64,000 nt of DNA from an uncultured archaeon (GTDB taxonomy: Archaea; Asgardarchaeota; Lokiarchaeia; Sigyniarchaeales; SOKP01). The stretch is from positions 64,001 through 128,000 of the forward strand of contig CAZALK010000007.1 in NCBI GenBank assembly GCA_964486045.1. The letters are read 5' to 3'. Below, piece by piece: positions 1 to 64,000 of this stretch (the stretch's first letter is position 1; the number at the start of each line of letters is the position of its first letter). The notes beneath the pieces are model-generated. The model was not told where the DNA came from. It searched no databases and worked only from the letters and a program-made list of their open reading frames with translations. A program made the translations under genes and the position numbers.

Positions 1-1
1 A

Positions 2-523
2 GTGGAAAAATATGGAGCAGATAGATCACGTGCAGCAGCACTTATCACACTAACACTTCCAGGAGCACGATTAATTCATGAAGGACAAATGGAGGGTTTT
101 AAAATAAAATTACCTGTTCAATTAGGAAGGCGTCAAACTGAAGAAATTAATCAAAGTCTCCTTGAATTTTATCAAAAATTATTGGAGCTCATTCCTGGTA
201 ATGAATTTTCGAAGGCTATATGGTCACTAAGTAGATTAGAGTCTGTTGATTCTGAGGATCACTCCTTTAATAATTTAATTTCTTATCTTTGGTGGGTAAA
301 TGAAAAATATCGATTAATTGTAGTTAATTTCAGTCCATATTTCTCAAGAGCTCATATACGACTGGATCCTTTAGATTACGGTTCAGTTGAATGGGCTTTC
401 AAAGATTTGCTTTCTGGAAAGGAATTTCATTTTGAAGGAAAAAATTTAGCTAAACACGGACTTTATGTTGAATTAGAAGCATGGAAGGGGCATGTTTTTA
501 ATATTCAAAAAATATATAATTAA
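2..523 (+). CDS. C-terminal part of a GH13 alpha-amylase-family glycosidase (truncated by window edge)
   Basis: TLPGARLIHEGQMEG and LPVQLGR resemble the C-terminal barrel motifs of AmyA-type GH13; a beta-sandwich-like tail follows. Confidence 0.65.
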   Translation: MEKYGADRSRAAALITLTLPGARLIHEGQMEGFKIKLPVQLGRRQTEEINQSLLEFYQKLLELIPGNEFSKAIWSLSRLESVDSEDHSFNNLISYLWWVNEKYRLIVVNFSPYFSRAHIRLDPLDYGSVEWAFKDLLSGKEFHFEGKNLAKHGLYVELEAWKGHVFNIQKIYN

Positions 524-547
524 TACATGAGAATGAGTGTATGAATT

Positions 548-1249
548 ATGATAGACTATAGCTTAATTAAAACAATTGTAGCAAGTATTTCAGTAATAAT
601 CGCTTTAATTGCAGGATTTTTTGAATTACGTTTAAATCCAAAAAATTGGTTAAACAGATGGTTTGCTTTGTTTTTTATCTCGACAGCTATGGCATTTTTT
701 ATTTATGCGTTCTATCATTTAATATACAATACGGATTTTTACATTACTCAGGCAATTGTTATCCCGATGTTGATAACAGCCCATTTTTTATTTAGTTTTG
801 CCACTATATGCTTGGTGATGACAGTATTCATATTAGAAAAGTATAAAAAGATTGCTTTTAATTATAAACATCTTGGACTAATGATGGTTTTGTTAATAAT
901 TATGAGTATTGGTTATTTTTTACCTGGCTTAAGACCAATATTGCTCCTAGATCAACATCTCCTTGGGTTTATTGACACTTACACACCTAGTGCGCTGTTT
1001 TGGTTTGTAAATATTATCCGGTTAGGATTATTATTTTATGTTCTATTCAAATATGCTATGATTACCAGAAAAGTTGAGGAAGCCACCAAAAAAAGAATAC
1101 AATGGTTTATTGCAGGAATAATTAGTATTATCGTTGGGATTGTTATCAACTTACTCGGGGGATTTGTTATGCAACCATTAATTGAAATATTTGCATTAAT
1201 TCTATTGGATATTGGCATAATTCTAATAGTTAAAGGTTTTTTGATTTAA
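548..1249 (+). CDS. Polytopic (about 7 TM) membrane protein, HisKA_7TM-like sensor domain without a kinase
   Basis: Seven hydrophobic segments; NPKNWLNRWFALFF after TM1 is typical of 7TM sensor N-domains. Confidence 0.55.
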   Translation: MIDYSLIKTIVASISVIIALIAGFFELRLNPKNWLNRWFALFFISTAMAFFIYAFYHLIYNTDFYITQAIVIPMLITAHFLFSFATICLVMTVFILEKYKKIAFNYKHLGLMMVLLIIMSIGYFLPGLRPILLLDQHLLGFIDTYTPSALFWFVNIIRLGLLFYVLFKYAMITRKVEEATKKRIQWFIAGIISIIVGIVINLLGGFVMQPLIEIFALILLDIGIILIVKGFLI

Positions 1250-1385
1250 CTGAGTATCATTACAATCTCTTTGTTTTTAACAATTAAGAGTAATTTTATG
1301 TAAATTCCTTAAATCAGGGTAATTGAGTAAAAATTACTTTCAATTCTTAAGTACTTTTTAATATAATCATCAACTAATATCTAAT

Positions 1386-2681
1386 ATGAAAGCGGTTATA
1401 TTAGCAGCTGGAAAGGGAAAAAGGTTAATGCCAATAACTTCCTCTCGTCCTAAACCGATGATTCCTCTCGCTGGCAAACCGTTGTTAGAACATACAATCT
1501 TAGGGCTAAGGGATGCGGGAATTGATAAAATTCTATTAATAGTTGGATATAAAGAGGAAAATATTAATAACTATTTCGGGGATGGGCAAAATAAGTTTAA
1601 TATAAAAATAGAGTATATTACACAAGAGGAACAGTTAGGAACAGGTCATGCTGTTAGCTACGCTAAAGATTTTGTAAAAGATGAACCCTTCTTGTTAATT
1701 TATGGTGATCTAGTTACAGAGCCTCTAATTTTTAAGGAAATTATAGAGAAATTTAATGAAACTAAACCTAAAGGCATTATTTCTTTATTAAAGGTTCAAA
1801 ATCCTCAGGATTATGGAATAATTTCACTTAATTCAGATGGTTTTGTAGAAAAAGTTACTGAAAAACCTGCTCCGGAATTAAAGTTAGGTAATTTGGCAAA
1901 TGCGGGGATATACGTTTTTGATCCTTTAATATTTGAAGCTATTGAAAAAACAGAGAAATCCATTAGAGATGAATATGAATTTACAGATTCAATGGAAATT
2001 TTAATCTCTCAATTAAACGGCAGTATACTGGGATATAACATAAAAAATTATTTTTGGAACGACATTGGTTTGCCATGGCAATTGTTTGAAGCAAATCGAT
2101 TTTTGTTAGATCGATTAGAAGGGAAGATATTAGGTAATGTTGAGCAGAATGTTCAAATTATCGGAAAAGTTTTTATTGGAAAAGATTCAAATATCCGATC
2201 AGGAAGTTTAATTGAGGGACCGTGTTATATTGGGGAAAATTCTTTGATTGGGCCCAATGCATTTATAAGACCTTATAGTTCTGTTGGAGATAATTGTCAT
2301 GTAGGGTTAAGTGAAATCAAAAATTCCATAATTTTTTCTAATTCAAAAATTCCACATTTCAATTATGTAGGAGATTCTATTTTATGTGAAAATATTAACT
2401 TTGGTGCAGGTTCAAAAACCTCAAACTTACGTTTTGATAACAAGAACGTGTGGGTCACGATAAATGGTACGCGAGTAGATTCAAGTCGTAGAAAGTTAGG
2501 ATCCATTATTGGTCCGAATGTTCAAACAGGGATCAATGCAAGTATTATGTGTGGGAAAATTATCGGGGAAAATTCAGTTATTGGTGCTCACACATTAGTA
2601 ATGGAAGATGTACCGCCTAACACACTTTATTATTATGACCCATTTGAAGGGATAAAAAAGAAGGATAACTTTTTTTCTTAA
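1386..2681 (+). CDS. glmU: Bifunctional sugar-1-phosphate nucleotidyltransferase/acetyltransferase (archaeal GlmU)
   Basis: LAAGKGKRLMPIT..PKPM nucleotidyltransferase motif, hexapeptide repeats, PHFNYVGDS; adjacent to glmS/glmM. Confidence 0.92.
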   Translation: MKAVILAAGKGKRLMPITSSRPKPMIPLAGKPLLEHTILGLRDAGIDKILLIVGYKEENINNYFGDGQNKFNIKIEYITQEEQLGTGHAVSYAKDFVKDEPFLLIYGDLVTEPLIFKEIIEKFNETKPKGIISLLKVQNPQDYGIISLNSDGFVEKVTEKPAPELKLGNLANAGIYVFDPLIFEAIEKTEKSIRDEYEFTDSMEILISQLNGSILGYNIKNYFWNDIGLPWQLFEANRFLLDRLEGKILGNVEQNVQIIGKVFIGKDSNIRSGSLIEGPCYIGENSLIGPNAFIRPYSSVGDNCHVGLSEIKNSIIFSNSKIPHFNYVGDSILCENINFGAGSKTSNLRFDNKNVWVTINGTRVDSSRRKLGSIIGPNVQTGINASIMCGKIIGENSVIGAHTLVMEDVPPNTLYYYDPFEGIKKKDNFFS

Positions 2682-2684
2682 AAT

Positions 2685-4544
2685 TTAATGAACTGTTACA
2701 GTTTTAGCGAGATTTAAAGGTTGGTCAGGATTTAAATTATGTTTTATGGCGGCATAATATGATAAAAGTTGTAACGCCGGAATAAAAGTTATTGGGCTAA
2801 ATAGACTAAAATATTTTTCTGAGGGTTGGGGTATTCTAATAGTTAAATCACTTAAATTAGTGATTATTTCATCATCTTCAGCGACGACTGAGATAATTTT
2901 CCCCCCTCTTGCCTTAAATTCCATAACATTACCAACAAGACGTTTGTAAGTCTCATCTGGAGGTGCAATAAAAATGATTGGAAATCCTTCTCTCACCAAA
3001 GAAATTGGTCCATGTTTAGCATGAGCAGCAGAATAACCTTCTATAAAACGGCAGGCAACTTCCTTCAATTTCAAACCCCCTTCTTTAGCGGTTGCAATTG
3101 AGATCCCCCGTGCTAAGAAGAAAAAATTATGACTCGAATTCAAGCTGTTAACAATTTTTTTTATCAGATCAATATTATGATCTAAAAATTTCTCAATAAT
3201 ATCTGGAGTGGAAACCAATGCTTCGTTGTATTTATGGATTTCATTTTCAGAAAGAATTTTATTGAATTTGGCAATTTCTAACCCTATTAAGCCCATTGTA
3301 AGAACTTGGGTGCAGTAAGTTTTAGTAGCTGCTACTCCTATTTCAGGACCTGCTTGGGTGACAATAACGTGATCAGAAATTCTAGTAAGAGAAGATTCTA
3401 CTACATTTGTTATGCATAAGACTGTTATTCTATTATTCAATTTCTCTTTTGCCCATTTTATAGCCTCCACCAAGTCAATCGTTTCACCTGATTGACTTAC
3501 AGCTATAATAACAGAATCTTCCGGGAGTGAATTTCCTAGTTGGATTTGAAATTCTGAACATTCTATGGCTTCTACATATTTTTCTAAAAATCGAGTAATC
3601 ATGAATTTACCTGCTAGGCAGGCATAAAATGAAGTACCTGCTGCAGTTATAAATATATTGTTAGCGTCATATAGTACTCTTGAGAAATCCTTAATAATAT
3701 CAGTTGATATTTTTAGAGTTCGTCGTAAAGCTGCAGGTTCTTCATAAATTTCTTTTAACATGAAATGTTCATATCCACCTTTTTCTGCAGCATCGATACT
3801 CCATTCTATATGCTTCAATTCCTTCTCAATTGGAGCTGAATTATTTTTGATATTTAAAAATTCAACTTCACCTGGTTTTAACACAGCCATTTCGTCATCG
3901 TTTAATATATAACAATTACGAGTATATGGCAAAAAAGCAGGGATGTCAGATGCGCAATAAGTTGTTTTACCCTCTTCAATCCCGACGATCAAGGGAGACT
4001 CCTTTCTAACAACGATAATCGTATCAGGATAATCAGCATGGCATATCGCAACACCATAAGCGCCCACACATTTATTCATCGCATTTGCTACAGCATTTTC
4101 AAAATTGAGCCCATTTTTCATATTTTCTTCAATTAAATGTGATATAATTTCTGTATCTGTCTCAGATTTGAAAATATGCCCTTGTAAAGTTAAAATTGTT
4201 TTTAATTCAATGAAATTTTCAAGAATACCATTATGAATGACAGCTATCTTATCGGAACAATCTAAATGGGGATGGCTGTTAATCATTGTCGGTGCGCCAT
4301 GGGTTGCCCAACGAGTGTGGGCAAGAATGAGCTTTGAACCGAGTGGAAATTCATCTAATTGTAATTTTTTGTGGATTTCTTCAATTTTCCCAGCATCTTT
4401 CTTAACATATAATTTCGACTTGTATTGTGATACCATACCACAAGAATCATAACCTCGATATTCTAAACGCCTAATTGCCTCAAGTGCTATTTTTCCTATA
4501 CTTACATCATCTTGATTTGTAACAATCCCAAATATCCCACACAT
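2685..4544 (-). CDS. glmS: Glutamine--fructose-6-phosphate aminotransferase
   Basis: N-terminal MCGIFG, HTRWATHG, SQSGET, C-terminal NLAKTVTV. Confidence 0.97.
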   Translation of the reverse strand: MCGIFGIVTNQDDVSIGKIALEAIRRLEYRGYDSCGMVSQYKSKLYVKKDAGKIEEIHKKLQLDEFPLGSKLILAHTRWATHGAPTMINSHPHLDCSDKIAVIHNGILENFIELKTILTLQGHIFKSETDTEIISHLIEENMKNGLNFENAVANAMNKCVGAYGVAICHADYPDTIIVVRKESPLIVGIEEGKTTYCASDIPAFLPYTRNCYILNDDEMAVLKPGEVEFLNIKNNSAPIEKELKHIEWSIDAAEKGGYEHFMLKEIYEEPAALRRTLKISTDIIKDFSRVLYDANNIFITAAGTSFYACLAGKFMITRFLEKYVEAIECSEFQIQLGNSLPEDSVIIAVSQSGETIDLVEAIKWAKEKLNNRITVLCITNVVESSLTRISDHVIVTQAGPEIGVAATKTYCTQVLTMGLIGLEIAKFNKILSENEIHKYNEALVSTPDIIEKFLDHNIDLIKKIVNSLNSSHNFFFLARGISIATAKEGGLKLKEVACRFIEGYSAAHAKHGPISLVREGFPIIFIAPPDETYKRLVGNVMEFKARGGKIISVVAEDDEIITNLSDLTIRIPQPSEKYFSLFSPITFIPALQLLSYYAAIKHNLNPDQPLNLAKTVTVH

Positions 4545-4649
4545 ATATAATTTCCTGCTTATTGTTTATTCTTTTTAAATTTAGACTCAATTTTACTTAA
4601 TTAATTAAAAAGTAAAAATTTTATGTAATTTTTAGAAAAAACTATTTTC

Positions 4650-6071
4650 CTAGATTAGATTCAGATCTCTCATTTTCTCTTCTGCTAATTTATTTACCTT
4701 TTTGGTGGATTCTAAGTTAATACTTGATTCTCCTGAAATTCGTAAATAAGGGCTTGTCCCTGAGCGTCTTATTAAAAGCCATCCGCCATCGTAATCAATT
4801 CTACATCCATCTAATCGATTAATATTTTTTACATCTTTACCGAGTGTTTCAAAAACATTTTTCATTGTGAGAATAATATCATTATAATCATCATCAGTAA
4901 ACGGTATATCTAATTTTAATCTAAATTTATTAGCATAGTATGGGTAATTAGGAATATCTTCTAATAGTTCCGTTAAATTTTTTCCAGTAGTAGTGATCAT
5001 CCGTAGTACACTGGCTATCGTTACTATTGAATCTGGTCCTAAATGAAATTTAGGCCAAATGTAAGTACCAGAAGTTTCTCCCCCCAAAAATCCACCATAT
5101 TTCTGTAGAGCAAGAGCCACTTTAATATCTCCCACTTCGGTTCTTATAACTTCGCAACCAAGAGGATTTAGTACATCATCAATTAAACTAGAAGAATTAA
5201 CTGGTGTGACTACTTTCATTTCTTCTTTTTCGACTTCATTTTCTGTAATGTATTTTTTTGCCATCAATGCAAGTAGACGAATCGGGTCGATAATTTCACC
5301 ATCTTCCTTAAGGAATATAACACGGTCAGCATCACCATCTAAAGCGATCCCAATATCTTCTCGATCAGAATTCTTGAGAAATTTTGAAATTTGAATTAAG
5401 TTTTCCTTATTTGGTTCAGAATGGCGTCCTGGAAATCGACCATCCATCTGAGCATTTATAGTCATTATTTTACAACCATATTGACTTAGAAGTTGAGGTA
5501 CTATATCTGAAGCCGTGCCATTACCCGGGTCCACAATCAAATTTAGTCCACTCCCATCAAAATCTATTTTATTTGTTATTTCAGATATATGAATATCATT
5601 CATGTCATTTATCTGAGTAACTTTTCCAATCATATCATATTTAATATTGAGAAAACTTTTTTCTTCATAAACTCTTGAGATCTCATCTTCTTGTTTGGGT
5701 GAGAATCCGATACCGGATCGGTTCCATAACTTCAATCCTATGTATTCAGGAGTGTTATGGGAGGCAGTAATCATTACAGCAGCATCAGCATCAATCTTAT
5801 TTGATGACATGGCTAAGGTGGGAGTAGTTACAACTCCAAGAGCCTTTACATTACAGCCAGTGCTGATTATTCCAGAAATTAAGGCATACTCTATAGGTAA
5901 GGCAGACATTCTAATATCTTTTCCGATAGCCACACTACCCTTACCTTTTAAATACGTTCCTAATGATAAACCAACATCTAAAGCCATTCGTGGTGTAAAC
6001 ATAAGATTGGATTCTGAGTAGCTACGAAATACTCGTCTAATACCAGAAGTTCCGAAAATCGAATTAGTCAT
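4650..6071 (-). CDS. glmM: Phosphoglucosamine mutase / phosphohexomutase
   Basis: FGTSGIR, TASHN catalytic Ser, DGDADR metal loop; clustered with glmS/glmU. Confidence 0.88.
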   Translation of the reverse strand: MTNSIFGTSGIRRVFRSYSESNLMFTPRMALDVGLSLGTYLKGKGSVAIGKDIRMSALPIEYALISGIISTGCNVKALGVVTTPTLAMSSNKIDADAAVMITASHNTPEYIGLKLWNRSGIGFSPKQEDEISRVYEEKSFLNIKYDMIGKVTQINDMNDIHISEITNKIDFDGSGLNLIVDPGNGTASDIVPQLLSQYGCKIMTINAQMDGRFPGRHSEPNKENLIQISKFLKNSDREDIGIALDGDADRVIFLKEDGEIIDPIRLLALMAKKYITENEVEKEEMKVVTPVNSSSLIDDVLNPLGCEVIRTEVGDIKVALALQKYGGFLGGETSGTYIWPKFHLGPDSIVTIASVLRMITTTGKNLTELLEDIPNYPYYANKFRLKLDIPFTDDDYNDIILTMKNVFETLGKDVKNINRLDGCRIDYDGGWLLIRRSGTSPYLRISGESSINLESTKKVNKLAEEKMRDLNLI

Positions 6072-6323
6072 TGGTAATTTAGAAAGATCAGTAGTTATTT
6101 GAATAATTACTTAGTTAAGCAATATAAGAATAAGAAGATTTTCTACTTTTTATACTTATTTTCTGATTTTCTTCAATCTCTTGATATATTTGGATGATAA
6201 ATAATATGACAAATCATGGTGTGTGATTGGAAGAAGATAATAACTTTAATTTTAATCTTAGAAACTAAAAATTATAAATTAAATCTCAACATTTTACTAT
6301 GATAATAAAAGAAACTTCTGATT

Positions 6324-7805
6324 TTGATGAATTTAAAAGATTTTGAACTTATCTATAAGGAAAACCGTATCAAAATTAAAGATAAATCGAAAATTGAATC
6401 TGAACTGGTAGGAATTTTAGGTGAAAACAATGTTTCAACAAAAAAAATTGATCTTCTCGCATATACAAAAGGCTCAACTCTTATTGGTTTTAATTGGGAT
6501 ATAGAGGGTAAGCTTGCTGGATTTGCTGATTTTATCACGTGGCCTGAAACGAGTGAACACATTAGTGAGATTTTAAAGTTAGCAAACTTGGAAAAAATTC
6601 CGATAATCCCTTATGGTGAGGGTTCCGGTGTAGTTGGAGGCGCAATTCCACTATTTGGTGGAATAGTCCTTGATATGAAAAAGTTTAATAAAGTAATTGG
6701 GATAAACGACAAGAATTTAACTGTAACCGCCGAAGCAGGTATTAACGGTATGAATTTGGAACGTTATTTAAATGCCAGAGGATATACTTCTGGTCACATC
6801 CCCCAATCATTATATTTTTCATCTTTAGGCGGTTGGATTGCACATCGAGGAGCGGGACAATTCAGCACAAAATATGGGAAAATTGAAGATATCGTTTTAG
6901 GAATGGAGTTATTATTACCACAAGGCGAAAAAATTAAGTTTAAAACAATTGCAGGGGCATCAACAGGACCACAATTTGATAAACTATTTATGGGAGGAGA
7001 AGGGACTCTTGGTATAGTTACTAAGGCAACTTTAAAGATATGGCCAGTGCCAGAGAAAAAATCCCTAATTTCATATGGGTTTCCAACAATTGAAGATTCA
7101 CTGGATGCAGTACGGAATATTTTAAGAGAAAACATTTATCCTGCCGTGATCAGAATTTATGATAAATTTGAAACCACTCGACATTTTCCTAATATCGACA
7201 GCTCTCAGAATAAAGTTATGGCAATATTCATCTGTGAAGGAAATGCAAAGCTTGTGGAATTAGAAGAATCAATTACGAAGGAAAAATGTGAAGCGAATTT
7301 AGGAGTAGAATGTGGTGAATCTCCAGTAAAGCATTGGTTAGAGACAAGATTTCGAGTAACTGAAACTTCTTCAATGCCACCTTACAAAATTGTGTTTGAT
7401 ACACTTGAAGTAGCTTCTTTATGGGATAATGTGTTGGATATCTATTACTTAGTGTTAGAATCAATGAAAAAAGTTAAAGGAATCTTAATGATTACAGCCC
7501 ATGTCTCTCATTTTTACCCAAATGGGGTGGGAATCTATTTTTCATTCGGTGGTGTACCCCCAAGGGGAATATCTAATTTAAAATTTTATCAAAAGTGCTG
7601 GGATACTACGATAAAAGCTGTTTTGGAAGCAGGTGGTTCAATTGGTCACCATCATGGAATCGGTATTAATCGATCACACTGGATGGATGAAGAATGGGGT
7701 AGGGGTATGAGTACTTTAAGAAAAATTAAGAAATTGCTTGATCCAAACAATATTTTAAATCCAGGTAAAATTTATGTAAATATTTGGAAACGCGGTGATA
7801 ATTAA
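6324..7805 (+). CDS. FAD-binding oxidoreductase, alkyl-DHAP synthase (AGPS/YgcU)-like
   Basis: PYGEGSGVVGG FAD motif, GHIPQS..SSLGGWIA.RGAGQFSTKYGKIED, HHHGIG, LDPNNILNPGK. Confidence 0.85.
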   Translation: MMNLKDFELIYKENRIKIKDKSKIESELVGILGENNVSTKKIDLLAYTKGSTLIGFNWDIEGKLAGFADFITWPETSEHISEILKLANLEKIPIIPYGEGSGVVGGAIPLFGGIVLDMKKFNKVIGINDKNLTVTAEAGINGMNLERYLNARGYTSGHIPQSLYFSSLGGWIAHRGAGQFSTKYGKIEDIVLGMELLLPQGEKIKFKTIAGASTGPQFDKLFMGGEGTLGIVTKATLKIWPVPEKKSLISYGFPTIEDSLDAVRNILRENIYPAVIRIYDKFETTRHFPNIDSSQNKVMAIFICEGNAKLVELEESITKEKCEANLGVECGESPVKHWLETRFRVTETSSMPPYKIVFDTLEVASLWDNVLDIYYLVLESMKKVKGILMITAHVSHFYPNGVGIYFSFGGVPPRGISNLKFYQKCWDTTIKAVLEAGGSIGHHHGIGINRSHWMDEEWGRGMSTLRKIKKLLDPNNILNPGKIYVNIWKRGDN

Positions 7806-9080
7806 ATGGGTATTGAAGAAACCTTAAAAAAGTATTCCTGGCTAGCACCTTTGCTTCAAAAAGCGGATAGAGAAACTAGATCCACATTAATGAAGAATCT
7901 AAGACGAAGAAAGAAGAATTTTTTCCCTCAAGGTGATTTTAAAGCTGATATTGATAGTTTGATAAAATGTATGTTATGCCCAAATTTGTGTAGATTCGAT
8001 TGTGGAAGTCTTGTAGCTGCGAGTACTGAAAGTATGAGTCCTGCATATAAATCAAGAATTGGTTATTATCTTTCAGTAGGTAAACTAGATCCTACTGACC
8101 CTACTAATAAAGAATTCATTGATTTAATGTACAAATGCTCAAATGAGGAAAGTTGTAAAACTTGGTGTCCTTTTAATTTTTCAGTTGTGTCTCTCCTTGA
8201 AACTGTAAGAGATGATTTAAACGCAAAAGGTCTAATGCCAGATTATGTAAAACCAATTTTGGCAAATCTTCACAAAACTAATACAGTTGAAGAATTTGAT
8301 GTTTTCAAAACCTTTAAAGAGAAGGGAATTGATAATATTGAAACGGATGGTAATGATGATGTATTTTTTCACATTGGTTGTATATCCATGAGGTTCCCAT
8401 CGATGATTCAATCTTATATTGATATATTAAAAAAAGCTAAGGTTAAATTCTCAACAAATTTAGAACAAAAAGCATGTTGTGGGGCACCTGCATTCACGAT
8501 GAGAGATTTAAACACTGCGAAAATCTTAGCTGAAAAAAATGGGGACTTAATCGAAAAATCTGGTGCTAATCTCGTAGTAGCAGACTGTCCGGGGTGTGCT
8601 TCAACAATGATCGAAAAATATGATGAGATTGGAGTTAAAATTAAACCAAAAATTATTCATATAGTGAATTATATTGCACAGCTCATCGAGGAAGGGAAAT
8701 TAAAGTTTGAAAATGAAATTCCTACAGAACTCAGTAAGGTAGCTGTTCATGATCCATGTCACCTTTCAAGAAACTTGGGTGATTTAACATCCTTAAGAGC
8801 AATTTTCAAAAGCATTAAAGGTCTAACTTTGTTGGAACCTATATATAACAATGAATATACACATTGCTGTGGGTGGAGTGGAGCGTTACATTGGGCAGAT
8901 AAGAATATAGCACTTACGGAAGCATCTAATAGAGTTAACGAACTAAAAGATACAGGAGCAAGTGTTTTTGTATCAGCTTGTCCTTTATGTGAAGTAGGTT
9001 TAGATAAAGGCCTTGGAAAAAATGAAAAAAACAAAATAAAAATATTAGATATATCTGAATTATTAATTAAAGTACTGTAA
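7806..9080 (+). CDS. Fe-S oxidoreductase with CCG domains (GlpC/HdrD-like)
   Basis: CMLCPNLCRFDC and CSNEESCKTWCP clusters; CCGAP, DCPGC, HDPCHL, CCGW, ACPLC. Confidence 0.85.
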   Translation: MGIEETLKKYSWLAPLLQKADRETRSTLMKNLRRRKKNFFPQGDFKADIDSLIKCMLCPNLCRFDCGSLVAASTESMSPAYKSRIGYYLSVGKLDPTDPTNKEFIDLMYKCSNEESCKTWCPFNFSVVSLLETVRDDLNAKGLMPDYVKPILANLHKTNTVEEFDVFKTFKEKGIDNIETDGNDDVFFHIGCISMRFPSMIQSYIDILKKAKVKFSTNLEQKACCGAPAFTMRDLNTAKILAEKNGDLIEKSGANLVVADCPGCASTMIEKYDEIGVKIKPKIIHIVNYIAQLIEEGKLKFENEIPTELSKVAVHDPCHLSRNLGDLTSLRAIFKSIKGLTLLEPIYNNEYTHCCGWSGALHWADKNIALTEASNRVNELKDTGASVFVSACPLCEVGLDKGLGKNEKNKIKILDISELLIKVL

Positions 9081-9102
9081 TTAGCAATTAAAAAGTGATT
9101 TT

Positions 9103-10563
9103 ATGGGTGATTTAATATGTGTATTTGATGTTGGAACAACTGGAGCGAGGACTATTATCTTTGACATCAATGGAAAAGAAATTGCGAGAGATTATTTAGA
9201 ATATCGAATACCTAAACAAGCAGTTGGCATTTCTGAGCAGGATCCTCTTATTTGGTGGAATGCAATTAAGAAAACTTGTAATATGGTTTCACAAAAAGTA
9301 AATGTGAATGATATTGTGGGTATTTCAGCTGCTTTTTTAAGAGGAACACTGACATTTTTAGACGATAAAGGAGATGCTTTACATCCAGCATTAACATGGA
9401 TGGATGAAAGGGGAGAATCAAGTGCGAATGAATGGGTTGAGCAAGAAGGTGCATTCAGAAGGGCAATGCCTAAGATTTTATGGATCAAAAAAAATAAACC
9501 AGAAATATTTGAAAAAACTTCAAAAATTGCATTTGTAGACACTTTTATCTTGAATAAATTGTGTGAAATATTTGTGACCGATCATACTAATGCATATTGG
9601 GGAATACTTGATTTGGAAACGTTAAACTGGGATCTAGAGTTAGCAGAAGCATATGGTGTTCCATTAGATTTATGGCCAGACATAAAATTCCCTGGAGAAG
9701 TTATTGGTGAGTTAAGTGGCACTGCTGCTAAAGATCTAAATTTACCAAATAATATACCAATAATTATGGGTAGCGGAGATCAGCAATGTTCAGCTTTAGG
9801 ATTAGGTGTAATTGAAACGGGTCAAGCAAAAATAACAATGGGAACCGGAACTTTTGTTGACTATGTTGTTGATAAACCTGTAAAACCAGCGGGAGGAATT
9901 CCTATATTTTCTATCCCAACACCTATCAAGGGAAAATGGAATATTGAAGCTACTATGCCTGGTACAGGAACAGCCATGAAATGGTTTAAAGATAATTTTT
10001 CTCAATTACAAATCCAAGAAAGTATTGAGAAACAGATAAACGTTTATGATATCCTAACAAGAGAGGCATCAACAATATCACCAGGTAGTGAAGGTTTACT
10101 TGTTCTTCCTTTATATATGTTTAGAAAAGGAACAATTCACGGCTTAGGATGGAATCACACGAGAGCTCACTTGATTCGGGCAATAATGGAGTCTGCAGCT
10201 TTAAGTGCTCAGATGTATCTCAATATTATTGAAACTTTAGGTGGAGCAAAAGTCTCAGAAGTTAAAGCAGATGGAGGTGCAATGAAAAGTCCTCTATGGG
10301 CACAAATCCTTGCAGACATAACATTAAAGAAAATTCTTTTACCTGAAGAAAAGGACGGTGCTGCCATGGGTGCTGCAATCCTTGGGTTTTATGGTACAAA
10401 AATATATGACAGTTTTGAAAAAGCTATTTCTAATATGGTCAGATTTATCGATACAAAAGAACCTATCAAACAGAATGTGAGAACCTATAAAAAATTAAAA
10501 AGGATTTTTATGCCAGCATTATTAGATCTATATGAAAAAAAAAGGCTAACTAAAGATCTATAA
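9103..10563 (+). CDS. FGGY-family carbohydrate kinase (xylulokinase-like)
   Basis: DVGTTGAR, EQDP, WMDER, GDQQCSALG, GTGTF, DGGAMKS.LWAQI.AD. Confidence 0.88.
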   Translation: MGDLICVFDVGTTGARTIIFDINGKEIARDYLEYRIPKQAVGISEQDPLIWWNAIKKTCNMVSQKVNVNDIVGISAAFLRGTLTFLDDKGDALHPALTWMDERGESSANEWVEQEGAFRRAMPKILWIKKNKPEIFEKTSKIAFVDTFILNKLCEIFVTDHTNAYWGILDLETLNWDLELAEAYGVPLDLWPDIKFPGEVIGELSGTAAKDLNLPNNIPIIMGSGDQQCSALGLGVIETGQAKITMGTGTFVDYVVDKPVKPAGGIPIFSIPTPIKGKWNIEATMPGTGTAMKWFKDNFSQLQIQESIEKQINVYDILTREASTISPGSEGLLVLPLYMFRKGTIHGLGWNHTRAHLIRAIMESAALSAQMYLNIIETLGGAKVSEVKADGGAMKSPLWAQILADITLKKILLPEEKDGAAMGAAILGFYGTKIYDSFEKAISNMVRFIDTKEPIKQNVRTYKKLKRIFMPALLDLYEKKRLTKDL

Positions 10564-10682
10564 TTCATATCTTTATTTTTGTTTATGTTCAAATTTAATT
10601 TGGGTCACTACTTTGATTTAGAAAAGTATTTTTTGAATCTTTTATTTCAAACATTATAAAATGGAATAATATCTATGGTCAC

Positions 10683-11528
10683 ATGCCTTATTTCAGAAAC
10701 CAAGAGGGTTATAATCTATATTATGAGAACATCAACCCTGATTTAGCGGGGTGTACCATCATTTTACTTCACGGATTTGCCTCATCTGCTTCATTCTTCA
10801 AATCACAAATAAAGATGTTAAAGAAAAATTATCGTATACTAGCTTTTGACGCATTAGGACATGGAAGAAGCGATCACCCAAAAGATTTGAACCTTTCTAA
10901 GAATTTAAGGTATGAAATAATCAGAGATTTAGAAGATCTACTAAAACATTTGGATATCAACGACCATTACGGAATTATAGGTCATTCTCTGGTTGGGGGG
11001 ATGATAGGTCAGCTATTTACAATGAAACATCCTGAGAAGATTGATTTCCTCATTTTAATGAATTCAGGATTTATAATTATTGACAATGTAATAAGGAATA
11101 TCTTCTATAATTTGCTTCCGTACGACGTTCGTATGAATTTTCTTGATATTGTTGCAAATTCAATCGAGTATATCTTAGATAAAACAATTCCATTTATAAT
11201 TACTGCTTTATCAGATTCCCTAGAAGGTATCAAATTAACTAAAGACGAATTATTCATGAAAATTGAAGAACAAATCTTCAATATGATAAATGAGATAAAT
11301 GAATATGATCCTTCGCATATCAATTGTCCAACTCTGATAATAGGAGGAAGGTTAGACAATTTCGCTCCTCAACAAATGTCTGAAGAGTTACATAAAAAAA
11401 TACCTAATTCCATATTGAAGATCATCGACATGGCTGGGCATTTCGCCCCAAATCAACGTTCCGAGAAGGTTAACGCGTTTATCGCAGACTTCATCAACGA
11501 CATTGACGGGTTTAAGATAATCTCTTGA
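10683..11528 (+). CDS. Alpha/beta hydrolase
   Basis: LLHGF, D.LGHGRS, GHSLVGG nucleophile elbow, AGHF. Confidence 0.85.
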   Translation: MPYFRNQEGYNLYYENINPDLAGCTIILLHGFASSASFFKSQIKMLKKNYRILAFDALGHGRSDHPKDLNLSKNLRYEIIRDLEDLLKHLDINDHYGIIGHSLVGGMIGQLFTMKHPEKIDFLILMNSGFIIIDNVIRNIFYNLLPYDVRMNFLDIVANSIEYILDKTIPFIITALSDSLEGIKLTKDELFMKIEEQIFNMINEINEYDPSHINCPTLIIGGRLDNFAPQQMSEELHKKIPNSILKIIDMAGHFAPNQRSEKVNAFIADFINDIDGFKIIS

Positions 11529-11623
11529 TTAAGTCAAAATAATATTAATTTAGGAACTCTGGATTGATAAAAATTTATATTTATTATATTTGTATTGTTA
11601 TAATACTTAATAGACAATTAAAA

Positions 11624-12001
11624 ATGAAAAGAAAGAAGACTATCACACTTAAGGATACACGCTTAAGAAAAGTACGTACAGAGCTTAGGTCTTTATTAAT
11701 TCTAGCTAAGGAAGGAAGAATCTCTGAGTTGTATGACCAGATAGAGGCGATAGGACAAGATAGATCTTTAGACCTCGAGACCAAGATCCGTAGGAAGAAT
11801 CGTGTTACTCAGAAAATTAATTCTCTTGACTTTGCCTTCAACCATTCTACTCTTAGATGCCGCTTATGTAAAGGGGTAGACCTCGACTTGACATATAATC
11901 CTGGGGATGATTTATGGTATTGTGAAGAATGCTACGAGTTTAATCAGTCCTACTATAAACAACATCCAAATGAAGCTGATTGGAAAAAACTCTACCCTTA
12001 A
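11624..12001 (+). CDS. Hypothetical Zn-finger protein; paralog of 21926..22492
   Basis: ATG at 11624; CRLC..WYCEEC; N-terminus MKRKKTITLKDTRLRK aligns with MKKERAIIIKDPRLRK of the paralog. Confidence 0.7.
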   Translation: MKRKKTITLKDTRLRKVRTELRSLLILAKEGRISELYDQIEAIGQDRSLDLETKIRRKNRVTQKINSLDFAFNHSTLRCRLCKGVDLDLTYNPGDDLWYCEECYEFNQSYYKQHPNEADWKKLYP

Positions 12002-12106
12002 CCTTTTTTCCATGGTTGAGAAAATTATTCAAAATTTATCCTAAAAAATAGGTTAAATTTATTTGTGTGGACAAGTAAAATAACTTTACTTTATTTCTTT
12101 TCTTGC

Positions 12107-12128
12107 AAGTTCATCACATTATGAAGTT
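12107..12128. repeat. Palindromic site A of the AAGTTCA-N8-TGAACTT family
   Basis: AAGTTCA-tcacatta-TGAAGTT (1 mismatch). Confidence 0.55.
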
Positions 12129-12274
12129 TTTAAAATTAATATAAAATTAATGAGGTATTATAGGGATGTTGATTTCTTTTCAGATCCCATTTTTCTTTTT
12201 TTTTTTTTTGATATTAAACTTATCTTTTACACAAGAAAATGATAATCCAGACACTCAGAACTAGGTTGTAGTAA

Positions 12275-12298
12275 TGAGTCCACTATCTAATGAACTTA
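12275..12298. repeat. Palindromic site B
   Basis: TGAGTCCA-ctatctaa-TGAACTTA. Confidence 0.65.
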
Positions 12299-12531
12299 CC
12301 ATTATTATTATCTCAAATTATTCTCCGCAAAAATATTAGATTTTATTTCAGAATTAGTTTTGTAGTAACTTATTTTACAGTTTATCTTACAGCAATCACG
12401 AATGAGACTCCCTTTTGATTTAATATATTCTCCTAAAAATTGTTATTAACAATTTAATATACTAGTTAATTAGAAATTTAAAGAGAATACTACATATTAA
12501 TAATTTAAAGCAATACTGGTTTGGAAATATA

Positions 12532-12897
12532 ATGAACGAAAATCATGATAAAAATACAGCAATTTCATTTTTCAAAGAAGATGTAAAAGAATTTACCAAA
12601 GGACGGGATTGGGTCAAATACCATACTCCTAAGAATTTAGTACAAGCAATAAATTGTGAGGCAGGAGAGCTTTCTCATTTATTACTTTTTAAGGATTATT
12701 CTAAGAATGATATTTGGGGTAATAAAAACCTCATTAATAACATTTCTGATGAAATTGCAGATGTATTTATATACCTCATTGGGCTTATTAATGCTTTAGA
12801 TCTGGATTTAACCCAAGTTTTCATGAATAAAATGAAAAAAAACAAAAAAAAATATCCAACTAAAGAGTTTAACAGCGGGATTTATTATAAAAAATAA
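12532..12897 (+). CDS. MazG-like nucleotide pyrophosphohydrolase (dCTP pyrophosphatase type)
   Basis: RDWVKYHTPKNL..AI..EAGEL, DEIADVFIYL, KMKKNKKKYP. Confidence 0.88.
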   Translation: MNENHDKNTAISFFKEDVKEFTKGRDWVKYHTPKNLVQAINCEAGELSHLLLFKDYSKNDIWGNKNLINNISDEIADVFIYLIGLINALDLDLTQVFMNKMKKNKKKYPTKEFNSGIYYKK

Positions 12898-13091
12898 GAC
12901 TTTCTTTTTTTAATTTTAATAAATCACTCCCTTTGGCACTATGTGGTCTTTATTGCAGTATATGGATCATAAATATTTTTAGAAATAAAAACTATAATAG
13001 CTGTAAGATTCCCCTTGATGTAGTTTGTACAATTCAATATTATTTCATTAATAAAAAGATTATTTAGGATTTTTTCTACTATAATAAAATC

Positions 13092-14069
13092 ATGGTAGCA
13101 AAAAATATTGATGATATAATCAAAAAACAATTAAGTCATACACTAAGCGAAACCAACTTTACTCAATTAGGAAAATTATATAAAGGGAAGGTTCGCGATA
13201 ATTACATAAAAGAAAATAAAAGGATAATTATTTCAACTGACCGATTATCCTCTTTTGATCGTGTTATTACCACTATTCCCTTCAAAGGTCAGTTGTTAAA
13301 TCAAATTTCTTCCTTCTGGTTTGAAAAAACAAAAAACTTAGTAAAGAATCATATTATAAGTATACCAGATCCAAACGTCTCAGTGGTTCATCAATGTAAA
13401 ACCCTCCCTGTTGAAATTATTGTTCGAGCTTATATTACAGGTACTGCATGGCGCAATTACTTAAAAGGAGAACCTACTTCTGGAATAGTGCTACCGAAAG
13501 GATTAGAGAAAAACCAGAAATTAGAGGAAGTTCTTGTTACTCCCTCGTCCAAAGCAGAATCTGGACATGACATATATCTTTCTAAAGAACATATTATGAG
13601 GAATAAAATGGTGGAAAAAGATATCTATGAAGACATGGAGGAAGCAGCATTAAAATTGTTTAGATTTGGTCAAAAATACTGTAAGAAAAACGGTCTAATT
13701 ATGGTAGATACTAAGTATGAATTTGGGATAAAAGAGGGAGAACTTATGCTGATTGATGAGCTCCATACACAAGATTCTTCGAGATTCTGGATTGCAGAAA
13801 CTTACGATGAGAAAATAGGTAAAGGAGAAGAACCCGAGATTTTAGACAAAGAAATATTTAGAGGATGGCTCATGAAAACCTATCCCGATATTTTTCCTGA
13901 TATTAAACCTGAAGACGACATACCACCAATATCAAATGATATTAAAATTGAATTAGCAAAAAGATACATGAAAAGTTATGAAAAAATTACGGGATTTGAA
14001 TTTAAAGCTAATGTTATGGATGTTAGCCAAAGGATTCTCGAAAATTTAAAGGAAGCAAATTACTTATAG
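13092..14069 (+). CDS. purC: SAICAR synthase
   Basis: YKGKVRDNY, TDRLSSFD, LPVEIIVRAYITG, DTKYEFG, IDELHTQDSSRFW, DKEIFRGW. Confidence 0.95.
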   Translation: MVAKNIDDIIKKQLSHTLSETNFTQLGKLYKGKVRDNYIKENKRIIISTDRLSSFDRVITTIPFKGQLLNQISSFWFEKTKNLVKNHIISIPDPNVSVVHQCKTLPVEIIVRAYITGTAWRNYLKGEPTSGIVLPKGLEKNQKLEEVLVTPSSKAESGHDIYLSKEHIMRNKMVEKDIYEDMEEAALKLFRFGQKYCKKNGLIMVDTKYEFGIKEGELMLIDELHTQDSSRFWIAETYDEKIGKGEEPEILDKEIFRGWLMKTYPDIFPDIKPEDDIPPISNDIKIELAKRYMKSYEKITGFEFKANVMDVSQRILENLKEANYL

Positions 14070-14115
14070 GAAGGGAGAAAAATTTAAATAAGAAACAAAT
14101 GTATTTTATTGTATC

Positions 14116-14310
14116 ATGCTAGATTTAATTCTATTATTTCTTAATTTTCCGTTGTTTATGTTTAGCTTTATATTTTTAATACTTGATATGAAAAATTATA
14201 AGGAGAATAAGTATAAAGATCTAGCAACGAATAAATTACCGAAACGAAGTTCTTACAGCCTATTATTTGGTCTTTTAGCATTGATATTAGCCGTAATTAT
14301 TAGTTTATAA
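14116..14310 (+). CDS. Small 2-TM hypothetical membrane protein
   Basis: Two hydrophobic segments flanking a basic loop. Confidence 0.4.
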   Translation: MLDLILLFLNFPLFMFSFIFLILDMKNYKENKYKDLATNKLPKRSSYSLLFGLLALILAVIISL

Positions 14311-14539
14311 GAGTGATTTCAAGCATTCCTATAATTTCCTAAGCCTATAACTAGATTCTAATTCCGTAATTTTAAGGATAATTAAATCCTACTTATCTTC
14401 CTTAAATTATTCAGAATAAATTTGGTAGAATAGCTCGAAAAATTTAAAATAACAGCCCGTTCTTATCGTTTTTGTCGAGGGCAATTATTTTTAAGTTAAT
14501 AAGAACTAATAAAAATATATACACCTTCCTTACTCACAA

Positions 14540-14809
14540 ATGGATCCCTTAGATTTTATTGTGGAAGTTGTTCTTGAAAATAAACCAGCCGCGCGCGATC
14601 CCGTCGGACAAACCATTCAAAAAGATCTTTTAGCAAAAAAAGGATATGATATGGTAACTAAAGTTCGGTCCGGGCAATATTTACGAATTTACTTAAAATC
14701 TGCTGGAGAAATAGAAGCTAGAGAAATTGTAGATAAAATGTGTAATGAGCTTCGAATTTTTAATCCTGTTACTCAAAATTTAACTATATTAAAAGTAACA
14801 AAATCATGA
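14540..14809 (+). CDS. purS: FGAM synthase subunit PurS
   Basis: KP..RDPVG.TI and NPV motifs; overlaps purQ. Confidence 0.9.
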   Translation: MDPLDFIVEVVLENKPAARDPVGQTIQKDLLAKKGYDMVTKVRSGQYLRIYLKSAGEIEAREIVDKMCNELRIFNPVTQNLTILKVTKS

Positions 14810-15516
14810 GTATAAAAGTTGCCGTTATTGATTTTCCTGCGAGTAACTGTAATTTAGACGCTATACATGTTTTAAATAATGTTGTTAACGTGAAAGCAGA
14901 TTTAGTATGGCACAATCATTTTAAGGAATCTAATTATGATGGTGTTATTCTGCCAGGGGGTTTTTCCTTTGGAGATTATTTAAGAGCGGGGATTATTGCT
15001 GCTCATAGTCCTGCAATTGAAGAAGCAAGAATTATGCTAAATGATGGAAGACCGGTAATAGGAATTTGTAATGGTTTTCAGATTCTAACAGAAGCCCAAT
15101 TTCTCCCAGGTGCCTTATTGCGTAATGAATCCCTTAAGTTTATTTGTAAATGGGTGAATCTTAAAGTAGAAAATAATAAAACTGCCTTTACAAATAAATT
15201 GAAAGTAGGAGATGTGATTGATATTCCTATAGCTCATGGAGAAGGACGTTATTATACTGATGATTTAAAGGAATTAGAAGAGAATGAACAAATTGTATTT
15301 AGATATTCTAATGAGAATGGGGAATTCAGAAAAGATACTAATCCTAATGGTTCCCTAGATAATATTGCAGGAATTTGTAATTTAAACCAGAATTGTATTG
15401 GATTGATGCCCCATCCAGAACGCGCTTCAGAACCTATTTTAAGCCCCAAAAAAACAGATCATGGGAAGTTAATATTTGAATCTATGGTTGAATTTATAAA
15501 AGGGAGGTTATCATAA
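14806..15516 (+). CDS. purQ: FGAM synthase glutaminase subunit PurQ
   Basis: PGGFSFGDYLRAG, GICNGFQIL, AHGEGRY, MPHPER. Confidence 0.97.
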   Translation: MSIKVAVIDFPASNCNLDAIHVLNNVVNVKADLVWHNHFKESNYDGVILPGGFSFGDYLRAGIIAAHSPAIEEARIMLNDGRPVIGICNGFQILTEAQFLPGALLRNESLKFICKWVNLKVENNKTAFTNKLKVGDVIDIPIAHGEGRYYTDDLKELEENEQIVFRYSNENGEFRKDTNPNGSLDNIAGICNLNQNCIGLMPHPERASEPILSPKKTDHGKLIFESMVEFIKGRLS

Positions 15517-17762
15517 TGACGAAGGTAAGCCTTGACGGTGAAGAGATTAGTGTTGAAATGACCAATGAAGAATTTAAAAAGGTTAAGGAGTTATTAAATA
15601 GAGAGCCAAACATCACGGAATTAGGGATGTTTGATGTGATGTGGAGTGAACATTGTTCCTATAAATCATCACGCCCAAAATTAAAACTATTCGAAAATGC
15701 CGAAGAAAATTATGATTATGTTTTAGCTGGCCCTGGTCAGGACGCGGGTGTGATTGATATCGGTGAAGGTTATGCATTAGCATTCAGAATTGAGTCTCAT
15801 AATCACCCTTCAGCCATTGAGCCTTATCATGGCGCTGCTACGGGGGTTGGCGGCATCCTTCGCGATATTCTGAGCATGGGCGTTCGCCCAATCGCGCTAT
15901 TGGACCCGTTAAGATTTGGGTGTTTAAGAAACAATCCACATTCACAGTGGTTATTTAAATATGTTGTGAAAGGTATTGCTGATTATGGAAATTGTACAGG
16001 AATTCCCACTATTGGAGGAGAGGTTGAGTTTGATGATAGTTTTGAAAGTAATTGTATTGTAAATGTAGCCTGTATAGGTTTGGGAACAATAGAAGATTTC
16101 AAACACGCCCCAAGCAGAGCTTATAATCCTGGTGATTATGTAGTTTTAATGGGAGGATCAACAGGGAGAGATGGAATCCATGGGGTAACCTTCGCTTCTC
16201 GTGCGCTGACAGAGATGTCTGAAGCGGATAGACCCGCTGTTCAAATTGGTGATCCTTTTACAAAGAAGATGATCATTGAAGCTACTCTAGAAGCTGTTAA
16301 ATCTGGATATGTAAGAGGCTTAAAGGATCTTGGGGGAGGGGGTTTGACCTGTGCAACAAGCGAATTGACTGGTGATGGGAACACTGGGGCAAAGGTGGAT
16401 TTAAGGAAAGTATTTACCAGAGAACCCGATATGAATTCTTATGAAATTATGCTTTCTGAATCACAGGAGCGAATGACTTTTATAGTCAAACCTGAAGGAT
16501 TAGAAAAAATTATTGATATCTTTAGAAAATATGAAACAACTTTTGCTGTAATTGGTAGAACAGATGATTCAAAAGTTCTGAAGGTTTTTGACGAGGAAGA
16601 ACTGGTTGTAAATATTCCTGCAAAGGCACTTTCAGAGTCCCCGACTTTTAAACGTGAGGAAAAACGACCATCCTACCTAAATGAATTATTGACTCAAAAA
16701 ACTCCTGAAACAAATTTGAGTTTAGAAGCAATAATTTATAGGTTAATCGCATCAGAAAATATTTGTAGTAAAGAATGGGTTTATCGACAATATGATCATG
16801 AAGTTGGAGTAAGATCAGTAGTTAAGTGTGGGGAAGGAGATTCCGGCGTTCTAAGGATCATCGGAACGAATAAATTTATTGCTGCTAGTGTAGGAGTGAA
16901 TTCAAAACATTGCTTTTTGGATCCTTATGAAGGAGCAAAAGGTGGACTAGTTGAAGAATGCGGGAATATTATCTCAAATGGAGCAAAACCAATGGCAATG
17001 GTAAACTGTTGTAATTTTGGAAACCCTGAAATTCCCGAATCGTTTTGGTATTTTTCTAAAGCTGTCCAAGGTATGGATGACTTTTGTAGAGCTCTAAAAA
17101 TACCTATTGTAGGAGGAAATGTATCATTCTATAATGAGGACGATGTAAAAAAGATCGCGATCAAAGCTACACCAGTGATTATGATTGTTGGAATTATTGA
17201 AGGTGAGAATAATATTATAACGCTTCCATTTAAAGATTCCGGCAATGAAATTTTTCTAATTGGAGAAACTAAAGCGGAGTTAGGAGGATCTGAATTCCAT
17301 TCTGTTATTCATAACTTGGAAGGTGGTAAACCTCCAACTGTAGATAATGAGAAAATAAAAGCTAAGTGGGATTTCCTATTTGAATTATATGATAGAAAAA
17401 TTGTGAAAGCTAACCATGATGTAAATAAAGGAGGAATTATTATTACTGTTTCAGAAATGGGCTTCAAAAATAAATTAGGAGCGGATCTTGACTTTAGAAA
17501 TTGTTATGATGAAAATTTAAGGGATGATGAATTTCTATTTAGTGAATCAGTTGGTAGATTTATTATTGAAACAAGCCCAAAAGATCATGGTTTAATACTC
17601 GATCTTGCCAAACAATTTAGTGTAGTTATTAACAAAATTGGGGTAGTAAATTCAAATCCGATAATTAAGATAAGTGGGTTAAAATCAGAAAATTTTAAAC
17701 TTGATGTAGAAAATATGAAGGAGTTATACGAATCTACAATTCCAAATTTAATGGAAATTTAG
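15516..17762 (+). CDS. purL: FGAM synthase subunit PurL
   Basis: WSEHCSYKSS, ESHNHPS, LSESQERM, GGNVSFYN. Confidence 0.97.
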   Translation: MTKVSLDGEEISVEMTNEEFKKVKELLNREPNITELGMFDVMWSEHCSYKSSRPKLKLFENAEENYDYVLAGPGQDAGVIDIGEGYALAFRIESHNHPSAIEPYHGAATGVGGILRDILSMGVRPIALLDPLRFGCLRNNPHSQWLFKYVVKGIADYGNCTGIPTIGGEVEFDDSFESNCIVNVACIGLGTIEDFKHAPSRAYNPGDYVVLMGGSTGRDGIHGVTFASRALTEMSEADRPAVQIGDPFTKKMIIEATLEAVKSGYVRGLKDLGGGGLTCATSELTGDGNTGAKVDLRKVFTREPDMNSYEIMLSESQERMTFIVKPEGLEKIIDIFRKYETTFAVIGRTDDSKVLKVFDEEELVVNIPAKALSESPTFKREEKRPSYLNELLTQKTPETNLSLEAIIYRLIASENICSKEWVYRQYDHEVGVRSVVKCGEGDSGVLRIIGTNKFIAASVGVNSKHCFLDPYEGAKGGLVEECGNIISNGAKPMAMVNCCNFGNPEIPESFWYFSKAVQGMDDFCRALKIPIVGGNVSFYNEDDVKKIAIKATPVIMIVGIIEGENNIITLPFKDSGNEIFLIGETKAELGGSEFHSVIHNLEGGKPPTVDNEKIKAKWDFLFELYDRKIVKANHDVNKGGIIITVSEMGFKNKLGADLDFRNCYDENLRDDEFLFSESVGRFIIETSPKDHGLILDLAKQFSVVINKIGVVNSNPIIKISGLKSENFKLDVENMKELYESTIPNLMEI

Positions 17763-17941
17763 TTAAGGTTTATTTGCATGAATATTATCGAATTTCATTG
17801 ACTTTTAATCAAAAATTGTTCATTTTAAAACTTTATTTCAATATTGTTCGTCCCTCACGAACAAATTAAAATAAAAACCAAAACTTTGAAATAATTTCCA
17901 AGTTTAAAATAATATTGAAGGATAAATTAGAGATAGGAATT

Positions 17942-18148
17942 ATGAGTCTTCGTTGTCGTGCTTGTATCAAATGCAAAACATATTTAGTTATTCATGCTGA
18001 TAATCCCATAAATCAAGTTGAAATAAAAAATTTCGAAAGAAAGCACACAAGCCATATGATTATGACAGTTGAATTAAATGAAGTGAAAGGAGTTTACAGC
18101 CCATTTACAAATAATGGTGGTACTAAGACAACTGAAGAAAAGGATTAA
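17942..18148 (+). CDS. Small putative CxxC...HxxH metal-binding protein
   Basis: ATG at 17942; ACIKCK and RKHTSH. Confidence 0.55.
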   Translation: MSLRCRACIKCKTYLVIHADNPINQVEIKNFERKHTSHMIMTVELNEVKGVYSPFTNNGGTKTTEEKD

Positions 18149-18304
18149 TATTCTTTAGATGTTATCAATTTCACGCCTATTTTTATATAGATGTTAATTT
18201 TTCTAAAATTGATTAAATTTTAATATGAAAATCATCATGGGGATCTAGAAAATAATTAAATCTAATTTGAGCGATAATTATACTTTGTAAAAATCTCTTT
18301 CAAA

Positions 18305-18925
18305 ATGAGAATAGGTACCCAATTCAAAAAATTACACAAAAAGATTGAAACTGGAAAGGAGTTTAAGCAAAAATCATATAAAAAAAGATCAGGAGGATAT
18401 TTATATACTGATTCAAGAAGAAGGAAACCTAATGAAAATAAAATGGGGAAATTAATAGAAAAACTAAATTTTTTAAAACTCTTAATGAATATTATAAATG
18501 AAGGAGCCACTGGATTTGAATTAGCTTATGAAGTTGAGAAAAATCAAGAAGTAAAGAATTTAATTTACGACGGTATTTTGTTTTACAACACTTTTATAGA
18601 AATTGGTAATAAGAAATTTTTAGATGCTCCTGATAAAGTCAAAGTAGATTATCGATCTTTTAAAACAATTGAAGATACTGAAAAGTATATATTTATGATA
18701 TGGTTGAAAGATAAAATCACCTCACTTGAGAAGAGATTTCAACCTAAAGAGAATTATGCGAAATTTGTTGTGGCTAAAAAAACTCATGAGATAAAGGAAG
18801 CATTGAAGAAATTACGCGAAAAACTGACTCATTGTAAAAATTGTGGGGCACGGATACAAAGTATAGAACAAATATTATGTGAGGAATGTGGAAAAAACCT
18901 TATGGAGAGTATTTCACAAAAATAA
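18305..18925 (+). CDS. Hypothetical protein with C-terminal zinc ribbon
   Basis: CKNCG...CEECG. Confidence 0.6.
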   Translation: MRIGTQFKKLHKKIETGKEFKQKSYKKRSGGYLYTDSRRRKPNENKMGKLIEKLNFLKLLMNIINEGATGFELAYEVEKNQEVKNLIYDGILFYNTFIEIGNKKFLDAPDKVKVDYRSFKTIEDTEKYIFMIWLKDKITSLEKRFQPKENYAKFVVAKKTHEIKEALKKLREKLTHCKNCGARIQSIEQILCEECGKNLMESISQK

Positions 18926-19012
18926 AAATCAGACTTCGGGATTAAGAAACTCAGTTTTGCTCAGCAATTAATTACATAAAAAGAAAAAAAAAATTATTTA
19001 AGTTGGAATGTT

Positions 19013-20503
19013 TTAATTTTCAATCTTAGTACCACACCATTTACAAAATTTATCATTTCCAGTAAGTTTACTGCCACATAATGAACAAGTTTTTGAGTTT
19101 GTCGGAGTAATTATTTTGGAGCTAACCGTTTGTCTTCCTTCTACCTTCCCCCCACATTTAGAACAAAACTTTGAATCACTGTGTAGTGCAGCTCCGCATC
19201 TTATACATTTTAGTTCCGTAGTTGGAACTTTCTTGTAAGGGGATCCTTTAGTTCCTTTAGATGGGGTTTTCTCAGGTTCCTTGAGCTTGAGCTTTTTCTG
19301 GCCTATTCTTGATATAACTGCTGCGATTAGGACAATCATCGCGACTACTAAGATAATAATCAATATCCATTGTATATCAAGCCATCTATCACGAGCGCTT
19401 ATACCTGTATTATAGGTCACATCAAAGGTAATCGTAGTAGATTCTTCTGGGGCATCCATTGGATCAAAGTAGACAAAGAAATACCAGTTTCCTGAATGAG
19501 GAACCGACCAAGAATTCACAATATCTGTTTCAGGGGATGAAATTATTCCATCAACCCCATCTGTTATGACACTAAAATCTGTTACATCTGCAGCAGTATA
19601 ATTTATAGTGTAGTCAATAGTTACTGGTGAACCTCCATCATTGTACCACACAAGATTATAGTCGGCGGCTGAAGTGATTGATTCTAAACCACTACTTTGA
19701 TTTGTGCTTATTTCACCCGTAAAGAAAGTTCCTGGATTCCACCAGTAAAAATCATAACCATCAGCTATAAAGAAATGAATCTGACCACTTGCATTAAACT
19801 CATATTCTATTGATGATCCTGGTCTTAGGAACAACCATTCAGTCCAATATTCATTATTTGGTAAAACTTTTGAACCGACAACCGGTACATCAACTGTAGT
19901 TGTAGGAAGAGATTCAAAAGGACGATCCCATATAGCAAATGTGATTACACTAGACGTAGAATGGATTGAATAAGTGATTTCATTTAATGCGTCAACATTT
20001 TCATATTCATACCAGAATTCATTAAAGTAAAGAGTCTCTGTTGATCGGTAGTTGACAGTTCCGTCTACGTCAGCATCACTGAATGGGTACCAAAATGATA
20101 TACCTACAATAGGAAGTAGTATCAATGCAAACATTATAAAAAATAGGATCCCTCCACCCATATAGACAGGGCTATAATACCAAGGGCGATTCCAGCGACC
20201 TGCCCAATATGGGGAGTACCACCATCGGTAATACCAAGGTCTATGATAATACCACCATGGTCTATAATATCTATGATGCGGCCTATGATAACCATGTGAA
20301 TAGGGTCCCCTTCTAGATCCTGAAGTTGTACGTGTAGAACCAGTTCTTCCAAAAGGTCTTCCACTACTACGTCCTCCGCTGCGATATCCACCGCCACCTC
20401 TGAATCCGCCACCAAAACCCCCGCCACCTCTGAATCCACCGCCACCTCTGAATCCGCCACCAAAACCCCCACCACCGCGGAATCCACCGCCACCGCGAGG
20501 CAT
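19013..20503 (-). CDS. Two-TM membrane protein: RGG/FGG-rich N-tail, beta-rich extracytoplasmic domain, double zinc ribbon
   Basis: GGGFRGGGGFGGGFR repeats, Y/W/R-rich segment, two TM helices, CIRCG..FCSKCG and CSLCG..FCKWCG. Confidence 0.8.
   Translation of the reverse strand: MPRGGGGFRGGGGFGGGFRGGGGFRGGGGFGGGFRGGGGYRSGGRSSGRPFGRTGSTRTTSGSRRGPYSHGYHRPHHRYYRPWWYYHRPWYYRWWYSPYWAGRWNRPWYYSPVYMGGGILFFIMFALILLPIVGISFWYPFSDADVDGTVNYRSTETLYFNEFWYEYENVDALNEITYSIHSTSSVITFAIWDRPFESLPTTTVDVPVVGSKVLPNNEYWTEWLFLRPGSSIEYEFNASGQIHFFIADGYDFYWWNPGTFFTGEISTNQSSGLESITSAADYNLVWYNDGGSPVTIDYTINYTAADVTDFSVITDGVDGIISSPETDIVNSWSVPHSGNWYFFVYFDPMDAPEESTTITFDVTYNTGISARDRWLDIQWILIIILVVAMIVLIAAVISRIGQKKLKLKEPEKTPSKGTKGSPYKKVPTTELKCIRCGAALHSDSKFCSKCGGKVEGRQTVSSKIITPTNSKTCSLCGSKLTGNDKFCKWCGTKIEN
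20388..20497 (-). repeat. GC-rich tandem repeat encoding RGG/FGG units
   Basis: Repeated ccgccacctctgaatcc and ccgccaccaaaaccc units. Confidence 0.85.
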
Positions 20504-20506
20504 TTT

Positions 20507-21517
20507 CTATCTAGTCACCTCAGGGGTTTTAGCTTCAGAAACAGATTTTCCGCGAAACATATAATCTCGGCTGATTGCTAATAGAAATAGTATCATCGAA
20601 ATGATAGACATCGTTAATCCAACGGGATCAATTGTAATACCAGGCTGAGGAACTTCAAGGGCAAAAGCTATCCCGAATAAAATCCAAACAAAAGACATAA
20701 AGAAAACAGCTAGTCCTGGTATAATAGTTCTTATGATCCATCCTGTTTGCAAATTCCTTGTGTCGGAAAAACTTGTATACACAATTGAGAACAATCCTAC
20801 TACTCCAAATATCAGTGTCAAAATACTAAATATGTCGATAATAAGCCAAATCGGTCCACTTTTTGCAAATAAGTTAAGGAAAGGTACCATTACCCCTAAA
20901 CCGCTTGCATCAAACAAACCAAATGTCACTATTGGATCTCCTACGACAGGCGCGATACCAAGTAAACTTAGAAGTCCACTTTGATTACCCGTGAAAAATC
21001 CAAAAATTCCCGCAAGAGGTAAAATTATACCCAATGTAAATCCTAAAATTACACAAACACTTGCAAACCAGAATTCAGCTGCTTTTGTGTTTTTTACAGG
21101 AATAAGGCCGATTTCATCTACAGTTTGATCGGGGATGAAACTCCAACAGTCTTGAATAGTACATACTCCCACAAGTTTTTTATCCTTAATCACAGGTACT
21201 ACATTTACATTTAAATCTCGCATTCTGTTAAATGCATCAGTAACAGGTGTTTCTAATGTGACTGGGCTAATTTTATACATTGTTGATAGAACCTTTTCAG
21301 TTTTTGTATCAGTGCCTTCAGCAACATCATTCTTAACGATATCAAAATCAGCTATAACACCAAGCACTTCTTGAGTTGATTCTTCAATAACAACCAAATC
21401 TGGTACCCCTATTTCTTTCATTTTCTTAGCGGCTTCTTGAATTGTTGCATTTGAGTCAATTACACCATATTCATCGTCGATGACAAGATCTTTTACTATA
21501 TACTCTTTTATTGTCAT
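20507..21517 (-). CDS. CBS-pair domain fused to about 4 TM helices
   Basis: ATIQEAAKKM..DLVVI..LGVIADFDI and VVPVIKDKKLVGVCT CBS motifs; hydrophobic C-half. Confidence 0.8.
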   Translation of the reverse strand: MTIKEYIVKDLVIDDEYGVIDSNATIQEAAKKMKEIGVPDLVVIEESTQEVLGVIADFDIVKNDVAEGTDTKTEKVLSTMYKISPVTLETPVTDAFNRMRDLNVNVVPVIKDKKLVGVCTIQDCWSFIPDQTVDEIGLIPVKNTKAAEFWFASVCVILGFTLGIILPLAGIFGFFTGNQSGLLSLLGIAPVVGDPIVTFGLFDASGLGVMVPFLNLFAKSGPIWLIIDIFSILTLIFGVVGLFSIVYTSFSDTRNLQTGWIIRTIIPGLAVFFMSFVWILFGIAFALEVPQPGITIDPVGLTMSIISMILFLLAISRDYMFRGKSVSEAKTPEVTR

Positions 21518-21890
21518 GTATTATGCATCTCATTTTTTTTTTTTTGTTAAATCATTTTCTATGAATCATACACAATATAATATATATAAATGTTTTTGTT
21601 AATCTGAATGACTCAAGGAAAAAATAAGTTTCTTAAAAATTGGTCTATATATCCTTTAAATAATCCATTTAGTAACTTAGTTATTCTACTTTAAAAATTG
21701 AAGTATTTATTTGTGTTGCTAATCCAAAAGTGTATAAAAAAAGAAAGTTAAAAGAATCTTTTAGGGACTTAAAAAAAGAAATTTTTGCTTTATGTTGAAG
21801 AATAAATATATAAAATCATTAAAAACCCCGTTTTTTCGATACTTAGAATAGATTTTTAATTCTACTTTTATAGTTTCCAAGATAATAGTT

Positions 21891-21914
21891 TTAGTTCACT
21901 ATTTAATGCACTTA
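21891..21914. repeat. Palindromic site C
   Basis: TTAGTTCA-ctatttaa-TGCACTTA, 11 bp beyond the stop of 21926..22492. Confidence 0.65.
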
Positions 21915-21925
21915 GCTAATTTCTT

Positions 21926-22492
21926 TTAAGATTTGAAAAAATGAGGTTTAACATTCAAGATTATCTCACAATCACAGTGTCCACCTAAATGCTCACATAA
22001 TTCAAGAAATTGTTTCTGAGTCTTTTTGTCAACACCTAAATGTGCTAAAATCCTTTTAGACGATTCATGCCCATGGCAATTTGACCCAAAACGAGTTAAA
22101 TTAATGCCATATTCCCCCTCTAATAAGTTAAAGAATTGGTTAATCTCAACTCTCGTTAGTTCTAAATTTTCTTCCAATTTTCTGAAGTAGACCCGAGTAT
22201 GATTACAACCTATGCATATCCACTGTTCTAAATCAGGGATGAAAATCATGTCTCTATCGCTCCTTCCGCAAAATGAACATGTGCAAATCGACCTGCGATT
22301 TAACAATTTTAATTGCGTAATTTTTTTTTTGACTTCATCAAACTTCTTATCATCTCTACCAAAATAGTAATCACGTTCATCCACAAGAGAAATGTGAATG
22401 TCAGTAAGCCATAGTTTTAAAATGGTCCCCAATGCGTTCCTAGTCTTTCTAAGCCGAGGATCTTTTATTATGATAGCCCGTTCTTTCTTCAT
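21926..22492 (-). CDS. Zn-finger protein with DUF2695-like C-terminus
   Basis: CSFC..WICIGC; C-terminal CHGH...LGGHCDCEIILNV; N-half paralogous to 11624..12001. Confidence 0.7.
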   Translation of the reverse strand: MKKERAIIIKDPRLRKTRNALGTILKLWLTDIHISLVDERDYYFGRDDKKFDEVKKKITQLKLLNRRSICTCSFCGRSDRDMIFIPDLEQWICIGCNHTRVYFRKLEENLELTRVEINQFFNLLEGEYGINLTRFGSNCHGHESSKRILAHLGVDKKTQKQFLELCEHLGGHCDCEIILNVKPHFFKS

Positions 22493-22643
22493 AACTTATC
22501 TAAAAATAAAAAAATTGATTAATATTTAAAGTTTAACCGTATCCTTTAAATTACCTAGTCTCTAATTTAGTTATTCCTCTTAGCTTTTAGCTTCTCAATT
22601 CAGAAAAGAGAATAGAAGACTAGGTTATAACTCAGAAATACAA

Positions 22644-23441
22644 TTAGAATAAATCTAATAAAGAGCTAAAGGAATCAACTACCATAGAGGGCTTAATTCG
22701 AGATTTATCGGATTTATAATATTGCCCTTTCCCCGTCCTTACTAATATCCCTTTAATACCCGCATTAATAGCTCCATGAATATCAGATTCAGGATCATCA
22801 CCAATTACAAGTACTTCGTCTGACTTAAGACCGATTTTTTTTAAAGCTTGTAGGAAATATTCTTTTGAAGGTTTACCAACAATTTTAGGATCGACATTTG
22901 CTGCATAGGCAATCAACTGGACAAATGATCCTGTATCCATTACAGGTTCTCCATCGCGATCAAGGTAATATTTATTACCCTGAGTTCCAATGAGCGTCGC
23001 CCCTTTTAAAACATATTTAAATGCTTGATTTAACCGATTCATATCCCAATTGTCATGAAAATCTCCTATTATGACAAAATCGGGTATTTCTGAATCATCA
23101 TTTTTAATTTTAGGAAAATTTTTAAATTCTTTTTCAACTTCTGCGGTTGTAACAAAGAATGATTGCTTTTCTCGGTGTTTGTTTAAAAATTCTTTTAATG
23201 TTATGATTGGAGTGAAAATCTCGTCCTTGTTTATTGTAAATCCATAATCCAATAAAATTTTTAGAACTGTTTGGGGAGATTTACTGTCTGTATTTGTGAA
23301 AAAAAGAAATTTTAAACCTAATTGGCGTAGTTTTTTGAGTGTTTCGACAGCTCCAGGAATAGGATTTCCTTTGAAATAAAGAGTTCCGTCTATATCTGCT
23401 AATATTCCCTTAATATTGGAAAATTTAATTACCTTAACCAT
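22644..23441 (-). CDS. HAD-IIA hydrolase (LHPP/HDHD2-like)
   Basis: DIDGTL, FFTN, GKPS, IGDD.ESDI.GA, LVRTGK. Confidence 0.9.
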   Translation of the reverse strand: MVKVIKFSNIKGILADIDGTLYFKGNPIPGAVETLKKLRQLGLKFLFFTNTDSKSPQTVLKILLDYGFTINKDEIFTPIITLKEFLNKHREKQSFFVTTAEVEKEFKNFPKIKNDDSEIPDFVIIGDFHDNWDMNRLNQAFKYVLKGATLIGTQGNKYYLDRDGEPVMDTGSFVQLIAYAANVDPKIVGKPSKEYFLQALKKIGLKSDEVLVIGDDPESDIHGAINAGIKGILVRTGKGQYYKSDKSRIKPSMVVDSFSSLLDLF

Positions 23442-23477
23442 TATTCCATATTAAAAAACTGTATTTTGATATCTTCT

Positions 23478-24332
23478 CTAATTATTTGAAGAAAATAAAC
23501 GTTTCAAATTTATAAAACTTTCATAAGCTTTCTCTCGTGGACGAACTTCAATACATAAATCCATAACTTTAGATATATTCAATTTCCTTAAGAAATACTC
23601 AAAATCAATAATGCCAGAACCAATTACCTTATGAGATTTTCCATAAGAGTCAATATCATGCAGATGAATTTGCTTTATTGAATTTATGTTAGAAACAAAA
23701 AAGTTCTCTATTTTATCATCTTTTTGAAGAGAGGGATTATAGGTTTTTGCTAAATCCCAACAAAGATATATCTTCTGCTGTTTTAAATAGGGCTGCAAAA
23801 CTTCAAATACTAATGATTCAAAGCGATAATTTTCTATACAAATAACAAATCTATTACTAGCGTGGGTTAAAAGATTCTCTAAATTTTTTTTTAGTGTATT
23901 TTTATAGATAGTGAGATCTTCTTGGGGTAAATTTGATACATAATCGTTATCAGTTGAAAATTTAGTGATATTACCAAGATGGATGGTGATTAATTTTGAC
24001 CCAATTTTCTCAGCAAAACTAAAAAGTTCTCTGTAATATGCAAAAATTCCCTTTTTTAGGTGTTTATTGATCGTAAATAATGAAGTTATTGCGTCAGGTC
24101 CATGAATTGAGATGAATAACTTATGTTTCTTACAAAACTGCTTTACTTCAGAACATAACCTATCAGAGTAGTGCTCAAATGATAAGTGGGGTGTTTCAAT
24201 AGCTAATTGAATTCCAGCAAATCCACTGTTTTTAGCATAATTTAACGCTTCTAAAATAGTATTATCGTAGACGGCATGAAAACTGATTTTTTTTATAATT
24301 TCATTCAAAATTTGTACTTTCATGCAAATCAA
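23478..24332 (-). CDS. Sugar phosphate isomerase/epimerase-family TIM barrel
   Basis: SIHGP, TIHLG, CIEN, WDLAK, IHLHD...H..IGSG.IDF, IEV. Confidence 0.8.
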   Translation of the reverse strand: MICMKVQILNEIIKKISFHAVYDNTILEALNYAKNSGFAGIQLAIETPHLSFEHYSDRLCSEVKQFCKKHKLFISIHGPDAITSLFTINKHLKKGIFAYYRELFSFAEKIGSKLITIHLGNITKFSTDNDYVSNLPQEDLTIYKNTLKKNLENLLTHASNRFVICIENYRFESLVFEVLQPYLKQQKIYLCWDLAKTYNPSLQKDDKIENFFVSNINSIKQIHLHDIDSYGKSHKVIGSGIIDFEYFLRKLNISKVMDLCIEVRPREKAYESFINLKRLFSSNN

Positions 24333-24348
24333 TCCAACTCCTATAATT

Positions 24349-24888
24349 TTATGAGACTTTAGATATGATATCTTCTACATTTATGAGGTTATGAACTTTT
24401 ATTGAATGTTCCTTCTCAAATTCTTCCAGGTTATCTGAAGTTCTGTCAATAAAAACAAAAAGGTTTTCCACATTTGCACCTTCTTCTCTCAGAGCATTTA
24501 TTGCAAAGAGTTTACTAAAACCACTCGATATTAAATCATCAACTAATAAAATTTTTTGGCCCTTTTTGATTTCTCCTTCAATCAATTTTTTGAGCCCATG
24601 CTTCTTTGGTTCTTTTCTTAAAATATAGAAGGGTTTGTGAAGTTGATTGGCAATTAAAATGCCAAAAGGGATGCCAGCAAGTGGGATCGCAACCACACCT
24701 TCAATTTCAGGGCAATTTTTATGTAAATATTTAACTGCAAATCTAATTATTTCTTCAAATGCTCCGGGAAAATTAGGAATGACTCGTAAATCAATATAAT
24801 ATTTTGATTTTTCTCCTGAAGCTAATGTAAAATCACCAAATTTTAGCGCACCTGTCTCTTCTAGAATTTTAATTATTCTTTGCTTAAT
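24349..24888 (-). CDS. pyrE: Orotate phosphoribosyltransferase; the frame extends far upstream of the ORF-track start but has no canonical start codon
   Basis: In-frame GALKFGDFTLASGEKSKYYIDLR upstream of 24696, then RKEPKKHG and LVDDLISSG; in-frame TAA at 24897-24895; first ATT at 24888. Confidence 0.9.
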   Translation of the reverse strand: MKQRIIKILEETGALKFGDFTLASGEKSKYYIDLRVIPNFPGAFEEIIRFAVKYLHKNCPEIEGVVAIPLAGIPFGILIANQLHKPFYILRKEPKKHGLKKLIEGEIKKGQKILLVDDLISSGFSKLFAINALREEGANVENLFVFIDRTSDNLEEFEKEHSIKVHNLINVEDIISKVS

Positions 24889-25075
24889 TTTGCTTTAACC
24901 TTCAAATTGAATTTATCAAGTTTTTTCATCTATTATGGGTATTTAGTATCATTTCTTATTAAAAATTATCAAATCTAACAATAAAAAATGGATAAATCTT
25001 CGTGAAAGACTTGTTTCACGAATCTGTTTTAGAATAAATGTTCCTTCCCAAAGATAAGAATGAAGGTTATTTAAT

Positions 25076-25870
25076 CTATTTCTCAATATTTCTTACTTTT
25101 AAAGGAGGTCTGGGAGGAGCTCGAGGATAATTTACAGCAGGATATCCGAGGGTCATAACACCTAATATGTAGCTTTTAATCCCGGTTAGTTTAACTCGGA
25201 TTTCGGAATTTTCCATAAGAACACCATGAGCATAACCTATCCAACAACTACCTAATCCCAAAGATTGAGCGCTTAGCATTCCAAATGTCATGGCAATAGT
25301 CGCATTCCTTGTATTCCATTGATTATTTGAGTAGAAGATCACTACAATAGGGGCATTGTAAAATATCGGATCAATTCCCAAGTTTCTTTTTGTAACTAAA
25401 TTAATATTAGGATTTTCTTGGGCAATGAAGTCAATAATAGAATCGGATAATATTTTTATTCTCGTATCATCTGAGATTATTAAACATTTTAAAGTTCGAA
25501 TATTAGCACCTGTACAAGCATATCGCATGGACTCCAGGACTTTATCGATTACATCCTTAGGAACTTTTTTGTTTTTATATTGACGAATTGATCTTTTTGC
25601 TCTTAAAAATGGATGTAAACTTTCATAAGATATCAATGTGGTTGGATCTTGATTTTTCTCAAAATCTAATGCTTCACCTTTCATATTTTGATATAAAATC
25701 GCATCTACAGGACAAACAGCTATGCAATGACCGCATAAGATACAACCTTTAGAATTATCGAACGAGATTTTATTCAACTGCTTATCCTCTCCAAAACATA
25801 AAGCAGGACAGTCTCTTATACATAGTTTGCATTGGGTGCATAAATCTAGATCTATTCCTGAAATAGGCAT
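25076..25870 (-). CDS. 4Fe-4S dicluster + nitroreductase fusion
   Basis: CTQCKLCIRDCP, CILCGHCIAVCP, KRSIRQY, LGSCWIG, LGYP. Confidence 0.9.
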   Translation of the reverse strand: MPISGIDLDLCTQCKLCIRDCPALCFGEDKQLNKISFDNSKGCILCGHCIAVCPVDAILYQNMKGEALDFEKNQDPTTLISYESLHPFLRAKRSIRQYKNKKVPKDVIDKVLESMRYACTGANIRTLKCLIISDDTRIKILSDSIIDFIAQENPNINLVTKRNLGIDPIFYNAPIVVIFYSNNQWNTRNATIAMTFGMLSAQSLGLGSCWIGYAHGVLMENSEIRVKLTGIKSYILGVMTLGYPAVNYPRAPPRPPLKVRNIEK

Positions 25871-25886
25871 AATTTTCTCTCTTTAT

Positions 25887-26663
25887 TTAAAAAATCTTTA
25901 ATTTTAAAGGTGGACGGGGTGCTGACCTCTTAAATGTGACTGTTGGATATCCTATAGTCATAATACCAGAAATTTTTGTTGATACACCAAGAATCTTTTT
26001 GGTTTTCTCTTTATTAGCAGCTAAAAATTTCTGTATACCCCCGATCCAACAAGACCCTAAACCCATTGTTTCAGCATATAACATTGCATATGTAATTGCT
26101 ATTGTAGCGTCAATTTCGCTAAATAAGCCCCTCGAATGGAGAATTATTAGATGAGGAGCGTTATGAAAAAAAGGATCTACACCGATTTCCCTACCTTTTT
26201 TAAGATTGTTTCTCTCTTCTCCAGAATATATTTCATCAATAAGAGAATCGATAAATTCTCCCATTTTCTGTTCACCGGAGATCAATATACATTTGAGAAT
26301 CCTCAGATTTATCGCAGTTGGTGCATATCTCACACTTTCAATTACTTTCTTAAGTGTTTCAATCGGAACTTCTTCCTTCTTATATTGTCTGATAGATCTT
26401 TTAGAAAGTATTAATTTAAACAGAGATTCAGGGGACACAGAATCATTGGGGTCTTCAAAGTCTATTGCAATATCTTTAAAACCATCATAATTTATTGCAT
26501 TTTCAGGACACACGGCTATACAATGACCGCACAAGATACATCTAGACCCTACAAAGCGAGTTTGGCCTAGTTCTTTATCCATAATATAGTTTCCAGTAGT
26601 GCACTCTTTAATACAAGCTTGACAGTTTGAGCATTTGTCAACGTTTATTCCTTTAATGGGCAT
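25887..26663 (-). CDS. 4Fe-4S dicluster + nitroreductase fusion (tandem paralog)
   Basis: Start MPIKG by analogy to MPISG; CILCGHCIAVCP, KRSIRQY, LGSCWIG. Confidence 0.9.
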   Translation of the reverse strand: MPIKGINVDKCSNCQACIKECTTGNYIMDKELGQTRFVGSRCILCGHCIAVCPENAINYDGFKDIAIDFEDPNDSVSPESLFKLILSKRSIRQYKKEEVPIETLKKVIESVRYAPTAINLRILKCILISGEQKMGEFIDSLIDEIYSGEERNNLKKGREIGVDPFFHNAPHLIILHSRGLFSEIDATIAITYAMLYAETMGLGSCWIGGIQKFLAANKEKTKKILGVSTKISGIMTIGYPTVTFKRSAPRPPLKLKIF

Positions 26664-26757
26664 GATATTACTGAAAAACAAGAAATCTATTTTTATTTTA
26701 TGGTTTGAGGGTTTTTATCGGAATTACCTAATTTTCACCCATAAGTTTAAAAAGGTG

Positions 26758-26797
26758 TATCGATTTCGATATATTAGAATATATCGATTTCGATATA
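26758..26797. promoter_or_regulatory. Two identical palindromic operator candidates TATCGATTTCGATATA, 24 bp apart, downstream of a TTTAAAAA TATA box
   Basis: Exact copies at 26758-26773 and 26782-26797, upstream of a PadR gene. Confidence 0.75.
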
Positions 26798-26821
26798 GTA
26801 ACATTATTTTGGTGATGAATT

Positions 26822-27442
26822 ATTTTTAGTACATATAGAAAAGGTACTCGAACGGGTTTAGAGATTTTAGTCTTAAAGATTATCCAAAATAATGGATCAG
26901 GAATTACTGGATATGATATTATTCAAAAGATAACTAGTAAACCCAGAGGTTTATGGAGAGGAACAGCAGGATCGATATACCCATTACTTAAAAATTTAGC
27001 AGATAAAAGTCTAGTGAGGATTGAGGAAATCTTTGATAATAAACGAGTTAAAAAGGAGTATTATATAACTGAAAAAGGTTCTAATGCACTTAAAGATGCT
27101 TTGAGTAAGAATATTTATCCCAGCATGCATTCATTTATGGATTCTATATTCACTCTTATTGGAGATATCCCGAGAGTCAAAAGAAATGTTGAAACAATGT
27201 TTTGTAGTTTCCCTCATCACAGACACATGGAAATTGATGAGAGTGATTTATCCCTGGATAATATTCAACACATACAAAACTTTATTAAAAGATTAGAAGC
27301 TTCAAAGAAAGAACTTAAACAAAGAATAGAAAGATTAGATGAGCAAATCGTAACACATCAGTCTTTATTAGTTAAACTTGAAAAAGAGCGCGAAAAAAAT
27401 TCTAAACCTATTGATATATTCGGTGAAGATATGTATTCTTGA
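26822..27442 (+). CDS. PadR-family regulator with C-terminal coiled coil (probable ATT start)
   Basis: Upstream in-frame LEILVLKII...GITGYDIIQKI...WRGTAGSIYPLLKNL continues into KKEYYITEKG. Confidence 0.85.
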   Translation: MFSTYRKGTRTGLEILVLKIIQNNGSGITGYDIIQKITSKPRGLWRGTAGSIYPLLKNLADKSLVRIEEIFDNKRVKKEYYITEKGSNALKDALSKNIYPSMHSFMDSIFTLIGDIPRVKRNVETMFCSFPHHRHMEIDESDLSLDNIQHIQNFIKRLEASKKELKQRIERLDEQIVTHQSLLVKLEKEREKNSKPIDIFGEDMYS

Positions 27443-27496
27443 TTTAAACCAAAAATTAATTTATAAAATTTTAAAAAAAAAGGAGGAAATAAAAAC

Positions 27497-28000
27497 ATGA
27501 GTAGTGAAGGTCCTCATGGACACGGTCAAGGTCATGGTCGTGGACATGGGGGAAGAGGAATGGCCGGTTGTTTTCCATTCAACCCTCAACAAATTCAAAA
27601 AATGAAAAGTATGGCTCATCATTTTATGAGGGGGTTTATGGGTAACCAAATACCTCACAATATAGAAGATCTTGGTGAGAGTTATTTAATAACTGTCCCA
27701 TTAGCAGGTCGGACTAAGGAAGAAGTTAAGGTTTCTTTAATTAATAAAAATCTTAATATTAAAGCTGAAAAACCAAAGATTCCTGAGAAAGAGAGTATAA
27801 AAGAAAAAGCAGAAGAAGAACAGTCTGCTAATGAATGTTGTACTCCAAATTTCGGGAAAGGTTTTACATTTATTGATGTAAACATGGATATTCCTTTACC
27901 GGCTGATGCAGACACAGATACAATTGTGTCTAAAATGGCTAATGGACTCTTAAAGATAACATTTGGTAAAAAACCAGCCAAAAATATTGACGTGAGTTAA
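27497..28000 (+). CDS. Hsp20/alpha-crystallin small heat shock protein with His/Gly-rich N-terminus
   Basis: YLITVPLAG.TKEEVKVS, IPLPADAD, KMANGLLKITF; strong AGGAGG SD. Confidence 0.85.
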   Translation: MSSEGPHGHGQGHGRGHGGRGMAGCFPFNPQQIQKMKSMAHHFMRGFMGNQIPHNIEDLGESYLITVPLAGRTKEEVKVSLINKNLNIKAEKPKIPEKESIKEKAEEEQSANECCTPNFGKGFTFIDVNMDIPLPADADTDTIVSKMANGLLKITFGKKPAKNIDVS

Positions 28001-28029
28001 TGTAAATTCAAAGTTTAGAATTTAAAAAC

Positions 28030-28098
28030 AGGCGCTTAGGATTTACAGCAATATTTTCCCACTCGGAGCAATATTGTATAAAATATGTCTAAGCACCC
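28030..28098 (-). other. About 70-nt imperfect stem-loop between convergent genes
   Basis: Minus strand GGTGCTTAG/CTAAGCGCC outer stem and CAATATT/AATATTG inner stem. Confidence 0.65.
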
Positions 28099-28158
28099 TA
28101 ATAACTAATTATTTTTTTTTATTTTTTAATTTATGCATTTTGCTGATTTGTTTATTTA

Positions 28159-28584
28159 TTAATACTCAAGAACTCCTGTGTGCATGATCAATTTCCAATC
28201 TTTACCGATCTTAGAATAAACTTTACAAGTTCTTCCCTTCCAATGATTTTGAATTCCATCTTTATCAATCCATAAGGTATCAATATCAACTACAGCAAAA
28301 GCCCCATCTTTTTCTTTTGAAATTTCAATTTTTTTAATTTCTCTATGATTATGTTCTAACCTATGTGTATTAAATAGGTCTAACCACCCTTCCTTCCAAC
28401 GATTATAATCATATCTGCCCCATTCTAAAACCCAATCCATCGGATCATGAGAATGAGGGGTTTTTGGCCAAGGTCATACCATATCCGGATGGAATATTGT
28501 CATCAACAAATCGACATCCTGAGTATCCCAGGCTTTGGTTTCCCTATTCACTATTTCCTCAATTTGGTTTTTTATTTCTTCCAT
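28159..28584 (-). pseudogene. NTF2/SnoaL-like protein interrupted by one in-frame TGA (28476-28474)
   Basis: MEEIKNQIEEIVNRETKAWDTQDVDLLMTIFHPDMV*PWPKTPHSHDPMDWVLEWG reads in one frame. Confidence 0.75.
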
Positions 28585-28643
28585 TTTGCTTACTTCATTT
28601 GTTGTATTTTCTGTTAAAATCCAAGCTTTTAGATGATAACTTT

Positions 28644-29459
28644 TCAGCTTTTAGAAAACCCTCCGTGATGAAATTCAATTTTAAAGTGAAGCTTCAATTT
28701 TTCACAATAAATTTTAATCTCTTCTTCAAGGACATCCCAATAACTTCTATCTTTTTGAATTTCTTTATATTTTGAAAGAAAATCGGGGTAATATTCTTTT
28801 ATTATTCTCATAATTCTATGAATATTATGAGGTCTGAAATTTAAGTTTTCAAAGCTATATTTATTTGTATAGTCAACCGTTTCTCTAATTATAGCTTTAA
28901 AGTCTGTAATTTCAGGAAAAAAAGGTGAAATAAAAATATACGTTTGAATACCACTTTCGTATATTTCTTTTATAGCTACAAATCGGTCCGAAGGTTTCGA
29001 TGCCCCCCGCTCTAAAATCCGGGCAAAATCATCATTTAATGTGCTGATTGAAATTCCTACTTCGATATTTTTGAATTTCTTAAATAAATCAATGTCCCTT
29101 ACTACTAACTTAGATTTAGTGAGAATTATAACTTCAGCACCAGTTCCAATAAGTTTTTCTAATATTTTTCGAGTGTTTTGATATTTTTTTTCCAAGGGTA
29201 GATATGGATCTGTTACAGAACTTAGTAAAATCCTCTTATCGTTATACCTTTGAGGTTTAATTTTATCTAACTCAAATTGTTTAATGTCTAAAAATTCCCC
29301 CCATTTGTCCCCTTTATGATTCGTAAATCTAATCATAAATTCAGCGTAACAATAGACGCAACCATGTTGACATCCTGTATATGGATTAATAACATAATCA
29401 ATCTGAGGAATATTACTTTTTGTTATAATACTCTTCGCTTCTCGAAAGTTTATTTTCAT
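28644..29459 (-). CDS. Radical SAM protein, spore photoproduct lyase-like family
   Basis: INPYTGCQHGCVYCYA, SSVTDPY.P.E, ILTKS.LV.RD. Confidence 0.9.
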   Translation of the reverse strand: MKINFREAKSIITKSNIPQIDYVINPYTGCQHGCVYCYAEFMIRFTNHKGDKWGEFLDIKQFELDKIKPQRYNDKRILLSSVTDPYLPLEKKYQNTRKILEKLIGTGAEVIILTKSKLVVRDIDLFKKFKNIEVGISISTLNDDFARILERGASKPSDRFVAIKEIYESGIQTYIFISPFFPEITDFKAIIRETVDYTNKYSFENLNFRPHNIHRIMRIIKEYYPDFLSKYKEIQKDRSYWDVLEEEIKIYCEKLKLHFKIEFHHGGFSKS

Positions 29460-29483
29460 CTTTTATTTTCTAAATTTCTTTAA

Positions 29484-30254
29484 TTAAACAGAATTCAAAG
29501 TATTTACAGCGATTTTAAATAGCGTTTGGAGATGTTCATCTGTTAAGTGAAAGTAAGGTTGCCACTCTCTTTCTCCTACATAATCACTTATTGTAAAAAT
29601 CGCCCCAACATCAACATCTAAAGTACTAGCTACTGTAAATACTGCTGAAGCTTCCATATCCACTGTTAACACCCCTTCTCTTTTATAATGGTCTATTTCT
29701 TTAAGTGTCTCTCGATAAGGGGCATCAGTTGTCCATGATGTACCTAAATTATATTCTACTCCCATTTTTTTAATTGTTTGCATAATTTTTTGATTTAAAA
29801 TTTGAGAAGGATAAGAATATTTCTCACACTGAAAATAATGATGAGAAGTCCCTTCGTCTCGAATAGCTCGTTCACAGAGGACAACATTCCCTATTTTTAA
29901 GTTTTTTTGTAGAGCTCCTGCGGTTCCAATAGAAATAAAAAATTTCACATCAAAAGCCGAAAGTTCCTCCAACAAGATTGCTGCGATGGGTGCGCCTATA
30001 CCAAAATTACCACATATCCCAATATTTCCTTGAGTTTGTTCCAATATGTAGAATTCTCCAAAAACATCCTTTATTTTTTGTACGGGATAATTTTTTATTA
30101 TGTGAGTCATTAAACTAGGTTGAAAAGTAAAAATTACTCCTTTAGGAGGGGTGATTTCGGGATATCTTCCAATTTCTTTTTTATATTTCCAAAAATCCTT
30201 TCCATTGATTATCGAAGTTTCATCATATTTATCTGGAAAATTTGGGAAAGTCAT
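29484..30254 (-). CDS. Nucleoside phosphorylase (PNP/UDP family)
   Basis: GIGAP..A..LEEL, IGTAG, AIRDEGTSHHY, WTTDAPYRET, VDME. Confidence 0.9.
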   Translation of the reverse strand: MTFPNFPDKYDETSIINGKDFWKYKKEIGRYPEITPPKGVIFTFQPSLMTHIIKNYPVQKIKDVFGEFYILEQTQGNIGICGNFGIGAPIAAILLEELSAFDVKFFISIGTAGALQKNLKIGNVVLCERAIRDEGTSHHYFQCEKYSYPSQILNQKIMQTIKKMGVEYNLGTSWTTDAPYRETLKEIDHYKREGVLTVDMEASAVFTVASTLDVDVGAIFTISDYVGEREWQPYFHLTDEHLQTLFKIAVNTLNSV

Positions 30255-30356
30255 GTTATATAATTTTGCTTATTATTTTTAAAACTTTTAGAAATTGATT
30301 TAGGAAGGGTAAATGACTAATAAATAAAATCTAAAATAAAAAAAAATATAGAAAAC

Positions 30357-31313
30357 TTATTTTTTGGATTTTCTTCTCTTAACAATCATATAAGTGATTA
30401 ATCCAGCTCCGCATGTCGCTAATATTATTAAAATAATGAAAAATATCCACTCTGAGTTCGAGCTTATAATTTGAAAGATTATGCTCTCACTAACGTCTTT
30501 TACCGTAAAAGAAGATATGGTTCCTTCTTCCCCATATGATAATTCAACAGTGTAATTTGTTTCACCGGATCTTTCAAAGATAAGAGTTCTTCCGCGTGAA
30601 GAAGCATTTTCACATCCAAGTTCGTTTATCAGATCAGTTAAATATGTGGTCTGTGGTGCTGCAACTGCAAGTCCATTTAGAGCAAGTTGCCATAAAAAGT
30701 CATCTGAGGTTACATTAGCAAAGCTATAGTTCATTAGCATTATTGAAGGAATGATGTTAAGAGCAGCTACTATGGTATTAAAATCGTCCAGAATGGTTTT
30801 TAAATCTAAAGGATCTTTAAATACCAAAATACCTTCATTATAACTTGGTTGTTCTAGATGAGCGCCTGCAGTAAAATTCCATACTGCTCCTACACCATAC
30901 CACAGCCTATAACTATCTGTATAATTTGCATTAATAGTAGTTTCATTGTATCCAACACTATTCATAATTACCAGATCTTCAAAACTAATGTATTTTGTCA
31001 AAAATAGAGATGTGAAAACATCCCATGTTTGCCATACAATATCATTCCAACCTAATATAGTAGTTTTGCTCTTCGCACCTGTGATGTTCGCATCTCCTTC
31101 AAACCAGTAGCTAGGATTTGTAGAAGTATTAACCGTAGTTTTCCAAGCAGCATCATTGTAATGATTCACTAATAAATCGTCTGTCCCTTTCGCTAGAGTT
31201 AATTGATAGTTTGGACTCGCGGATACCGTTGTAGCAAACATCCCACAAATAATTATCCCAAATAATATTAGACTCAACATGTTGGTCTTGGATTTGTTCT
31301 TAAGTAATTTCAT
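30357..31313 (-). CDS. Secreted protein with a C-terminal membrane anchor
   Basis: N-terminal signal peptide, C-terminal TM plus basic tail, several N-x-T/S sequons. Confidence 0.7.
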   Translation of the reverse strand: MKLLKNKSKTNMLSLILFGIIICGMFATTVSASPNYQLTLAKGTDDLLVNHYNDAAWKTTVNTSTNPSYWFEGDANITGAKSKTTILGWNDIVWQTWDVFTSLFLTKYISFEDLVIMNSVGYNETTINANYTDSYRLWYGVGAVWNFTAGAHLEQPSYNEGILVFKDPLDLKTILDDFNTIVAALNIIPSIMLMNYSFANVTSDDFLWQLALNGLAVAAPQTTYLTDLINELGCENASSRGRTLIFERSGETNYTVELSYGEEGTISSFTVKDVSESIIFQIISSNSEWIFFIILIILATCGAGLITYMIVKRRKSKK

Positions 31314-31314
31314 C

Positions 31315-32172
31315 TTACAATTGCCTCCGTTTGAATAAATAAGCTGCTAAGATAAAGAAAACGACTATATTTATCAGTAACAACGTAATTCCCATACCAA
31401 TTGTTGGCGTTACCCACTGTCCAAAAGTAAAATCTCCTCCGGGACCAAATGGACCGCCACCCCCACTAAATGAGAATTCAACAAACCTTGGATTTGGAAA
31501 GGGATTACTAAGAATTTCAGAGATAAGGGACCCTAAGTAAGCTAGGGAGTATAAAGGCTCAAAAGCGTCTGCAAATATGATTGTAACGATTTGATCTGCA
31601 ATATTAAATCCAATAAGAAGAAGTACTAAAGTAGAGATGATAGTCAGGTTTACACTTCTCATAAATGAGCTAAAGAATGTAACAAAGCTACTTAAAGCAA
31701 TAACGTATAGTATAGCAATACCATATGAATGAAACAATCGGATATTAATTGGTCCACCATAATAGAAAAAGCCTAGAAGCCCCAGTATAAAATAATAGAT
31801 TGAAACAATTGAAATAACTAAAACTAGATTTCCGATGTATTTTCCTAAGATCAATTTGTATTTGTTGATTTTAGGAAAAACAATAAATCCTGTTTTTTTA
31901 TCAAATTCAGAACAAATAATTCCCGAGAAAAATAAACAAGCGGCAAATAAAGTTAAAAATGATATAAATTGTAATCCTGAGCTAAAATACTCTGCTTGTG
32001 TGTTAGATAAAAGAAAGGAGGGTATTATAGGCAGGATATAACCGAGTAAAAAACTTATTAATATTGTAATTGCTAAAAAGAAATAAAACTTTTTTTTTTG
32101 TTTTTTTAGCTCAAGAACAATCGTATAAACAACCGGTTTTACGGTTGTAAGTTTTCCAAATCTATTTCTCAT
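31315..32172 (-). CDS. ABC-2 type transporter permease
   Basis: Six TM; I.SEFDKKTG...P.I.K..LILGKY motif. Confidence 0.85.
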   Translation of the reverse strand: MRNRFGKLTTVKPVVYTIVLELKKQKKKFYFFLAITILISFLLGYILPIIPSFLLSNTQAEYFSSGLQFISFLTLFAACLFFSGIICSEFDKKTGFIVFPKINKYKLILGKYIGNLVLVISIVSIYYFILGLLGFFYYGGPINIRLFHSYGIAILYVIALSSFVTFFSSFMRSVNLTIISTLVLLLIGFNIADQIVTIIFADAFEPLYSLAYLGSLISEILSNPFPNPRFVEFSFSGGGGPFGPGGDFTFGQWVTPTIGMGITLLLINIVVFFILAAYLFKRRQL

Positions 32173-33215
32173 TTTTTATCAACCTCTGTCATTAGTTCGT
32201 TGTTATTTTTTACCATTTCGGTATAAACTCTCTCCAATTGGGATGTTTTTGGTTGAGTAAATGAGACTACAGTAAAATCTGATTCGAACTCCCTTATTAG
32301 TATTTTTAAGATTTCTCCTTTTGATTCATTTTTTCCATCATAAAATATTTTCAATCTTTGGTTTTCAGGCAAATATTTTACGGGTATCTTTGAGATATCA
32401 GGATCCAAGTTTTTATCTAAAAAGGGATTAAGTTTCTCTGCCAATCTATTTAATAATGGTTCTAATTCACTCGCATTAAGCGGTTTAAATAGTTCAGCGT
32501 TTAATTCACTAGTTTTCAAAGTAAGTGCTAAATTCTCGACTGTATCAAATCCTATAATAGATCCTAAGTTGATTAGGGCTATTTTGTCACACACTTCGGA
32601 AATTTCATATAACATATGTGAGGCTACAAATATTGTTTTTCCTTGAGCCTGAAGCTCCCGAATATATTTCCGGATTTCAACACGAGCTAATGGATCCAAA
32701 CCAGTTTGAGGCTCGTCTAGTATAATAATTTCAGGATTATGTATAAGGGCTTGAATAATACCTACTTTTTGGGTCATTCCTTTAGAAAAGTTTTTAACTT
32801 TCTCATGTTTCCAATCAGTAAGCTTAAAAAGTGCCAGTAATTCATCGATTCGCTCATTAATTTGACCTTTTGGATAATTTTGAAGATTAGCAAAATATCT
32901 AAGGAGTTGATTAGCTGTCATATTGTAAAAGCTTGGGATATCAATCAAAAATCCAATTTGTGTAGCTGTATTAGAAACATGCTGTAAATCTTCTAATTTA
33001 TTGTTATTTGTTCGGATTAGGATTCTTCCTGAATTTGGTCTCAATATCTTCGCAATCATTTTAATAGTAGTCGTTTTTCCTGCACCATTAGGTCCAACCA
33101 ATCCTATAGTTTCACCTCTATGAACTTCTAAGTTAACTCCTTTCACGGCCGTAAAATTCCCAAACTTTTTAGTTAAATTTTCAAATTTTATTACAATTTC
33201 TGACATTGTTTTCAT
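32169..33215 (-). CDS. ABC transporter ATP-binding protein
   Basis: GPNGAGKTT, FSKGMTQK, ILDEP.TGLDP, ASH. Confidence 0.93.
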   Translation of the reverse strand: MKTMSEIVIKFENLTKKFGNFTAVKGVNLEVHRGETIGLVGPNGAGKTTTIKMIAKILRPNSGRILIRTNNNKLEDLQHVSNTATQIGFLIDIPSFYNMTANQLLRYFANLQNYPKGQINERIDELLALFKLTDWKHEKVKNFSKGMTQKVGIIQALIHNPEIIILDEPQTGLDPLARVEIRKYIRELQAQGKTIFVASHMLYEISEVCDKIALINLGSIIGFDTVENLALTLKTSELNAELFKPLNASELEPLLNRLAEKLNPFLDKNLDPDISKIPVKYLPENQRLKIFYDGKNESKGEILKILIREFESDFTVVSFTQPKTSQLERVYTEMVKNNNELMTEVDKK

Positions 33216-33232
33216 TTTTTGATTAAGATTTT

Positions 33233-33862
33233 TTATTTAATTTTATGTTCAGATTTTATTTCTGAAATCTTTTTATCGATGTCTGCTAAACGTTGAGATA
33301 AATGCTCAATCTGTTTACTAATAAATAATTTCTGGATATCTAATATATCTAGTTGTTCTCTTCTAGATTTATCTTCTAGTCTATTCATGAAATCACCTTT
33401 AAAAGGTTCTATAAAATGATTTTTTTCTGAAAGTCCTTGAAGCAGCGCTCTTTGAAAGGGATGGCCTTTAAGAACAAGATCTTGGAGATCTCCTTTAAGA
33501 AAATCATCACCAACTTCAGAAGTAGAGAAAATTATTGTCCTCATTGATTCTCTCATTTCTCTCTCTCGTTTCAACATTAATTCTAATGTGTCTTTACCTT
33601 TTTTTGTAAGCTCATATACTTTTTTAGAATCTTCGGGATCTTGAGTTTTTTGTTGTTTAATCAAGTTCTTATCTCGTAAATCTTTAAGAATAGTATACAT
33701 AGTGGAGTCTGTTGGTGACCATACTCCTAGTGTACGTTTCTCTATCAGCTTTTTGATTTGATAACCGTGTGTTGGTTCTTTATTTAGGACCATAAGCACA
33801 AAAATGTTGACAAAACCCTTTTTCATGGTTTTTTCGAATTTGTCTACTATATTCTCAACCAT
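33233..33862 (-). CDS. PadR-family regulator with C-terminal coiled coil
   Basis: KEPTHGYQIKK..W.PT.STMYTILK.L, KKVYELTKKG. Confidence 0.9.
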   Translation of the reverse strand: MVENIVDKFEKTMKKGFVNIFVLMVLNKEPTHGYQIKKLIEKRTLGVWSPTDSTMYTILKDLRDKNLIKQQKTQDPEDSKKVYELTKKGKDTLELMLKREREMRESMRTIIFSTSEVGDDFLKGDLQDLVLKGHPFQRALLQGLSEKNHFIEPFKGDFMNRLEDKSRREQLDILDIQKLFISKQIEHLSQRLADIDKKISEIKSEHKIK

Positions 33863-33892
33863 AAATTTGAACCATTGATTTATTACTACGTT

Positions 33893-33943
33893 TATCGATA
33901 CATCGACAACGATTGTAATATATCGGTAACCGAAGTATATAAA
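33893..33943 (-). promoter_or_regulatory. TATA box (TTTATATA on minus strand) and palindromic operator candidates
   Basis: ATCG-acaa-CGAT at 33902-33913; TCGG-taa-CCGA at 33923-33933. Confidence 0.55.
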
Positions 33944-34160
33944 CTTTGATATTTTAGACTTCTAATTAAAAGTTATCGAAGTGTGAAACCTACTGCGGTT
34001 TATCGCGGAAACTGTCGTTATTAGAATTTTGGTTTCGCTCTTAGGCAATTGATGGGTAAATTATTGAAATATGTACATATTTTTATATCTGCTTTTGTAT
34101 TACAAGTAATGTAGTATAATTAAAGTAATCTAAGTAATAATTTCAATAGGGAATGTAAAA

Positions 34161-34385
34161 ATGCCAAAAAAAAAGAATAAGACGGCTATGAAGGAAATTA
34201 GAAACAGAATTAACGGAATATATGAATCAGAAATAGTCGATGAATTTATCAATAAGATATCGGGAATAGGATTATCAAAATTATCAAAAGAAGAATTAGA
34301 ATTGATGTTTGAGAAATTTAAGAATAACATACCTAAAAAACTTAGAAAAAGAATTAAGTTGGATTTAGAACATAGAGATGATTAA
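34161..34385 (+). CDS. Small hypothetical protein
   Basis: 74-aa ORF with plausible composition. Confidence 0.45.
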   Translation: MPKKKNKTAMKEIRNRINGIYESEIVDEFINKISGIGLSKLSKEELELMFEKFKNNIPKKLRKRIKLDLEHRDD

Positions 34386-34409
34386 ATAATTTCATTCAGT
34401 TTAGATCTT

Positions 34410-35531
34410 CTATTTAATTTTTTCGACTTCTTTAAATTTCTGTATATCTTTTTTCTCTATCTTCATCACTATAAAGGCACTTAAAATGCTTATTCCTGCC
34501 TTTACAGAAGCACGTATCCCTAATTTATCATGCGCAGTTTTAAGTAGCCACCCTAAGATGATGTTAAATGCCACTACGGCTATCCATATTGTATGGTAAG
34601 CACTTAACTGTCCCATAAAAAGCACGAGTAGAACATTATGTCCAAGAAAAATGGTAAATGAGTAGTAAGAATAGTAATAGAGAAGGTTATAGCTCTTTTT
34701 TGTTTTAATTACCTCCATTATTTCTATCACGATAAGTATCGTTAGCGAAGCTATTATAAAACCTAATGAATAAAGAACAGAGGATATGGAATTAAAGATG
34801 AGAAAATTTGGAAACAGAAATACAATACCAAAAATATAAACGGATATACTCACAAAAAAGGAATAAATAATTGCTCTATGTGTAAATAAAAATTCTTTTT
34901 TCTGCTGATCCTTAGCATTTCCCAAGTCAAAAATAAATTCTCCTATAACTGAACCAATAATTACAATTCCATAATAGTTTAAGATAGCATATGATGTATC
35001 TATGGGATTAAATAATAGATGACAAAAGATACCTAATAAATTAGATTGGCCATTATATGGGGAAAGAATTGTCAATAGGATTTGGTTAAGAATTACTACT
35101 ATAATGGCTATACATACTCTAAATACTTTAGACGTTTTTAATAAAGGCCACAAAAGTATTAATGCAATTGCGATTGTTTGCAACGCATTCCAGCTCCATA
35201 TATCTGTTAGATCACCACCACCGAATACCATAGCAACACCAAAGTTGAAAAAAAGTGCTATTATTAATATGAAAAGCCCTCTCAATAGAAATATATTTCT
35301 CATAGTGTTCATGTGCACTTTCTGTGTTTGTAGATTATTTTTATAAGCTAATGTCGAACTTACACCTGAAATAAAGAGAAAACCTGTAGCACCAATTGGT
35401 GCCAGAAATGCATACAACCAGTATTTAAGCAAGATATCTTCTGGTCTTATCCAGAACTGAAGCATGTGCCCATACACCATAATCCATATAGAAAAACCTC
35501 TTAGAATATCAACACTCTTTATCCGTTGCAA
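34410..35531 (-). CDS. HGSNAT-like/DUF1624 membrane acyltransferase
   Basis: RIKSVDILRGFSI..MVYGH, FLFISGVS; multi-TM. Confidence 0.8.
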   Translation of the reverse strand: MQRIKSVDILRGFSIWIMVYGHMLQFWIRPEDILLKYWLYAFLAPIGATGFLFISGVSSTLAYKNNLQTQKVHMNTMRNIFLLRGLFILIIALFFNFGVAMVFGGGDLTDIWSWNALQTIAIALILLWPLLKTSKVFRVCIAIIVVILNQILLTILSPYNGQSNLLGIFCHLLFNPIDTSYAILNYYGIVIIGSVIGEFIFDLGNAKDQQKKEFLFTHRAIIYSFFVSISVYIFGIVFLFPNFLIFNSISSVLYSLGFIIASLTILIVIEIMEVIKTKKSYNLLYYYSYYSFTIFLGHNVLLVLFMGQLSAYHTIWIAVVAFNIILGWLLKTAHDKLGIRASVKAGISILSAFIVMKIEKKDIQKFKEVEKIK

Positions 35532-35719
35532 TTTCCTAAAAAATGGTATATATTTTTTATATTTTAAATTGTCAAAGAAATATATAACATTTTATAACAT
35601 TTCATAAAAACAGATTTTTTAGAAAACTAACTTATCAATTCTCGAAGATTTATGTCAGAAAAAACTGTAAAAAGGTGAAATAAAAAAAAATATAAAATTA
35701 ATTACATCTCAATCCAAAC

Positions 35720-36133
35720 TTATTCAGAGGAACGAGCATACGATAGAACTTGGGCAATAATAGCTATTTGAGAGGCTCCTTTTGTTTTTTTTCCTCCCAT
35801 TTTACGAATCCATTTACCAGATTTCCAGTTTCCTGCTTCAGTCAGTGTATTGGTAGTAGGGAACTCCCACCAAGCCCATGCGCGAAGTTTTGTACCTACT
35901 TTTTTAATATCAAAGTCAGGATCCTTTTGTATACCTTCAACTGTAACACAATCATCAATAATAGTAATTAAAGCAGCCCATTTTGGATCTTCTTCATTGT
36001 TAAAAAGAACCCGGGTCTTTTGTGATTTAACGAAATCCTGACATTCTTGTTTTCCCATGGCTATATTAACTAAACTTCCCATAAACTTAGCAAAACCTTT
36101 GAGTCTTGGTTTTCTAGGTTTTTCGTTCGACAT
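35720..36133 (-). CDS. Hypothetical protein, possibly SCP2-like
   Basis: Alpha/beta pattern and a K.KG-type C-terminus; weak. Confidence 0.4.
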   Translation of the reverse strand: MSNEKPRKPRLKGFAKFMGSLVNIAMGKQECQDFVKSQKTRVLFNNEEDPKWAALITIIDDCVTVEGIQKDPDFDIKKVGTKLRAWAWWEFPTTNTLTEAGNWKSGKWIRKMGGKKTKGASQIAIIAQVLSYARSSE

Positions 36134-36171
36134 TTTTTATCTCGTGTTAGTTTGATTTGTAATCTATAAAT

Positions 36172-37617
36172 TTAGAATAAACCAGCTTTTTTAAGACCTT
36201 TGACCATGTCCTCTTTTTCTTTTCCTTCAAGAGTATAGTATTTTCTAAATACCTGTGACATCACAACGAATAAAATACAAGGAATCACTGCTCCCATAAT
36301 TATTATTCCCGCCTTAGCTGTCTCAGTTTGAGTTGGAGCACCAGGAACATAAGTCACCATAGTTAATACTATAAAGAAGACTATTGCCTGTACGAGAAAT
36401 GCCATGCGGAAGAAAAAGTTCCGAAGCCCCACGAATGTGGCATCACTGCGTTTTCCTAATTTGAGTGCAACTTCGTCATAGGTGTCTGATGCAACCGGCA
36501 TCAGCATAGTGACCTCACCTGCGTAAAATATATTCATTATAAATAAAAATACCGTGTGCAGTGTAATAAATGTTGATGATCCGAAAGGTATAGCTAACAT
36601 AGCCAGAAATGGTAGAAATAAAAGACCATGCATTAAAAACGCTACCCAATACGTTCTCTTGAAATTACCTTTTCTTGTAAAATTAGACCAGAACGGGATC
36701 GAAGCTATAGCAGCTATAATACTAAGCAATAGTGGTATTCTTTGTGCATCCAAACCTACTCCATAGACATCAACAAAAAAGTAAATTTGAGCCGCATTCC
36801 ATAAAGTTGTCGCTGTTACTTGAACAGTGTACCCAACGAGCGAAACCCGGAAGTTCTTTGTTTTAAGAGCTTTTTTTGTTACTTCTATGAAACTGGCTTT
36901 GTCAGCAGATTTATATTTTTCAATGAACATTGATTTCATTTCTTCTGATTCACCAATTCCAAACTTTATAGTAGGAATAGTGAAAATGATCAATAATACC
37001 ACCATTACTATTGCATTAATGATATACGATGACTGCGCATTCTCATCTCTTCCTATAATAGCTGTTTGCAGAACCGACATAACGATAAGCGTTATAAACA
37101 ACATTACTGTCATTAACATAAACGATTTCCTACGCTCGAACTTTGATGGAAATTGGTTAGTGTATCCGCCATATAGATGGTCATTGTAAATTGAGAAAAA
37201 CGTATCGAATATACATACAATCAAAACCATGTATATAAATTTAGCACTATCATCCACTCCTGTTGGTACCGTCCAGATAAGTATGAAAAATATTAACATA
37301 GGAGCAGTCATAAGTACAATCCAAGGTGCACGTAATCCCCATTTTTTAGTCCATTTCAAGGGTTTATCAGTCAAATAGCCTAATAATGGATCATTGAGCA
37401 TATTCCATAATGCAAAGATAATCATAGACCATAGAATTAATTCGGCACTAATACCAATTACAACCCGGTAAAAATAGTCCATATTTGCTAATCCATACAG
37501 TAATAAAAAATTCACAATGATATAACCGAAGCCATAACCAGCCATTTTCTTTGTAGATGCTATTTCCCACTCGGAAAGATCTTCTTTTGTTGTGATTTTT
37601 TCTTCTTTTGTTGCCAT
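36172..37617 (-). CDS. MFS/GPH-family sugar:cation symporter
   Basis: WNMLNDPLLGYLTD..KWG.RAPWI, D..DE..LK.GKR; 12 TM. Confidence 0.88.
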   Translation of the reverse strand: MATKEEKITTKEDLSEWEIASTKKMAGYGFGYIIVNFLLLYGLANMDYFYRVVIGISAELILWSMIIFALWNMLNDPLLGYLTDKPLKWTKKWGLRAPWIVLMTAPMLIFFILIWTVPTGVDDSAKFIYMVLIVCIFDTFFSIYNDHLYGGYTNQFPSKFERRKSFMLMTVMLFITLIVMSVLQTAIIGRDENAQSSYIINAIVMVVLLIIFTIPTIKFGIGESEEMKSMFIEKYKSADKASFIEVTKKALKTKNFRVSLVGYTVQVTATTLWNAAQIYFFVDVYGVGLDAQRIPLLLSIIAAIASIPFWSNFTRKGNFKRTYWVAFLMHGLLFLPFLAMLAIPFGSSTFITLHTVFLFIMNIFYAGEVTMLMPVASDTYDEVALKLGKRSDATFVGLRNFFFRMAFLVQAIVFFIVLTMVTYVPGAPTQTETAKAGIIIMGAVIPCILFVVMSQVFRKYYTLEGKEKEDMVKGLKKAGLF

Positions 37618-37837
37618 ATTTAATCCAATTTTTTTATTTCTTTTTTATTTAAAATGAAATAATAATTATTATTAACTAATATCCTTATGATTATATACTT
37701 AATTAAACACAAATTCAGATGAATTAAGAATATTTCAGGAGGGAAGTGATGGCTAGCACGTTTGGATAAAGATGAAGAGCCATTATGCCATTATAAGTTC
37801 TTAAGATATCAATATATAAAGATTAGCAGTATTCCTT

Positions 37838-38110
37838 ATGGTAAATGGCGCGGGGGGGTTTTCACCTAATACTATGACAAAGGAGCGATTCCTAAAGGAA
37901 TTTGAAGCTTATAAAAATATATTAAAAGCTTGGAGTGTGGGTCATGTTATTAAAGGAATTCAAATCTATGAGATGGTCAGCTTTAGATTAGGAGAATATA
38001 TTTCTGAAAAGGTGGAGATTTTGAAAAATTGCTTATTGCAACCACATGGTTCCTATGATTGGCTAAAAGACTTAGACAGACACATAAATCAGAAAAAAAG
38101 GGGATACTAG
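37838..38110 (+). CDS. Hypothetical protein
   Basis: 90-aa ORF, no recognisable motif. Confidence 0.4.
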   Translation: MVNGAGGFSPNTMTKERFLKEFEAYKNILKAWSVGHVIKGIQIYEMVSFRLGEYISEKVEILKNCLLQPHGSYDWLKDLDRHINQKKRGY

Positions 38111-38250
38111 AAAAGATACTATCAGGATCTTTATTTTTTTTATTCACCTCAATATTACCCTTGTATTATATAGAATAATATATCTAAGAAAGCTTCAAAA
38201 CATTAACGAAACAAGTTTAATCAAATCAAAAAGGGGTTTAAGATTAAAAT

Positions 38251-38409
38251 ATGAAACTAATAACTGTTCATATACCAGAAGCCTATCTTTCAGGAATAGA
38301 AGAGTTAGTTAACATGAATTTATATCCTAATCGTTCTGAAGTAATTCGCGTAGCAATACGAGATTTGCTAAAAACTGAACTTAGTGTCATCTTGAGGAGA
38401 CCGGATTAA
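38251..38409 (+). CDS. Ribbon-helix-helix (CopG/CdrS-like) DNA-binding protein, 52 aa, absent from the ORF track
   Basis: MKLITVHIPEAYLSGIEELVNMNLYPNRSEVIRVAIRDLLKTELSVILRRPD. Confidence 0.85.
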   Translation: MKLITVHIPEAYLSGIEELVNMNLYPNRSEVIRVAIRDLLKTELSVILRRPD

Positions 38410-38574
38410 TTTAAATACATTTTCTTCCTTTCTTTTATAATTCATTCATGTTAAAAGAGAAAATCTATTCTCCTAATATATTTTGAATTCAGGATTTACT
38501 CTCTTACTTATGTCTTCTAAACTATAAATAAAAAAAAATAGAATATTTAGAATTCCAATTATTATTCATAATTT

Positions 38575-39141
38575 TTAAGAGATATATGTTTGTACTAGTA
38601 ATGTACTGGAAAAAATTGTATTGCTGACATCACTTCCATATATACCAATCGAAATATTATGAGCTCCAGCGGAAATTGTTTCTAATGCAAGGTGAAATGA
38701 TACAGGTGCATCTATCCTAGTCCCCCACGTTTCCAAGATCCTCTCAGGATATTGAGGACTAGACAATATACTACCATCTAACAAAAAATTAAATAGTATA
38801 AACGAAGGTGCTCCCGCTACTACTGTTGCATAAGTACTAAAAAGAAAAAATGCTGATTCTCCAGCATTTACAGTAAAATTGATTAATAACGAATCAACTG
38901 GTATTCATGCGTTGAAAGGATTAGTATCCACAGAGGAGTAATCTAAATCAGACCACGTATTTCTTATTCCAGAAACCGCATCTACACCATCCTGTCCAGG
39001 AGGTCCTTGAGGTCCTTCAGGTCCCTCAGGTCCTTTAGGTCCTTCTATTACTTGAAAATTCACCATAGTAAACGCTCCGAGCCCCAATCCACCTGCGCCT
39101 ATAATAAGAGCAAATATAGCCAAACCAGTTGATTTTGCCAT
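38575..39141 (-). pseudogene. Membrane-anchored collagen-repeat + beta-sandwich protein with an in-frame TGA (38907-38905)
   Basis: ...GPKGPEGPEGPQGPPGQDG...TNPFNA*IPVDSLLINFTVNAGESAFFLFST...; the paralog has W at this position. Confidence 0.8.
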
Positions 39142-39285
39142 TGTTTCATTCTTTCAATTTTTTAAAATTACAGTTAAGATTCTTTTTGTAAAAATATTAA
39201 TTAAGTAAGTATATGGACAAACTTCAATAAAAAAGTGCTATTTCTAATTTAAAATTTTAAAAATCCTTTTTCCTTTTCTTATTTA

Positions 39286-39468
39286 ATGCCCTTTACTCAT
39301 AAAGATTTTGAATTTATCGATGCCCACAGTCATTTTTTCCCTCCTCAAATATTTAAGGCAATTTGGGAGTTTTTTGAGAAGACAGATGAGAAAGGTAATA
39401 TTCAACGCTGCCTTACAATTATAATTCAGAATTTACTCTCTTACACATGTTTTCAAAGCCACAAATAA
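39286..39468 (+). pseudogene. 5' fragment of amidohydrolase (duplicate of the 40162 start)
   Basis: MPFTHKDFEFIDAHSHFFPPQIFKAIWEFFEKTDEKGNIQ nearly matches the N-terminus of 40162..41022, then diverges. Confidence 0.85.
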
Positions 39469-39512
39469 AAAAAAATTAAGTTATTTAAAATTCTAATTTT
39501 TATTGATAACTC

Positions 39513-40016
39513 CTAAGAGAAATATGTTTGTACTAGTAGTGTGCTGGAAGAAATTTGATTACTGATATCATTCCCTAATATGTGAATCGAAAGATTGTGA
39601 GCCCCCGCAGAAATTGTTTCTAACATGTAGTGAAAGGATACAGGTGCTGACATTACACCCCCCGGATTTGAAAGTAACCAATAAGGATGTAGAGGATCAT
39701 TTAATCTAACACTGTCCAACGCAAATCTAAATTCCATAAATGAAGTTGCGCTTAAAAATGCAGAAGTACTAAAAAGAAAAAATGCCGATTCTCCAGCATT
39801 TACAGTAAAATTGATTAATAGTTGATCGACCTGTATCCATGTGGGATCCATAGGGTTAGTAACCACAGAACCTTCATGGAAATCAGACCACGCATTACTT
39901 ATTCCAGAATCCCCACCTGTAGGTGTTGGAACAAAAAACACTTGATAAGCTCCGAGTCCTAAGGCACCAATTGCAATTATAAGTGCAAATACAGCCAGAC
40001 CAGTTGATTTTGCCAT
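39513..40016 (-). CDS. N-terminally anchored beta-sandwich surface protein (no collagen repeat)
   Basis: Signal anchor MAKSTGLAVFALII; paralog of 38575..39141. Confidence 0.75.
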   Translation of the reverse strand: MAKSTGLAVFALIIAIGALGLGAYQVFFVPTPTGGDSGISNAWSDFHEGSVVTNPMDPTWIQVDQLLINFTVNAGESAFFLFSTSAFLSATSFMEFRFALDSVRLNDPLHPYWLLSNPGGVMSAPVSFHYMLETISAGAHNLSIHILGNDISNQISSSTLLVQTYFS

Positions 40017-40161
40017 TATTTAATTCCTCAAATTTTTTAAAATAAAAGAATAGGTTTCTTTTTGTAAAATTATTAATTAAGTTAGTATATAGACAAACTT
40101 CAATAAAAAAGTACGATTTTTAATTTAAAATTTTAAAAGTCCTTTTTCTTTTTCTTATTTA

Positions 40162-41022
40162 ATGCTTTTTACTCACGATGATTTTAAATTTATTGATGCT
40201 CACTGTCATTTTTTTCCACCTGAAATATTTAAAGCAATATGGGACTTTTTTGAAAAAACTGATGAAAATGGGAACATACAAGGCTGGTCTATTAATTATA
40301 AGCTTTCAACAAAAGAGTTAGTCAGGGTATTAGACACAAATAATGTGAAAGCTTTTACTACTTACAATTATGCTCATAAAAAAGGTGTTGCTAATTTTAT
40401 AAATGAATGGATTAACCAATTTTGTAAAAAATACAAAGATGCTATACCATTCGGCTGTGTGTGGCCAGAAGATAAAGATCGTGTTGAATATACCCAGAAA
40501 AATCTTGATGAGAATAACTTTTTAGGAATAAAAATCCAACCTCTAGTACAAGAATTTTATCCTGATGATGAAAGAATGTATGAAATTTATGATTTAATCC
40601 TAGACCGAGGAAAATGGATATGTTTCCATGCTGGTACAGCTCCGTATAGAAACAAATACGTTGGTTACAAAAACTTTATAAAATTTTTAGATAAATATCC
40701 TGACATAAATGTAATAGTAGCTCATATGGGTGCCTTCAAATATAAGGAATTCTTAGGGCTTCTTGATAAACATGAGAATCTCTATTTAGATACTGCTGTA
40801 ATATTCATTCCTGATAATATTTTTCCTGAAAGAAAAATTAAACGCACAACCCCAGAAGAATTAACCTCATATCAGGATCGTATTTTATTTGGGAGTGATT
40901 TTCCTAATATTCCTTTTGAATACCAACGTTCTACAAAAGGATTGTTAGAGTTTGATCTCTCTAAAAAATTTTACGACAATATTTTTTTTAATAATGCTAA
41001 GCGATTATTTAATTTACCTTAA
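40162..41022 (+). CDS. Amidohydrolase_2 family metal-dependent hydrolase
   Basis: IDAHCH, FHAG, AHMG, YLDT, ILFGSDFP, NAKRLF. Confidence 0.9.
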   Translation: MLFTHDDFKFIDAHCHFFPPEIFKAIWDFFEKTDENGNIQGWSINYKLSTKELVRVLDTNNVKAFTTYNYAHKKGVANFINEWINQFCKKYKDAIPFGCVWPEDKDRVEYTQKNLDENNFLGIKIQPLVQEFYPDDERMYEIYDLILDRGKWICFHAGTAPYRNKYVGYKNFIKFLDKYPDINVIVAHMGAFKYKEFLGLLDKHENLYLDTAVIFIPDNIFPERKIKRTTPEELTSYQDRILFGSDFPNIPFEYQRSTKGLLEFDLSKKFYDNIFFNNAKRLFNLP

Positions 41023-41074
41023 AATAGTCAGAGATTGAAATATTTAAGTACTATATACAATTTTTGTTGATAAT

Positions 41075-41566
41075 ATGAGAAAAGTCACTGATACAGACAA
41101 ATTGTTTTATTTTGAGAGAAATTTTGTCACATTAGACGGATTGTGGATGCTTGAAACCGAAAAAGTGGTAGGATGGGATAAGGCTTTAGAAATAGATAAT
41201 ACAGTATGGATTAGGCTATTAAAAATTATAGTGAGAAGAATTAAAAATTATTTGAGAATCGAGACAAATATACTCAGCGATCTGGTTGAGATCATTACTT
41301 TTAGGTGGTCAATTGAGGGTTGGGATTACACTTTAAACGAAATATCAGATTCAGATATAATAATTGAAATTAATAAATGTCCTTATAAATCTTCAATGGA
41401 TAGAAATGAAAGCCGGCATGATAAAATACCCTTGATATGCAAGAATATGTGTAAAATCATTTATACACAATTAACTGAAGATTTCAATCCAAAGATTAGA
41501 TTGGAGAAAAATAAATCCATGGGATTGGGGGATAGTTTCTGTGAATTTCACTTCAAACAATCTTAA
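41075..41566 (+). CDS. DUF6125/V4R-like protein
   Basis: DGLWM, KCP, ICKNMC, GDSFCEFHF. Confidence 0.65.
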   Translation: MRKVTDTDKLFYFERNFVTLDGLWMLETEKVVGWDKALEIDNTVWIRLLKIIVRRIKNYLRIETNILSDLVEIITFRWSIEGWDYTLNEISDSDIIIEINKCPYKSSMDRNESRHDKIPLICKNMCKIIYTQLTEDFNPKIRLEKNKSMGLGDSFCEFHFKQS

Positions 41567-41576
41567 GGATGATTAA

Positions 41577-41984
41577 ATGAGTGAAATTGAGGAAAAATGG
41601 AGCTACATAAATTATTTAAAGACTTTACCAGCAGTTATAATAGGGATTGTTATTTTTTATTTTTCCTCCTTGAGTAATCCTTATCCAACTCCTGTTCCGG
41701 TTCCTGAAGAATTTGCACTAAATTTAAATCCAATTATGCATATGGGTGAATTTGGCTTATTATCGTTTCTACTCTTTTTTGGATTCTCTTCTAAAGTAAA
41801 ACCAATCTACATACTTATAGTTGCATTTTTTTACGCGTTTTTAGACGAGATCCACCAATTTTTTGTCCCTAATCGCTATTTTGATATTTTTGATCTAATT
41901 ATTGATATGATAGGAGTGATAATTGGGGTTTTATCCTACTTTTTGGTTAAAAAATTGAATATAAAATTTAAAACTAGAATATGA
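41577..41984 (+). CDS. VanZ-family membrane protein
   Basis: H..EFG.L, DEIHQFFVPNR.FDIFDL..D. Confidence 0.85.
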   Translation: MSEIEEKWSYINYLKTLPAVIIGIVIFYFSSLSNPYPTPVPVPEEFALNLNPIMHMGEFGLLSFLLFFGFSSKVKPIYILIVAFFYAFLDEIHQFFVPNRYFDIFDLIIDMIGVIIGVLSYFLVKKLNIKFKTRI

Positions 41985-42001
41985 ATAGTGAGGAATAGGT
42001 T

Positions 42002-43861
42002 TTAAGAGTAAATGTTATTAAAATGCTTATTATGACTTTTTAATTCAGAGATTATTAATTGTTTCTCATTTTCTGAAATTGAATATATTGTAAAAATTGC
42101 ATTATCAATTTCTTTTAATAAATGCTTAGCTCCTTCATATGACTTATTATTGCTCTCTCTAAGTATAGAATTTATTTTATCTACTTTATTAGCAAGGTTA
42201 ACCTTGATTTGATCATCTACATTTACAATAGGCAGATGTCGTATCATATATTGATTTAAATTGATAGTAGTATTCTTTTGATTATTGATAGCATACATGC
42301 AGTAAAATTGGATTAAGATTGAGTTAAATATGGAACACAAAAATTTAAGTTCATTTGAATCATCGTGAAGTAATGAATAGATTGAAGAAGTAAAGCACAC
42401 ATTTTCTTCGGTATAGATTGCCTCTGGAATGATGTTATTATGTTTTATTAACAATTTTGGGGAGAGATAATATTCAAAATTTCTACCTTTTAAACTTTCA
42501 GCTTCAATCTCTTCAATATTGAAAGATTTATTTTTGTTAATGAAAAAGTAACTGAAATCATTCCGAGCGCTAACAAAAAAACAAGTAGCTTTATCATGGT
42601 CTTTCAATTTTTCTCTAACGAGTCTTAAACCTTTGTCTTCTTCACCTCTTATCAACTTTGGGAAAGTTATAGGATTTAAATAATTTAAATCCCCTTTTTT
42701 TTCAATTTTATTGATTAATTTAAAATAAATAGGATTAGGTTTGATCCTAATACGATTTAGTGTTAAAGTTTTTGAACTACAATATGGACAATATTTTTTG
42801 AATGTATAAGCATATAATTTCTTAGATTTCAAATAATGAGAACACCTAGCATTCATACAAATTTTTAGTGAATCAACATTTTGATCCTTGTAAGTGATTA
42901 TTTTGTTTTCAGGATAGTCATAAATATTTAAGTTTCTGTGATTATTATTGGACTTGTTTTCATAGAGTAGTATTTGAACCTCATTTGTAGCATTCTTAAA
43001 TAGCTTAGAGCCCATATCGATAATCTTTATCAAATTAGCTCTTGCTAAGAATGAATTTCGAAACGCGATGTATCCTTGTCTAAGTAGAAAACTTTTTGGA
43101 ACTAAGAAACCTATTATCTCATTACTCCAACTTAAGGCTTTAAAGATAAAAGTACAATATATGTCATTATAAAAGCTCTCTTCTCCCTTTAGATATTCTT
43201 TTTCAACCTTATTTAAAATATTTCCATAAGGAGGGTTCCCAATGATAATATCATATTTACCTAAATTTGAATCGATTAGAGAATTTTTTAGTTTAAAGTT
43301 TTCTCTTAATTGGGTAATGATTTCACTAAGACTAGTCGTTTCTTCACCAAAATACCATCCAAATAATTTTAAAATTGATAAATCTATTGCTTGATCGTTG
43401 ATATCATATCCATAAAGATTGCTAAGTATTTTTTTTTTGATCTCAGAGTTATCAACAGCGGGGGTCAATCTTTTGATAATCTTAAAAATAACATCAATTG
43501 AACTCAATAAAAAAATACCTGAACCGCAAGCAGGATCACAAATGGTTGTGTTCAATAGAATATTACTTATTTTTTGCTTAAGTTCAGAATTTAAACCGTA
43601 AATCTGATCAAATTTTTGAATCATTATAAAGGAATCGTATTTAAATCTTAATTTTTTATTAATCAAAAGGATTAACGTTTCACGTACAATAAACTTAGAA
43701 ATTTTTTCATCAGTATAATATACACCGTCTTTTTTTCGCTTATCATAATTAGATAAAAAATTTTCTTCAAACTTATCAATACTAGAAATAATTGACTTTA
43801 ATTGGTGGAAATTTTCAGAATTGATTCTCTGAATAAGTTCTTTGAGTATTTGATGTTTCAT
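42002..43861 (-). CDS. Amino-DNA methyltransferase, Eco57I/TaqI-like (gamma class) with C-terminal TRD
   Basis: GVYYT, DPACGSGIFL (motif I), IIGNPPYG (motif IV), C-terminal L.SIFNS..I.FY; no adjacent nuclease. Confidence 0.85.
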   Translation of the reverse strand: MKHQILKELIQRINSENFHQLKSIISSIDKFEENFLSNYDKRKKDGVYYTDEKISKFIVRETLILLINKKLRFKYDSFIMIQKFDQIYGLNSELKQKISNILLNTTICDPACGSGIFLLSSIDVIFKIIKRLTPAVDNSEIKKKILSNLYGYDINDQAIDLSILKLFGWYFGEETTSLSEIITQLRENFKLKNSLIDSNLGKYDIIIGNPPYGNILNKVEKEYLKGEESFYNDIYCTFIFKALSWSNEIIGFLVPKSFLLRQGYIAFRNSFLARANLIKIIDMGSKLFKNATNEVQILLYENKSNNNHRNLNIYDYPENKIITYKDQNVDSLKICMNARCSHYLKSKKLYAYTFKKYCPYCSSKTLTLNRIRIKPNPIYFKLINKIEKKGDLNYLNPITFPKLIRGEEDKGLRLVREKLKDHDKATCFFVSARNDFSYFFINKNKSFNIEEIEAESLKGRNFEYYLSPKLLIKHNNIIPEAIYTEENVCFTSSIYSLLHDDSNELKFLCSIFNSILIQFYCMYAINNQKNTTINLNQYMIRHLPIVNVDDQIKVNLANKVDKINSILRESNNKSYEGAKHLLKEIDNAIFTIYSISENEKQLIISELKSHNKHFNNIYS

Positions 43862-44002
43862 CTTGAAAGGTAAATAATTTTGTTCAGAAGCATTGAAATT
43901 TTGTTATTATTCACCTAGATTTTTCAATCTAAAATATTTTGTTGTTTATCTAATTTTTTCTTTAGGTTTTTATAGTTATTTTTATTTTATATTATTGAGA
44001 TT

Positions 44003-44494
44003 ATGACTGATAAAGAAGAAGAATTAGATTATCACGGTGTTGCGCCTATTAGATCGATCATAAAGAAGATGAAAAAAGAGTACGATAAAGATTCTAAAGA
44101 TTGGAGAGTTATTGGTTCAAAAGATCGAGATGGGAACTCGGATACAATCATATCAAAAAAGGCCAATCACTTTTGGTTAAAATCAAAACAATTAAGCCCC
44201 TTTTCAGCCTTATCTATGGGTTCAGTAGTACGAAATCTTGATAGAGATATTGATGAAAAGATGGGGAAACAGATGTCTCCAGATGAGATGCTCCGTTTCT
44301 TCGGGATGGTTGTTCCACTTAAAGAAAATAAAAATATTATAGCAACTGGAATAGAAAAATATTCGCAGGAACAAGGGGATTATCTAAAAAAAATTATTAA
44401 AGAAAGAGATTCGAATTTAGATTATCAACTTCGTCATAGAATTGATAAAGAATTCATTAAAAAACATCCTCAAAGAAAAAATTTATTTATTTAA
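44003..44494 (+). CDS. Hypothetical protein
   Basis: 163-aa ORF with typical codon usage. Confidence 0.6.
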   Translation: MTDKEEELDYHGVAPIRSIIKKMKKEYDKDSKDWRVIGSKDRDGNSDTIISKKANHFWLKSKQLSPFSALSMGSVVRNLDRDIDEKMGKQMSPDEMLRFFGMVVPLKENKNIIATGIEKYSQEQGDYLKKIIKERDSNLDYQLRHRIDKEFIKKHPQRKNLFI

Positions 44495-44529
44495 GTGTTA
44501 AAAATCTTTACCAAACTTAACCCAAAGTC

Positions 44530-44940
44530 TTAAACTTTTTCTTTTAAGATATTGAGTTGATCTTTACTTTTAATAACTGGAAGGTTTGCTGAATACTTAT
44601 CTGAATTATTAATTAACTCTGCTACAATAGCGCTCATTTTTTCAGTCCCAGATTTTCCTTCCAGGGAGTTAGTGAATTCTTTCAACAATGCAACCTTCAA
44701 ATCTTCCACATAGAACGTTACTCCCTTTTCAACCTCTTCAAGAAGAAACTGAAATGAAAGGTCAGCATTTCTTTCAGTTTTAAAAAAGGGCTCATCAGGA
44801 TCCTCAAAAGTATAGGAAACTTCAATCCAACGATCGTTATCGGTAGGGACCATCCCAAAAATGTAATCTTTTGTGTGAAGCCAAAAAGGGGTTCCTTTAT
44901 CAAAAGATGAATCTACAAGTGCTTTAAATTCCTCACTCAT
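44530..44940 (-). CDS. Hypothetical acidic protein
   Basis: 136-aa ORF with a GAGGA SD-like motif upstream. Confidence 0.6.
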   Translation of the reverse strand: MSEEFKALVDSSFDKGTPFWLHTKDYIFGMVPTDNDRWIEVSYTFEDPDEPFFKTERNADLSFQFLLEEVEKGVTFYVEDLKVALLKEFTNSLEGKSGTEKMSAIVAELINNSDKYSANLPVIKSKDQLNILKEKV

Positions 44941-45075
44941 ACCAAGTTATTCCTCTAATTTTTATTTAAACTTTTTCTTAGATAGATTAATGAAAAAGAT
45001 TTTTTTAATGTTATAATTTTAAAATTTCTTTTTTAATCTTAGCTTTTAGATTAGGTTTAATAAAAAGAATATTAA

Positions 45076-45858
45076 ATGAAAGGAAAATTGAGAAATATTA
45101 TGCGTACTTTAGATTACGACTTAACAATTTCAACAATTCAAGAATGGATAAACGATTATTGCAAATCTGCTAATGCTGATGGAATTGTTGTTGGGATAAG
45201 TGGGGGTATTGATAGCGCTGTAACTTCAACTCTCTGCACTAATGCAATAGGAAAAGATCGCGTAATAGGTTTAGGTTTACCTTGTTTATCAAATCCTAAA
45301 GATTTGACTGATTCTAAATTGTTAGCTTCCCAATTAGGGATAAAATTTTTAGTTTTTGATTTGTCATCAGTTTATGAAGAATTTATGAAAAAAACTATAA
45401 ATATTATTAAATCAAATAATCTCGCGACAGCAAACTTAAAAGCTCGATTAAGGATGGTAACCGGGTATTTTATGGCACAATCTGAGGGAAATTACTTAAT
45501 AGGAGGCACAGGAAATAGAACAGAATTAGCAATTGGATATTTTACAAAATTTGGAGATGGTGCAGTTGATTTTGAACCTATCGGTGGATTGTATAAATGC
45601 GAGGTAAGGAATATTGCAAAAAGGCTAAATATTCCAGAGGAGATTATTAATAAACCACCTTCAGCTGGATTATGGGAAGGACAAACAGATGAAGGAGAAA
45701 TTGGTATGACTTATGATATAATGGATGAAATAATCTACAGAATTGATCATCATTTAAGTTTAAACGATTTAAACAAAAGTGATATAGAAAAAGTTAAAGT
45801 ACGGATTAAAAAGTCAAAACATAAGAACAATTTACCACCAGTTTTTAAGGTAGATTAA
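45076..45858 (+). CDS. nadE: NH3-dependent NAD+ synthetase
   Basis: GISGGIDSAV, NLKARLRM, GTGNRTE..IGYFTKFGDG, PPSAGLWEGQTDE. Confidence 0.95.
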   Translation: MKGKLRNIMRTLDYDLTISTIQEWINDYCKSANADGIVVGISGGIDSAVTSTLCTNAIGKDRVIGLGLPCLSNPKDLTDSKLLASQLGIKFLVFDLSSVYEEFMKKTINIIKSNNLATANLKARLRMVTGYFMAQSEGNYLIGGTGNRTELAIGYFTKFGDGAVDFEPIGGLYKCEVRNIAKRLNIPEEIINKPPSAGLWEGQTDEGEIGMTYDIMDEIIYRIDHHLSLNDLNKSDIEKVKVRIKKSKHKNNLPPVFKVD

Positions 45859-45930
45859 TTATTAAACTTTTCTCATTAATAAAATTATTCTTTTAACGGA
45901 ATTTGAGACTCAATTGGTAAATATAAGGAA

Positions 45931-46051
45931 ATGAAAAGACCAGGACCATTGGGTTGACATTGATATCGATTTATGTGTTGGTGCAGCTGATTGTGGGGCA
46001 TGTTTAGACGTGTGTCCCACAAATGCTATTTTAAATCATTTAGCTTGGTAA
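45931..46051 (+). pseudogene. Ferredoxin relic with a single cluster motif
   Basis: DHWVDIDIDLCVGAADCGACLDVCPTNAILNHLAW*; the upstream ATG is out of frame. Confidence 0.6.
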
Positions 46052-46164
46052 ATCAAGCTCTTAATCTTGTTTTAATTCAATAATAAAATATGAAGAAAGA
46101 ATGGGTATAAACTTTATATAAATCGAAAAGTTATCACATTTTGAAATAAAACAGCAGTATAGAT

Positions 46165-47784
46165 TTACATACTCGCGATTATTCTTCTAATTCTATTAAT
46201 TCGCGAAGTTATTTCATCTTGATTATTCTTAAAATCTTCACTATGGTTTTTATATTCAACCTCAGAAATCGATCCCCCATTAAAGTTTCTTTCTAGCTCT
46301 TTAAAGCTTTTTTCCAGTGAATATCTTCTCCCTTCAAGGGCAATTAGTTCCTGATATAAAGAATCTTTATCTTTAGGTAGCTCGTTAGTGCTAATTGATG
46401 TATTTTCTTCGGCAGTACTAGTTTGCGGTTCGGTAGAATCAAATCCAACAAAAGGCATTGTTTCAATATCTTTCTTTTTCTTTTTTCCCTCTTTTTTCTT
46501 CTTTTCTTTCGCAGGTTTTAAGCTTGGAAATTCCGATTGAGGTGCTATTTTCTCAGCTCGTTTGCTCCCAACTGAAGAAAATACATCGAAAAGTTGGGTA
46601 CCACTTGATTTAATGGGTTCAGACTCAATTTCTTCAACACTTACAGAAGAGATTTTGGGTGTTTGTGCCAGGAATGGTGCTGGTTCCTTTTGATCTATTG
46701 TATCTTGAATAAGAAATGGTGCCGGGGTTTTTTTTTCTGCTGGTTCTTCTTCGATGAGTGTTATTTCAGTAGAAATTAAAGGTTTTTTTTTTGGTACGGG
46801 AGTTTTGGGTTCTATGATTTTTGGTTCTTCTTCTTTATATTCAGATTCTTGTTCATCTAATATATCTAGAATTGATGTCGATTCTTTTGGTAAATTTTCA
46901 TCTATTTTAGGTTCAGGTCTAATTGGAACTGGTTTTAGTTCTTCGAGAAGATTCAAAATTGTTTCTTCTTCTTTTAATTCTACTGTATCTTTCGGTATAA
47001 CGTCGAGAGACGAAGGAGGAGGTTGAAATCTAGGGTGTGTTTGAGGTGGTTTGGGTGGCGGAGGGAGAGTTATTGTTGAAATGGGTTTTAATTTTTCAAT
47101 TTCTTTTTCTATCTTGACTTGAACATCTTCAATCGACTTAACTCCTATTTTTTCTTTTGGTTTTTCCACGCCTGTTTTAATTTCCCCAAGAATGTGAGGT
47201 GGTTTTTTAGGTCTTTTAATGATGGGAATTTTAATCTTTGGAGGAGGTAGTTTTGAATTTTTCTTGGGTTTAATTTTTATAACTTTTTTTTGAGTAACCC
47301 TTTTAGATGTCTCATCTTTCTCGTCAATCTCGTGTTGTAAGAAGTCTATTTTTTGTTTAAGATCATCGATCTCACCCTTAAACTTATCTGAGACTTGGTT
47401 TACTATCTCTTTAATATCAATTTGGGTTGGACTTGATTCAACTTCCACTTCTTTTTTTGATATTAGTTCAGATTCATCTTTAACTTCAACATCAGGTAGT
47501 TTATCGGTTAAATTGATTATTTTTTTAATATAATCTGGTACTTCAGATTCTGTAAACCATAATTCAAGTGTATCCCAATTTTCTAAATTAGTAAGAACAT
47601 CTTCAAATAAGCGCATATTTGCTCCTACGTCATAGAAATTTACCTTTATTAAATTTTGGATTAACTGGATGAGACTCAAACGCGCTTCGATTTCATCCTC
47701 TGGAGTTGGTTCTCCTTGAATTAAGAATAAATGAATATCTTTAATTTCTTGAATTATAGTTTTAAATTTTTCTTCTTCGCTCAT
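46165..47784 (-). CDS. Large hypothetical protein: helical N-domain, coiled coil, long Pro/Lys/Glu-rich linker, helical C-domain
   Basis: LPPPKIKIP, PPPPKPPQ, QPPP; heptad-like segments. Confidence 0.75.
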   Translation of the reverse strand: MSEEEKFKTIIQEIKDIHLFLIQGEPTPEDEIEARLSLIQLIQNLIKVNFYDVGANMRLFEDVLTNLENWDTLELWFTESEVPDYIKKIINLTDKLPDVEVKDESELISKKEVEVESSPTQIDIKEIVNQVSDKFKGEIDDLKQKIDFLQHEIDEKDETSKRVTQKKVIKIKPKKNSKLPPPKIKIPIIKRPKKPPHILGEIKTGVEKPKEKIGVKSIEDVQVKIEKEIEKLKPISTITLPPPPKPPQTHPRFQPPPSSLDVIPKDTVELKEEETILNLLEELKPVPIRPEPKIDENLPKESTSILDILDEQESEYKEEEPKIIEPKTPVPKKKPLISTEITLIEEEPAEKKTPAPFLIQDTIDQKEPAPFLAQTPKISSVSVEEIESEPIKSSGTQLFDVFSSVGSKRAEKIAPQSEFPSLKPAKEKKKKEGKKKKKDIETMPFVGFDSTEPQTSTAEENTSISTNELPKDKDSLYQELIALEGRRYSLEKSFKELERNFNGGSISEVEYKNHSEDFKNNQDEITSRINRIRRIIASM

Positions 47785-47996
47785 GAAGGATTACTTGATT
47801 TATTTTTATTACCTTTCAGCTAAATATTTCTTTTTAAGTAATTAAAAACTTTTCGCCAATATATTTTTATGTGAAGTTTAAATTGATTATAGATTATGAA
47901 ACTTTTGGTACAAATACTTGAGTACTAAATGTTTCATCTGACTTATTCAATTGAAGAAATTAAAATTAATATCCAAAAGGTTTGGTAAATATGAAA

Positions 47997-49340
47997 TTAA
48001 TACCCCATTTTATGTTCTACCTCAGAAAAGACTGTATCAAGAATATGGTAAGCTTTTTCAGTTTGGTCGTACGTCACCTCAAGTGGTGGTTGGATTCTTA
48101 TAACATTCCCGTCAATTCCACCCTTTCCTATAAGCAATCCATTTTTTTTGCAAATTTCCATAACTTGTAGCATTTCTTGAGTAGCAGGTTCCTTTGTATT
48201 TTGATCACGGACGAGTTCTATCCCTAACATCATTCCTTGTCCGCGTACATCACCAACTAGTTTATGATCCGCTTTAAGATTTAGAAGTTGATTCTTAATT
48301 GATGTACCAAGTTTTGTAGCTTTACTTAGATACTGTTCTTCTTGGATAATTTCAATTACAGCTATTGCCGCTGCACATGAAAGGGGATTACCACCAAAAG
48401 TTGTAAAACTATCTGTTGTAGTATACTCTGCAGCATATTCTGGGTGCGTTAGAATCCCACCTATTGGAATACCGCTACCAAAACCTTTTGCTATAGTAAT
48501 GACATCTGGTGTTACGTTTGATTGTTGAATGCCCCACCAACGATCCCCAGTACGTCCAAATCCTGTTTGGACCTCATCAGCAATGAAAAGACCGTCAAAT
48601 TCTTTTACGATTTCATAAGTGATTTGGAAAAATTCGGGAGGAGGTTGAACAATGCCGCCAACTCCTTGGATCGGCTCAACAATGAAGGCAGCAATGGCGT
48701 TATTAGTCTGAGTTCGGATTACTTCACGAAGATAGCGAGCACACTCAAAATCACAATCAGGATATTCCTTCCCAAACGAACACCGATAACAGTACCCATA
48801 AGGGGTAAAGCGAACACCGGGAGGGTGAGATTCAGGTACCGTACGCCACCCTGCGCTAGAAATCTCACGAGTTAATTGAGTACGTCCATGATAAGCATGA
48901 GTGCATGCTACGATATAAGGATTTTTTCTATATTTTCGAGCCATAAACAACGCAGATTCATTCGCTTCCGACCCACTATTTACAATAAAAGACTGCGATA
49001 AACCTGTAGGCGCAATTTGAGCTAATTTTTGGGAAAGTATAGCGTATGGGATAGTTGAATACAACGTACTAGAATAAATTAGGTGTTCTGCTTGCCATTT
49101 GAGGGTTGCAATGAATTTTGGATGGTTGTATCCAGTAATTTTTGTGCAAATGCCGGAGAAGAGATCGATATATTGCTTACCCAAATCATCTTCTACTATC
49201 GCACCTTTACCCCCCACAATTAGGATTGGATCCTCAAAATAATGAGTGACTGCAGGGATCATGTGTTTTTCTTCAATTGCAAGGATCTCCTTACTTGTAT
49301 AAGTTTTACGAAGGTCCTTGGGTACAAGTGATTCATCCAT
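47997..49340 (-). CDS. Class III PLP aminotransferase, AGXT2/beta-alanine aminotransferase-like
   Basis: NSGSEANE, AYHGRT, EPIQGVGG, ADEVQTGFGRTG, AKGFGSGIP, TFGGNP. Confidence 0.9.
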   Translation of the reverse strand: MDESLVPKDLRKTYTSKEILAIEEKHMIPAVTHYFEDPILIVGGKGAIVEDDLGKQYIDLFSGICTKITGYNHPKFIATLKWQAEHLIYSSTLYSTIPYAILSQKLAQIAPTGLSQSFIVNSGSEANESALFMARKYRKNPYIVACTHAYHGRTQLTREISSAGWRTVPESHPPGVRFTPYGYCYRCSFGKEYPDCDFECARYLREVIRTQTNNAIAAFIVEPIQGVGGIVQPPPEFFQITYEIVKEFDGLFIADEVQTGFGRTGDRWWGIQQSNVTPDVITIAKGFGSGIPIGGILTHPEYAAEYTTTDSFTTFGGNPLSCAAAIAVIEIIQEEQYLSKATKLGTSIKNQLLNLKADHKLVGDVRGQGMMLGIELVRDQNTKEPATQEMLQVMEICKKNGLLIGKGGIDGNVIRIQPPLEVTYDQTEKAYHILDTVFSEVEHKMGY

Positions 49341-49496
49341 TTATTTCACTTTAGGTTTATTAATTGTTAATTTAGTTATCTAATGATGTTTATTATTGAA
49401 AACAAATTTGAAAAAGCATATAAATATTTAATTGTTTTCCAATTTTATTTTCTACATTAACTATTTTACTTAAAGAAAAAAAATTTTGATTAGTAC

Positions 49497-50975
49497 ATGA
49501 ATATCTTAAAAAATTACATAAATGGAAAGTTTGTAGAATCAGAAAGTAGTCGATTCAACGAATTTATGAATCCTGCCTTAGATGAACCCCTTGGTAAAGT
49601 CCCCATATCAACAGAAGAGGAAGTAAATAAAGCTGTTGAAGATGCTAAAGCTGCATTTCTAAAATGGAGAAAAGTACCGGGAATTCAAAGAACTCAACCC
49701 CTATTAAGATTGGTGAGTTTAATTAAAGAAAATGTTGATTCTATCGCTGAATCTATCGTAATAAATCATGGGAAAGAATGGAAGGCTGCAGCAGGAGAAG
49801 TAGTCCGAACTTACCAAATGATTGAAACCTCACTTGCGGTACCTGAGTATCAAAAAGGTCAGTATATGTCTAATATTGCATTGGGTATTGATGAATATTC
49901 TATTCTTGAACCTTTAGGAGTCTTTATCATGATTCCTCCTTTCAATTTTCCAGCGATGGTTCCATTTTGGTTTTGGCCATTTGCTGTTGCTGCTGGGAAT
50001 ACATATATAATAAAATCAAATGAGCAAACCCCTCTGGCTTTACAAAATATTTTTGAATATATCGATAAGGCAGGCTTTCCACCAGGTGTTATCAATTATA
50101 TCCATGGTGATGTAGAAGTTGCGAATTTTTTAATTGAACATCCTAATGTTGTAGGTATATCGAGTGTAGGATCAACTCCAGTAGCTCAAGCTATTTACAA
50201 AAAAGCAAGTAGTTTATGTAAACGAGCTCAATGCCATGGAGGAGCAAATAATTTTCTGGTTATTACTGAGAATGCCAATATTGAGAAAATAATGCCTAAT
50301 TTAATGAATGGTCTCTTTGGTAACTCAGGGCAAAGATGCTTATCTGGGGCTGTAATTATGATTGTTGGAAAAAAAAGTTTTTATGATAATATCAAGAAAC
50401 AACTCATAAAAGCGACAAATTCACTTAAAGTCGGATATAGTATGAATAGAGATACGTTTATGGGACCAGTTGTCTCTAAAATATCGCTGAATAAACTACA
50501 TGGTCAAATTCAGAATGGAATTGATGAAGGAGCATCATTAATATTAGACGGGAGGGGAATTAAAGTACAAGGATATGAGAAAGGATATTTTCTAGGACCA
50601 TGCTTATTTGAAAATGCCAAACCTGGGATGACAATATATGATGAAGAGGTTTTTGGCCCTGTTGCATGCCTTGATCGGGTGGACACTTTAGAAGAAGCGG
50701 TGAAAATTATTAACCTAAATCCAAAAGGAAATGCAGTGACAATCTATACCGAAAGTGGGGAAGAAGCACGCTTTTTCCGGAGTGAAATTTTCAATATACA
50801 AATCGGTATAAATATCGGCGTTGTAGCACCTCTTGCGTGGTTCCCATTTGCTGGAGCGAAAGATTCCTTCTTCGGTACACTTCGAGCTCAGGGACGTGAA
50901 GCAATAAAATTTTTTACTCAAGAACGTGTAATAATTGAACGATTCCATGGGAGTACAAAAATCGAATGGGATTAG
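49497..50975 (+). CDS. mmsA: CoA-acylating (methyl)malonate-semialdehyde dehydrogenase
   Basis: PFNFPAMVPFW, VGSTPVA, KRAQC.GGA.N, GQRCL, EEVFGPV, GINIG..APLA.FPF. Confidence 0.88.
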   Translation: MNILKNYINGKFVESESSRFNEFMNPALDEPLGKVPISTEEEVNKAVEDAKAAFLKWRKVPGIQRTQPLLRLVSLIKENVDSIAESIVINHGKEWKAAAGEVVRTYQMIETSLAVPEYQKGQYMSNIALGIDEYSILEPLGVFIMIPPFNFPAMVPFWFWPFAVAAGNTYIIKSNEQTPLALQNIFEYIDKAGFPPGVINYIHGDVEVANFLIEHPNVVGISSVGSTPVAQAIYKKASSLCKRAQCHGGANNFLVITENANIEKIMPNLMNGLFGNSGQRCLSGAVIMIVGKKSFYDNIKKQLIKATNSLKVGYSMNRDTFMGPVVSKISLNKLHGQIQNGIDEGASLILDGRGIKVQGYEKGYFLGPCLFENAKPGMTIYDEEVFGPVACLDRVDTLEEAVKIINLNPKGNAVTIYTESGEEARFFRSEIFNIQIGINIGVVAPLAWFPFAGAKDSFFGTLRAQGREAIKFFTQERVIIERFHGSTKIEWD

Positions 50976-51005
50976 TTGGAAAAAATTAAAAAAACCTATG
51001 GTTAG

Positions 51006-52310
51006 ATGATAAAAATGGGAAAAAAAGAAGAAACCAAATTTGAAACTGCCTTCACGATGGCTACATCTAGTATCAAGTATGGTCCAGGTGTAACACGTGA
51101 AGTAGGGTATGATATGAAAAAGCTTGGAGCAACTCGCGTGATGGTGGTCACAGATCCAAACTTAACCAATAGCGAACCAGTGTCAGTTACACTTGAAGCC
51201 CTCCAACAGGAAAATTTAGAAGTAATTTTATATGATCGAGCTCGGGTTGAACCCACCGATAATTCTTTCAAAGATGCAATCAAATTTGCTACTAAGGGTA
51301 ACTTTGATGGATTCCTCGGAGTTGGTGGAGGCTCTAGCATAGATACCGCTAAGGTAGCTAACTTGTATTCATCTTATCCTAAGGATTTTTTAGCTTATGT
51401 TAATGCCCCAATTGGCCAAGGACTTCCTGTACCTGGCCCTTTGAAACCTATGATAGCAATTCCAACAACAGCAGGGACGGGAAGTGAAACGACTGGAGTT
51501 GCAATTTTCGACTTGGTAAAAATGCATGCAAAAACGGGTATTGCACATCGTGCATTAAGACCGTTTATGGGAATTATAGATCCGAACAATACTCGAACAG
51601 TGCCAAAAATGGCTGCTGCTTCATGTGGATTTGACGTTCTTTGTCACGCGTTGGAATCTATTACTGCACTCCCATATAATAAGCGACTTGCCCCTGAAAG
51701 CTTAGAATTACGTCCAGCTTACCAAGGAGCAAACCCAATAAGCCATCTTTGGGCATCTAAGGCAATTGAAATGGTTTCAAAAAACCTTGTACAAGTCGTC
51801 AAAGATCCCTCCAATGATGCTGCACGATCAGAGATGATCCTTGCTTCCACATTCGCAGGTATTGGCTTCGGTAATAGCGGCGTGCATCTTGCGCACGGAA
51901 TTTCGTATCCGGTTTCGGGAATGGTACGGGAATATATCCCTGAAGGTATTAAATCGGAGCACCCAATCATCCCCCACGGAATGGGTGTAGTCACCGTATC
52001 CCCAGCTGTGTTTCGTTTCACAGCAGAAACCAATCCAGAGCTACACTTATATACCGCGAAACTAATGGGTGCTGATATCTCTGGTGCGAAAGAAAAGGAT
52101 GCGGGAGAAATACTTGCAACTGAACTGATTAAACTGATGAAAGCCACGGGCATGCCTAATGGTCTAGAAGCGCTTGGCTTTGGACTAAACGATGTGGAGG
52201 ATTTAGTACAAGGAACCCTACCCCAGCATCGAGTCACTAAGCTTTCACCCCGTCCGGCCAGCGCTGAGGATCTCCGGAAACTTATCACCGAATCGATGAC
52301 TCTATGGTAA
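51006..52310 (+). CDS. Hydroxyacid-oxoacid transhydrogenase (HOT/ADHFE1-like iron-containing ADH)
   Basis: ATSSIKYGPGVTREVG.D, VEPTD.SF, AYVNAPIG.G.P, RPAYQGANP, GVHLAHG.SYPVSG, GTLPQ.RVTKLSPR. Confidence 0.9.
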   Translation: MIKMGKKEETKFETAFTMATSSIKYGPGVTREVGYDMKKLGATRVMVVTDPNLTNSEPVSVTLEALQQENLEVILYDRARVEPTDNSFKDAIKFATKGNFDGFLGVGGGSSIDTAKVANLYSSYPKDFLAYVNAPIGQGLPVPGPLKPMIAIPTTAGTGSETTGVAIFDLVKMHAKTGIAHRALRPFMGIIDPNNTRTVPKMAAASCGFDVLCHALESITALPYNKRLAPESLELRPAYQGANPISHLWASKAIEMVSKNLVQVVKDPSNDAARSEMILASTFAGIGFGNSGVHLAHGISYPVSGMVREYIPEGIKSEHPIIPHGMGVVTVSPAVFRFTAETNPELHLYTAKLMGADISGAKEKDAGEILATELIKLMKATGMPNGLEALGFGLNDVEDLVQGTLPQHRVTKLSPRPASAEDLRKLITESMTLW

Positions 52311-52323
52311 TAGAAGATATTTC

Positions 52324-52349
52324 TTAAGTTCACTTGCCTATGAACTAAA
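52324..52349. repeat. Palindromic site D
   Basis: TTAAGTTCA-cttgccta-TGAACTAAA, 13 bp after the HOT stop. Confidence 0.75.
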
Positions 52350-52533
52350 TATTTTTTTTTTTATTATTATTCTATCATTCTGCGTAAAATCTTTAATTTT
52401 AAACATTCAAAGATGGTAAAATTTTAATAATTTATTCATCTGACAATATTTCTATTGCGTATTCGTAAAAATCTTCATTTAAATTGATTTTAGAGTAGAA
52501 AAAAAAGATTAAATTAAGGAATATTTCCTATAG

Positions 52534-52559
52534 TTAAGTTCACAGTCGGATGAACTTAA
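52534..52559. repeat. Palindromic site E (perfect arms)
   Basis: TTAAGTTCA-cagtcgga-TGAACTTAA. Confidence 0.75.
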
Positions 52560-52926
52560 ATCAATTAAGATAGTTAAAAAGTTATTATCAAAATTGTTCT
52601 AATTTTTTTATCATGGTGTTTTAGTAAACCTCTTCTCCCCTTATTATTATTAGAATATGTGCTATAAAGAACATCGTGTAAGTATTATGATTATTACTTA
52701 GTGCGATCATGCATAACCAATTTGGTAAAAAAAGGGTGTCTATTAAGCATGTGCGTGGTAATCCTTCAAGTTATGCTATTTCAAAAGAATTTCTTCTGAT
52801 CTATGAGGATCTGAAAGTTTTAAGTTAGAGCTAAGATTAATATTGTATTAGAATAAAATCTTTATTTGATAAAGACGAAGATAGAATTTTAACTAAACTT
52901 TTTGAAATTAAATGAGTTAACGAAAA

Positions 52927-54609
52927 ATGAAAGGATTTAGAGGTGCGACAATTTCTCAATTTGAAACAGATTTTCTTCAAGAAATAGAAAAATTAACAGA
53001 AAACAAATTTTATTTCAGGCGAAAGGACGAACTTTCGTTTTCCGATATGTACTTTGCAACGGAAAATAACGAGATTATAGAATTAAGAATTTTTAAATGC
53101 GGATTATTGATTCTCCCAAAATCAATAGGTAATCTCACCTCTCTTAAAAAACTGAATTTAGTAAATAATGAGTTAGAAAAGCTTCCAGAGTCGATAGGAA
53201 ACTTGACATCTCTGAAAAAATTATATCTTACTGGTAATCCATTGAAACACCTTCCAGAGTCGATAGGAAACTTGACATCGTTAGAAGAAATTCTTTTAGA
53301 TTGGGAAAAAATAACTCATTTTCCAAAATCCATGAGTCACCTTAAAATCCCAGAAAAACTTTATTTACCTGACAAAAATTTAATGATTCTCCCTGAGTCT
53401 ATAAGCAACCTCTCCTCGCTTAGAGAACTTTTTTTATCATATAATAATCTAAAATCTCTCCCAAAATCTATAAGGAATCTCATATCTCTTAAAAAACTCC
53501 TTCTTGGGAGTAATCCGTTCTTAGTCTTCCCAGAATCAATTATAGAACTAAAACGCTTAGAAATGATAGATTTGAGTAATGCTAAGTTAAAACTTCTTCC
53601 AGAGTCGATAGGTAAATTTAATTCCCTTAAAAGACTATGGTTAAGGGGTAATAAGCTAAAAAACCTCCCAAAATCAATAGGTAACCTTACTTCTTTGGAA
53701 GAACTATATCTTGGGAGTAATCGATTATCTAGTCTCCCAGAGTCAATAGGCAACTTTACGTCTCTAAAAATACTTGATTTAAGCAAGAACAATCTTATAA
53801 CTCTTCCAGAATCGATTGGTAACCTTAGTTCTTTGGAAGCATTGTATCTTGGGGGTAATCAGTTATTAAGTCTCCCAGAATCAATAGGTAACCTTAAATC
53901 TCTGAAAATACTAGATTTGATTAGCAATCCGTTAAAAGACCTCCCAGACTCGACAGAAAATCTCACATCAAAGATCCTATATCCCTCTCTAAGAGAGGAT
54001 GTTTTAAGAAGACTTGAGCAGTGCGATTTTAACGAGATAAAAGAGTTCTTGCATACTGCCGAATCAAGTCCCTTAGGAGAAGAAGGCATATTTAGCCTTT
54101 TTGAGAGAATTAAGTCTATTAGCGTTGGAAGTCAAAATGGGGATAGATTTGAAGTTTTGGATTTATTAATGGATAACTTACAATTCAATTATGGAGTCGA
54201 GTTCACCCTATCTGAAATAGCAAATTTTCGCTTATGTGAGAATGAGAGGAACCCCTTTCTAGGGATTATGAATACTTCTACTTATTCGTACGAAGAAGGC
54301 AATTTTGAAGATGATACAATTCGACGGAGATATTGGAATAATAAACTCTATTATAATATTTTTAGAGGACATGTTCTGAGTATAGAACTACTTTGCGATA
54401 CTTCTCCTTCTGTCTTATTTTATAACAACCTAAAAAAAATATCCAGTTTCTCATTCTTAAAAGATTTAAATTTACTCTTTTTTTGCGAATATAAATATGA
54501 TCACATAAAGAAAGATATTAGAGATTTAGATTTTCTTAAAAGAATAAAAGTATACGAATTTTATAAATCTTTTACTCAGCCATCTTTAAGAACTATTCTC
54601 AAGAAGTAG
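52927..54609 (+). CDS. Leucine-rich repeat protein (23-aa LPESIGNLxxL repeats) with a unique C-terminal region
   Basis: About 12 LPESIGNL.SL..L.L..N.L repeats, also repeated at the DNA level. Confidence 0.92.
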   Translation: MKGFRGATISQFETDFLQEIEKLTENKFYFRRKDELSFSDMYFATENNEIIELRIFKCGLLILPKSIGNLTSLKKLNLVNNELEKLPESIGNLTSLKKLYLTGNPLKHLPESIGNLTSLEEILLDWEKITHFPKSMSHLKIPEKLYLPDKNLMILPESISNLSSLRELFLSYNNLKSLPKSIRNLISLKKLLLGSNPFLVFPESIIELKRLEMIDLSNAKLKLLPESIGKFNSLKRLWLRGNKLKNLPKSIGNLTSLEELYLGSNRLSSLPESIGNFTSLKILDLSKNNLITLPESIGNLSSLEALYLGGNQLLSLPESIGNLKSLKILDLISNPLKDLPDSTENLTSKILYPSLREDVLRRLEQCDFNEIKEFLHTAESSPLGEEGIFSLFERIKSISVGSQNGDRFEVLDLLMDNLQFNYGVEFTLSEIANFRLCENERNPFLGIMNTSTYSYEEGNFEDDTIRRRYWNNKLYYNIFRGHVLSIELLCDTSPSVLFYNNLKKISSFSFLKDLNLLFFCEYKYDHIKKDIRDLDFLKRIKVYEFYKSFTQPSLRTILKK

Positions 54610-54871
54610 TATGAGAAATGTTTACTAGATATTATTATTAAAAAAAATTTATATAAAAAAATAATTAAAAAATTTAAGCAATGTCATAATTTTCCTAAAA
54701 AATCAAACTTTAACCATGGAAAATTTACGTCAAAATCGTCGTTTAATGTCTTTAAACCACTCCTAAATTAGTTAATTATTCTTTTTGAGAAAATTTATTA
54801 CAATTCTATATCTTTTATTTTTAAAAAAGACATTTAGTTATCAATTTCAATTTTCTTTTAAATGAGACTTA

Positions 54872-56281
54872 GTGGTTCAGATGAGTAGAGATTTAAAAAT
54901 CGCGAGACCCCAAATAGAAAGATTAATCAACATGTACAAATTAGATGAAGCCCAAAAGAACCTAATATTTCAAGAATTCACTAAATTTAAGCCCCAAACA
55001 TCAGTTAGACAATTTATTAAAGAATTTTCTGCAAAAACTGAGTTTACGGAAGACGTACTTCAAAAATTTTTTTGGTTTTCATTTGATACTTATTCAGTTT
55101 TCTTAGAGAATGGTGAACCGTTCAATCAAACCTTCAATGATATCATAAAATCCCCGATTGAAAATGAATTTCCTGACTTGGCAAAGCAATTTAAAGATTT
55201 TGACGATTTAAAAGATTTCTACTCACGAATAGTTAAAATAGTAGATTTTGAATATTATAAAGTTTTTACTATTGAGGGTATCAATCAGATTAATATAGGA
55301 TTCTCTAACATTGTTAGTTTATATATTTTTACCATTAATGATAAGATTGTTCTCATCGATGCGGGTTATTCAACAAAATATTGGCAAAATGCTTTTTTTA
55401 AAGCCTTAAATGATCTAGGGTTTAATCTTGAAGATATAGATTACTGTATTGTAACTCATGAGCACCCTGATCATGTAGGATTGATTTCTAACCTAAAGAG
55501 AGCAAATCCAGATGTTAAAATTTGTATACATAAAACCGCCAATGAGCTAGGAAAACTAAGGAAAGAATTAATGGAAAATACTAACTTGGGGGAAAAAATG
55601 GAGGAAAGAGGACAATTACTAGTTAGTTACGGTCTCAAGAAGGAGGAAGTCGCTTTAATGATGCAAAGATTTGGTAGAGGGGGAATGAGATTTGAATATA
55701 TTGAACCCGATTTATTACTTAATAATGATGATAAAATCGTAGGTGGTGAATTACAAATTGTCCACTCTCCAGGTCATTCAGTTGGGCATATATGCATATA
55801 TTATCCCAAAAAAGGCATTTTATTCTCTGGAGACCATATATTAAGTAAGATTACACCACACTTGGGCACCCTGGTAATTCCAGGTGCTGAAGAGTTTAAC
55901 AAAAAAAACAACTATGAAAACATCTTAGAACACTATCTCAGATCTCTGGATCGAATCGATGAGTTGAATGCAAGAATAATATTGCCCGGACACGAACAAA
56001 TCATCTACAATCCCCATGATAGAATAACGGCAATAAAAAATCATCATCAGAATCGCCTTTATGAAATATCAAAAATCATTCAAAATAATCCAATAACACC
56101 CCTTCAGATTGCTCTTCATCATTTCGGTAACGATTTGGACCAAATGAATCAAATCCTTGCAATTAGTGAATCAATAGTTCATTTGGATTATTTAGAAGTT
56201 CATAATAAGGTATACAAAAAGAAAGAAGACGGATTACTTCTTTACTGGTCTGATAATCCATGGGAGAAAATTGAATATTAA
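54872..56281 (+). CDS. Metallo-beta-lactamase-fold hydrolase with helical N-extension and C-terminal winged helix
   Basis: LIDAG, THEHPDHVG, SPGHSVGH, SGDH, PGH. Confidence 0.88.
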   Translation: MVQMSRDLKIARPQIERLINMYKLDEAQKNLIFQEFTKFKPQTSVRQFIKEFSAKTEFTEDVLQKFFWFSFDTYSVFLENGEPFNQTFNDIIKSPIENEFPDLAKQFKDFDDLKDFYSRIVKIVDFEYYKVFTIEGINQINIGFSNIVSLYIFTINDKIVLIDAGYSTKYWQNAFFKALNDLGFNLEDIDYCIVTHEHPDHVGLISNLKRANPDVKICIHKTANELGKLRKELMENTNLGEKMEERGQLLVSYGLKKEEVALMMQRFGRGGMRFEYIEPDLLLNNDDKIVGGELQIVHSPGHSVGHICIYYPKKGILFSGDHILSKITPHLGTLVIPGAEEFNKKNNYENILEHYLRSLDRIDELNARIILPGHEQIIYNPHDRITAIKNHHQNRLYEISKIIQNNPITPLQIALHHFGNDLDQMNQILAISESIVHLDYLEVHNKVYKKKEDGLLLYWSDNPWEKIEY

Positions 56282-56413
56282 TTTAGATTTGTGTCTTTTG
56301 ATATTTAAAAGCTATTATTAGACATTTAAAAGGTTAAAAACATTTAGTCTAACTATAAGCTAACTTAGATTTTTAAGTATAATTTTGAAGAAAATACAAA
56401 TTATGGTGTAAAT

Positions 56414-57241
56414 ATGACAAATTTTATGGATATAGAAGAACCAGGTGTAGCAGTAATCACTGGTGCGAGTTCCGGTATAGGTGATTCTTTCGCACGTATC
56501 TTAAGTTCTCAAGGTTTTGATTTAGTTATTACTGCTCGAAGAAAAGACAGATTGGAAGCTCTTGCCGCAGAACTGAAGCAAAAAGATGGAGTAAAGGTTG
56601 AGATTTTATCAGGTGATCTTTCAAAACCTGAATTTATGGAAGAAGTTGCTTCGTATATCGAAGGCATTAAAAATCTTGATGTTTTGGTGAACAATGCGGG
56701 ATTTGGAGGTTTAGAAGATTTTATCAGTAAAAATTCCAATATCAAAATTTTTATGACAATGCTCAATCTTCATTGTGGTGCCGTAGTTCGTTTAATGCAT
56801 GCAGCACTGAAACAGATGCGAACTAACGACAGAGGAGCAATTTTTAACATCTCTTCTATAGCATCACTAATATTACACGGTTCACGAGAACCAATGTATC
56901 ACTCTACAAAAGCATTTGTATCAGCTTTTACAGAGATGGTACAGCTCAAATTAAACTTCATTAAATCAAAAGTGAAGCTTAAAAGTATTTGTCCAGGAAA
57001 TACCAATACGGAAATCTTCGGTCCTGCGGCTATTGCTACACCTGGAAAGTTTGGTGGACCGATGGACCCTGAAGAAGTAGTAAAAATTGCATTAGATTCA
57101 TACAAAAATAAAGATACTATAGTAATTACAGGCGACCATAATATAGAGGAAGTAGTGGAGTGGCGTGAATCAGCGTATAAAAAACCAGGTAGATACTTTT
57201 CAAAAGAATTCTCAAAATCAGGATTATACAAGAAATTATAA
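56414..57241 (+). CDS. Short-chain dehydrogenase/reductase
   Basis: TGASSGIG, NNAGFG, YHSTK. Confidence 0.92.
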   Translation: MTNFMDIEEPGVAVITGASSGIGDSFARILSSQGFDLVITARRKDRLEALAAELKQKDGVKVEILSGDLSKPEFMEEVASYIEGIKNLDVLVNNAGFGGLEDFISKNSNIKIFMTMLNLHCGAVVRLMHAALKQMRTNDRGAIFNISSIASLILHGSREPMYHSTKAFVSAFTEMVQLKLNFIKSKVKLKSICPGNTNTEIFGPAAIATPGKFGGPMDPEEVVKIALDSYKNKDTIVITGDHNIEEVVEWRESAYKKPGRYFSKEFSKSGLYKKL

Positions 57242-57292
57242 ATCTGTCATTTCATATTTTAAAATTCTAAAGCAATATCAGAATGATTATTA

Positions 57293-58042
57293 ATGCCTGT
57301 CGAACCTAAATTGGCCGCAACTGTAATTTTGTTACGTAAGCGAACACCAGACTCAGAATCTGAAGATGATTGTGAGTTTGAGGTATTCATGGCTAAGCGA
57401 CATGAAAATGCCAGATTTATGAGCAAACATCACGTTTTTCCTGGAGGTAGTCTAGATAAACAAGACTTAACTGAAGATTCAAAAACAAGAATAATAGGAC
57501 TTGATACAAAGGTCATTAATAATTTAAAAGAAGTATGTGAAGATCCGTGGAATCTTTGGATTATCGCAATCCGAGAATTATTTGAAGAAGCTGGGATTTT
57601 AATCGCTACTAATAAATCTGGAAAGTCAATTGGAAAAATTGAGGATAAAACTGGGAAATTAAAAAAGTATCAAGAGGAACTTCAAAGAAAACAATTAGCG
57701 ATGACAGATGTTTTGATCAAAGAAGATCTTTATTATAATGCAAACAAATTAAAATATTTTGGAAGATTGATAACTCCTGAGATATCTCCCATTAGGTTTG
57801 ATACTCAATTCTTTATATGTAAATTTCCTAAAAATCAGAATATTAATTTGTTTAGTGATGAATTAACCGAATGTTTATGGGGAACTCCAAAACAATTATT
57901 GAAGCAATATAGAAAAAGGCAAATCAAATTAATTTTTCCTCAATATTCCTCACTTCAACGGCTTCAAAAGTTTAAAACAATTCAGGACGTACTAGATAAT
58001 TCGAAAGAAGTTTCTAGCCACAATCGATTGGATGATATATGA
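57293..58042 (+). CDS. NUDIX hydrolase (NUDT19-like)
   Basis: AATVILLR, VFPGG..D..D, AIRELFEEAG, ITP...RFDTQFF. Confidence 0.88.
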   Translation: MPVEPKLAATVILLRKRTPDSESEDDCEFEVFMAKRHENARFMSKHHVFPGGSLDKQDLTEDSKTRIIGLDTKVINNLKEVCEDPWNLWIIAIRELFEEAGILIATNKSGKSIGKIEDKTGKLKKYQEELQRKQLAMTDVLIKEDLYYNANKLKYFGRLITPEISPIRFDTQFFICKFPKNQNINLFSDELTECLWGTPKQLLKQYRKRQIKLIFPQYSSLQRLQKFKTIQDVLDNSKEVSSHNRLDDI

Positions 58043-58098
58043 GGGATATTTTTCTCTGTTTATTAAGAAATTTAATTAAATTTTTCAGAAATTTTTCT

Positions 58099-58932
58099 TT
58101 ATGGAAGTCCAACTCCAGGTATTTCAACTTCCACTATTTCAATTCGTCCTTCTAATCGGTCAGATGTAGACGTAGCTACAAAGAGAGTACGGCGATCAAT
58201 TCCTCCTAACATGCAAGCAAAGGGTTGGCTTGAAACCTTAATTTCATGAGTCACTTTACCACCTTCAAGAACTCGAAAAATCTTACCTCTGCCTGGTGAG
58301 GCTATCCAAATTCTTCCTTCTGCATCAAGACAAATCCCATCGGGAGTCATAGAATTCAAATTTGCCCATATTCGTCGTCCTTCCAATAGACCGTTATCCA
58401 AAATATCAAAGGCAGTCAGTTTACTTCTAAAAGTTTCGGCAACAATAAGAGTTTTATCATCTGGAGTAATAACAGTGCCATTTGGAAAGGCCAATTTATC
58501 AGCAACAATTTGGGCATTACCCTCCGGGGTTACTAAAATAATTTCTGCTGGTTTGAATTTCTCACTTTGATAATCAAACCCAAAATTTCCAACATATGCT
58601 CTTCCTTTCTTATCTACAACCATGTCATTACATTTAAAGGTCGCTAATGAGCTTAAATCTGCGACTTCTTTTAATCCGTCAGGGGTAAGTTTTAACAAGC
58701 GCATATCATCCATTGAAACTATTAACAAAGTACCATCGGGAAGCCAACCCAAACCAGAAGGAGAATCTTTCATCTCAATAATAGTCTCAGTATTCCCTTT
58801 TAGATCAACGGTCATAACCTTTTTCATGTCCATATCGGAAAACCATAATTTTTCCTCTCTCCAACGTGGTCCTTCTGGGAACTTTAAACCCTCTAGAAAT
58901 ATTTCCGTTTCTAATAAATCTGGTTTACTCAT
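58099..58932 (-). CDS. SMP-30/gluconolactonase family protein
   Basis: FPEGPRW, NDMVVD, FPNG, PDGICLDAEG. Confidence 0.9.
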   Translation of the reverse strand: MSKPDLLETEIFLEGLKFPEGPRWREEKLWFSDMDMKKVMTVDLKGNTETIIEMKDSPSGLGWLPDGTLLIVSMDDMRLLKLTPDGLKEVADLSSLATFKCNDMVVDKKGRAYVGNFGFDYQSEKFKPAEIILVTPEGNAQIVADKLAFPNGTVITPDDKTLIVAETFRSKLTAFDILDNGLLEGRRIWANLNSMTPDGICLDAEGRIWIASPGRGKIFRVLEGGKVTHEIKVSSQPFACMLGGIDRRTLFVATSTSDRLEGRIEIVEVEIPGVGLP

Positions 58933-59031
58933 ATCTCATCAAACTTACTTAACAATTGATCGTTATTCTAATTTAAAAAATAAGAAGGAACCTGAGATAA
59001 AAATTTTACTCAATAAAATGAAATTTTGATT

Positions 59032-59391
59032 TTAGTACATTACAATACCAGTTTGTTGAGTTTCATTAAAAATTTCATTAGCTTTTACATAAATATAAGA
59101 GGTTTCCCATAATTCAGATGTAACTCTTATAATTTTTCCAATAACTTTTATGGCATCCCCAACACTTACATGACATAATTTTGAGCATTTTACCACTATA
59201 ACTGAGTTTGCTTTTAATATTTCCCCTTTAGCTTTCTTAAAGCGGACTTCGAGATCTTCAGCAAGTACTATTGGGAATACCAATCTATGGCGTACATAAT
59301 CTCCAGGGGAAACAACTGCATATATGGGCTTACCTTTTACTAAACCTTTTATAATTATTCCCGTTTCCTTACTTACTTCTGCAACAGACAT
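59032..59391 (-). CDS. Small hypothetical protein, possible OB-fold
   Basis: Beta-rich; V..GD.IKVIGKI pattern. Confidence 0.5.
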   Translation of the reverse strand: MSVAEVSKETGIIIKGLVKGKPIYAVVSPGDYVRHRLVFPIVLAEDLEVRFKKAKGEILKANSVIVVKCSKLCHVSVGDAIKVIGKIIRVTSELWETSYIYVKANEIFNETQQTGIVMY

Positions 59392-59562
59392 ACATCAATT
59401 TCACTACTTTTCTAATATTATATTTATCGATATTGTATAAATCAATTACTTTTTTTTCAGAAAATACTGTATATTTACTATTTTTAAAAGGATAGTTACT
59501 TCAGCTATAAAAAGATAGTTTTATTTAGTGTCCAATTCAATTAGTATAGAAGGTGAATTGTT

Positions 59563-60642
59563 TTGACGCTAAAAACGAATATTACAGAAATGTTTGGAAT
59601 TAAGCATCCAATCGCAAATGCGGCTATGGGCCCTTTTAGAACAACTGAAATGGCAATTGCAGTCTCAGAGGCTGGTGGACTTGGCATGATCTCTCATGCA
59701 AACCAATCTATGGATGGTAGGGAATTAGATGCGATTGTTGCTATGAAGAAAAATCTTGATTACGTCGTTGAACATACTGAGGGAATTTTTGGATTCAATG
59801 TAAGAACTTCGAGATTAACTATAAATTGTGATAAATTGATTTCCGAAACCTCAAAGCATATAATAGAAAATCCCAAACTGAAAGAACAATGCCTATACGC
59901 GCTCACTAGTGCAGGTTCAGCATCAAGAATGCCCCAAAACAAAGATTTTCAAAAATTACGGGAAAATTCACAGATTAAACACTTCCATGTCGCACCTGCA
60001 CTTTGGTTAGCAGATAAATGTGTGGCTGCGGGATGTGACGGGCTTGTTGTCACCGGTTTTGAAGGTGGGGGACACCAATCATATGAAAAAGTCGGTGGCA
60101 TGGTTTTATTATAGCAAGTGCAGCAAAAGCACCCCGATATCCCAAAAATCGCGTGTGGTGGGTACGCCACGGGAGATGGTCTGGCGGCAGCTTTAGCGAT
60201 CGGCGCTGGAGGCGTTGCTATGGGATCGAGGTTCATCGCGTCGAAGGACGCCGAATTTCACGAAAACTACAAGAATGTAATACCACCGGCTAAAGCTCAG
60301 GATACGATTATAAGAACGGGAGGTTTAGGAACCATTAGGCTCTGGAAAAACAAATTTTCTTTAGCAAAGGGATTAGTAAAAAGTAAAGAAGAAAAAATGA
60401 CTGAGGAAAAATCACTACGGGATCACCGAACCGAGATCTCAAAGGAAGATCTTGCTGAAGAATTAAGAAAAGATGCAATCGCAGGTTTTGCAGCTTATGA
60501 AGGAGATGTAGAGAACGGTTATGTGTTATTAGGTCAGAGTATTGGTGTTATAAACAGTGTCGAGAGTGTTTCTGATATCATCGAAAGTGTTATTTCAGGC
60601 GCAGAAAAAGCTTTAAAAAAAGCTATAACTTATGTGGGATAA
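59563..60642 (+). pseudogene. Nitronate monooxygenase/FabK-like flavoprotein split by one in-frame TAG (60112-60114)
   Basis: FGIKHPI, GFEGGGH..VGGMVLL*QVQQKHPDIPKIACGG..G, GVAMGSRFIASKDA; both ORF halves are in the same frame. Confidence 0.85.
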
Positions 60643-60683
60643 CTCCCCTCGTTTATACCATTTAAATTATCTTTTTTTTTATT

Positions 60684-60850
60684 TTATCTCTTATTTCTCA
60701 ATAAATGAATTAATTCACTCCAATCTTCTCTTCCATGTAATGGTTTAAGTAATTTATTTTCAAGAAGCTGATCCTCCTCATTAAATCCGCTCTCAATAGC
60801 TTTTCTCAGATAATCAACTGCTTTTTTGGAATTGCCTATTGCAGAATATT
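60684..60850 (-). pseudogene. 3' remnant of a TPR-type gene
   Basis: YSAIGNSKKAVDYLRKAIESGFNEEDQLLENKLLKPLHGREDWSELI...*; no start before an upstream TGA. Confidence 0.55.
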
Positions 60851-60933
60851 TTACGGTTCTAGCGGGATTAATACTAATGTCTCAAAAATCTTCATTTCAA
60901 AAACATTTTAACTACGGGAAAACTCCAATAATT

Positions 60934-61727
60934 ATGACAATTGACGGTATAGATCAAGGAACTTGTTCTAATTGTTATTCATGTATCAATGTTTGTCCAG
61001 CTACACTCTACAAAAAAATGGAAGATGGGAGTGTGAAGTTCCTTACTAATCGGTTTTGCATTAAATGTGGACATTGCGTGAGTGCGTGTTCAGAAGATGC
61101 GATTATTAGAAGTGACATGGATGACGTTGAAGAGTTCCCCGTAGGGAAAAAAATAGAGGATTTCGTGGAATATGGGGATTTAATGAATCTTTTTCGAGCA
61201 AAACGCTCGTTAAGACGATATAAAAAGAAGAAAGTTGACGAAGATTCATTAAATAAGATTTATAAGGCTATTAGATACGCTCCATCTGGAGGTAACAGCA
61301 GAATGTGGAAATTCGCGCTTGTTTCCGATCAGAAAAAGATAGAAATCCTCCGTGAAAGGATTATAGAGGAAGTATCGAAAGTAAATCCTAGGTATGGGAA
61401 GGGTTATTATGTGAAAAAAAAGTTAGGGATGGACCCTATATTTTTTAATGCACCCCATCTTTTAATTCTTTATTATCCACCTAATTCACTATCAAGCGGG
61501 ATAAATACGGGGATTGCTTTGACTTACGGTATGTTAGCAGCCGAGAGTATTGGTGTCGGAAGCTGTTGGATAGGTGTGGCTCATAGACTACTTGCAGCTA
61601 ATGAAGATCTAAGGAATTTGGTTAACATCGATGGAGTGGTAGGTGGTGTTATAACTTAGGTTATCCAGCTATTAAATACTACAGGTTTCCGTCCCGTTCA
61701 CCCCTCAAAATATCAAAAATAGAATGA
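60934..61727 (+). CDS. Third 4Fe-4S + nitroreductase paralog with a 1-nt deletion near 61657
   Basis: CSNCYSCINVCP, KRSLRRY, GSCWIG; after GVIT the family tail (L)GYPAIKYYRFPSRSPLKISKIE* continues in another frame. Confidence 0.85.
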
Positions 61728-61997
61728 TATAAATTATAGTCAACTCCTTAATTAGAAATACAAAATATGAAATGGAATATAATGGAGCTAGTGGCACTAT
61801 AGCTTATAGTGCCTTCAATAGTGGGAAACTACAACACCATTACAGAAAAGAATGTGCTTTATAATAAAGGGCACGGGATTCAAGTGGAAATATAGAATTA
61901 TGAATTTTTAATATTATTAAACACCCAAATATTATAAAAAAGGTTTAAAATTATTATAGTAGAAAAATATAAAAAGTAGAGTTTTCTATTTTTAATT

Positions 61998-62270
61998 ATG
62001 GCAAATGTAAAAATGAATAACAAAAGTCTTTTAGAAAAGTTACAAGCTGAAATTACATTAAAAATTGGGAGGAAAATGTCTCAACAAGACATATTGGATA
62101 AAAGTATTGAATTTACATATAATCGACTTGAGGATTTTATAAAAGAAAATATTAACCATCCTCCAATTACTGATGAATTAATAAATCGATTAAAGAATAG
62201 TGCTATTGATGCTCCCTTAGTACATCAAGATAAATCCGATGATGAATTGTTATACGGATTAAAAAGATGA
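61998..62270 (+). CDS. Putative antitoxin of the PIN/VapC pair
   Basis: Small ORF directly upstream of a PIN gene; acidic DDELLYG C-terminus. Confidence 0.65.
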   Translation: MANVKMNNKSLLEKLQAEITLKIGRKMSQQDILDKSIEFTYNRLEDFIKENINHPPITDELINRLKNSAIDAPLVHQDKSDDELLYGLKR

Positions 62271-62291
62271 TGATTTAGAGAGTGATTCATC

Positions 62292-62711
62292 ATAGTTATT
62301 ATTCTTGATTCTAATTTTCTATTCGCAATTACTTTTAAAAGAGATAAAAATTTTCTAAGAGCTTATGAACTATTTATGGAATTAAAAGAAAGTAAAGTCC
62401 AGCCCTTACTTACAAATAATTTAGTTTTAGAAGAAACCATAAATCTAGTAGTTGCGAGATTTAATGGGAATCTTTTTCATTTAGATAAGATTTATAAGTT
62501 ATTTTGGGGAGATGATAATTTTTTTCAGACTGAATATTTAATGCAAGATGAGTATAAAACAGTATTTAATGACCTAAAAAAATACACAACCCCTAAGAGA
62601 TTATTGAGTTTTATTGATGCTTCCTTAATATCTTTATATCAAAAGTATAAGGGAGATAAAATCCTTTCTTTTGACAGTCATTTTGATAATATTCTTGAAA
62701 GATTATATTGA
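62292..62711 (+). CDS. PIN-domain (VapC-like) toxin; probable ATA/ATT start
   Basis: In-frame VIILDSNFLFAI upstream of the ORF-track start, then TNNLVLEET, LSFIDAS, ILSFDSHF. Confidence 0.85.
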   Translation: MVIILDSNFLFAITFKRDKNFLRAYELFMELKESKVQPLLTNNLVLEETINLVVARFNGNLFHLDKIYKLFWGDDNFFQTEYLMQDEYKTVFNDLKKYTTPKRLLSFIDASLISLYQKYKGDKILSFDSHFDNILERLY

Positions 62712-62873
62712 TATATTTTATTAATAGGTTACCTAACCGTAGTTGTTATATTTGATATCACATTTCCAAATCTTCCAGCATTCAAAACAACTTCCATAAT
62801 TAAACCCAAATATACATTAGATGCAAAATCTACAACGTTTCTTCAAGCTGAGAAAGAACAAATAATTAAAAAA

Positions 62874-63122
62874 ATGAATCTCGATTTATATTTTGATATG
62901 GTAAAACTGAAAATCGACATAGGAATTAAATTTATGAAACAAAAAAAATTCGATGAATCGATACAATTATTTCAAATTGCTTTAACTCTTGTTAAAGAGA
63001 AATACAACACTTTACCAGAAACAATAACTACCAGATTTTACGAGGTTATCAAAATTAGAGAAATAAAAAGTTTAATTAGTCAATCTGAAATCAGGAAATT
63101 AAATATACTAAATAGATTGTGA
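62874..63122 (+). CDS. Hypothetical helical (TPR-like) protein; frame is open back to 62712
   Basis: IGIKFMKQKKFDESIQLFQIAL. Confidence 0.45.
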   Translation: MNLDLYFDMVKLKIDIGIKFMKQKKFDESIQLFQIALTLVKEKYNTLPETITTRFYEVIKIREIKSLISQSEIRKLNILNRL

Positions 63123-63357
63123 AATAATAATTCATCATAACCTAGGGCGTGAGAGGAGGAGGAGGAGAATTTAAAAACTTTGAGATCATAGATCGAAGTT
63201 TTGTTTTTAGAAATGAATTTTAAAAAATAATTAAGGAAATAAATGACATTAAATTATATGACTATTTCTCAATTGGTAAAAAACGTTTGAAGTTTTTATC
63301 TCTAGAAAAAGTTGAGCCGAAAATTATTTATTTGTAGAAAATTTTTTATTTGAAAGA

Positions 63358-63780
63358 ATGAATTCGAAGAAGAAATTCCTTGAAATAGAATTGATTAATA
63401 TTCAACCTAGTCAATTATATATTAGCAAACAGAAACTTGCTAAAGTCAGGGAAAAATTTAACCCTAAAGATATATCGACATTAGATGTAATACCCATTAA
63501 AAAAATAAATAGCATTATTTTTTATACTGATGGTCATACTAGGGCATTTGCAGCATATCAAGCAGGTTTTACAAAAATCCCGGTAATTTGGGAAGATGAA
63601 GAGTTAGATTGGGAGCTATATCAAATTTGTATTAAGTGGTGCAATAATGAAGGTATATATTCGATTGCTGATTTAAACGATTTCATTATTGATCAGAAAA
63701 ATTACGAACTTCTTTGGTATAGACGGTGCGAAAATCTGCATAAAGAATTAATGAAGAAGAGGGTTAAGAAAAAAAATTGA
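63358..63780 (+). CDS. ParB/Sulfiredoxin N-terminal-like domain protein
   Basis: IQPSQLYIS, YTDGHTRAFAA..G...IPV. Confidence 0.7.
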   Translation: MNSKKKFLEIELINIQPSQLYISKQKLAKVREKFNPKDISTLDVIPIKKINSIIFYTDGHTRAFAAYQAGFTKIPVIWEDEELDWELYQICIKWCNNEGIYSIADLNDFIIDQKNYELLWYRRCENLHKELMKKRVKKKN

Positions 63781-64000
63781 TCTTGGATCCTATTGTACCG
63801 CTAGACTTGCCCCAGGAATATAAACAACCATGGTTTGGAAATTCGAATTAAAAATTAAGTATTGTTCAACTGTTAGGTATTGAGATTCCCAAAAATTATA
63901 AGCAAAATTATATTTTAAATTCATTTTAACTAGAAAAATATTACTTAATATAATCGTAGAGTTATAATTAACAGTAGAGGGTATTTCTGTAAAATTTGTG

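Follow-up and report, generated by a model that had tools for sequence, protein, structure and literature searches.

A dispersed, lineage-restricted family of 24-bp palindromes associated with accessory genes in an Asgard archaeon

Five short intergenic palindromes in a 64-kb window (the whole stretch of DNA analysed, 64,000 nucleotides from an uncultured archaeon of the Lokiarchaeia) represent the more divergent members of a larger genome family, in which a single asymmetric 24-mer, TAAGTTCA-CTACCTAA-TGCACTTA, recurs approximately 46 times. We favour, with a probability of roughly 0.45, an explanation in which a young mosaic repeat, confined to this lineage and tied to accessory cassettes, has left the palindromes as its copies and relics; in form it comes nearest to bacterial REP/BIME elements or to a one-ended MITE. 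The conserved unit of such a repeat would be a 24-bp site, asymmetric and built of two dissimilar half-sites, and predicted to be recognised by a protein rather than to form a hairpin. It occurs alone, with a second repeat of 120-460 nt (R1) behind it, or directly after the stop codons of small accessory genes. Units containing the site would be copied, presumably by an enzyme, to gene boundaries in intergenic DNA, where they would then mark the borders of accessory cassettes and probably promote their swapping, duplication and inversion.

The gain and shuffling of accessory genes in Asgard archaea are largely unexplored territory, and recognisable transposases are nearly absent from the present genome, which nonetheless contains many integrase-free islands. 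A short repeat at the borders of strain-variable modules provides a concrete and testable handle on such shuffling, and junctions could be sought in two conspecific assemblies, ENA ERZ23499938 (from which the window derives) and ERZ23500248, and in their read sets, SRR8799000 and SRR8799001 being of the same project. An enzyme acting on the site, should there be one, would probably represent an undescribed type; should there be none, a REP/BIME-like family in a RAYT-free archaeon would call for a new explanation of its spread.

The palindromes of the window and their genome-wide family

All five palindromes on which the preliminary description was based were recovered, in numbers well above the shuffled expectation. 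With at most one mismatch, the pattern AGTTCA-N8-TGAACT matches the window five times against a mean of 0.28 in shuffled sequence, and none of 100 shuffles reached five; when two mismatches are allowed, the signal is lost (nine matches versus five expected), and an additional match of this kind at 32491, within a coding frame, looks like chance. Site A (12107-12128, plus strand) is a divergent copy with one arm mismatch and a non-consensus spacer, located 107 nt 3' of the stop of a Zn-finger family gene. Sites B (12275-12298, plus strand, PWM score 32.1) and C (21891-21914, plus strand, solo, PWM score 32.4) are near consensus, and their spacers differ, as had been noted, by a single base. Site D (52324-52349) is a perfect-arm variant at the left border of a strain-specific segment, and site E (52534-52559) is a perfectly palindromic variant whose spacer shares 6/8 bases with that of a copy at C5:34227, both being without an assigned strand. 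The downstream words named earlier for B and D are present at both, and the reported position of C and D 11-13 bp past stop codons is accurate: the minus-strand gene 21926-22492 has its stop 11 nt from C, and the stop of an Fe-ADH gene precedes D by 13 nt. A and B had been presented as a pair; both sites are real, yet they are relics that happen to abut, not a designed doublet, since A heads a decayed longer repeat while B follows a pseudogene remnant.

At a PWM score of 16 or more, the genome contains approximately 46 copies and the reversed genome three. The matrix was trained on the same copies that it ranks and the arm and spacer counts are therefore partly circular: among the 30 best genome copies, the spacer is CTACCTAA in seven and CTACCCAA in five, and the right arm is TGCACT in 18 and TGAACT in three. 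The spacer, which had been described as variable in sequence, is conserved in the family. In the consensus of the 30 copies, inverted arms flank a 6-8-bp asymmetric centre, the layout of tyrosine-recombinase core sites.

Copies occur on at least 18 chromosomal contigs, with a maximum of four sites to a cluster and a centre fixed at 8 bp. Their intergenic placement was borne out, as 43 of 46 lie between genes under a crude gene model in which 79% of the genome is coding (binomial P ~1e-25). The motif pattern has 41 strand matches in the genome, compared to two for a control pattern, and the distance from a site to the next start codon ranges from 39 to >1000 nt with no favoured value. As the motif is neither at background frequency, nor equally present in coding sequence, nor held at a fixed distance from promoters, the preliminary description is not refuted on the three counts that it had itself named.

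The family is restricted in its distribution. Among 40 congeneric species the motif occurs at background, and the site with R1 was found in metagenome contigs of a sister lineage. A viral source was rejected: IMG/VR yielded two motif matches, but neither resembles this genome and both appear fortuitous. Pairwise similarity among copies is only ~75-92%, such that no event is caught in the act within the genome. Of 61 in-register pairwise alignments of copies, 55 have the site as the point where similarity sets in or breaks off, these paralogous junctions being resolved only to ~12 nt.

Associated repeats, gene families and strain-variable segments

R1 follows the palindrome in approximately 18 genome copies. 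In alignments of the elements (A2-A4) the palindrome stands at one end only, and terminal inverted repeats are missing. The decayed copy of R1 at site A (12129-12216, plus strand, alignment A2) was detected by nhmmer as a weak match of window positions 12105-12216 to profile positions 16-122 (E 1.5). It is replaced by different sequence in a contig of a conspecific strain (L080), and site B is unaltered in the conspecific strain. At an orthologous position of a sister lineage, both site and R1 are missing.

Three accessory gene families are linked to the site. The first is a coiled-coil orphan family, 143 aa long in this genome and 304-335 aa at full length, in which the site stands 6 nt after the stop of three intact gene copies and after gene remnants elsewhere. 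Similarity to gene ends of the family identifies one such remnant, of the 3' end, at 12229-12274 (plus strand); window positions 12229-12310 are 73-81% identical to the ends at C13:162262, C13:165765, C10:166065, C10:119070, C23:63836, and C3:235680. Site B lies directly 3' of the former stop, the same placement as in the intact copies. The possibility that the orphan gene simply brings the site along as part of its own 3' flank was rejected, given that homologues in two congeners and a further copy in this genome (C7:139230) lack it. A full-length orphan protein from a congener (304 aa) has no Pfam match, and an AlphaFold model of the orphan (pLDDT 80, pTM 0.66) predicts long helices and a small C-terminal sheet-helix unit, for which Foldseek returned no PDB structure at E <=0.001 and only coiled-coil look-alikes. 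The orphan protein was rejected as a hidden recombinase on the basis of these searches. Its relatives number only 32, mostly fragments, among 1.84 billion representatives.

The second family comprises ten Zn-finger paralogs, five of which, including those at A and C, have a site behind them. The 125-aa gene preceding A (11624-12001, plus strand) has a counterpart of 91.7% identity in a sister-lineage contig, inverted with respect to its flanks and without the site, while the flanking genes are merely 72-77% identical. The paralog preceding C (21926-22492, minus strand, 188 aa) shares 29% identity with the 125-aa gene (BLASTP, E 2e-9), and its 90% cluster has no other members. In the third family, nine of 42 LRR-family genes have a site 84-600 nt upstream, its orientation relative to the gene being constant, and these nine are scattered over a FastTree phylogeny of the family.

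Comparison of strains places sites at the borders of accessory genes and strain-variable segments, the enrichment that the preliminary description had proposed to test for. Firstly, a 98%-identical conspecific strain carries a 662-bp insertion between rps17 and rpl14, where this genome has an empty site. The insertion is composed of a leader, a truncated orphan gene, the site and R1; it is flanked by a 21-bp direct repeat with unique sequence at both ends and therefore fits no standard transposon. The intact site lies in its interior, ~500 nt from one junction and ~150 nt from the other. Secondly, a 2447-bp segment of the window (52311-54757, plus strand), which holds D, E and the LRR gene 52927-54609, is absent from the conspecific strain. 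In its place are 707 bp with a fragment of a DNA methylase gene, as is also the case in the nearest species, and similarity to the conspecific strain stops at 52310, 13 nt before D. Thirdly, the strains differ at C1:425 kb by an inversion and an indel adjoining two sites. Two further strain-compared loci are unchanged. An empty-site comparison with GTDB congeners was dropped; the nearest is just 81% identical in a coding gene, and its intergenic DNA cannot be aligned as a consequence.

Candidate enzymes and comparison with known elements

The window encodes no recombinase, as had been stated, and its contig is without a match to tyrosine or serine recombinases, Y1, IS110, IS1595, DDE_Tnp_1 or TnpB. 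A search for Y1/RAYT transposases (PF01797, E 0.01) gave no match in the 99% complete genome, with control genomes responding, and no TnpB rose above the cut-off; IS200/IS605 subterminal hairpins and a REP-RAYT system were rejected accordingly. Serine recombinases or invertases, IS110 and IS1595 had no genome match either, which led us to set aside systems of these kinds. A MITE of a DDE element was rejected because the two DDE_Tnp_1 genes have neither a site nor matching ends nearby. The genome has five PF00589 tyrosine recombinase genes, and copies of the site beside integrases, which the preliminary description had proposed to look for, proved to be the exception: only the recombinase at C23:57649-58887 has sites within ~3 kb. 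Its family is sporadic, being present in three of the 40 congeners, all three without the motif, so that co-occurrence of family and motif was not seen among them. No recombinase gene adjoins any cluster of sites. The failure of profile searches to find a mobilising enzyme, along with the want of a second inverted end in the elements, counts against a mosaic repeat, as do the poor fit of the 662-bp insertion to any standard transposon, the limited similarity among copies and the two loci unchanged between strains.

REP/BIME elements are short imperfect palindromes, restricted to a species or lineage, nearly all extragenic and often just past stops; they occur singly or in small alternating clusters, form mosaics with other short motifs, and are associated with rearrangements (PMC2817692, PMC3116915). 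The 24-mer resembles them as an extragenic, lineage-specific, imperfect palindrome found in mosaic clusters of alternating orientation. It differs in its archaeal host, in its copy number (~46 here versus hundreds) and in its AT-rich stem with a conserved mismatch, whereas the REP hairpin is a stable, GC-rich stem-loop with a GTAG or CGTC head (PMC3733652) that the 24-mer does not have. Unlike REPIN-RAYT systems, it resides in a genome with no RAYT or other Y1 transposase. Our literature search, which was not exhaustive, found no description of an archaeal REP family.

Two other classes of element invite comparison. Like MITEs, the site with R1 is non-coding, 120-460 nt long, intergenic, lineage-specific and missing at an orthologous position in the sister lineage; unlike them, it has a palindrome at one end, no terminal inverted repeats, no short fixed target duplication and, in our searches, no autonomous parent. 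As with attC sites of integrons, an imperfect palindrome directly follows the stops of small, unrelated accessory genes, and a unit of gene plus site is inserted in one strain and absent from another. However, attC is bipartite and variable in length while the 24-mer is simple and its centre is fixed at 8 bp, neither a cassette array nor attI nor an integron integrase forms its context, and the insertion junctions fall outside the site.

Alternative readings of the site

In the pdif (XerC/D) modules of Acinetobacter plasmids, as in dif, lox and FRT sites, strand exchange takes place inside the centre. That the 24-mer is likewise a tyrosine-recombinase core site, with bracketed modules excised, inserted and flipped as in pdif modules or shufflons, strikes us as doubtful. 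The geometry agrees well, with inverted, unlike arms of 7-9 bp around a short asymmetric centre conserved in the family, and the coincidence of homology junctions with the site is also in keeping with recombination there; yet in both clean strain comparisons (13 nt before D, and the 662-bp insertion) the junctions lie outside it. Alternating sites surround discrete accessory modules, as they do in pdif systems: orientations run -,+,-,+ at C13:162259-165808, and inverted sites bracket a module of an LRR gene plus an orphan gene on both C13 and C10. The sites bracketing either module have unequal spacers, although sister contig L060 has a 3.3-kb segment with a PKD gene between two near-identical, directly oriented sites, which share a spacer and are each accompanied by a copy of one and the same gene end. 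Inversions of site-adjacent segments between strains or lineages would suit a recombinase too, but no site occurs within 3 kb of four of the five tyrosine recombinase genes, and the family of the fifth occurs in three motif-free congeners. A dif-like host site should moreover be conserved in the genus, which the 24-mer is not, and its copies are scattered over many chromosomal contigs. Of the gene-shuffling system proposed in the preliminary description, the dispersed, intergenic family at accessory borders is supported, while strand exchange within the spacer is not. We regard as quite doubtful the broader proposal of an undescribed DNA-rearrangement system of Asgard archaea, in which the 24-bp site would insert, swap and flip LRR-family, Zn-finger and orphan cassettes by means of an enzyme that is either invisible to profiles or a repurposed host tyrosine recombinase.

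An operator function, in which a dimeric transcription factor would control LRR-family, Zn-finger and orphan genes through a site spread by the repeat and then co-opted, is unlikely. The constant orientation of sites 5' of nine LRR-family genes could be understood in this way, as could the three sites phased 44 bp apart ahead of the LRR-family gene at C5:34612, the site adjoining a TATA-like run ~40 nt before the start codon at C4:179459, and the retention of the site where neighbouring intergenic DNA no longer aligns. An operator accords poorly with the scatter of start distances and with the many copies 6-30 nt past stops or between convergent genes. Furthermore, the 40 congeners have the gene families without the motif, and no site accompanies the 91.7%-identical Zn-finger gene of the sister lineage.

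An RNA or single-strand DNA hairpin, acting as a terminator, an mRNA 3' stabiliser or, with R1, part of a small RNA, would suit the seven copies within 30 nt of a stop codon, the T run 3' of D and the two-part inverted repeat within R1, but is highly improbable: RNAalifold gives R1 a weak fold (-3.5 kcal/mol) with almost no covariation and the palindrome unpaired, Rfam has no family match for four loci at E 1 (a known RNA being rejected on both grounds), the most frequent form of the site has a conserved mismatch in its 7-bp AT-rich stem on both strands, and sites lie in both orientations relative to their nearest genes.

Size, consensus and distribution of the palindrome family

The five palindromes of the window (A, 12107-12128; B, 12275-12298; C, 21891-21914; D, 52324-52349; E, 52534-52559) lie where the preliminary description had placed them, and its finer observations were borne out: stop codons precede C and D by 11 and 13 nt, respectively, the spacers of B and C differ by a single base, and B and D have words in common downstream. 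When no more than one arm mismatch was permitted, the pattern matched five times in 64 kb, against a shuffle mean of 0.28 (0 of 100 shuffles reached five); with two mismatches allowed, its matches in the window were indistinguishable from background.

The window corresponds to C7:64001-128000 in the source assembly (a MAG of 5.18 Mb and 31% G+C, with an estimated contamination of 7.8%), and a scan of the whole assembly placed these copies at the divergent edge of a larger family with the consensus TAAGTTCA-CTACCTAA-TGCACTTA. The spacer, earlier described as variable, is conserved in the genome-wide family. A position matrix recovered 45 copies scoring at least 16, where the reversed genome yielded 3, and 23 copies scoring at least 25, where it yielded none; with site A, which the matrix misses, the family comes to 46 copies, spread over at least 18 contigs. 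The right arm is usually one position off the mirrored left arm, reading TGCACT in 18 and TGAACT in 3 of the 30 best copies; since the copies ranked by the matrix are also those from which it was derived, there is some circularity in these arm and spacer counts. The asymmetry was already visible in the first, symmetric search. Under the crude gene model behind these statistics (79% coding), 43 of the 46 copies are intergenic.

With its spacer, the motif occurs 20 times in the source genome (both strands) and 0 times in 30 relatives. The spacer-free pattern gives 41 strand matches, against 2 for a control, and only background numbers in 40 congeneric species, which are a sample of the genus. 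Outside the source genome, exact copies turned up on eight contigs, six from metagenomes and two from MAGs; best-stretch identity to the source genome is 83-91% for six of them and about 70-72% for the other two. On this distribution, the family belongs to the source species and its closest kin.

Genes and repeats neighbouring the sites

A conserved repeat, R1, lies 3' of about 18 copies; every one of these has 120 nt of it, and in three it extends to as much as 460 nt. The R1 headed by site A is decayed, and the site-plus-R1 layout is the same in the relatives' contigs with exact copies. In seven copies the site directly follows the stop codon of an orphan gene, 143 aa long in the source genome and 304-335 aa, full-length, in two congeners; the three intact copies all have a gap of 6 nt, and B is preceded by a 46-nt pseudogene remnant of the same gene. 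The orphan protein has no Pfam match, and its model (pLDDT 80), mostly long helices, matched no fold at an E value of 0.001 or below. On a contig of a more distant relative (L071:380-4028; JGI Ga0073582_104560), a group II intron reverse transcriptase is found directly upstream of an LRR-family gene and a 175-aa homologue, the latter with no palindrome 3' of it.

In a small Zn-finger family of ten paralogs, five members also have a site on their 3' side, among them the genes before A (11624-12001, plus strand, 125 aa) and before C (21926-22492, minus strand), which are 29% identical to each other. In a third family, an LRR-linked N-terminal domain, a site is found 84-600 nt upstream of 9 of 42 paralogs, its relative orientation never varying. 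These nine are dispersed across the family tree; since the motif is young while the paralogs are old, their sites were acquired several times. On contigs C13 and C10 an LRR gene and an orphan gene are bracketed by two sites in inverted orientation. Four sites on C13 alternate in orientation, one pair enclosing rpoN, an rpoN/Rpb10-like RNA polymerase subunit N gene (C13:162426-162879; L001:4427-4880) whose two palindromes each have about 65-77 nt of common flank.

Homology junctions and strain differences

Copies at different loci gave 61 in-register alignments, of which 19 have the left flank in common and end at most 14 nt past the site, while 34 begin within 12 nt of the site and extend rightward (BLAST alignment ends being accurate to about 10 nt). 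Two cover the site alone, and six continue through it on both sides.

Comparison with a conspecific strain from a second sample, about 98% identical, offered two clean cases. Its contig L070, 97.5-98.6% identical to contig C15 of the source genome, carries a 662-bp insertion (L070:3332-3993) exactly between the rps17 stop and the rpl14 start of a ribosomal protein operon, made up of a 170-nt leader, a truncated orphan gene, a site and R1. A 21-bp direct repeat (one mismatch), which takes in the first rpl14 codons, flanks it, and the source genome holds the empty site (C15:118438-118458, L073). The insertion provides new upstream sequence for rpl14. Conversely, the strain is without the window segment 52311-54757, which holds D, E and an LRR gene (52927-54609): similarity (96%) stops 13 nt before D, at the base where the stop codon of Fe-ADH ends, and picks up again at 54758. 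In its place are 707 bp with a methylase gene fragment; the nearest species is arranged likewise, so the segment is the derived state.

Elsewhere in the strain, the part of R1 after A is replaced and B is unchanged. At 425 kb on C1, an inversion and an indel separate the strains beside two sites, with gene ends duplicated. There (C1:424837-427713, compared with L087) a JAB/RPN11-like gene of 162 aa is inverted between strains, an additional LRR-family gene is present in the source genome together with a 153-bp inverted copy of the JAB/RPN11-like gene's 5' region, and both strains retain orphan copies of that gene's 3' end. Two further loci, C10:65490 and C3:246678, showed no strain difference.

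Among other lineages, site C8:77788 lies at a synteny break relative to sister lineages, and site C4:179459 falls within a 112-nt segment absent from contig L060, on which two near-identical sites flank a 3.3-kb PKD-gene segment, the same gene end being copied at each. The Zn-finger gene before A plus 54 nt (11623-12055) shares 91.7% identity with a contig from Loki's Castle sediment (L082:2500-2932), where it is inverted relative to neighbours (hydrolase, MazG-like and purine genes) that are only 65-77% identical to window genes, those that flank it matching at 72-77%. This suggests that a small cassette was recently transferred into the same intergenic hot spot.

Readings of the site

The reading we rank first, at a probability of roughly 0.45, is a mosaic repeat, REP/BIME- or MITE-like, that would travel with accessory cassettes and probably promote their rearrangement. 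It is preferred because the junctions lie outside the palindrome in both clean strain comparisons, the spacers of partner sites differ and no recombinase is linked to the sites. These observations count against a site-specific recombination system, which ranks second and seems unlikely, even though the layout of the sites and their bracketing of modules fit a tyrosine recombinase. The source genome encodes two DDE_Tnp_1 transposases and five tyrosine recombinases, of which only the C23 integrase has sites within about 3 kb; its family is also present in congeners lacking the motif. Y1 transposase, TnpB, serine recombinase, IS110 and IS1595 had no match in the whole genome, which is very poor in recognisable transposases despite its many strain-variable segments.

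An operator, third and less probable again, would account for the constant orientation upstream of LRR-family genes and for three palindromes on contig C5 (C5:34139-34246; L035:1139-1246) phased at exactly 44 bp, which have an LRR-family gene on one side and, at about 130 nt, a sequence judged by eye to be tRNA-like on the other. Against a conserved operator stand the variable distances to start codons, the many copies just after stops, and the motif's absence from congeners having the same gene families. The conserved asymmetry, together with the mismatch that the short, AT-rich stem contains, argues for recognition by a protein, leaving an RNA or ssDNA hairpin, ranked fourth, very improbable.

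R1 itself had no Rfam match, and its consensus fold is weak and without covariation. On the opposite strand, its long form carries a small conserved reading frame, 42-93 codons long and terminating immediately ahead of the R1 inverted repeat, located at C11:172928+189..374 with homologues at C19 and C11:121907-122640.
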